Part shown: positions 1 through 21,635 of the stretch, piece after piece
Layout of the letters: every line of letters starts with the position of its first letter
How positions within the stretch are numbered: the stretch's first letter is position 1
Sequence record: MT446416.1
Strand: one strand, 5' to 3'
DNA length: 21,635 nucleotides
Notes under the pieces: model-generated
What the model was told of the DNA's origin: nothing
Database searches by the model: none
The model's input: the letters and a program-made list of their open reading frames with translations, nothing else
Made by a program: the position numbers and the translations under genes

Positions 1-375
1 GCTATTATTATCGATATACACCTTCACTCCACTTTCAAGATAATCATTTTCTTTGGAGTTGAAGTTTCTAATAGCAAACTTGACTCCATTTGTTGTATCC
101 GTGAATACATATCGTTCAGCACCGTAGAATGTTCTACCACGAAATAAACTGCCGTCTTCCCACTTCCAACGACTGGAATCATAATCATTAACGTAATCAA
201 TGATTAATGGTAGCAAAGGGTGTTTGCTCAATTTATATTTTGCTTCTAACAGAACACGACGATCTTGATCTGTATTGATACTATCTTTAAGTGAAAAACT
301 TTTTGATATAATTTTAAAGATAATTTCATGCCAAATTAAAGTACTGTTTTGTTTTCCAACTGGGCCAAAAAACAT
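1..375 (-). CDS. Hypothetical protein, 3' end off-window; paralog of 388..954
   Basis: Not in ORF track. Open from ATG at 375 (GAGGA 6 nt upstream) to the window edge: MFFGPVGKQNSTLIWHEIIFKIISKSFSLKDSINTDQDRRVLLEAKYKLSK...SRW, which aligns with KSPSLKAEFKTDDDRKALIEMKYMLSK...PRW of the adjacent gene. Confidence 0.85.
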   Translation of the reverse strand, partial: MFFGPVGKQNSTLIWHEIIFKIISKSFSLKDSINTDQDRRVLLEAKYKLSKHPLLPLIIDYVNDYDSSRWKWEDGSLFRGRTFYGAERYVFTDTTNGVKFAIRNFNSKENDYLESGVKVYIDNNS

Positions 376-387
376 ATTCATTCCTCA

Positions 388-954
388 TTAATATAAATCA
401 GTAATGTCTTTGTATGCATTAAACTGTTTTTGTTGTAATGAAAGTTCATTGAGTTTAGTTACCATTTTATCTACACCGATACGTGTATAGAAAATAATAA
501 ATGAATCTAAATTGCCTAGAGTAATTCTTGAACTGAAATTTGAAAGTTTTCTTGCATAAACATAAATTTCTTCTTCACTTGGTAAACGTTTCTCAATCAG
601 CAAGTTTTCCACAACATTCGGCTCATAAACAATCTCGAACTCTACGCCTATCACAGTATCTTGAATGATATCAGTATATGAACCACCGAAAAAAAACTCT
701 CTTGGTTTGGTTCTCCAACGAGGACTAAATGGGTCAGATGCGTATTCTTTTACAAATTTGTAAAAGGACATTTTACTGAGCATATACTTCATCTCAATTA
801 GTGCTTTGCGGTCATCATCAGTTTTAAACTCTGCTTTGAGCGATGGACTTTTACACAGTAACTTAACTAAATTGTTGTACATCTTTAATGTACGTTGGTC
901 TTTCATTTCTTTGATTTTGTGACGCTTTGGTGGTGGTAGTAAAGATTTGACCAT
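388..954 (-). CDS. Hypothetical phage protein (188 aa)
   Basis: Long ORF with strong SD (CAGGAGG), own sigma70-type promoter, and an adjacent paralog. Confidence 0.9.
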   Translation of the reverse strand: MVKSLLPPPKRHKIKEMKDQRTLKMYNNLVKLLCKSPSLKAEFKTDDDRKALIEMKYMLSKMSFYKFVKEYASDPFSPRWRTKPREFFFGGSYTDIIQDTVIGVEFEIVYEPNVVENLLIEKRLPSEEEIYVYARKLSNFSSRITLGNLDSFIIFYTRIGVDKMVTKLNELSLQQKQFNAYKDITDLY

Positions 955-977
955 AATTTCCTCCTGTATTTTCTAGT

Positions 978-1006
978 ATTATACACATAAAAGAAAAGCC
1001 CGTCAA
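978..1006 (-). promoter_or_regulatory. Sigma70-type promoter for 388..954
   Basis: TTGACG (1006-1001), 17-nt spacer, TATAAT (983-978). Confidence 0.85.
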
Positions 1007-1017
1007 TAGACGAGCTT
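988..1017 (-). terminator. Intrinsic terminator after the tail-like gene cluster
   Basis: AAGCTCGTC-TATT-GACGGGCTT (one G.U pair) followed by TTCTTTT, just after the stop at 1025. Confidence 0.8.
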
Positions 1018-1024
1018 AAAATTT

Positions 1025-3754
1025 TTAATGCCAACGTGTACCAGAGCTTGAAGGAACACCAGAACTTGCAGGGATAGCAGAACCACGCTTGGTTGTACTA
1101 GGTCTGTATGTCAAGAATCGTGTTACCTTTTCAGTATCAATTGACGTGATACTCGTACTTCCAGTAACAATATCACCTACGTATACGTTTGTCAATGTCT
1201 CATCAAGAAGAGTTGTACTGATAACGTATGCCGCTTTTCTTGTGTTACGGTTCATTTGAATGTAAAGATAAAAAGTACTGTTAGCTGGGTTAGTTTTAAT
1301 AGTACTTAATTCTATATTTTGAATCGCTAATCTATCAAACATACCACCAAGGAATACCGGAACTTCACGGGTGAAGTACACAGTGAAACCTTCAGCAACA
1401 TCTTGTGAAACTACTACGATTTTATCTTGTACAGTTCCTGAACCATCAATCAACCCATCCATCTGTGCTGATGTTGTCCCAAAGAGACTAAACACTGCTT
1501 TGGTTTGATAATCTGAATCTTGTAGATGATAGTATCCAAATCCAACACCTGGTATAACTCCGTGCTGGAATGCATTGCCATTATCTATGTAGCTGGATGA
1601 CATAAAACGGTTAGATGTAATCAAACCATTCACTGTTTTAGCAATCATCAATTTGAATTGAGCATTACCCGGTTGTGAAAACTGATGAACTGCATCAACA
1701 CCAATATAACCAAAACCAGAATATTTAGCAACAGTTAGACCTGTACAGCGTTTCATATAGGCTTCGGTTACAATACCTGTTACAGAATTAAGTGTTTCGT
1801 ATCTAGAACTCACCATAGTCGCAGAACTAATATTGGTTCCTGAAACAGTGACATCAACTTCAGAATATATTGCATAACCTTGGTTATTGCCTAAGTTATA
1901 TGCAGAAACCACCGCAATAGATTTTGAGAAAGAACTATCTGGTACATAATATAAAGCAATTTTACCAGAAAATGCTCCTACTATTCCAATATTAGCAAGT
2001 ATTTCTTGTTTTAATGTTTCCAGAACATTATCATCAATTGTATAAGAACCATCAAATTCTAAAGTATCTGGGTTAAACAAACCACCACTTGTTTTGTATA
2101 CACCTTCAATGAATGATGTCCCATAACATTTAACTGAACCGTCAGTATCAATTAGTGAAATCATACCTGTATATTTGAAATCATCACCAAGACGAATTCG
2201 ATTAGCTTGTGGAGCAAAACCATTAAGTGTTGTATTGTTTTGTACTGAATTGAACTGGAAGGTTGGATCAGTACCAATTTCAGAAAATACTGTATTGTTA
2301 TAACCATATGACTCACCTTCATATGTTCCAGAACATGCTAACAGTACTTTACGTTTATCAATAAAACGTGTTCCTAAAAGGTTTTCACCTACTGCACTAC
2401 CATATGTTGGGGCAACGTTTACAAATTTGGAATTGTTCGCTTTACGAGTACTGGCAATCCAACTATCATATGGTGTTCCTGTTACGTTGTAAACCTGAAT
2501 ACCATAGGTTTCAGATGAACTCCAACGAGCACGAGTGCTGAATACTAAACCGTCATAGGTTTGGCATATAGAACCAACGTTACCTAATAGTGGAACACCT
2601 AACTGTGTACCCATGAAGTTATTCATCTCAATTGCAAATGGGTTTGTTAGTGTGAATCCATCAACATCATTATATCCCGCAGCTATTGGTGCTCTACTAC
2701 TTCCATCAATTGATAATGATTTAGAGTTGATAGTGTAAACAAAACTAAAACCACTAGCATAAACAGTACTAATATATAGATTTGATACTAAACGGTTAGT
2801 TGGGAATAATGTAATTCTAATCTTTGATAAATCGGGACTTACGTTTGCTTGTATATTATAATCTGTATAATCTGAATATTCAACTCGTGTAACTGGTGAA
2901 GTGCATTCAAATAATGAATCACTGCTAGTTCCAACTGAATATAATCTTTCATAAATTTTCAAATTATTAGCACTTGTGTAGTTAACACTTCTTAAGGTTT
3001 GACCAGAAAAACCAGTAACCTTAGCAAAAGTACTCATAGTACCATCTTTAATACTACTTGTATCAACAGTATATAATGTTAAAGCCAAACCATAGTTTGC
3101 TATAGTAGTGTCTTTGCACCACACAAATACTTTATCATTAACGATATGTGCATATAATGGTTTATCTGTACCAAATGCTGTACCAGCGATAGAAGCGTGA
3201 ATATGTGCAACTTCGTTAAATGTACCATTTGTTAAAGTGAAAATATAATTACTTGCACTTGATAGACTAACTAGCAATTCATAACCATTCGTTCCGATGA
3301 ATTGTTTAACATTTTCAGTACTTGGAAGAATTCTAGGATGATATTTTGATGTAGTACTGATAACACTACTTTGTGTTAGTACATCAATATTACGTAAATC
3401 ACGAATAAATGCGTAGTAATATCCTTCAGTACTACCATTTGTACCAGCACGTAAAACCACACCAGTACCATCATCTTCGACTATTGTTGGTTGCATACGG
3501 TATACATTTGAAAGCGATGTTGCACCTTCGTATGAACCATTAACGTTTAAAGGTAGATAATCCATTTCCCCTATACGGGAGATTGGTAACATATCAAGTA
3601 TTTTTTGAACTTCTGATCTTTTATAAATTGGATAGTCAACAATACCTGTATTTGCGTCTGGTGCTGTACCATTAAAAGTACGCATAGCGTACTTTCCACC
3701 AATTGCCAAATTTCCAAGTATAGCAGCACTACCAATGATGCGTTTGGATGACAT
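1025..3754 (-). CDS. Putative virion tail/baseplate fibre protein (909 aa), paralog family member
   Basis: Large S/T/G/N-rich beta-type protein. Shares the N-terminal motif (DAN...E...LPIS.IG) and the C-terminal ~120 aa (VVSQDVAEGF...GSAIPASSG.PS..G..W) with the two adjacent genes. Resembles the phiKZ gp131-like paralog family (from memory, unverified). Confidence 0.7.
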   Translation of the reverse strand: MSSKRIIGSAAILGNLAIGGKYAMRTFNGTAPDANTGIVDYPIYKRSEVQKILDMLPISRIGEMDYLPLNVNGSYEGATSLSNVYRMQPTIVEDDGTGVVLRAGTNGSTEGYYYAFIRDLRNIDVLTQSSVISTTSKYHPRILPSTENVKQFIGTNGYELLVSLSSASNYIFTLTNGTFNEVAHIHASIAGTAFGTDKPLYAHIVNDKVFVWCKDTTIANYGLALTLYTVDTSSIKDGTMSTFAKVTGFSGQTLRSVNYTSANNLKIYERLYSVGTSSDSLFECTSPVTRVEYSDYTDYNIQANVSPDLSKIRITLFPTNRLVSNLYISTVYASGFSFVYTINSKSLSIDGSSRAPIAAGYNDVDGFTLTNPFAIEMNNFMGTQLGVPLLGNVGSICQTYDGLVFSTRARWSSSETYGIQVYNVTGTPYDSWIASTRKANNSKFVNVAPTYGSAVGENLLGTRFIDKRKVLLACSGTYEGESYGYNNTVFSEIGTDPTFQFNSVQNNTTLNGFAPQANRIRLGDDFKYTGMISLIDTDGSVKCYGTSFIEGVYKTSGGLFNPDTLEFDGSYTIDDNVLETLKQEILANIGIVGAFSGKIALYYVPDSSFSKSIAVVSAYNLGNNQGYAIYSEVDVTVSGTNISSATMVSSRYETLNSVTGIVTEAYMKRCTGLTVAKYSGFGYIGVDAVHQFSQPGNAQFKLMIAKTVNGLITSNRFMSSSYIDNGNAFQHGVIPGVGFGYYHLQDSDYQTKAVFSLFGTTSAQMDGLIDGSGTVQDKIVVVSQDVAEGFTVYFTREVPVFLGGMFDRLAIQNIELSTIKTNPANSTFYLYIQMNRNTRKAAYVISTTLLDETLTNVYVGDIVTGSTSITSIDTEKVTRFLTYRPSTTKRGSAIPASSGVPSSSGTRWH

Positions 3755-3770
3755 ATTCTTTTTCCTTTAA

Positions 3771-4358
3771 TTACCAGTCTAATGTACCAGTTTGTGTTGG
3801 ATTTCCAGTACTGACTGGGAAAGATGAACCTTTTTGTGTTGTACTTGGTCTGTATGTATTGAATCGTGATACGCGTTCAATGTTGATAGCAGTAATACCA
3901 GAAGTTCCAACGGTAATAGTCCCGATGAACATTATAATCTGTGATTCTTGTAATTGTGAAGTTGAGATTCTATAAATTGGCTCACCCAGTACTAAAGTAG
4001 CGTATACATATTGTGTTTGTGTTCCTGATGCCACTGTTGGTGCTGTCACTGCAACAACAGGGTAATTATAAAGATAGCCTCCGATGAATGCAGGTATCTC
4101 TCGGTTAAAACGTAATGAATAACCGCTTGATGTAATTGACAAACTAGATACATCATAAAGTTCACCATATTGTGATAATGGTAAACCGTTAACAATAGAA
4201 TCAACTTCATCTTTTGTTAAGAGGGGGAATGTACATTCCCCATTTGCGTCTGTTCGATACGATACGTCATTAATATCACTAATAGATAGTCCAGTGTTTT
4301 TATTCTGGACTACGATTTGTGACATAGCTTCGATATCGGATCTTATAATATATGCCAT
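3771..4358 (-). CDS. Putative virion structural protein (195 aa), short member of the paralog family
   Basis: DANG...TKDEV...LPLSQYG motif joined directly to the shared C-terminal domain (...RPSTTQKGSSFPVSTGNPTQTGTLDW). SD AAAGGA. Confidence 0.7.
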   Translation of the reverse strand: MAYIIRSDIEAMSQIVVQNKNTGLSISDINDVSYRTDANGECTFPLLTKDEVDSIVNGLPLSQYGELYDVSSLSITSSGYSLRFNREIPAFIGGYLYNYPVVAVTAPTVASGTQTQYVYATLVLGEPIYRISTSQLQESQIIMFIGTITVGTSGITAINIERVSRFNTYRPSTTQKGSSFPVSTGNPTQTGTLDW

Positions 4359-4370
4359 AAGATTAATCCT

Positions 4371-7067
4371 TTACCAATTGATTGTTCCTGTTTGTGACGG
4401 TAGACCATAACTAACTGGGAATGAAGAACCAGCAGCTTCAAGCGACGCACCGAAAATATCCAATCTTGAACGTTTTTGTATGTTAACATTTGATATTTGT
4501 AGTGAGTTTGTTTGTATAGTACCTATCCAGAAAATATTATATGCTGTAGTACCAGTCTCTGAAATAACATCAGTTGTTATTACATATTTTGCATTACCTT
4601 GTTCCATTTTAACATATACATGAAATAATGTGTTTGCCGGATTAGCCTTAACTGTAGTTAAGTTTATACTAGTAATAGGTAATGTAAATGCTTTACCAGA
4701 AAGAATTACTGGAGTTTCTTCTGTGAAGTACACAATAAAACCTTGAGCAACGTCTTGTGAAACTACGTTAATCGGTGCACCTTGAGCAGTCCAGTTATTA
4801 TAATCAGCAATTGTAGTACCACATTTTTGGAAAGTCATTTTGTTTACATAGTCTATTGCTTGGAAATAACCAAAACCAATACCAGGTAAAGCTGCTGGTT
4901 GAATACCTTGCTCATAACTTGCATGTGAACCACTGATAATAAAACTATCAAATTGTGCAGTTGCTTTTGTTACATATGCTCTGAATTGGTGTGTGTTTGT
5001 ATTACCAATAGTTGGGTGAGATAATGGGTCAGAACCACCTATGAAGTAGAAAGAACCACCATCATATATTGTTAAACCAACAGAAGACGATGCAAAACTA
5101 CCATTACCATTTGGTGTAAAGTTACTTCCGTAAACGTTTTCTAGTACTAAACGCTTGAAGGTAATTGTAGTGATATTACCTGAACGTGTATTCACATTCA
5201 CTTCAGCAATTCTAATATAGTTCTGATATGTATTTGTAACTGTACTTAGCATTACGAATGCAGGTATATCAGTTTGTTGTGGAACAAACAATGTCATATC
5301 TTTATAAGCAGCAGGAGATAAGTTCCAGTCGCTTAGTACTTTAGCGTATTCAGCATTTCTGAAATTATCAAGTACTGATTGAGTAACACTAATGATACCA
5401 GTTCCGTTCATATTTTTATCATATGATAGTGATTGGGAATATCTCTGACCTACCATGAATATCCCACCATTTGTAGTAACATTATTACCACTAATGGAAC
5501 TAATAAAAACTCTGTTGTTAGTGTTATCTGTCACATTAGCACGTTCTGTTGTTGGCTCATAACCTTGTATGGTTCCACGTGATAAAGAATTAAACGTAAA
5601 GTTAGGAGTACTTTTATGAACTGCATAAGATGGACGGAATGCACCAGAACCAGTTGAACGAGAATACTGTTTAGTACTGTTCCCTGGAAGCAATTCTACT
5701 CCGTTAATAAAAGAACCAACTGCTGAACCAAATGAAGGACGGACTATACCATTTCTGAAATCAGTTGAAATGTTCGCACGTACATTGATCATGCTATATA
5801 TTGATTGCGAAGTAAATTTAGCTTTCTGCATAAGTAATGGTTCTGCTAAGTTTGGACATGCAGTACAGAATACATCACCTGTATTCAGATAATAATATGA
5901 ACTGTAAATATTTCTTGCACCGTTATGGTCATATAACGGATCTTTGTTGAGAACATTACCAGTAGCAACCAATGCCGAACCTGTGTTTGTGACAACCAAT
6001 GGTGCAGCAAATGTACCAATATCGTTCCCAGTATCCAAGTTACATTGTTTAGTACTCATGTTAAAATTGAAACTATAACTATGCTGTGGTCGGGTATTGT
6101 AGTTTGCCATAGTGAACCATGCGTCACCATTCATTCTGAATCGGAAGTTCTGCGTTCCTGGCTCCTGAGCAACATATAAATCGATAGATGTCATATAAAT
6201 CCCCATACCAGCCAAATTTTGTGGTACATAGACATAGGGCTTATCAGCTATATTAGTTGAGTTAACATGGTCAGTAATGATTATATTATTCTGAGAAGTA
6301 TATGTAGTATTGTAAAAAGTTTTTGTTGTCCACCCCGTGATTCGGGTAGCAGTATAAGTACCGTTTGCAATATTCAACACAACACGAACAACAACAATCT
6401 GTAGTTTGTTATTTTCATTAAGGACGTTGAATACATAAACTGAACCGTCTTCTGCCATCATAGCATACTCAATCCCACCTTCAGGTGAAATATCAGCTTG
6501 GTTCACAAAAAGACCACTATGTTGTGTATCATCCAATGTACCATTCGTTACTGATATAAACAACCCATTAGTACTGGTAGATGTGTCATTGTAACGACCT
6601 AACAGTATTTTTGAATCGGTATTGTATAAACCAATAGCAACACGGTTTGCCCCGAAATAGCCAGGCTTATACTGACGGCTTGTATTAACAGTACGACTCA
6701 TATCGGTAACTGATAATGCGTTCGCTAGGTAAGAATAAAACAAACCTTCAACACTACCGTTTGTACCACTACGTAATAGTACTAATGTGCCATCGTTTTC
6801 TAAAAGTATTTTGTTTCTACGTTGGGATTGGTTTTCTGATGCACCATTAAAATCACCAGATACCCCAGCAGGTAGATAGTTATGTGTACCATAATGCGAG
6901 ATTGGAAGTAAACTAATTACATCAAGTAATTCTTCTTTGGAATATGTATCAATTTCCATATTACCATTAGCATCAAATACTTGATCATTGATGCCCTGTA
7001 CTGTTCTTTTCCCTTTAACTGTCACATTATGAGTGACGTCTAAGCCACCATATATTTTCTTTGACAT
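4371..7067 (-). CDS. Putative virion tail/baseplate fibre protein (898 aa), paralog family member
   Basis: Clear paralog of 1025..3754 (LRSGTNGSVEGLFY vs LRAGTNGSTEGYYY, VVSQDVAQGF, GSSFPVSYGLPSQTGTINW). Preceded by a late-promoter-like octamer. Confidence 0.7.
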   Translation of the reverse strand: MSKKIYGGLDVTHNVTVKGKRTVQGINDQVFDANGNMEIDTYSKEELLDVISLLPISHYGTHNYLPAGVSGDFNGASENQSQRRNKILLENDGTLVLLRSGTNGSVEGLFYSYLANALSVTDMSRTVNTSRQYKPGYFGANRVAIGLYNTDSKILLGRYNDTSTSTNGLFISVTNGTLDDTQHSGLFVNQADISPEGGIEYAMMAEDGSVYVFNVLNENNKLQIVVVRVVLNIANGTYTATRITGWTTKTFYNTTYTSQNNIIITDHVNSTNIADKPYVYVPQNLAGMGIYMTSIDLYVAQEPGTQNFRFRMNGDAWFTMANYNTRPQHSYSFNFNMSTKQCNLDTGNDIGTFAAPLVVTNTGSALVATGNVLNKDPLYDHNGARNIYSSYYYLNTGDVFCTACPNLAEPLLMQKAKFTSQSIYSMINVRANISTDFRNGIVRPSFGSAVGSFINGVELLPGNSTKQYSRSTGSGAFRPSYAVHKSTPNFTFNSLSRGTIQGYEPTTERANVTDNTNNRVFISSISGNNVTTNGGIFMVGQRYSQSLSYDKNMNGTGIISVTQSVLDNFRNAEYAKVLSDWNLSPAAYKDMTLFVPQQTDIPAFVMLSTVTNTYQNYIRIAEVNVNTRSGNITTITFKRLVLENVYGSNFTPNGNGSFASSSVGLTIYDGGSFYFIGGSDPLSHPTIGNTNTHQFRAYVTKATAQFDSFIISGSHASYEQGIQPAALPGIGFGYFQAIDYVNKMTFQKCGTTIADYNNWTAQGAPINVVSQDVAQGFIVYFTEETPVILSGKAFTLPITSINLTTVKANPANTLFHVYVKMEQGNAKYVITTDVISETGTTAYNIFWIGTIQTNSLQISNVNIQKRSRLDIFGASLEAAGSSFPVSYGLPSQTGTINW

Positions 7068-7100
7068 ACATATCCCTTGTAATTTAGATATTAGTTACTG

Positions 7101-7108
7101 TATTTATG
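7101..7108 (-). promoter_or_regulatory. T4-like late promoter variant CATAAATA upstream of the structural cluster
   Basis: One mismatch to T4 late consensus TATAAATA. Lies between the nrdG terminator and the first structural gene. The same octamer occurs at 9422 and 11216, both non-coding. Confidence 0.6.
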
Positions 7109-7116
7109 AATGTACT

Positions 7117-7139
7117 AAAAAAGCACCCATTGGGTGCTT
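7117..7139 (-). terminator. Intrinsic terminator after nrdG
   Basis: AAGCACCC-AAT-GGGTGCTT followed by TTTT. Confidence 0.8.
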
Positions 7140-7143
7140 GTGT

Positions 7144-7614
7144 TTAAAAGTCTTTATTTTTATATAAAATTCGTTGGTTATTTGAACCACGAAAAGGTAA
7201 TGTTAAATTCTTTTCTTCTGAAACAAATTTACCATCAACTAATACATCTAAGTACTGAAGAATGTCTTTAGCATGATTATCCATAATCTCTTCTAACGTA
7301 TATCCACTCCAGCACCAAATAGTTTTATTGGGATAAGTCTCTTTTACAATCTTACATAGTTCTAAAATTGTTTCTATGTTCTTTTTCATTAGAGGATCTC
7401 CACCAAGGAGGGATAATCCACTAACGTAAGGCTTACTGAGTTCAGCTAAAATTATATCAATTGTATCAGTACTGAACTCTTGTCCACTTCGGTAGTCCCA
7501 TGCATGTTCTGAGTAACATCCGGGGCATCCATGTGAACAACCGCTTACGAAAAGTGAACATCTAACACCTTCACCATTTATCAAATCATCTTTGAAAATT
7601 GCCATATAATTCAT
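7144..7614 (-). CDS. nrdG: Anaerobic ribonucleotide reductase activating enzyme (radical SAM)
   Basis: NGEGVRCSLFVSGCSHGCPGC (CxxxCxxC), GLSLLGGDPL, DVLVDGKFV, RGSNNQRI. Confidence 0.97.
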   Translation of the reverse strand: MNYMAIFKDDLINGEGVRCSLFVSGCSHGCPGCYSEHAWDYRSGQEFSTDTIDIILAELSKPYVSGLSLLGGDPLMKKNIETILELCKIVKETYPNKTIWCWSGYTLEEIMDNHAKDILQYLDVLVDGKFVSEEKNLTLPFRGSNNQRILYKNKDF

Positions 7615-8540
7615 TTAATATTCCTTACTAGGTTATTTAAAATCTCCACATGGTTTTCATCATAACGTATTCTGATAAACTGTATATTATTGTCTATACA
7701 GAACTTTGTTTTTATATTGTCATTAATTTGTCTATTAATAAATTCTTTCTCCCCTCCCCAATGTTCAAAAATTTCATAATGTTGTTTACCATCATATTCT
7801 ATTAATATATTATAATCATTCAAATATATGTCAAATGGTAATTTTTGTTTGTTGTAACATTCAGGGAATTTTTTTTCTCGTTCAAAAGATATATTATTTT
7901 TTGTCAATATTTCAATTATATCATACATAGCTTTTGATGTGCTAGTATGTAACGCACACTCTGGGCATCCTCTTCCTGAGTTTAATGATGTTGGTGTAAT
8001 ATTAAATTCATGACCTTTTTCACAAATTGCAATACTAGGAGTTCTTACATTTATATATTTGAATTTATTAAAATTGTAATCTTTGAATTTATTATTTGAT
8101 TTTATTTTTGATATAAAATAATCTGAATCAATATTATGTTTTCTCCCATTTTTCATTTTACAAAGTTCACATCCAGTATTTCCTCTCAAGAAGGTTCTTG
8201 CTCTCAATGTTTTGGATTTTTTATGGATATTACACATAACTGTTATATTATCAACCATGCGAGTATAATCACTGATTAGTGTGAATTTATCTCCATAAAT
8301 TTTATTCATTTCTTGTATGAATTCATATTTTGATTTTGTTATTTTATTATCAGAACATTTTTTACAGCCCTTCCCACTTAAAAGTATATTTGGTGTTGAA
8401 TAAAAATCCGTTTTACATATGTTACAGTGGACATGTATTTTACATTGTGACCCGCCGTATTCATTTAAAAATGTGAATTTTTGTCCATGTATTAACAAAA
8501 TCTTATTAATGAATTCTTCATGTGTAAGTTTACGTGGCAT
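7611..8540 (-). CDS. Free-standing putative homing endonuclease: three Zn-binding repeats plus C-terminal Vsr/DUF559-like PD-(D/E)xK nuclease (309 aa)
   Basis: Three ~63-aa repeats each ending GCxxC (GCKKC, GCELC, GCPEC), then LPFDIY...ILIEYDGKQHY. Start moved from 8597 to ATG 8540 because of SD AAAGGAG. Stop overlaps the nrdG start (ATGA). Confidence 0.8.
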   Translation of the reverse strand: MPRKLTHEEFINKILLIHGQKFTFLNEYGGSQCKIHVHCNICKTDFYSTPNILLSGKGCKKCSDNKITKSKYEFIQEMNKIYGDKFTLISDYTRMVDNITVMCNIHKKSKTLRARTFLRGNTGCELCKMKNGRKHNIDSDYFISKIKSNNKFKDYNFNKFKYINVRTPSIAICEKGHEFNITPTSLNSGRGCPECALHTSTSKAMYDIIEILTKNNISFEREKKFPECYNKQKLPFDIYLNDYNILIEYDGKQHYEIFEHWGGEKEFINRQINDNIKTKFCIDNNIQFIRIRYDENHVEILNNLVRNIK

Positions 8541-8550
8541 TATTAAAACT

Positions 8551-8585
8551 CCTTTGACATTTGTGATGTTTATAAATGCCAAAGG
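8551..8585 (-). promoter_or_regulatory. RBS-sequestering hairpin containing late-promoter-like TATAAACA, upstream of the free-standing endonuclease
   Basis: CCTTTGGCATTT pairs with AAATGTCAAAGG (12 bp, one G.U); the 3' arm includes AAAGG of the SD. TATAAACA at 8574-8567. Confidence 0.7.
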
Positions 8586-8597
8586 GTATATCCTCAT

Positions 8598-8924
8598 TTA
8601 ATTATCGTCTGGTAATTCATCTAGTATTGCACTCACTATTTCAACGAGAACATCACCATGACATGATTTTGGTTTACAGAAACAACCAAGACGTTTCCCT
8701 GCTAATTCAAGTAAATCATCAATTTTAACTTCGCCATTAGAAATACGTTCAATTATGTATTCTCTGAACTTTTCGATTGATTCTTCCCTTGTAGCAACAA
8801 TGAACTCGGCCTTAGTCTGTTTATCATTGATATGGGTAAATGGGTTACCCCATTTAGACCCACGACCAATGTACACATCATACGGTTCTTTGTATTTGTT
8901 AACCACAATTGGCTTTAAATCCAT
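8598..8924 (-). CDS. DUF4326 family protein
   Basis: YIGRGSKWGNPF and LGCFCKPKSCHGDVL motifs. ATG at 8924 overlaps the grcA stop (TGATG), SD AAGGA. Confidence 0.85.
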   Translation of the reverse strand: MDLKPIVVNKYKEPYDVYIGRGSKWGNPFTHINDKQTKAEFIVATREESIEKFREYIIERISNGEVKIDDLLELAGKRLGCFCKPKSCHGDVLVEIVSAILDELPDDN

Positions 8925-9283
8925 CAAATTTCCTTTGTAAAGGTACGAGAAATTACATCATCTTGTTGTTCTTTTGTTAGTGAATTGAAACGAACAGCAT
9001 AACCACTAACACGAATAGTAAGTTGCGGATACTTTTCTGGATTGTTTTGTGCATCAATGAGTTGTTCTTTAGATAAAACATTTACATTCAAATGTTGACC
9101 ACCCTCAATAACTGGTTCATGTTTGACCTGTACATCACGTAGAACCTCACCATCAAAAGTACTCAATAGTACTTCATCATCTTCGGAAAAAGTTTTAGAT
9201 ACTACAATTTTTACAACATCATCTTCTTTTAGAAAAATAGTACCACGATGTTCACCTGACATTACCTGTTTAGCTTCTAACAT
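8924..9283 (-). CDS. grcA: Autonomous glycyl radical cofactor (GrcA/YfiD-like)
   Basis: GGQHLNVNV...[34 protein letters not shown] glycyl-radical signature. Confidence 0.95.
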
Positions 9284-9320
9284 ATATTTCTCCTTAATTT
9301 TATTTCAGTGTTTTTTTAAT

Positions 9321-9329
9321 ATTCTATCA
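9321..9329 (-). promoter_or_regulatory. Possible extended -10 promoter for grcA
   Basis: TGA-TAGAAT about 40 nt upstream of the ATG; no convincing -35. Confidence 0.4.
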
Positions 9330-9350
9330 TCAAACGATATTTTATAAACA

Positions 9351-9382
9351 AATGAACAAAAAAAATAGATTCTTTGTTCATT
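9351..9382. repeat. Inverted repeat (10-bp arms)
   Basis: AATGAACAAA (9351-9360) and TTTGTTCATT (9373-9382). Confidence 0.75.
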
Positions 9383-9404
9383 TTTTCATTTCATAATTAG
9401 TTTA

Positions 9405-9439
9405 CTCGATTTAATTTTAAATATTTATGTTAAATCGAG
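9405..9439. repeat. Inverted repeat (10-bp arms) with CATAAATA in the loop
   Basis: CTCGATTTAA (9405-9414) and TTAAATCGAG (9430-9439). No U-tract on the coding strand. Confidence 0.75.
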
Positions 9440-9446
9440 ACAATTA

Positions 9447-10310
9447 TTATAAATGGCGAATTCTCTGAATCACTTCATCTTGCTTTCCTTTATTGAATGG
9501 GCGACTATTTGGTGCACTAAGATATCCGCTAACTCTTCGAATAACTGACATAGATTTTTCATCTCTATTATTACAAACTGGACAGTGGAAACCGTTTTTA
9601 TCGACGCTGAATTCACCTTCAAAATTACATTTATGACAATGATCAACTGGCTGGTTTATTCCAAAATATGGAATTTTTTCATAGGCATAATTGATTAATG
9701 TTTCAAGTGCTTGAATGTTGTTTGTTAAGTTTGGTGTTTCGACATAGCTAATATTACCACCATTGCTTAGATAAGCAAAGTTTTCCTCATAATCCCACTT
9801 TTCAAAAGCAGAACTTTCAACCCATACTGGTTGATGGAATGAATTTGTAATATAATTACGTTTTAGTACTGAAGGGTACTTAGATTCGATGCAACGTGCA
9901 AATTTGTAGCAAAGTGACTCTGCTGGGGTTCCATATAGACTAAAAGCTATGTTACTCTCTTTTTTGAACTCATCGCATTTAACTTTCATATAATTCAGTA
10001 CTGACATACAAAACTCCTTACTGATAGAACCAGTGAGGATTTCTGAACATTCAACAAGTCCAACATAACCAATACTAATACTAGCATAACCATTGTAAAA
10101 TAGTTTGTCAATAGTTTCTTCTGCACCTAAACGTGCTAATGCACCTTCCATGAACAAAATTGGATTCTGTTTCGCTTTAGTGCCTTTTAAACGCTCTACA
10201 CGGTTCATCTGAGCACGATATGCAATATTCATATGCTCATCTATCTTATCAAAAAACTCTCCATCTGAGGCACTTTCAAGAGCAATTAACGGTAGGTTGA
10301 TTGAGACAAC
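9447..10310 (-). CDS. nrdD: Anaerobic (class III) ribonucleotide reductase, exon 2
   Basis: Begins VVSINLPLIALES, which continues GRFNLG of exon 1. Contains SLYGTPAESLC, YITNSFH, Zn ribbon CHKC...CPVC and glycyl loop RRVSGYL. Confidence 0.95.
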   Translation of the reverse strand, partial: VVSINLPLIALESASDGEFFDKIDEHMNIAYRAQMNRVERLKGTKAKQNPILFMEGALARLGAEETIDKLFYNGYASISIGYVGLVECSEILTGSISKEFCMSVLNYMKVKCDEFKKESNIAFSLYGTPAESLCYKFARCIESKYPSVLKRNYITNSFHQPVWVESSAFEKWDYEENFAYLSNGGNISYVETPNLTNNIQALETLINYAYEKIPYFGINQPVDHCHKCNFEGEFSVDKNGFHCPVCNNRDEKSMSVIRRVSGYLSAPNSRPFNKGKQDEVIQRIRHL

Positions 10311-10354
10311 CATTTGTACCTTCACTTTCATGAAGGATTAGAGTACACCATACT

Positions 10355-11194
10355 CTAACGAAGAGGAAATGACATATAACCAAGTTTATTTGATAGTTCT
10401 TTATATCCAGAACCGTTATTGATATTTGCAACAGTTTTTCTTCCTACATTTAAACATTTTGCAATTTCGGAATAATTTTTATCTGTATTAATTAGCATAT
10501 CAATAATCTTAGAAACTGTTTTAATAGAATGACGTTTTGATGAATTTTGTGGTTTAAAAATTGGGTATTCAAGTGATTTATTTCGATAGATTACTCCATT
10601 ATTAACATTACAAATGGTGACATTTGAAACATTATATATTTTTGCAATTTCTATACTAGAAACACCATTTCTTAATAACTCATAAATTGAATCTATATTA
10701 TCTTCAATCTTATTTCTTTTGTTATCTCTAATAGGGTATGTTTCATTTATTTGATACCAAGTTTCGCCACAATTTATATCACTAACACAGCCGTATGGGA
10801 CATTTAAAGTTTTTGCTATTTCTACAAATGAAAGATCTTTATGTGATTTGATATATTCTATAATTTTGATAGCATCAATTTCAGTTATTTTACTTCCATT
10901 GAAGGTTTGGTTACCACCTAATGTTGAGTTGTAACCATTCTTATAACTATCATAAATTTCAATATATTTTATTTCTTCATCATTAAGATTATTTAAATCA
11001 ATATTAGTTTTTAAAATTTGAAATGTAAAATTTTCAAAGCCAAATTTTTTAATAGCTTTACTAATACATGATTTTTCATCATTGTTGTTACAGTGTTCCA
11101 CCCATCTTTTCATCGGTGGATATAAAACAGTTTGTCCAATATAAACTTTATTAGTTACTATACACTCTATTTTATATATGCTTCCTTTTCTCAT
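10355..11194 (-). CDS. Intron-encoded GIY-YIG homing endonuclease with three C-terminal HTH repeats
   Basis: SIYKI...VYIGQT...KRW..H...E..YI...GYNSTLGG nuclease domain, then three repeats of EIAK..NV.....DIN.G. SD GGAGG. Confidence 0.92.
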   Translation of the reverse strand: MRKGSIYKIECIVTNKVYIGQTVLYPPMKRWVEHCNNNDEKSCISKAIKKFGFENFTFQILKTNIDLNNLNDEEIKYIEIYDSYKNGYNSTLGGNQTFNGSKITEIDAIKIIEYIKSHKDLSFVEIAKTLNVPYGCVSDINCGETWYQINETYPIRDNKRNKIEDNIDSIYELLRNGVSSIEIAKIYNVSNVTICNVNNGVIYRNKSLEYPIFKPQNSSKRHSIKTVSKIIDMLINTDKNYSEIAKCLNVGRKTVANINNGSGYKELSNKLGYMSFPLR

Positions 11195-11200
11195 TATATA

Positions 11201-11227
11201 TCCTCCATAAAATATTATTTATGGAAG
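11201..11227 (-). promoter_or_regulatory. RBS-sequestering hairpin with late-promoter-like CATAAATA, upstream of the intron endonuclease
   Basis: CTTCCATAAA-TAATAT-TTTATGGAGG forms a 10-bp stem burying GGAGG. CATAAATA at 11223-11216. Confidence 0.8.
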
Positions 11228-11483
11228 TTTTAATATTAGAGTCACGTATTATACTCGTTGAACCTTCCACCATTCTAAAATGATAGCTTGGCTGCTGATT
11301 TCCCATTTTTTGTGCATATGAACTGATTTACAACTTTTCATATATCCATAATTCTTTTTTCTACTCTCGTAACATTCACGTTTATCTATTAAGATTGCGT
11401 TGTAGTGATTATGGCTTTAGGGGGTTCCAGCATGTTAACGTGTTTGCTATTACTGCTCACGCAGCAAAGGGGCATGTATGTCT

Positions 11484-12425
11484 ACCCAAGTTGAAACGAC
11501 CGTTATATTGCTCATTTCCATTTGAATCTTCCCATTTTCCTAAGAATGAACGACAGCCCATCGGTGTTACAGCAGTGCTATTACTTCCCGTCACTTTGTG
11601 ATTTAATGGAACTGAAACAAAGTCTGGGTAGATTCTCTTCGATGCACAACGCATTGCCAACTGTTTCATGTCATAGTTGCAATCATCGCTATTCATGTTG
11701 ATTCCGTCCTGTAAAAAGAAAATTACTTTAGGAAACACTGGAGTAATCTTATCTTTGCCTAAACCATTCTCATGTACTTTTAAGTACTGTTCAGTGATTA
11801 ATTTGCCAAATTTTGAAGTATTCAGTCCTAAACTAAGAGAAATGAATGCTGCTTGTCCGTTTGTACTAATCATTGAATTTGTCTGGTAAAGTAAGGTTTG
11901 ACACCCATCATAGACTTCTTTTCGTAATTCTTCCTCAATGTATTCAGTACTGAGATTATATGCCTTTTGCTTCGCTAATAGCTTATCCCACGACTTTTGG
12001 ACGTAAGGTTCAAGACCAACGTCAATATGAGCCAATGATTGACCACCGTACTGGGAACTAGCAACAGCCTGAACAATTTGTGTCAGTACTGTACATGCTA
12101 CACTAAAACTCTTTGGTTCTTCAATTTTTGCACAACCAATGGTAAATCCATTTTTTAGCATATCTGGGTAGTTAACCAAGCAACAGTTAGTTAATGGGCT
12201 GATATAGTAGTCTAAATCATGAATGTGACCATAACCATCATTATGCCACTGCATTAGCTCCTTTGGAATAACATCTTGTGAATAATGTTTAGATAGGATA
12301 CCAGCAAGTAAATCCCTGTGTGTATTGACGCATTTCGCATCTTTGTTTGCATTTTCATTTGTAAGATCAGTATTGCTCTGATTTAGGAAATTTGTTACGT
12401 CAGTATATAATTTATCTAATTGCAT
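11484..12425 (-). CDS. nrdD: Anaerobic (class III) ribonucleotide reductase, exon 1 (spliced product ~601 aa, no ATP cone)
   Basis: NENANKD, HIHDLDY, TNCCLV, SSQYGGQS, FPKVIF, YPDFVS, MGCRSFL (thiyl Cys) and GRFNLG. Start at MQLDK (12425) chosen from SD AAGGA. 314 + 287 codons. Confidence 0.95.
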
Positions 12426-12486
12426 TTTACTTTCCTTGTATTTTGAAATCATCTGGGGGTGAAGTTATTTAACATCACCAGACACC

Positions 12487-12528
12487 ATTATAGCGTCAGA
12501 ACAGGGTATTTCTCTTGATCTATATCAA
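12487..12528 (-). promoter_or_regulatory. FNR-type (class II) anaerobic promoter of nrdD
   Basis: Perfect FNR box TTGAT-N4-ATCAA at 12515-12528 and perfect -10 TATAAT at 12492-12487. Box centre 12521.5 is about -41.5 from a +1 near 12480. Confidence 0.85.
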
Positions 12529-12563
12529 GGAAAGGTCACATTGCTTTTTATTTGCACAAATAG

Positions 12564-12586
12564 AAAAAGCACCTCTAGGGTGCTTT
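12564..12586 (-). terminator. Intrinsic terminator insulating the nrdD promoter
   Basis: AAAGCACC-CTAGA-GGTGCTTT followed by TT; stem nearly identical to the one after nrdG. Confidence 0.8.
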
Positions 12587-12701
12587 AAAGTACTGCTAAT
12601 ATAAAAACTGCCCAAATTAGCAGTACTACATTGGTTGGAGCGGCAAAAAACATATATGCAGCAAGTGCACTGCATCCGATTACAAGTTTAGCTAGTCTCA
12701 T
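12585..12701 (-). CDS. Small hydrophobic membrane protein (38 aa), missed by the ORF track
   Basis: MRLAKLVIGCSALAAYMFFAAPTNVVLLIWAVFILAVL*. GGAG 5 nt upstream, overlaps the previous gene end, fills the gap up to the terminator. Confidence 0.7.
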   Translation of the reverse strand: MRLAKLVIGCSALAAYMFFAAPTNVVLLIWAVFILAVL

Positions 12702-12873
12702 CTGGACTCCATGTAATAGTCACAGTAAATGTGCCTTCTTGGAAACCAAACTCATCTTGTGGGATTTGTCCAGCTAATGGGTTAAATCTTGAATCGAATG
12801 CTTCATGTACGTCTCGCTGAATATCATAGAGACTTTCACCATCGTATTCTTTTTTAAAGATTTCATTCTGCAT
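12688..12873 (-). CDS. Hypothetical protein (61 aa)
   Basis: Tightly packed co-oriented ORF. Confidence 0.7.
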   Translation of the reverse strand: MQNEIFKKEYDGESLYDIQRDVHEAFDSRFNPLAGQIPQDEFGFQEGTFTVTITWSPDETS

Positions 12874-13273
12874 TTATACGTACCGACCCTCGTATTCTGT
12901 CTGGATATCCATCAAATAGATCAATGAATTGGTTTAACGCATAAGTACTGAAGAATGGATTATTCTTTGCAATTTCTATGCGTTTTTCAATATCCATTAA
13001 TATAATCTCTGGTCTACTGAAATTACCTTTACGTCTATATGTTAGTAAACGCTCTTTGTGTCCTCTGAACTGAAATTCAAAATATGTTGATGATGTGTAA
13101 TCACTTCCATCAGGAATCGGAATTGAAAAATCAACATTGTACTTATAACCAATTGCGAAAAAATAACCACCATCTTCTAACGGTATAGTTGCATCATTTA
13201 GATGAAAATCGATTTCATCTCCTAACATATCAAATATTTTGGTACTTAGAGACATAAAATCATCGACTAACAT
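12863..13273 (-). CDS. Hypothetical protein (136 aa)
   Basis: Co-oriented ORF in a contiguous array. Confidence 0.8.
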   Translation of the reverse strand: MLVDDFMSLSTKIFDMLGDEIDFHLNDATIPLEDGGYFFAIGYKYNVDFSIPIPDGSDYTSSTYFEFQFRGHKERLLTYRRKGNFSRPEIILMDIEKRIEIAKNNPFFSTYALNQFIDLFDGYPDRIRGSVRINAE

Positions 13274-13284
13274 GTCTTTTTACC

Positions 13285-13503
13285 TTATCTTATAACTCGA
13301 CAGTAGTACTGAATAATGTAAGGAAATAAAGGATTATTTACGTATGTTGCAAAATTAGCTATTGTAACTTTTTTATAGTAAAAGTTGTGAATTGTTATAA
13401 TAGTGTGAGGATCTATTGAATCTCTATTAGAGAGTTCAACATAACGCCCACACTTCATATAAGCCTTACCATAATAATCGTAAATTATATCGTATTTTTC
13501 CAT
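13285..13503 (-). CDS. Hypothetical protein (72 aa)
   Basis: Abuts the upstream stop; co-oriented. Confidence 0.7.
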   Translation of the reverse strand: MEKYDIIYDYYGKAYMKCGRYVELSNRDSIDPHTIITIHNFYYKKVTIANFATYVNNPLFPYIIQYYCRVIR

Positions 13504-13863
13504 TTACTCAGGATCTTTATTTTTATCAACTGTGTTGTTTTTATTCAAATCAATTTGCAAAGCCATTGCAGCTTCAGCATTTTCTTCATGTGTACCATTG
13601 AATTTATACCCATTCTTGATGAGATTCACTGTGTAGTACTTATTATAAAGAAATGCCCATACGATCATGGCAATAGAACCTACAATCCAAAAAGACACTG
13701 CGTTTAGGATGAAGTAAATTACAAATGCACCGATAAACGTAATAAAGTCACCACGGAACAATGCAGGGAAAGGTCCAAAAAATAATGTGGTCCAAGAAAA
13801 ACCATAGAAGCCATCTTTTCGTTGTCCTACCTTTTCATTTTTTAAAGAAATTGTTTTAGCCAT
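13504..13863 (-). CDS. HrgC/DUF2628-like membrane protein
   Basis: GFSWTTLFFGPFPALFRGD motif, hydrophobic helices, then YNKYY...L.KNGY. Confidence 0.7.
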   Translation of the reverse strand: MAKTISLKNEKVGQRKDGFYGFSWTTLFFGPFPALFRGDFITFIGAFVIYFILNAVSFWIVGSIAMIVWAFLYNKYYTVNLIKNGYKFNGTHEENAEAAMALQIDLNKNNTVDKNKDPE

Positions 13864-13872
13864 TTTAATCTC

Positions 13873-14097
13873 CTACTTATTATTTGAGTTTGGAATACAG
13901 TACACAAATACTAGATTACTAAAGTGTTCAGTACTAGAATATTTTGCTAAATCTGTTATATGGAAGTTGACATCTTTGAATTTACCATTCTCATATGTCG
14001 TTATTTGTAAACAGTGTGTGGGTCTGAAAATATAAAAATAAAATATATCATCTTCAGTCACAACTGTATGGTTTTGGTAGCGTTCGATTTTCTTCAT
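13873..14097 (-). CDS. Hypothetical protein (74 aa)
   Basis: Start moved to ATG 14097, which overlaps the deaminase stop (ATGA). Confidence 0.65.
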   Translation of the reverse strand: MKKIERYQNHTVVTEDDIFYFYIFRPTHCLQITTYENGKFKDVNFHITDLAKYSSTEHFSNLVFVYCIPNSNNK

Positions 14098-14462
14098 GTA
14101 TGAATAATTTCTTTGACCCCATATTCCAGAATTGCCAACGTACAAATCTCACAAGGCTTGGCAGAAACGGGAATTCCATCTTTACTAACCCGTGCAATTA
14201 ATAATGTGTGAACATCAGCCCTTGCTGCGAGTAAACAGCTTATTTCAGCATGTAACCATATTGCATCATTTCTTCCAGCTTTAACTGCAAAGTTTTTCTG
14301 CTTAGGGTGAGTCCGTGTATAAGAATTGGTGCGAGTTGCCAGTACTCGACCTTTTTTATCAAGTGCACGAGCAATAATACGATACCGTTTATAATTACCT
14401 ACTTGTTCAATCGGTGGCATCTGGCGTAATTCTTCGATTAGTTTCTCCAATTTACTATTCAT
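14094..14462 (-). CDS. Cytidine/dCMP deaminase-fold Zn protein
   Basis: LHAEIS ... KPCEIC (HxE ... PCxxC) catalytic signature. Confidence 0.85.
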   Translation of the reverse strand: MNSKLEKLIEELRQMPPIEQVGNYKRYRIIARALDKKGRVLATRTNSYTRTHPKQKNFAVKAGRNDAIWLHAEISCLLAARADVHTLLIARVSKDGIPVSAKPCEICTLAILEYGVKEIIHT

Positions 14463-15073
14463 AAGTCTAAGTCTATACCCTTTTCAATAGATTTCTCTAG
14501 AACCCAAAGTTTACATTCTTCACTCTCCAAATGCATCTTTGCCTCTTTCTGTTGTTCTATTGTACAATACTTTATAAATTCACGCAAGGCTTCTATTGTA
14601 CTTTTTATATTTTTTATGTCTTCGAGAATTGTTTCTTTGGCTTCGGCATCAATTACAGATGAACTCCACCCGTGACGTTCTTCCCAAACTGTTTTTGTTG
14701 GATTGTAAATTGATGATGTAGAAATGACCACATGGATCTTATTAAACGTATCGTCTGCTTCTTGTTGGGTGTAATCACCATAAGTGTTTAGCACATTTTT
14801 GTATAGTTCATCGATTGCCTCATCATAAGTATCACCACCGCAATCTAACTCATAATCATGTGCTTGTACCCATTCATCATCTTGCTCAATGTACATAGGT
14901 GAGATGAATTCTACCCAAAATTGTGTCTTTGTATTCAGAGCTTTAAATGATTCAATGCGGTTTGTGATTGGACACACATCATGTGGTTCGATATCAATCC
15001 TTGGGGGAACCATATCTCTGTTGATGAATTTAGGATGGCCCAAAATCCACCAGTACTTTTCTGATGTAGTCAT
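14459..15073 (-). CDS. Hypothetical phage protein
   Basis: Long ORF; probable start MTTSEK (15073) after GGAG. Confidence 0.85.
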   Translation of the reverse strand: MTTSEKYWWILGHPKFINRDMVPPRIDIEPHDVCPITNRIESFKALNTKTQFWVEFISPMYIEQDDEWVQAHDYELDCGGDTYDEAIDELYKNVLNTYGDYTQQEADDTFNKIHVVISTSSIYNPTKTVWEERHGWSSSVIDAEAKETILEDIKNIKSTIEALREFIKYCTIEQQKEAKMHLESEECKLWVLEKSIEKGIDLDL

Positions 15074-15087
15074 AGTAATCTCCAATT

Positions 15088-15115
15088 AAAAAGTACCGCC
15101 CACTGTGGCAGTACT
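15088..15115 (-). terminator. Intrinsic terminator
   Basis: AGTACTGCC-ACAGTG-GGCGGTACT followed by TTTT; the G.U pair works only on the minus strand. Confidence 0.75.
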
Positions 15116-15119
15116 GATA

Positions 15120-15479
15120 TTAAATGTAACGTTTCTTTTTATAATCATACCCTACTGCTTTGTAAAAGTCAAACAACGAAGCATGTTCAAATGTAGGTAA
15201 TAGATCATATGGGTGCTGATAGTTCGCAATACCAACAACTGTCAGCATCGTTTCAGACGTTCGTGTGTTATCACTATCCCATTCATCTAAACGCCAAAGT
15301 GAGCAAAGTACCTCTCGTTCATGTTGCTTACCCAGAAAGAATTCAGCTTCACGGTCACGAAATGCACCTACACTGATAGTACTTTTGTACCAGTCTTCTT
15401 CACCATAAGCTGGCATACGGATAATGTGTTTTTCTTGAGCTTCACCAAAGCGATGAAGAAATGCCACATAATCACTCAT
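15120..15479 (-). CDS. Hypothetical protein (119 aa)
   Basis: Co-oriented ORF with ATGA overlap to the upstream gene. Confidence 0.8.
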   Translation of the reverse strand: MSDYVAFLHRFGEAQEKHIIRMPAYGEEDWYKSTISVGAFRDREAEFFLGKQHEREVLCSLWRLDEWDSDNTRTSETMLTVVGIANYQHPYDLLPTFEHASLFDFYKAVGYDYKKKRYI

Positions 15480-15646
15480 AATTTATAACCCATTACAGGT
15501 TTGGTATGATCCGGTTCGTAAGACTTTTCAGTACTGAACCCTCTGAAATTACCACGACCTGGCTTCGGACAAGCCATCCCTTCTACACCGTGCTTACCCT
15601 GAACCTTTCCGCAGTTTTTGCATTTGTATCCAATAACTTCTTTCAT
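15476..15646 (-). CDS. Small putative Zn-binding protein (56 aa), missed by the ORF track
   Basis: MKEVIGYKCKNCGKVQGKHGVEGMACPKPGRGNFRGFSTEKSYEPDHTKPVMGYKL*. ATGA overlaps at both ends, SD AAGGA, CxxC-x6-H-x6-C. Confidence 0.8.
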   Translation of the reverse strand: MKEVIGYKCKNCGKVQGKHGVEGMACPKPGRGNFRGFSTEKSYEPDHTKPVMGYKL

Positions 15647-15876
15647 TGTGCATCCTTTGGAATAGTGTTAAGGCGTGTACGGTTTACAATCTTCCTGCAC
15701 ATGAGATTAAGATCTTGCCCATGACGCATCTCATGGCAAGCATACAATGTGCCATCATAGTTAAGTTTAGTCAAATTCTGTCGAATGAACTCTGCATCAG
15801 CCTCCTGAACTTTAGGTGCACAACCACAGAGAGTAATGGATACAAATATTGTTAATGTAATGAATATATTTTTCAT
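15643..15876 (-). CDS. Putative lipoprotein
   Basis: From ATG 15876: MKNIFITLTIFVSITLCG|C, a basic N-terminus, hydrophobic core and lipobox-like LCGC. Confidence 0.7.
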   Translation of the reverse strand: MKNIFITLTIFVSITLCGCAPKVQEADAEFIRQNLTKLNYDGTLYACHEMRHGQDLNLMCRKIVNRTRLNTIPKDAQ

Positions 15877-15886
15877 GATATTTTTC

Positions 15887-16327
15887 TCATTTTGGGCTAT
15901 AACCACTTTTAATTTTAGAAATTACTTTCTTCTCGAAGAACTTACGTGCTTCTTCAATAGTTTTGAATTCTTCACCATCTGTGGTACTGCTTTTACCAAT
16001 AGCACCATACTCAATAATTACTTCACACACTGGAGCATTCAATTCAATATTATAGAATTTGTTTGAAGAACCGTGAACATATTCCAAATGTACATTATCA
16101 GGAATGTTCTGCACATAATCATAGTTCTTGAAGATAATATCAATCATATTTTCTTCACCGCGTTCAGGAAATAGTTCAGTATTATTCAGTACTAAACGCT
16201 GTGCAGCACGGAACATATCAAAATATCGTTCGCCTTTTTTCAGTTCTTTTATATCAGAACAGAAATGACCATAGTATTCTACATAATCATTCCAAGGATA
16301 AATTCCTTCATCAGCAGTTTCAAACAC
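15887..16327 (-). CDS. WGR-domain protein (possibly the 3' part of a frameshifted gene 15887..16883)
   Basis: C-terminus HGSSNKFYNIEL...IEYGAIG...FKTIEEARKFFEKKVISKIKSGY matches the WGR pattern. GTG start lacks a good SD. Confidence 0.75.
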   Translation of the reverse strand: MFETADEGIYPWNDYVEYYGHFCSDIKELKKGERYFDMFRAAQRLVLNNTELFPERGEENMIDIIFKNYDYVQNIPDNVHLEYVHGSSNKFYNIELNAPVCEVIIEYGAIGKSSTTDGEEFKTIEEARKFFEKKVISKIKSGYSPK

Positions 16328-16349
16328 GTAAGTTTCATCTTGTGGAACT

Positions 16350-16883
16350 TTAAAACCACGAGTTTTTTGGATGAGAAATTAAGCACAGTGAAATATTATG
16401 ACCTATATCTGAATCATCAGTAATACTACCACCAACCATATGAACAACATTTTTAATAATTTTAAAATCTACATCTTCAATAATTTTAAAATCTACATCT
16501 TCAATATCATGATACATTAAATGTTCTTCAATATTACTTACTAGTAATGAATTACCATTTCCGGCATCGAATTCAAAAATGAAAAGTTCTACACAATCTT
16601 CTTCTTTCATTTCAATAGTATCACTGAGTTTAATATACTCATTTTTTACTTGTTCAATATTTTCATGAGAACCAAAACTATAACGAGAACTGATATAACT
16701 ACTACCGTCTAACCATCCCATATCCCAATGTTCTTCTGACATGTATTCGGAGCTATAGAAATCAGTCAAATCATCTCTCTGAGTACAAACAGTAAGAGAA
16801 CGAACATTACTAAGACCTTGAACTTCAAGATTCAGTACTGTAGTATTGCCTATTTTTTGTTCAGAAATAATTTTAGTTTTCAT
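16350..16883 (-). CDS. Hypothetical acidic protein (possibly the 5' part of a frameshifted gene)
   Basis: 177-aa ORF containing an in-frame 24-nt duplication. Confidence 0.75.
   Translation of the reverse strand: MKTKIISEQKIGNTTVLNLEVQGLSNVRSLTVCTQRDDLTDFYSSEYMSEEHWDMGWLDGSSYISSRYSFGSHENIEQVKNEYIKLSDTIEMKEEDCVELFIFEFDAGNGNSLLVSNIEEHLMYHDIEDVDFKIIEDVDFKIIKNVVHMVGGSITDDSDIGHNISLCLISHPKNSWF
16455..16502. repeat. Perfect 24-nt tandem duplication (EDVDFKII x2)
   Basis: aataattttaaaatctacatcttc repeated twice. Confidence 0.97.
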
Positions 16884-16894
16884 TAAAAAAAAAC

Positions 16895-17734
16895 CTATTG
16901 AATTGATTTACGCCATTTGGCTAGTTTAACATTCATGTAAGTAAGGAACTCACGTTCCATCTCTTCTGGACTCATATTATCGCATTGCAAAGCGAACATG
17001 TCAAGTGCACAAATGCAAAGATCTACAGCTTCACCTTTGACACCATCTTTACCTGCTTCTTTATATGATAACCCATCACGGATGTTCATTTCAAGTGTCA
17101 TTTCACCAAGTTCTTCATTTATTTTACGAAGAACATAATCATCAGTTCTTGACGCATCGAAACCTTTAGCACCAAGCATTGAACTCATTTGGAACATATT
17201 ATTCAGTGCTGGTTGGCTGAAATCAATATCATTGATATTAGTAAGAGTTCTTCCCCAAGTAGGATTGGTATTGTATGGTGAAAGTTCTAAGTCAACAGAA
17301 TCAGTTAATTCAACATTTGTGGTCTTACTATTGAAATCATTAATTGCTTTAAGTTCATTCTTAGAACAACAATCTTTGAAATTATTAATATCTAAATCAT
17401 ATCGTTGAAGTGCTTGCTGTAATTCATCAATCCTACGTTGGTGCTTATCAGTATCTTTATGATTCTTATAAGCATATGCTAGACGATAAATCAATAGACG
17501 AACTTCACCTGCTTTGGTGATAGTATAGGTATGTGTTGCATTATCATAATCACTTTCCCATTTCTGACCAGCATATTCATACCAAAGTTCATTAGTTTCC
17601 CATTTAATGAAATCGAATTCTAACAAACTGTCAATCAACTTAGCCAAATTACCACTGTACTCACGGCTAATGATATTGAAACCACCATTGTACTTTGCAA
17701 GGTACAGAATCTTTTCTTGTGATACATTTTTCAT
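16895..17734 (-). CDS. MazG-like nucleotide pyrophosphohydrolase with extra N-terminal (wHTH-like) domain
   Basis: C-terminal KINEELGEM ... VKGEAVDL (EExxE ... ExxD). N-terminal ...LLEFDFIKW...YTITKAGE resembles a winged-helix end. Confidence 0.7.
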   Translation of the reverse strand: MKNVSQEKILYLAKYNGGFNIISREYSGNLAKLIDSLLEFDFIKWETNELWYEYAGQKWESDYDNATHTYTITKAGEVRLLIYRLAYAYKNHKDTDKHQRRIDELQQALQRYDLDINNFKDCCSKNELKAINDFNSKTTNVELTDSVDLELSPYNTNPTWGRTLTNINDIDFSQPALNNMFQMSSMLGAKGFDASRTDDYVLRKINEELGEMTLEMNIRDGLSYKEAGKDGVKGEAVDLCICALDMFALQCDNMSPEEMEREFLTYMNVKLAKWRKSIQ

Positions 17735-18063
17735 TACATGTAATCCTTAATGTATTTTAGCAGTTTAGATTTCTCTTCGGTACTTAATGATTTCTTGTTC
17801 ATTAAGTGTTTCATTTCTTGACGTTCAATTTCTTCACATCTTTTAGATTCAGCTTCAATTCGTGTATTATATTCTTCGTCAGTTTCTTCTCTGGTCCAAA
17901 TTACATTGTATCCATCGAATCCTCCGTAACCACCGTCTGGTGAAAGACTAATGTATCCCTTGTACTCTGAACGGTACTTATTAAGAGTGTCAATAAAGGT
18001 ATCAATGCCACACTGTTCAATTTCAATATAACCAATCACTACAGCAACTTCAATTTTGTTCAT
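17734..18063 (-). CDS. Hypothetical protein (109 aa)
   Basis: Co-oriented ORF whose stop overlaps the next start. Confidence 0.8.
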   Translation of the reverse strand: MNKIEVAVVIGYIEIEQCGIDTFIDTLNKYRSEYKGYISLSPDGGYGGFDGYNVIWTREETDEEYNTRIEAESKRCEEIERQEMKHLMNKKSLSTEEKSKLLKYIKDYM

Positions 18064-18076
18064 AATATACCTATAT

Positions 18077-18100
18077 AAAAATAGGGAGCATTAGCTCCCT
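18077..18100 (-). terminator. Intrinsic terminator
   Basis: AGGGAGC-TAAT-GCTCCCT followed by ATTTTT. Confidence 0.75.
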
Positions 18101-18648
18101 TTGTATTGATGTTTACGTTTAGTACTGTATTTCCAGCCAGTACTGTGTCTTGTTCTGATATCGTCCCAATACGATGGTAGTGAACGCATCTTACGTCTTC
18201 CACGTATTTCAGGTTCCCCCTCATCCTTCAGTACTGCACAAGCCATACGACGCTCTTGTTGGGTCTTAGGACGTTTGTATCGGGAGTGGTTATGTTTGTA
18301 CATATACGAACGCTTGTGTCGCCATTCAGTGTCACGAGCATTTCGTTTATGCTCCCAGTACTCATTATAGAGTATCATGTATTCACCCATAAGTAAATCA
18401 GGAGATACAAGTAATCCTTTTTCAGTACAAAGATAATAACCTACGAACTTTTCTGGATACATTTCGTAATAGAAACGGTTCTTCCAAAATGTTTCACGAT
18501 TCTTTTTGTTGAATTCAGCTAAATCGAATTTCATCTTACTGTGGAAACGGTCTATACCGTCATGTTCCGCAATGTACTCTAACAGATTATCAATAATCTC
18601 AACTTTACCTGAATCATGGTACAACGTAAATGTTTGGTCAAAAAACAT
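18091..18648 (-). CDS. Hypothetical protein with very basic C-terminus (RPKTQQERR...LPSYWDD...WK...KRKHQYK)
   Basis: 185-aa ORF, strong SD AAAGGAG, own terminator. Confidence 0.88.
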   Translation of the reverse strand: MFFDQTFTLYHDSGKVEIIDNLLEYIAEHDGIDRFHSKMKFDLAEFNKKNRETFWKNRFYYEMYPEKFVGYYLCTEKGLLVSPDLLMGEYMILYNEYWEHKRNARDTEWRHKRSYMYKHNHSRYKRPKTQQERRMACAVLKDEGEPEIRGRRKMRSLPSYWDDIRTRHSTGWKYSTKRKHQYKGS

Positions 18649-18743
18649 ATATTTCTCCTTTAAGTTAAACTAACCTAATGGAATGTCATTCTTCCTTTAC
18701 TACATGTTCTCATGGTTTAATCCTTTTGTCAATATCTAGAAAG

Positions 18744-18770
18744 AAAAAATCCCTGCCAAATGACAGGGAT
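18744..18770 (-). terminator. Intrinsic terminator (or attenuator)
   Basis: ATCCCTGTC-ATTT-GGCAGGGAT followed by TTTTT. Confidence 0.8.
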
Positions 18771-18873
18771 GAAAAACTGAAATAACACATGGAGTTCTTT
18801 TTAAATTAATAAAAAGTATTATTATTCTTATGAAAGTATTTATCATGAACTCCAGTTTATTGCTTCAAATGAA

Positions 18874-19062
18874 TCAATAACCTTTTTGTGCTACTAGCTC
18901 ACGGTATTGAGCACGAGTTAGAACACCTTGTTTACGTAGAGCTTGAAGACTTGTTAGGGTTTCTGCTTTACGTAGTTCGAAAGTACGTTGTTCTTTAGAT
19001 TGAGTAACTTTAACTTTCTTAACTTTAGCTACTGGTTCTTGTTTCTTAGGTTGCTTTGCCAT
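18874..19062 (-). CDS. Small Lys/Arg-rich protein (62 aa), possibly nucleic-acid binding
   Basis: SD AAAGGAG, highly basic sequence, extended -10 upstream. Confidence 0.85.
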   Translation of the reverse strand: MAKQPKKQEPVAKVKKVKVTQSKEQRTFELRKAETLTSLQALRKQGVLTRAQYRELVAQKGY

Positions 19063-19092
19063 GAGTATTTCTCCTTTGTTGTTAACAATATT

Positions 19093-19101
19093 ATTATATC
19101 A
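19093..19101 (-). promoter_or_regulatory. Extended -10 promoter
   Basis: TGA-TATAAT about 30 nt upstream of the ATG at 19062. Confidence 0.6.
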
Positions 19102-19126
19102 TGTATGGGACGAATGTCCCACACAT
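19101..19126 (-). other. Stable hairpin just after the phoH stop, no U-tract
   Basis: ATGTGTGGGAC-ATTC-GTCCCATACAT, 11 bp with one G.U. Confidence 0.7.
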
Positions 19127-19128
19127 TA

Positions 19129-20568
19129 TTACATATTTTCTTCTGCAAATTCTGCTAGTGGTGAACGAACGACACCTTCTAGTTCGATTACACGACAGCC
19201 GTCCCAGTTTTTAAATTTCTCAACAACATATGTTAAGCCGCTGTTAACTGGGCTAATGAATTTACTATCAATCTGTGCCAAGTTTCCAAGAATAATCACT
19301 TTGCAGTTCATGCCAGCACGAGTAAGGATTGTCTTAGCCTGAGCAGGTGTGATGTTCTGAAACTCATCCACAACCAGAATGGTGTTGGTAAATGAACGAC
19401 CGCGAATGAAGTTCAATGCTTTGAACTGAATAACATTACGCTTGATTATTTCCTCAATACTACCTTGTGGTGATGCATCATCTTTATGTAAGAATTCCAA
19501 AGCATCCAATGCAGGGCCACAATGTGGTAGCATTTTTTCCATTTCAGTGCCTGGTAAGAAACCGATTTCGGCCCATTGTGAATCTTGTGGTTTTGAGAAC
19601 ATAATACGGTCGTATTTCTTCTTCTCAAGAACCAATTCAAGTGCAGTCGCAATGGTAATTAGCGTTTTACCAGTACCAGCAGAGCCTAGCAGTACTGTTA
19701 GATGAACATCAGGATCTAGAATACTGTTGATTGCTAGTGCTTGCTGAATATTCTTAGCCTTGATATCCCACACTTTAGCACGTAAAGCAACTGATTGTCC
19801 AACGTCCTGGAATACAAGAATATCTTCTGGTGTTAAAGTACCGTCGTCTTCTTCAATTGCAGATTGACCTTCGTACACAAATAGAACATCAGCATTATCA
19901 TATAGGTAATCACCGATGCAAACATTTTGTGGCATGATATGTTCAATCAAGCTTTTAGGAATGTAGTGATACAAACGGCGACCAACTTGTTCAGATTGGA
20001 TAGACACATCAGTTAGATTGCTATACACATCCCAAAAATCTAGGTCTAGGTGATGTTGACCAATGTGAATCAAATCACTATCACCAATCACGATATCATG
20101 ACGGTAATCTTGAACTTCTACCCCGTAGCTTAGAGCCTTGATACGCATGTTGATATCACGGGTAACAAGTACTGAATCAGTTGCTAATGCTACTAAAATG
20201 ATTTTATCATCTGGTACTGTGCTTTTTAGAAGAGTTTGAACTTTCTCTTCGTCGCCAGTAGTACGAATTAGTGCTTCAGCTTCTTCGCTTGTAATAACAA
20301 ACAATTTGCTTTCAGGACTCATATTAGTATGAACATCGGCAATATTAACACCAGTACTACTAATTTCTTCATGTGATGCATCAGAAAGGATTGCTTCAAT
20401 GTTACGGATTGCAACACGAGCATCACGGGAAACATCCACATTACGACTTTTGATTGAATCCAATTCTTCAAGTACTGTGAACGGTAGAATGATAGCTGCT
20501 CCATCAAAAGCAATGGTAGCATTTGGATCAGATAGTAGTACGTTTGTGTCAATTGTATATTTTTTCAT
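19129..20568 (-). CDS. phoH: PhoH-family ATPase with N-terminal PIN domain (PhoH2-like)
   Basis: PIN motifs IDTNVLL, VLEELD, DDKII, VTRDINMRIKA. Walker A GSAGTGKT, FIRGRSF, VVDEFQN, GNLAQID, RSPLA. Confidence 0.95.
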   Translation of the reverse strand: MKKYTIDTNVLLSDPNATIAFDGAAIILPFTVLEELDSIKSRNVDVSRDARVAIRNIEAILSDASHEEISSTGVNIADVHTNMSPESKLFVITSEEAEALIRTTGDEEKVQTLLKSTVPDDKIILVALATDSVLVTRDINMRIKALSYGVEVQDYRHDIVIGDSDLIHIGQHHLDLDFWDVYSNLTDVSIQSEQVGRRLYHYIPKSLIEHIMPQNVCIGDYLYDNADVLFVYEGQSAIEEDDGTLTPEDILVFQDVGQSVALRAKVWDIKAKNIQQALAINSILDPDVHLTVLLGSAGTGKTLITIATALELVLEKKKYDRIMFSKPQDSQWAEIGFLPGTEMEKMLPHCGPALDALEFLHKDDASPQGSIEEIIKRNVIQFKALNFIRGRSFTNTILVVDEFQNITPAQAKTILTRAGMNCKVIILGNLAQIDSKFISPVNSGLTYVVEKFKNWDGCRVIELEGVVRSPLAEFAEENM

Positions 20569-20571
20569 AAA

Positions 20572-20604
20572 ACATCCTTGAGTTATGAGTACATCCTTGT
20601 ACTC
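20572..20604 (-). promoter_or_regulatory. Tandem CsrA/RsmA-type binding sites in the phoH leader
   Basis: GUACAAGGAUGU in hairpin GAGUACA-AGGA-UGUACUC matches the CsrA SELEX consensus RUACARGGAUGU. A second CAAGGAUGU is the SD. Confidence 0.7.
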
Positions 20605-20629
20605 GACTAATGGTTAGTGACTCGGAATA

Positions 20630-20932
20630 TTACATGCTCGGTTCGTATTCAACATAACATCTTGAACCACGAGCCTTTTCCTCCCAGCATTCCTGGTAAA
20701 CTAGTTGACCAATTGATACTGGATCTCTTGATAACCCATTACGAACTTCACCAGTACTGGTTTTATAAGTAAATGAGCATTTATTTTCATTACATTGACC
20801 TAATCCCGTTACAGTCGCTGTATTGTAATGAATATTATAACGTTTAGTGTTCTCATGATATGAACTGAACCACAGAACACCTATACCTAACAGTGTTGTG
20901 CAAATAAGACTCTTGATATGTGTTGAAATCAT
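20630..20932 (-). CDS. Hypothetical membrane-anchored protein
   Basis: N-terminal hydrophobic helix followed by a Cys-containing soluble domain; ATGA-type overlap upstream. Confidence 0.8.
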   Translation of the reverse strand: MISTHIKSLICTTLLGIGVLWFSSYHENTKRYNIHYNTATVTGLGQCNENKCSFTYKTSTGEVRNGLSRDPVSIGQLVYQECWEEKARGSRCYVEYEPSM

Positions 20933-21249
20933 AGTGCATTAAACCCATTGGTTAAGTAAGTTTCAATATTAACTTTTCCAACTGGATTACTACTATGTAC
21001 ATAGTATTTAAATGGTTCTTTAATATTATGCTCAAACATATAATCAATTAGAAATTTGGCAAAAGTGTATCCAGTTTTCTCATCTGTACTCAAGTCACCC
21101 AAGTCATGGTCAAATGAGACAAATGCTGGAATTCCATTTTTGATTACGTATTCACATGCACTTTCGTAGTCACGACACAATACCATCTCTTGGTCAGGAT
21201 AATATTTTTGATAATCGCGAATATCATCCAAGAACATTGAGTACGACAT
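20929..21249 (-). CDS. Cyclic-phosphate-processing receiver-domain (cREC-like) protein
   Basis: MFLDDIR ... VSFDHDLG ... TGY ... VHSSNPVG motif set. Confidence 0.75.
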   Translation of the reverse strand: MSYSMFLDDIRDYQKYYPDQEMVLCRDYESACEYVIKNGIPAFVSFDHDLGDLSTDEKTGYTFAKFLIDYMFEHNIKEPFKYYVHSSNPVGKVNIETYLTNGFNAL

Positions 21250-21258
21250 TTTAAACTC

Positions 21259-21633
21259 CTATAGATAGCTGATTAGTAAGTTTTCTTTTTGTACAAGATA
21301 CTCCAATTCTTGTTTCGCAGTTCCGATGAAGTTCTGTGTCATAAGATTATTATATCCTGCTTCTCGATTTTGTCCCTTAGAATAACGTGAGATGTGACAT
21401 AAATTTACACCCGCCACCTCTGCACTAGCATGTTTGCCATATGCATAATTATCACGAAGTTTTTTAAGTTCAGCATAAGTCATTTCATAACTATAGCTAT
21501 GGGTGTGTCCCTCTGGAAACAATTCAAGTGATTTTAATGGAGACAGGCGACTTTTGTCAATGATATAGTTCATTTCTTCTTGAACTTCACGCTGTAACGC
21601 ATCTTCTAATGACTTATCAGTACTTTCAACTGT
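21259..21633 (-). CDS. Nudix hydrolase, 5' end off-window
   Basis: Frame is open from the window edge through the annotated ATG at 21573: (G)TVESTDKSLEDALQREVQEEMNY, a Nudix box (REUxEE). Confidence 0.8.
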   Translation of the reverse strand, partial: TVESTDKSLEDALQREVQEEMNYIIDKSRLSPLKSLELFPEGHTHSYSYEMTYAELKKLRDNYAYGKHASAEVAGVNLCHISRYSKGQNREAGYNNLMTQNFIGTAKQELEYLVQKENLLISYL

Positions 21634-21635
21634 TC

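What the first reader, a model, noticed from the sequence alone, without database searches (positions are those of the whole stretch)
340..21624. Highly iterated palindrome AGTACT / CAGTACTG across the whole window (HIP1-like signal in a phage)
Hand count gives about 52 AGTACT sites (for example 340, 1274, 1301, 2343, 2447, 3317, 3353, 5143, 7251, 9158, 9168, 12589, 12622, 15530, 18121, 18139, 20753, 21619), roughly one per 415 bp. About 7 are expected if GC is near 33%. About 12 are the 8-mer CAGTACTG (fewer than 1 expected), some 12-mers (TTCAGTACTGAA near 15527, ACCAGTACTGGT near 20750). Sites fall in all three reading frames (AGT ACT = ST, GTA CTN = VL, CAG TAC = QY) and between genes, so one peptide motif does not explain them. 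Phages usually avoid 6-bp palindromes (AGTACT is the ScaI site). Established parallels are cyanobacterial HIP1 and Dam GATC, both methyltransferase-linked. Inference: an uncharacterised phage system (methylation-directed repair, genome-organising protein, self-recognition or decoy site) maintains this motif.
Basis: partly seen in the sequence, partly recalled or inferred. Interest (0 to 1): 0.78.

Follow-up and report, generated by a model that had tools for sequence, protein, structure and literature searches.

The report
Iterated AGTACT palindrome in jumbo phages
A whole group of giant bacterial viruses (Rak2-like jumbo phages) carries the 6-letter palindrome AGTACT about nine times more often than chance. 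Selection holds it there even inside genes, in genomes that otherwise delete such palindromes, so some unidentified virus-encoded factor probably reads this word.

Summary
The window is bases 1-21635 of Escherichia phage TH47, an Asteriusvirus jumbo phage of 352 kb.

- **Genome-wide:** 909 sites against about 103-118 expected in 350 kb.
- **Effect on coding:** 52% of all Ser-Thr dipeptides are written AGT-ACT.
- **Clade-specific:** every Rak2-like genus sampled has it (hosts from Escherichia to Xanthomonas). PA5oct, Atu_ph07, T4 and E. coli do not.
- **Selected:** sites are retained 2-2.6x better than control hexamers. Mobile inserts lack them.
- **Context:** the same genome has purged GCGC and 23 other palindromic hexamers completely.
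- **Local uses:** sites abut the -10 and -35 boxes of early promoters and are densest in the terminal repeat.

Best reading: a selection-maintained recognition word for an unidentified phage-encoded reader of duplex DNA. A conserved Dam-family methyltransferase is a candidate, but its closest homologues outside the clade sit in phages with no AGTACT. There is no VSP-type repair signature.

In passing: a conserved 7-8 kb gene block with no ACT on the sense strand.

The parts
340..21624 (.). The set of 52 AGTACT sites in the window (2.4 per kb). 50 lie in minus-strand ORFs (27 in frame 0 as Ser-Thr, 6 in frame 1, 17 in frame 2) and 2 are intergenic.
   Evidence: Synonymous shuffle of the window's coding DNA gives 11.8 +/- 2.9 against 51 observed.
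15527..15538 (.). Full 12-bp palindrome TTCAGTACTGAA, the extended consensus form (20 copies genome-wide).
   Evidence: The flank profile shows C at -1 (47%), G at +1 (44%), and weak T-rich then A-rich symmetric flanks.
20750..20761 (.). 12-bp palindrome ACCAGTACTGGT, the only copy in the genome. It contains a CAGTACTG core inside ORF 20630-20932.
18121..18236 (.). Cluster of three sites (18121, 18139, 18230) inside ORF 18091-18648. Two of them are CAGTACTG.
11945..12091 (.). Two CAGTACTG 8-mers (11945, 12084) inside the N-terminal half of nrdD. These are examples of sites in a conserved core gene.
9158..9173 (.). Two AGTACT sites 10 bp apart inside ORF 8924-9283, in different reading frames (frame 0 and frame 2).
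15110..15115 (.). Intergenic CAGTACTG between ORFs 14459-15073 and 15120-15479.
340..345 (.). Intergenic AGTACT downstream of ORF 388-954 (minus strand).
10311..11483 (-). AGTACT-free gap. It is a mobile insert (GIY-YIG plus HTH homing endonuclease ORF, 10355-11194) that splits nrdD. It is absent from PBECO4. This is negative evidence: new DNA lacks the motif.
7623..8597 (-). AGTACT-free and GTAC-free gap. It is a TH47-specific ORF with a DUF4379 zinc-finger match and is not alignable to PBECO4.

Best explanation
(C)AGTACT(G) is a recognition word specific to the Rak2-like jumbo phages and maintained by selection. It is most likely read on duplex DNA by a phage-encoded, two-fold symmetric factor, either a DNA-binding protein or a DNA-modifying enzyme.

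**Shown:**
- The word is kept at about 1 per 385 bp along the whole 350 kb genome by pressure at the DNA level.
- That pressure overrides synonymous codon choice and even shifts dipeptide usage.
- Individual sites are conserved beyond background while the set slowly turns over.
- The density is the same in genera whose DNA no longer aligns.
- The word is absent from hosts, from T4, from more distant jumbo phages and from freshly inserted mobile DNA.

**Shown locally (Asteriusvirus):** the word is densest in the 18-21 kb direct terminal repeat, which carries the early sigma-70 promoters. There it abuts the -10 hexamer (TTC-AGTACT-G-TATAAT) or flanks the -35 box. Neighbouring copies are often one or two helical turns apart, and there is a small 13-bp tandem array near the physical genome end.

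**Inferred:** At early promoters it acts as an operator-type switch (most simply, shut-off of early transcription). The roughly 770 intragenic copies serve a genome-wide function that needs phage DNA to be marked or coated at high density and told apart from host DNA (about 0.06 sites per kb in E. coli).
For: - **Enrichment and the shuffle refuter:**
- **Motif shape:** symmetric 8-bp core with phased T/A flanks. Among NGTACN words only the A...T palindrome is amplified (8.8x), TGTACA is neutral, and GGTACC and CGTACG are absent.
- **All frames plus intergenic:** 3.9 per kb intergenic against 2.45 per kb coding.
- **Synonymous choice:** 377 of 727 Ser-Thr dipeptides are AGT-ACT (109 expected). 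37-45% of compatible contexts are realised in the other two frames. The S-T, V-L and Q-Y dipeptides are 1.3-1.5x over-represented.
- **Uniform pressure:** saturation is 0.38-0.56 in every 25-kb bin.
- **Clade specificity and host independence:**
- **Site retention against frame-matched control hexamers:** 0.77 vs 0.41 (p = 9e-7) and 0.53 vs 0.20 (p = 4e-6), with weaker excesses at greater distances.
- **New DNA lacks sites:** 2 observed against 8.7 expected (P = 0.008).
- **Promoter phasing:** 17 sites start 7-8 bp upstream of the -10 hexamer. In the PBECO4 early region, 27 sites against 4-12 at control spacings.
- **Helical spacing and arrays:** intergenic pairs are spaced 11-13 and 21-23 bp apart; the tandem array and site list are.
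- **Hot zone equals terminal repeat:**, with PMC13070987.
- **Selection and not a mutational process:** in the conserved ACT-free island, the AGTAC core is still held at 5.5 per kb as AGTACA.
Against: - No reader has been identified. A Pfam census of 354 proteins found no ScaI-type nuclease and no obvious site-specific regulator. About two thirds of the proteins have no family match.
- 85% of the sites are inside genes, and their spacing is close to Poisson. That is unusual for a transcription-factor operator.
- The promoter-abutting arrangement was seen only in the Asteriusvirus early region. It was not seen in the non-early samples from other genera, whose early regions were not sampled.
- Hemi-sites (AGTACA) appear to suffice in the ACT-free island, so strict dyad symmetry is not essential.
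- A reader that acts on single strands or on RNA is not excluded.
Confidence: 0.5

Rival explanations
1. A methyltransferase-linked iterated palindrome, a true HIP1 analogue. The clade's conserved Dam-family (PF05869) N6-adenine methyltransferase methylates AGTACT. The methylated or hemimethylated site is then used for strand discrimination in repair, replication timing, packaging or protection, and this selects for a high site density.
For: - The 174-aa PF05869 enzyme is the only DNA methyltransferase signature in TH47.
- It is syntenic and conserved in Asteriusvirus, RaK2/K64-1, Munch/7t3, Eneladusvirus and XaC1/XbC2.
- RaK2 DNA is reported to resist many restriction enzymes and to encode two methyltransferases (PMC3622015).
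- Protection by methylation would explain how a ScaI/Eco255I-type site can be tolerated in a genome that purges 23 other palindromes.
- The density (1 per 385 bp) is similar to that of Dam GATC sites in E. coli (my own knowledge).
Against: - The closest homologues outside the clade (45% identity) are in Lactococcus phage PhiL.6 and Parabacteroides phage PM708P4, which have 0 AGTACT against about 10 expected each.
- The family occurs in about 2,200 phage records.
- One-mismatch transition neighbours are not depleted.
- GGTACC and CGTACG are purged, so GTAC as such is not protected.
- EcoRI, HindIII, ClaI and NsiI cut fEgEco12 DNA as predicted, so adenine methylation is not broad.
- No MutH- or Vsr-type nickase was found.
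- The enzyme's specificity is unknown.
Confidence: 0.2
2. A strand-specific reader of a shorter word. The functional unit is ACT or (A)GTAC(T) read on one strand. One option is a primase-type trinucleotide start site, with template 5'-AGTAC-T-3' giving the primer pppGUACU. Another is an RNA-level signal. Under this reading the palindrome is simply the form that presents the word on both strands.
For: - The conserved 7-8 kb island has ACT removed from the sense strand only, yet it keeps 5.5 per kb of TGTACT on the other strand. This shows that a strand-specific trinucleotide reader exists in these phages.
- AGTACT is two inverted ACT words.
- Primases recognise trinucleotides with a cryptic 3' base and make 4-5 nt primers (established for T4 and T7; my own knowledge).
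Against: - A at position 1 and T at position 6 are jointly required for the 8.8-fold effect, and the preference extends symmetrically to 8-12 bp.
- Promoter copies lie upstream of the transcription start, which argues against an RNA signal.
- No primase site is known to be amplified to this degree.
- The ACT ban and the AGTAC enrichment behave as separable constraints.
Confidence: 0.1
3. A functionless by-product of a biased mutation or repair process, such as very-short-patch-like repair, biased gene conversion, or template switching at palindromes. The process drives near-miss sequences into AGTACT.
For: - Both the high retention and the high density could come from a drive as well as from selection.
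- Mobile inserts lacking the motif fit slow amelioration.
- E. coli Dcm/Vsr is a precedent for a repair system that inflates its own site (established; my own knowledge).
Against: - One-mismatch neighbours are mildly enriched (1.1-2.1x) and not depleted.
- The ACT-free island and the unenriched island 2 are old, conserved parts of the genome and have not been converted, although AGT-ACA to AGT-ACT is a single synonymous change.
- Sites are phased with promoter elements.
- No Vsr homologue was found.
Confidence: 0.1
4. An artefact of codon usage, dipeptide usage, a repeated protein motif, a dispersed repeat element, or assembly.
For: Frame 0 (Ser-Thr) is the commonest frame. Codon usage does favour AGT and ACT.
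Against: - Synonymous and codon-order shuffles fall 3.6-5.9-fold short.
- Sites occur in all three frames and are denser between genes.
- There is no sequence conservation beyond about 6 bp either side of the core.
- The same signal appears in independently sequenced genomes of six or more genera.
Confidence: 0.02

Closest known systems
HIP1 (GCGATCGC), the highly iterated palindrome of cyanobacteria
   Same: - Both are 8-bp palindromes with a stronger 6-bp core.
- The density is about one per 350-400 bp.
- Both occur in coding DNA in all frames and between genes.
- Both shape codon and dipeptide usage.
- Sites are conserved beyond neutral expectation.
- Both are lineage-specific.
- Function is unknown, and a methyltransferase whose site lies within the palindrome is suspected.
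   Different: - The sequence differs.
- This one is carried by a virus clade and not by a cellular lineage, and it is absent from the hosts.
- No cognate methyltransferase specificity is known.
- Here the word also occupies operator-like positions at early promoters and is concentrated in the terminal repeat.
- It coexists with very strict purging of other palindromes.
Operator sites of dimeric phage repressors (lambda CI/Cro-type, ribbon-helix-helix MetJ/Arc-type tandem boxes)
   Same: - Dyad symmetry.
- Placement overlapping the -35 and -10 elements.
- Pairs one or two helical turns apart.
- A short tandem array.
   Different: - There are about 900 copies, 85% of them inside genes and under constraint, where a repressor would have a handful at promoters.
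- No cognate protein has been identified.
Genome-identity words read by a dedicated machine (Chi for RecBCD, DNA uptake sequences USS/DUS, KOPS, matS/SlmA/Noc sites)
   Same: - A short word strongly over-represented in 'self' DNA relative to foreign DNA.
- It is spread through coding DNA and affects the proteome.
- It is maintained by selection or drive.
   Different: - Those words are asymmetric and orientation-biased (Chi, KOPS, USS/DUS) or few in number (matS).
- This one is a palindrome at very high density in a virus.
Dcm/Vsr (CCWGG) very-short-patch repair inflating its own site in E. coli
   Same: It is a mechanism by which a methyltransferase-linked system raises the frequency of a short palindrome.
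   Different: - The diagnostic depletion of deamination neighbours is absent here.
- No Vsr homologue was found.
- The enrichment here is far larger.

Membership tests
Highly iterated palindrome (HIP-type genome signature) | A short palindrome over-represented by about an order of magnitude or more across the whole genome | tested here: met
   AGTACT: 909 observed against 103-118 expected. CAGTACTG: 203 observed against 3.6 expected. These are the top 6-, 7- and 8-mers of the genome.
Highly iterated palindrome (HIP-type genome signature) | Present in coding DNA in all reading frames and in non-coding DNA, and not explained by codon or protein content | tested here: met
   Frame counts are 377 / 143 / 252, plus 137 intergenic. 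Synonymous shuffle gives 216 against 772 observed.
Highly iterated palindrome (HIP-type genome signature) | Sites conserved between relatives beyond the neutral expectation | tested here: met
   Retention is 0.77 vs 0.41, 0.53 vs 0.20 and 0.28 vs 0.10 for frame-matched control hexamers.
Highly iterated palindrome (HIP-type genome signature) | The HIP1 sequence GCGATCGC in a cyanobacterial lineage | tested here: not met
   The sequence is different (AGTACT), and CGATCG has no copies in TH47. The host lineage is Enterobacterales and Xanthomonas. This is therefore an analogue of HIP1 and not HIP1 itself.
Highly iterated palindrome (HIP-type genome signature) | A cognate DNA methyltransferase that modifies a site within the palindrome | not testable with these tools
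   A conserved PF05869 methyltransferase exists, but its specificity cannot be read from sequence. Its closest homologues outside the clade are in phages with no AGTACT.
Type II restriction-modification target (ScaI / Eco255I, AGT^ACT) | A cognate restriction endonuclease and methyltransferase gene pair in the element | tested here: inconclusive
   No RE_ScaI or other type II endonuclease family appeared in the Pfam census of 354 proteins. Two of the five batches were truncated at 25 families, and most proteins have no match.
Operator of a dimeric transcription regulator | A dyad-symmetric site overlapping core promoter elements, with helically phased neighbours | tested here: met
   17 sites start 7-8 bp upstream of the -10 hexamer and others abut the -35 box. 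In the PBECO4 early region there are 27 against 4-12 at control spacings. Intergenic pairs are 11-13 and 21-23 bp apart. This holds only in the Asteriusvirus early region and terminal repeat.
Operator of a dimeric transcription regulator | An identified cognate DNA-binding protein, with sites restricted to regulatory regions | tested here: not met
   No protein was identified. 85% of the sites are intragenic.
VSP-repair-driven motif (Dcm/Vsr type) | Depletion of the one-mismatch (deamination) neighbours of the site | tested here: not met
   AGTATT/AATACT are at 1.3x and AGCACT/AGTGCT at 1.6x of the dinucleotide expectation.
Oriented genome words (Chi, USS/DUS, KOPS) | An asymmetric word with strand or orientation bias | tested here: not met
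   The word is a palindrome, and GTACTG and CAGTAC occur 572 and 565 times on one strand. Orientation bias is seen only in the ACT-free island, as a by-product of the ACT ban.
Dispersed repeat element (REP/BIME, MITE) | Conserved sequence extending well beyond the core | tested here: not met
   Information content falls to about 0.00-0.04 bit beyond position +/-1 of the hexamer.

The most novel reading that the evidence does not exclude
Rak2-like jumbo phages write two sequence 'codes' into their DNA, and both are read by factors not yet described.

1. The AGTACT palindrome is a genome-wide self-mark. It lets a phage-encoded reader tell the 350 kb phage chromosome from host DNA (about a 40-fold difference in density), for example for coating, compaction, packaging or protection. 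The same reader doubles as the switch at the early promoters in the terminal repeat.

2. A strand-specific trinucleotide reader (for example an ACU-specific endoribonuclease or a primase-like enzyme) is evaded by a conserved block of about 17 genes. These genes have removed every ACT from their sense strand while keeping the AGTAC core.

Either one would be a new kind of phage genome organisation.
Probability: 0.3. Interest if true: 0.9.

Novelty: new variant of a known kind. Interest (0 to 1): 0.8.

Why it matters
Highly iterated palindromes have stayed unexplained in cyanobacteria for about 30 years, partly because those hosts are slow and genetically awkward. Here the same kind of signal sits in lytic phages that grow on E. 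coli K-12 (Sharanji, for example, was isolated on MG1655). Simple assays are available: ScaI digestion, methylome sequencing, oligo pull-down and promoter reporters. That makes the question of what maintains an iterated palindrome directly testable.

It also matters for phage biology. A restriction-type palindrome amplified 9-fold in a genome that has deleted 23 others implies either a dedicated protection mechanism or a benefit large enough to outweigh the restriction risk. The link to the terminal repeat and the early promoters suggests a role in the first minutes of infection or in handling a very large chromosome without a phage nucleus.

On the practical side, the motif is a compact sequence marker for this phage clade in metagenomes.

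Tried and rejected
- **Codon, dipeptide or protein-motif explanation:** rejected by synonymous and codon-order shuffles.
- **Dispersed repeat element:** rejected because the flanks are not conserved.
- **VSP-like repair drive:** the one-mismatch neighbours are not depleted.
- **Host-derived signal:** rejected. E. coli K-12 has 3 sites against 4.8 expected, and hosts range from Escherichia to Xanthomonas.
- **General jumbo-phage or T4-like property:** rejected. T4 has 4 against 9.4 expected, PA5oct 0 against 6.1, and Atu_ph07 1 against 2.4.
- **The methyltransferase family is sufficient:** rejected, because PhiL.6 and PM708P4 have no sites.
- **Other methyltransferases of GAP32 and Yen9-04:** they have no homologue in TH47.
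- **Genome-wide helical phasing of sites:** not seen in coding DNA.
- **Density gradient from the genome ends as a sign of graded selection:** saturation is nearly uniform, 0.38-0.56.
- **Pfam and PHROGs on the genes around the Dam gene and on the ACT-free island:** no functional hits.
- **tRNA and Rfam search of the ORF-poor, site-dense stretch:** nothing found.
- **Literature:** no paper in the library mentions AGTACT, CAGTACTG or an iterated palindrome in these phages.
- **Pfam census for a ScaI-type nuclease, MutH, Vsr, ParB or a MazF/PemK RNase:** none found.
Full report
**Identity of the window.** The window is identical to bases 1-21635 of GenBank MT446416.1, Escherichia virus TH47. This is an unannotated 352,450-bp record of the genus Asteriusvirus, the PBECO4/121Q group of Rak2-like jumbo myoviruses. 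I fetched bases 1-350,000 of that record and called genes with a simple longest-ORF procedure, giving 556 ORFs, 90% coding, 498 of them on the minus strand. In the window all real genes are on the minus strand. They include nrdG, a split nrdD, a PhoH-like ATPase, a WGR-domain protein and a Nudix hydrolase, judged by comparison with the annotated PBECO4 record.

**Check of the observation.** The counts are exact: 52 AGTACT against a mean of 6.3 in dinucleotide-preserving shuffles (maximum 14 of 100), and 12 CAGTACTG against 0.2. AGTACT is by far the most over-represented palindromic hexamer in the window. Of the 52 sites, 50 are in ORFs (27 in frame 0, 6 in frame 1, 17 in frame 2) and two are intergenic.

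Permuting synonymous codons within each gene keeps every protein and each gene's codon usage. It gives 11.8 +/- 2.9 sites in the window's coding DNA against 51 observed, and 216 +/- 14 against 772 genome-wide (z = 39). For CAGTACTG the figures are 18 against 166. The signal is also not confined to the window. The 350 kb hold 909 AGTACT (103-118 expected) and 203 CAGTACTG (3.6 expected), and these words and their sub-words are the top 5-, 6-, 7- and 8-mers of the genome.

**Anatomy of the motif.**
- The core is the hexamer. C is preferred at -1 (47%) and G at +1 (44%). There is a weak symmetric T-rich then A-rich flank, giving the consensus TTC-AGTACT-GAA, and no information further out, so this is not a dispersed repeat element.
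- Among the sixteen NGTACN words only A...T is strongly amplified (8.8x). TGTACA is at expectation, and GGTACC and CGTACG have no copies.
- Sites are denser between genes (3.9 per kb) than within them (2.45 per kb), but 85% are intragenic.
- The DNA-level pressure is very strong. 377 of 727 Ser-Thr dipeptides are encoded AGT-ACT (109 expected from codon usage). 136 of 364 compatible contexts in frame 1 and 252 of 554 in frame 2 carry a site. The dipeptides that can host a site (S-T, V-L, Q-Y) are themselves 1.3-1.5-fold over-represented, so the proteome has been shaped too.
- The fraction of compatible contexts that carry a site is 0.38-0.56 in every 25-kb bin, so the pressure is nearly uniform along the chromosome.
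- Spacing between coding sites is close to Poisson.

**Phylogenetic range.** AGTACT is the most over-represented hexamer in every Rak2-like genome sampled (observed / expected from dinucleotide content):

| Phage | Sample | AGTACT obs / exp |
|---|---|---|
| PBECO4 | 23 kb | 58 / 6.3 |
| Turkey5 | 50 kb | 149 / 16.5 |
| Salmonella phage Munch | 50 kb | 123 / 13.5 |
| Klebsiella phage RaK2 | 50 kb | 133 / 10.9 |
| Yersinia phage fHe-Yen9-04 | 50 kb | 138 / 10.1 |
| Cronobacter phage GAP32 | 50 kb | 139 / 11.9 |
| Xanthomonas phage XaC1 | 20 kb | 72 / 7.1 |
| T4 | 50 kb | 4 / 9.4 |
| E. coli K-12 | 50 kb | 3 / 4.8 |
| Pseudomonas phage PA5oct | 20 kb | 0 / 6.1 |
| Agrobacterium phage Atu_ph07 | 20 kb | 1 / 2.4 |

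The signal therefore follows a phage clade across hosts as different as Escherichia and Xanthomonas, which argues for a phage-encoded cause. The preference for the outer C/G is strong in Asteriusvirus and RaK2 and weaker in Munch, Yen9-04 and GAP32.

**Selection on the sites.** I codon-aligned orthologues of the window's genes and compared site retention with frame-matched control hexamers:

| Relative | Sites retained | Rate | Control rate | p |
|---|---|---|---|---|
| PBECO4 | 34/44 | 0.77 | 0.41 | 9e-7 |
| Turkey5 | 21/40 | 0.53 | 0.20 | 4e-6 |
| Munch | 9/32 | 0.28 | 0.10 | 0.005 |
| GAP32 | 7/34 | 0.21 | 0.08 | 0.02 |
| RaK2 | 6/21 | 0.29 | 0.14 | 0.07 |
| Yen9-04 | 5/36 | 0.14 | 0.08 | 0.13 |

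At genus-level distances most sites have moved, yet the density is unchanged. So there is turnover under a maintained density. Several losses are synonymous recodings of the same Ser-Thr pair (AGT-ACT to TCA-ACN). Window DNA that cannot be aligned to PBECO4 totals 3,193 bp. It includes a GIY-YIG homing-endonuclease insert that splits nrdD and a DUF4379 ORF. It carries 2 sites where 8.7 are expected (P = 0.008), so new or mobile DNA lacks the word.

**Evidence against a mutational or repair drive.** The one-mismatch neighbours of AGTACT are mildly enriched (1.1-2.1x) and not depleted, including the transition neighbours expected from deamination of a methylated cytosine. Two long-resident parts of the genome have no AGTACT at all: 71.8-80.1 kb and 82.7-87.4 kb. 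Both are conserved at 83-92% identity in 34 records. In the first, a single synonymous change (ACA to ACT) would create a site at 16 Ser-Thr pairs, yet none exists in TH47, PBECO4 or the much more divergent phage A4.

**Local uses of the word.**
- The density peak at 88-110 kb (61-75 sites per 10 kb) is a zone of short minus-strand genes with many sigma-70-type promoters.
- In these promoters AGTACT starts 7-8 bp upstream of the -10 hexamer (TTC-AGTACT-G-TATAAT, 17 cases) or flanks or overlaps the -35 box.
- In the homologous PBECO4 region the spacing AGTACT-N1-2-TAnAnT occurs 27 times, against 4-12 at control spacings.
- Intergenic pairs favour separations of 11-13 and 21-23 bp.
- By homology with fEgEco12, whose 20,993-bp direct terminal repeats were confirmed experimentally (PMC13070987), the repeat corresponds to TH47 ~87,465-105,970. 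That is the bulk of the hot zone; density stays high for a further ~4 kb beyond the physical end.
- The first 1.7 kb at the physical left end is non-coding. It holds 17 sites, pairs of 13-bp-spaced copies and a consensus promoter with AGTACTG abutting -10. Three TTCAGTACTG copies lie in the last 100 bp before the terminus.
- The promoter arrangement was not seen in the non-early samples from other genera. Their early regions were not sampled.

**Candidate readers.**
- The only DNA methyltransferase signature in TH47 is a 174-aa PF05869 Dam-family enzyme at 48,196-48,720. It is syntenic, next to a cytidylyltransferase, and conserved across the clade: 83-97% in Asteriusvirus, 65-69% in RaK2, K64-1, Munch and 7t3, and 42-49% in XaC1, XbC2 and Eneladusvirus.
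- However, the family occurs in about 2,200 phage records. The two closest homologues outside the clade are in phages with no AGTACT at all, where about 10 are expected.
- fEgEco12 DNA is cut as predicted by EcoRI, HindIII, ClaI, NsiI and six other enzymes. So there is no global hypermodification and no indiscriminate adenine methylation. ScaI and RsaI were not tried.
- A Pfam census of 354 TH47 proteins of 95-420 aa found no ScaI-type nuclease, MutH, Vsr, ParB or MazF/PemK RNase. It did find a TnsA-like PD-(D/E)xK nuclease, GIY-YIG-like and HNH homing endonucleases, several DUF4379 zinc-finger paralogues and a phage sigma factor.
- None of these can be tied to the motif. About two thirds of the proteins have no family match.

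**Context: palindrome purging.** TH47 has no copies of GCGC (200 expected) or of 23 of the 64 palindromic hexamers (4-44 expected each), and it has 1-3 copies of three more. GCGC is also absent from every Rak2-like sample and normal in PA5oct, Atu_ph07, T4 and E. coli. AGTACT is itself a type II restriction site (ScaI, and the E. coli isoschizomer Eco255I; my own knowledge). Its 9-fold amplification therefore stands against very strict avoidance of restriction-type palindromes.

**Interpretation.** The evidence shows a clade-specific word maintained by selection, not a compositional or mutational by-product. The following features fit a two-fold symmetric reader of duplex DNA encoded by the phage:
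- the dyad symmetry;
- the joint requirement for both outer bases;
- the operator-like promoter positions;
- the helical spacing of promoter pairs;
- the tandem array;
- the concentration in the terminal repeat.

A self-marking or coating function is my inference. It rests on the roughly 40-fold density contrast with host DNA and on the uniform saturation. I put about 0.5 on this family of explanations, 0.2 on a methylation-centred HIP-like mechanism, 0.1 on a strand-specific or primase-type reader, and 0.1 on a functionless drive.

**The ACT-free island, seen in passing.**
- TH47 72,111-80,217 contains a single AGT on the + strand, which is ACT on the sense strand of these minus-strand genes. 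About 160 are expected.
- PBECO4 has a 7,620-bp gap, 156 times the mean spacing. Phage A4 has a 6,981-bp gap, although the one island protein compared is only about 44% identical between A4 and TH47.
- The ban applies in every context and frame. Thr codons are ACA 66, ACC 16, ACG 16 and ACT 3.
- It is the only strong trinucleotide desert in the genome, and one border falls inside a gene.
- The AGTAC core is still kept at 5.5 per kb as sense-strand AGTACA, in all three frames.
- The island encodes a paralogous family of unknown function with a shared E-x-[LFY]-F-Q-x-S-L motif. The family is restricted to Asteriusvirus.

This shows two separable constraints and implies a strand-specific reader of a trinucleotide. 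An ACU-specific endoribonuclease evaded by these transcripts, or a primase-type enzyme, are the ideas I consider. Neither was tested.

**Limits.**
- Gene calls are ORF-based.
- Relatives were sampled as 20-50 kb stretches, not whole genomes.
- The last 2,450 bp of TH47 were not fetched.
- The literature search covers only the open-access library.
- No methylation or binding data exist for these phages at this site.

Noticed in passing
TH47 72,111-80,217 (outside the window; L002:22111-30217). Homologous stretches: PBECO4 L019:4680-12300 and phage A4 L022:9574-16555.: A conserved block of about 17 genes in which the trinucleotide ACT is essentially absent from the sense strand. TH47 has 1 copy in 8.1 kb against about 160 expected. 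PBECO4 has none in 7,620 bp and A4 none in 6,981 bp. The ban holds in all frames and contexts. AGTACT is replaced by AGTACA at 5.5 per kb. It is the only strong trinucleotide desert in the genome, and one border lies inside a gene. Possible causes are ACU-free mRNAs that escape an endoribonuclease, or a primase-like strand-specific reader.
   Followed up: partly
Whole TH47 genome, including the window; also all Rak2-like loci (L008-L013, L016, L019, L022).: Complete purging of palindromes. GCGC has 0 copies against 200 expected. 23 of the 64 palindromic hexamers have 0 copies (4-44 expected each), including GGTACC and CGTACG. Three more have 1-3 copies. GCGC is absent from every Rak2-like sample and normal in PA5oct, Atu_ph07, T4 and E. 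coli. RaK2 is an exception for GGTACC (9 observed, 3.3 expected).
   Followed up: partly
TH47 ~87,465-105,970 (L002:37465 to L003:5970); fEgEco12 L023, L024, L025.: The AGTACT hot zone coincides with the direct terminal repeat, which was confirmed experimentally in fEgEco12 (20,993 bp). The first 1.7 kb at the physical end is non-coding. It holds 17 sites, 13-bp-spaced tandem copies (TH47 104,389-104,433) and a consensus early promoter. Three TTCAGTACTG copies lie in the last 100 bp before the terminus. No tRNA or Rfam match was found there.
   Followed up: partly
TH47 82,700-87,400 (L002:32700-37400).: A run of about 20 tandem small genes (65-91 aa, apparently paralogous) with no AGTACT and no GTAC enrichment (12 observed against 39 at the neighbouring density). 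It starts exactly at the inner boundary of the terminal repeat and is conserved across the genus.
   Followed up: partly
Window 9447-12452, minus strand.: nrdD is split. The N-terminal half is at 11457-12452 (Pfam NRDD positions 1-283) and the C-terminal half at 9447-10331 (positions 280-562). Between them is a 1.1 kb insert carrying a GIY-YIG plus HTH homing-endonuclease ORF (10355-11194). The insert is absent from PBECO4, so it is probably a mobile intron as in T4 nrdD. It contains no AGTACT.
   Followed up: partly
Window 7611-8597, minus strand; further members lie elsewhere in TH47.: A 328-aa ORF with a DUF4379 treble-clef zinc-finger match. It is TH47-specific relative to PBECO4, has low GC (26%) and contains no GTAC. 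DUF4379 matches recur in four separate parts of the genome, which suggests a mobile or expanding family.
   Followed up: no
TH47 71,818-80,082 (L002:21818-30082), minus strand.: The proteins of the ACT-free island share a short motif, E-x-[LFY]-F-Q-x-S-L, and several are clear paralogues (PHROG 19795 three times). There is no Pfam match, and the family is found only in Asteriusvirus (34 records).
   Followed up: partly
L017 (PA5oct 100,001-120,000), L020 (Lactococcus PhiL.6), L021 (Parabacteroides PM708P4).: These unrelated or distantly related phages have no AGTACT where 6-10 are expected. That is the usual avoidance of the site, and it sharpens the contrast with the Rak2-like clade.
   Followed up: no

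What the first reader, a model, noticed from the sequence alone, without database searches (positions are those of the whole stretch)
12480..12528. Phage nrdD appears wired to the host oxygen sensor FNR
Seen: perfect TTGAT-N4-ATCAA (arms extend to CTTGAT/ATCAAG), perfect TATAAT, no good -35, and spacing that centres the box at about -41.5. Established: this is the geometry of class II FNR-activated promoters, and E. coli nrdDG and grcA are FNR-regulated. An upstream terminator (12564-12586) insulates it. Inference: the phage senses anoxia through host FNR and switches on its O2-sensitive dNTP pathway, rather than expressing it on a fixed temporal programme.
Basis: partly seen in the sequence, partly recalled or inferred. 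Interest (0 to 1): 0.72.

Follow-up and report, generated by a model that had tools for sequence, protein, structure and literature searches.

The report
Conserved FNR box before phage nrdD
A perfect binding site for the host oxygen sensor FNR sits in promoter position before the anaerobic ribonucleotide reductase gene of this giant E. coli phage and of every relative examined, so these lytic phages probably read host oxygen status to switch the gene on, although a phage late-type promoter core lies just downstream as well.

Summary
TTGATATAGATCAA lies at 12528..12515 on the minus strand. TATAAT follows after 22 nt, there is no usable -35, a terminator lies upstream, and the nrdD ATG is at 12425.

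The window is bases 1-21635 of Escherichia virus TH47, a RaK2-like jumbo phage (Asteriusvirus). One exact box in 21.6 kb is not significant alone (0.21 expected). Conservation is the evidence. All 20 distinct RaK2-like upstream regions, from four named genera plus metagenomic contigs, keep TTGAT-N4-(A/G)TCAA. Nine of its ten specified positions are invariant, while flanks between lineages are only 27-51% identical.

TH47 has no CRP or NrdR box here and no detectable CRP/FNR homologue. The site does not copy the E. coli nrdDG promoter. T4-type phages lack it.

TAAATA is this phage's late-promoter core and precedes head, sheath and fibre genes. The box therefore fits -41.5 from the TATAAT start and about -61.5 from a TAAATA start. 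In Eneladusvirus and Mimasvirus the TATAAT is degenerate, but box and TAAATA persist.

FNR wiring is well supported by comparison but untested at the bench. "Instead of a temporal programme" is not supported. I found no prior report.

The parts
12515..12528 (-). FNR box TTGATATAGATCAA, an exact match to TTGAT-N4-ATCAA. The palindrome extends to CTTGAT/ATCAAG (12514..12529).
   Evidence: Conserved in all 20 distinct RaK2-like sequences.
12487..12492 (-). Sigma-70-type -10 hexamer TATAAT, 22 nt after the box. The predicted start near 12480 puts the box at -41.5. There is no usable -35.
   Evidence: TATAAT is perfect in 13 of 20 distinct sequences (spacing 22 or 23) and degenerate in the Eneladusvirus/Mimasvirus-type lineages.
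12466..12471 (-). TAAATA, the late-promoter core of this phage. It begins exactly 43 nt after the box and lies 46 nt before the nrdD ATG. A start near 12460 would put the box at about -61.5.
   Evidence: Invariant, with invariant 43-nt spacing, in 20 of 20 sequences. The motif is enriched upstream of genes genome-wide, including the major head protein, tail sheath and tail fibres. An ATAAATA late motif is reported for the relatives CBB and GAP32 (PMC5259590).
12458..12479 (-). Inverted repeat GGTGA...TCACC flanking the TAAATA. It could form a 5' hairpin on transcripts from the upstream start.
   Evidence: The stems differ yet still pair in several lineages (JNE01, K64-1, L038/L090). They are weak or absent in others, so its status is unresolved.
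12559..12586 (-). Intrinsic terminator (AAAGCACCCTAGAGGTGCTTT plus a T-rich tail) that ends the upstream operon. Its stem overlaps the stop codon of a 38-aa membrane ORF (12585..12701).
   Evidence: The same terminator is present in K64-1 and aligned in Asteriusvirus and Alcyoneusvirus.
11484..12425 (-). nrdD part 1 (codons 1-314), with Shine-Dalgarno AAGGA at 12433..12437.
   Evidence: tblastn against the uninterrupted NrdD of phage EC.P1: 99% identity.
10311..11483 (-). 1173-bp insertion in nrdD carrying a GIY-YIG homing endonuclease ORF (10355..11194). It is probably a group I intron.
   Evidence: The upstream exon ends in U and the insert ends in G. Rfam found no group I match.
9447..10310 (-). 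nrdD part 2 (codons 315-600).
   Evidence: 89% identity to EC.P1 NrdD.
8924..9283 (-). 119-aa GrcA/PFL-type glycyl-radical protein gene in the same transcription unit.
   Evidence: Pfam Gly_radical, E = 1.1e-17. Absent from EC.P1.
7144..7614 (-). nrdG, the activating enzyme (radical SAM). It is the last gene of the unit.
   Evidence: Pfam Fer4_12, E = 1.2e-51, and Radical_SAM.

Best explanation
The palindrome at 12515..12528 is a binding site for the host oxygen sensor FNR, placed to activate transcription of the phage anaerobic ribonucleotide reductase unit. That unit comprises nrdD, the grcA-like gene, the DUF4326 gene and nrdG.

Proposed mechanism:
1. Under anoxia the pre-existing host FNR holds its [4Fe-4S] cluster, dimerises and binds the box.
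2. In TH47 the box replaces the missing -35 of a sigma-70-type promoter (TATAAT 12487..12492, start near 12480, class II geometry at -41.5).
3. The upstream terminator blocks read-through, so transcription into nrdD from this promoter depends on FNR.
4. A second, phage-programmed promoter core (TAAATA 12466..12471) lies 21 nt downstream and is kept at a fixed 43 nt from the box. nrdD is therefore probably under dual control: oxygen through FNR, and the phage late programme.

Shown: the sequence features, their geometry, their conservation, and the promoter-like genomic distribution of TAAATA. Inferred: FNR binding, the start sites, and which core promoter FNR serves.
For: - Exact consensus and geometry.
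- No sigma-70 -35.
- Terminator immediately upstream.
- Box present upstream of nrdD in 12 GenBank relatives from Asteriusvirus, Alcyoneusvirus, Eneladusvirus and Mimasvirus and in all 12 jumbo-phage loci from IMG/VR.
- In 20 distinct sequences, TTGAT and TCAA are 100% invariant and only the tenth specified base varies (A or G). Other columns average 61% identity. Pairs from different lineages are 27-51% identical outside the motifs.
- The box is not a general phage promoter element: 5 exact copies in 352 kb, only 2 just upstream of genes.
- No CRP or NrdR box in the region.
- No CRP/FNR-family homologue in the TH47 genome by tblastn (best E = 1.7).
- All named hosts are Enterobacterales, which possess FNR (own knowledge).
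- The host orthologue nrdDG is FNR-activated (PMC4009431, PMC2892513).
- RaK2 DNA lacks hydroxymethylcytosine and glucosylation (PMC3622015), so a host factor should be able to read it.
- Phapecoctavirus phages show a similar layout of terminator, FNR-like box, 21-22 nt, then a -10 before nrdD.
Against: - No experimental datum exists: no start site, no binding, no oxygen or fnr dependence.
- An exact box is expected 0.21 times per window by chance, so the case rests on comparative evidence.
- The -10 hexamer is degenerate in Eneladusvirus/Mimasvirus-type lineages (TATTAT, TATTTT, TTGAAT, TTTTTT). A terminator-like hairpin fills the spacer there. A class II sigma-70 promoter therefore cannot be the conserved unit in all lineages.
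- The strictly conserved distance is box-to-TAAATA (43 nt), not box-to-TATAAT (22 or 23 nt).
- These phages encode their own RpoD-like sigma factor (PMC11895373, PMC5259590). The holoenzyme that reads TATAAT during infection is not known.
Confidence: 0.7

Rival explanations
1. FNR binds the box but acts on the phage late-type promoter (TAAATA, start near 12460) from about -61.5, the classical class I position. It would recruit RNA polymerase through the alpha C-terminal domain. On this reading the TATAAT at 22-23 nt is secondary or lineage-specific.
For: - Box-to-TAAATA spacing is exactly 43 nt in 20 of 20 distinct sequences. By contrast TATAAT shifts between 22 and 23 nt and TAAATA-to-ATG varies from 31 to 47 nt.
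- Eneladusvirus and Mimasvirus keep the box and TAAATA but have no good -10, and carry a terminator-like hairpin between them.
- TAAATA behaves as a promoter core. 79 of 203 genomic copies lie within 120 nt upstream of gene starts, and ATAAATA is found 36 times there against 3.9 expected. It precedes virion genes.
Against: - A perfect TATAAT is kept in 13 of 20 sequences from several lineages whose flanks differ, which indicates selection on it too.
- The nrdD copy reads TTAAATA or GTAAATA rather than the commonest ATAAATA.
- It lacks the downstream TATA seen at many late promoters.
- Activation of a gp55-type holoenzyme by a host class I activator has no precedent known to me.
- The -61.5 figure assumes the T4 spacing from late motif to start site (own knowledge).
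Confidence: 0.3
2. The palindrome is read by another protein, not by host FNR. That could be a phage-encoded dimeric regulator or a different host factor.
For: - Any 5-4-5 palindrome can bind a dimeric helix-turn-helix protein.
- Most genes of these phages have no known function.
- The central bases (T, A, G of the N4) are more conserved than FNR is known to need.
Against: - The invariant positions are exactly the FNR-specific ones, TTGA...TCAA.
- No CRP/FNR homologue was detected in TH47.
- The motif is rare in the genome, so it is not a general phage promoter element.
- The gene it precedes is the one whose host orthologue is FNR-controlled.
Confidence: 0.1
3. The box is a chance match or a non-functional relic carried along with nrdD.
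For: One exact box per 21.6-kb window is not unusual (17 of 100 shuffles). About five occur in the genome.
Against: Nine of ten specified positions are invariant across lineages whose neighbouring bases are 27-51% identical. Its distance to TAAATA is fixed. It shares no sequence or layout with the E. coli nrdDG promoter.
Confidence: 0.03
4. FNR binds but acts negatively or architecturally. It could act as a roadblock backing up the terminator, or as a repressor of a promoter overlapping the box.
For: In Eneladusvirus and Mimasvirus the box lies upstream of, not downstream of, the terminator-like hairpin.
Against: The box sits upstream of both candidate core promoters at activator distances, not over a -10 or a start site. 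No sigma-70 promoter overlapping the box was found.
Confidence: 0.05

Closest known systems
Class II FNR-activated promoters of E. coli (FNR site centred near -41.5, as at nirB, narG and the synthetic FF-melR promoter; own knowledge)
   Same: A 14-bp TTGAT-N4-ATCAA site, 22 nt to a good -10 hexamer, no -35, and an anaerobic-function gene downstream.
   Different: It lies in the genome of a virulent jumbo phage. A phage late-promoter core follows at a fixed distance. The start site and FNR dependence are unproven, and the phage also encodes its own sigma factors.
E. coli / Salmonella nrdDG promoter (FNR-activated, NrdR-repressed; Boston and Atlung 2003 and Roca et al. 2008, as cited in PMC4009431 and PMC2892513)
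   Same: The same enzyme system is placed under the same oxygen sensor.
   Different: The host promoter has two imperfect FNR sites (TTGAGCTACATCAA, TTGATGCAAAGCAC), two NrdR boxes and a long leader. The phage has one perfect site, no NrdR box and a leader of about 55 nt. No sequence similarity is evident, so this looks like independent wiring rather than a captured host promoter.
T4-type late promoters (TATAAATA, gp55-dependent), and the ATAAATA motif predicted for RaK2-like phages CBB and GAP32 (PMC5259590)
   Same: The invariant TAAATA before nrdD matches the core that precedes virion genes in TH47.
   Different: The base before it is T or G rather than A. It is coupled at fixed spacing to a host activator site, which is not a known feature of T4 late promoters.
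nrdD of T4-type phages
   Same: The same gene pair, nrdD/nrdG, often with an intron or homing endonuclease inserted.
   Different: 58 of the 68 non-jumbo nrdD loci examined have no FNR-like box within 300 nt upstream. These include all those on 158-235 kb contigs, where the T4-type genomes such as Aeromonas phage Aeh1 fall.
Host-regulator sites in phage genomes, such as CtrA boxes in phages of Alphaproteobacteria (own knowledge, not checked here)
   Same: A phage carries binding sites for a global host regulator so that it can read host physiological state.
   Different: A different regulator, signal and phage type. Here the target is one metabolic operon of a lytic phage.

Membership tests
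Class II FNR-activated promoter | FNR recognition sequence TTGAT-N4-ATCAA | tested here: met
   Exact match at 12515..12528. TTGAT and TCAA are invariant in 20 distinct relatives.
Class II FNR-activated promoter | Half-site core TTGA (FNR) rather than GTGA (CRP) | tested here: met
   All relatives have TTGA...TCAA. No TGTGA-N6-TCACA with up to 2 mismatches occurs in 12396..12620.
Class II FNR-activated promoter | Site centred at about -41.5 from the transcription start | tested here: inconclusive
   The 22 nt to TATAAT give -41.5 if the start is at 12480. The start site is unknown. Spacing is 23 nt in some relatives.
Class II FNR-activated promoter | Functional -10 hexamer with weak or absent -35 | tested here: met
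   TH47 has a perfect TATAAT, -35 candidates matching 1-3 of 6, and no sigma-70 consensus hit. The -10 is degenerate in Eneladusvirus/Mimasvirus-type relatives.
Class II FNR-activated promoter | FNR binding, and fnr-dependent anaerobic induction | not testable with these tools
   Needs gel-shift or footprint assays, reporter fusions, or RNA from infections with and without oxygen and with and without fnr.
Class I FNR/CRP-type activation | Activator centred near -61.5 (or -71.5 and so on) from the start of the promoter it serves | tested here: inconclusive
   The box centre is 50.5 nt before the T of TAAATA in 20 of 20 sequences. That gives -61.5 only if the start lies 6 nt after the motif, as at T4 late promoters (own knowledge).
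T4-type late promoter | TATAAATA-like core about 10 bp before the start, found before late (virion) genes | tested here: met
   TAAATA lies at 12466..12471. 79 of 203 genomic copies lie within 120 nt upstream of gene starts, peaking 30-40 nt from the ATG. It precedes the head, sheath and fibre genes. The nrdD copy matches 6 of 7 positions of the ATAAATA motif.
T4-type late promoter | A gp55-like late sigma factor encoded by the phage | not tested
   Reported for the relative CBB (PMC5259590). Not searched for in TH47.
Enterobacterial nrdDG promoter | Tandem FNR sites plus two NrdR boxes | tested here: not met
   The same scan recovers both NrdR boxes and both FNR sites in E. coli K-12. It finds one FNR box and no NrdR box in the phage.

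The most novel reading that the evidence does not exclude
The host oxygen sensor FNR is positioned, at an invariant 43-nt distance, to activate a phage late-type (TAAATA, gp55-like) promoter from about -61.5. On this reading a host class I-type activator gates phage-sigma-dependent transcription. RaK2-like jumbo phages would then carry a small FNR regulon: nrdD plus a second conserved box before a 78-aa membrane protein gene. The same wiring may have arisen independently in Phapecoctavirus.
Probability: 0.3. Interest if true: 0.8.

Novelty: new member of a known kind. Interest (0 to 1): 0.66.

Why it matters
Virulent phages are usually thought to run a fixed temporal programme. Here a whole clade of 350-kb lytic phages of gut and plant Enterobacterales appears to read the host's oxygen state through the host's own sensor. 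They would use that signal to decide when to make an oxygen-sensitive dNTP-synthesis enzyme.

That would be a clear case of environmental sensing by a lytic phage through a co-opted host regulator. It bears on phage replication in the anoxic gut and on phage therapy under low oxygen.

It is directly testable in E. coli K-12, because the relative Sharanji grows on MG1655.

The fixed spacing to the late-promoter core also gives a way into how late transcription is activated in RaK2-like phages, for which no gp33 or gp45 homologues were reported.

Tried and rejected
- Chance: an exact box alone is not significant. Rejected as an explanation only because of the conservation.
- CRP site and NrdR boxes: none in 12396..12620, while the same scan recovers the known E. 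coli sites.
- Captured host promoter: the E. coli nrdD upstream region has a different layout and no evident similarity.
- Phage-encoded CRP/FNR homologue: tblastn of FNR and CRP against all 352 kb of TH47 gave nothing better than E = 1.7.
- General phage promoter element: rejected, with 5 exact copies per genome.
- Conserved RNA element: Rfam found nothing relevant in 7000..13000. The inverted repeat around TAAATA folds in some lineages but not others, so it is left unresolved.
- TAAATA as a sigma-70 -10: rejected because it lacks the T at the last position. Its genomic distribution fits the late-promoter core instead.
- FNR boxes before nrdD in other phage groups: 58 of 68 non-jumbo loci have none, including the T4-type genomes. 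In Vequintavirus FFH2, nrdD overlaps the upstream gene. In Justusliebigvirus ECGD1 the FNR-like box lies inside the upstream ORF, before a terminator.
- More Phapecoctavirus loci from IMG/VR: only 4 loci returned, none new and informative.
- Literature: no paper in the held library links FNR to a phage nrdD or to Asteriusvirus. The RaK2 and Sharanji papers contain no occurrence of 'promoter', so they describe none. Boston and Atlung 2003 is not held.

Full report
**Identity of the window.**
The 601 bases around the finding match Escherichia virus TH47 (MT446416.1) at 100% and at the same coordinates. TH47 is 352,450 bp and belongs to Asteriusvirus. The window is therefore bases 1-21635 of that RaK2-like jumbo phage. 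All genes near the finding are on the minus strand.

**Check of the observation.**
On the minus strand the sequence reads CC-TTGAT-ATAG-ATCAA-G at 12530..12514. Then come 22 nt, TATAAT (12492..12487), and the nrdD ATG at 12425.

- The box is an exact TTGAT-N4-ATCAA, and its arms extend by one further complementary pair.
- A start 7 nt after the -10 (12480) centres the box at -41.5.
- The -35 candidates match TTGACA in at most 3 of 6 positions, and the sigma-70 consensus scan finds no promoter there.
It overlaps the stop codon of a 38-aa membrane ORF.

An exact box is nonetheless expected 0.21 times per window, and 17 of 100 shuffles have one. The TH47 genome holds five. Occurrence alone proves nothing.

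**Conservation.**
I fetched the nrdD upstream region of 12 GenBank relatives:

- Asteriusvirus: EC.P1, 121Q, ph0011, A4, JNE01, EJP2
- Alcyoneusvirus: K64-1, KP13-7
- Eneladusvirus: fHe-Yen9-04, Serratia BF, Erwinia pEa_SNUABM_12
- Mimasvirus: GAP32

A scan of IMG/VR with an NrdD alignment added 12 jumbo-phage loci.

Every one carries TTGAT-N4-(A/G)TCAA, centred 81.5 to 97.5 nt before the nrdD ATG. Among 20 distinct sequences, TTGAT and TCAA are 100% invariant, and the tenth specified base is A in 70% and G in the rest. The 91 columns outside the motifs average 61% identity. Pairs from different lineages are only 27-51% identical there. This is a clear phylogenetic footprint on exactly the bases that define an FNR site.

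**Specificity.**
- The half-site core is TTGA, the FNR type, not GTGA, the CRP type. No CRP-like or NrdR-like box exists in 12396..12620.
- The same scan applied to the E. coli K-12 nrdD upstream region recovers its two imperfect FNR sites and its two NrdR boxes. The phage element is therefore not a copied host promoter.
- tblastn with E. coli FNR and CRP against the whole TH47 genome finds nothing better than E = 1.7.
- The motif is rare in the genome, so it is not a general phage promoter element.
- Hosts named in the records are Escherichia, Salmonella, Klebsiella, Cronobacter, Serratia, Erwinia and Yersinia. All are facultative anaerobes with FNR (own knowledge).
- The host nrdDG operon is FNR-activated (PMC4009431; PMC2892513).
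- RaK2 DNA is reported to lack hydroxymethylcytosine and glucosylation (PMC3622015).
- 58 of the 68 non-jumbo nrdD loci have no FNR-like box within 300 nt upstream, and these include the T4-type genomes.

A second invariant block, TAAATA (12471..12466), starts exactly 43 nt after the box in all 20 distinct sequences. By contrast, the TATAAT sits 22 or 23 nt after the box, and the TAAATA-to-ATG distance ranges from 31 to 47 nt.

In TH47, TAAATA behaves as a promoter core:

- ATAAATA occurs upstream of 36 genes against 3.9 expected, and TAAATAA upstream of 37 against 5.5.
- 79 of the 203 genomic copies lie within 120 nt upstream of gene starts on the coding strand, peaking 30-40 nt from the ATG.
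- The genes it precedes include the major head protein, tail sheath, tail fibres and other virion proteins.

The CBB genome paper predicted the same ATAAATA motif as the T4-like late promoter of CBB and GAP32, and reported a gp55-like sigma factor (PMC5259590).

nrdD therefore most probably has a phage-programmed promoter 21 nt downstream of the FNR-type one. If transcription starts 6 nt after the motif, as at T4 late promoters (own knowledge), the start is near 12460. The FNR box is then centred at -61.5, the classical class I position.

**Lineage differences.**
- A perfect TATAAT is kept in 13 of 20 sequences from several lineages whose flanks differ. That indicates selection on it.
- In Eneladusvirus, Mimasvirus and related metagenomic lineages it is TATTAT, TATTTT, TTGAAT or TTTTTT.
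- In those lineages the spacer is occupied by a terminator-like hairpin, for example GAAATACCCCGTTATATGGGGTATTTT in GAP32. They have no terminator upstream of the box.
- Asteriusvirus and Alcyoneusvirus carry the terminator upstream of the box.

The units conserved everywhere are the box, the TAAATA and the 43 nt between them.

**Most likely mechanism.**
Host FNR, active only without oxygen, binds the box and activates transcription into nrdD, the grcA-like gene, the DUF4326 gene and nrdG.

- In TH47 the best-fitting core promoter is the class II arrangement with TATAAT. The late-type TAAATA promoter adds, or is itself subject to, control.
- Because NrdD is inactivated by oxygen, and these phages also carry aerobic NrdAB (PMC3622015), such gating makes physiological sense.
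- Shown: sequence, geometry, conservation and motif distribution.
- Inferred: binding, start sites, and direction of regulation.

I give 0.7 to "functional FNR site activating nrdD". Within that, I give about 0.3 to the reading that FNR acts on the TAAATA promoter.

**Wider context.**
- A second exact box (TTGATCTAGATCAA, TH47 genome 136765..136778, outside the window) lies 68.5 nt before a 78-aa membrane protein gene. An exact box is kept at the same place in JNE01, although that region is only 75% identical.
- In the Phapecoctavirus nepoznato and the phiWec179-like contig L045, the layout before nrdD is a terminator, then a one-mismatch box (TTGATTTCCCTCAA or TTGATCCTGAACAA), then 22 or 21 nt, then TAGAAT or TAAAAT. 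This suggests the wiring may recur in an unrelated group of coliphages. That evidence is thin: two related sequences and imperfect boxes.

**Prior knowledge.**
Full-text searches found no paper linking FNR to a phage nrdD or to these phages. The RaK2 and Sharanji genome papers contain no occurrence of 'promoter', so they describe none. The library is incomplete, so I can only say that I found no prior report.

**Verdict.**
FNR wiring is strongly supported by comparison but untested, and "instead of a temporal programme" is contradicted by the invariant late-promoter core.
- It is a new member of a known kind, an FNR-dependent promoter, in an unusual place, a virulent jumbo phage.
- The open variant of FNR coupled to a phage late promoter would be more novel.
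- Interest is 0.66.

Noticed in passing
window 10311..11483 (-): nrdD is interrupted after codon 314 by a 1173-bp insert that is absent from phage EC.P1. The insert carries a GIY-YIG plus helix-turn-helix homing endonuclease ORF (10355..11194), preceded by a late-type CATAAATAAT motif at 11221. The upstream exon ends ...GGU and the insert ends ...AAUG, as at group I intron splice sites. Rfam gives no group I hit. The second part also has its own in-frame ATG (10331), so a gene in two pieces cannot be excluded.
   Followed up: partly
window 8924..9283 (-): A 119-aa ORF directly after nrdD ends in a PFL/GrcA-type glycyl-radical motif (…[26 protein letters not shown]…; Pfam Gly_radical, E = 1.1e-17). 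It looks like a phage 'spare part' glycyl-radical protein. It is absent from EC.P1. A CATAAATAT motif lies 144 nt upstream (9427).
   Followed up: partly
window 7611..8597 (-): A 328-aa free-standing HNH-type homing endonuclease (PHROG 559, E = 1.9e-67) is inserted between the DUF4326 gene and nrdG. It is absent from EC.P1. Its 3' end carries TTTAAATAAC 25 nt before the nrdG ATG, the same 9-mer (TTAAATAAC) as before nrdD. It may restore a promoter for nrdG.
   Followed up: partly
TH47 genome 136765..136778 (outside the window; L026 15130..15143) and JNE01 L031 403..416: A second exact FNR box (AAAATTGATCTAGATCAATTTTT) lies 68.5 nt before a 78-aa membrane protein gene, which one record annotates as 'immunity to superinfection'. 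An exact box is kept in JNE01 although the region is only 75% identical. TAAATA follows 19 or 17 nt after the box. This is a possible second member of a phage FNR regulon.
   Followed up: partly
L113 640..790 (Escherichia phage nepoznato) and L045 1090..1210 (phiWec179-like contig): Phapecoctavirus phages show a terminator, then a one-mismatch FNR-like box, then 22 or 21 nt, then TAGAAT or TAAAAT, and then nrdD. This may be independent FNR wiring of nrdD in a second group of lytic coliphages.
   Followed up: partly
window 12458..12479 (-) and the homologous positions in relatives: An inverted repeat (GGTGA...TCACC) brackets the invariant TAAATA. The stems differ yet still pair in JNE01, K64-1 and L038/L090, but are weak or absent in ph0011, L032, L033 and L035. 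It could be a 5' hairpin on transcripts from the upstream start. TTCACC just after TAAATAA is itself fairly conserved.
   Followed up: partly
window 12517..12520 (-) and boxes of relatives: The box contains a GATC Dam site. The commonest variant, TTGATCTAGATCAA (9 of 20 distinct sequences), contains two. The middle bases of the N4 (T, A, G) are conserved at 90%, 100% and 80%, more than FNR recognition is known to need. RaK2 DNA is reported to be methylated (PMC3622015).
   Followed up: no
L012 1381..1407 (GAP32), with the same region in Serratia BF, fHe-Yen9-04, L034, L038 and L090: In the Eneladusvirus/Mimasvirus-type lineages a terminator-like hairpin (ATACCCC-N7-GGGGTAT plus a T run) sits between the FNR box and TAAATA. 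In Asteriusvirus and Alcyoneusvirus the terminator lies upstream of the box. The total box-to-TAAATA length stays at 43 nt.
   Followed up: partly
window 12531..12560 (-): An A/T-rich block, TTTGT(G/A)CAAATAAAAAG, lies 15-30 nt upstream of the box. It is partly conserved in Asteriusvirus and Alcyoneusvirus. Eneladusvirus and Mimasvirus have (G/C)(A/T)AAACGTT(A/G)A at the equivalent place. It may be an UP-like element or part of another promoter type. It remains unexplained.
   Followed up: no
TH47 genome, many late-gene upstream regions (for example L025 38780..38820): Many TAAATA cores are followed after 3-4 nt by TATAAT or TATA (TAAATAtagTATAATg). The late-promoter consensus of this phage therefore seems to be bipartite. 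The nrdD copy lacks the second part.
   Followed up: no
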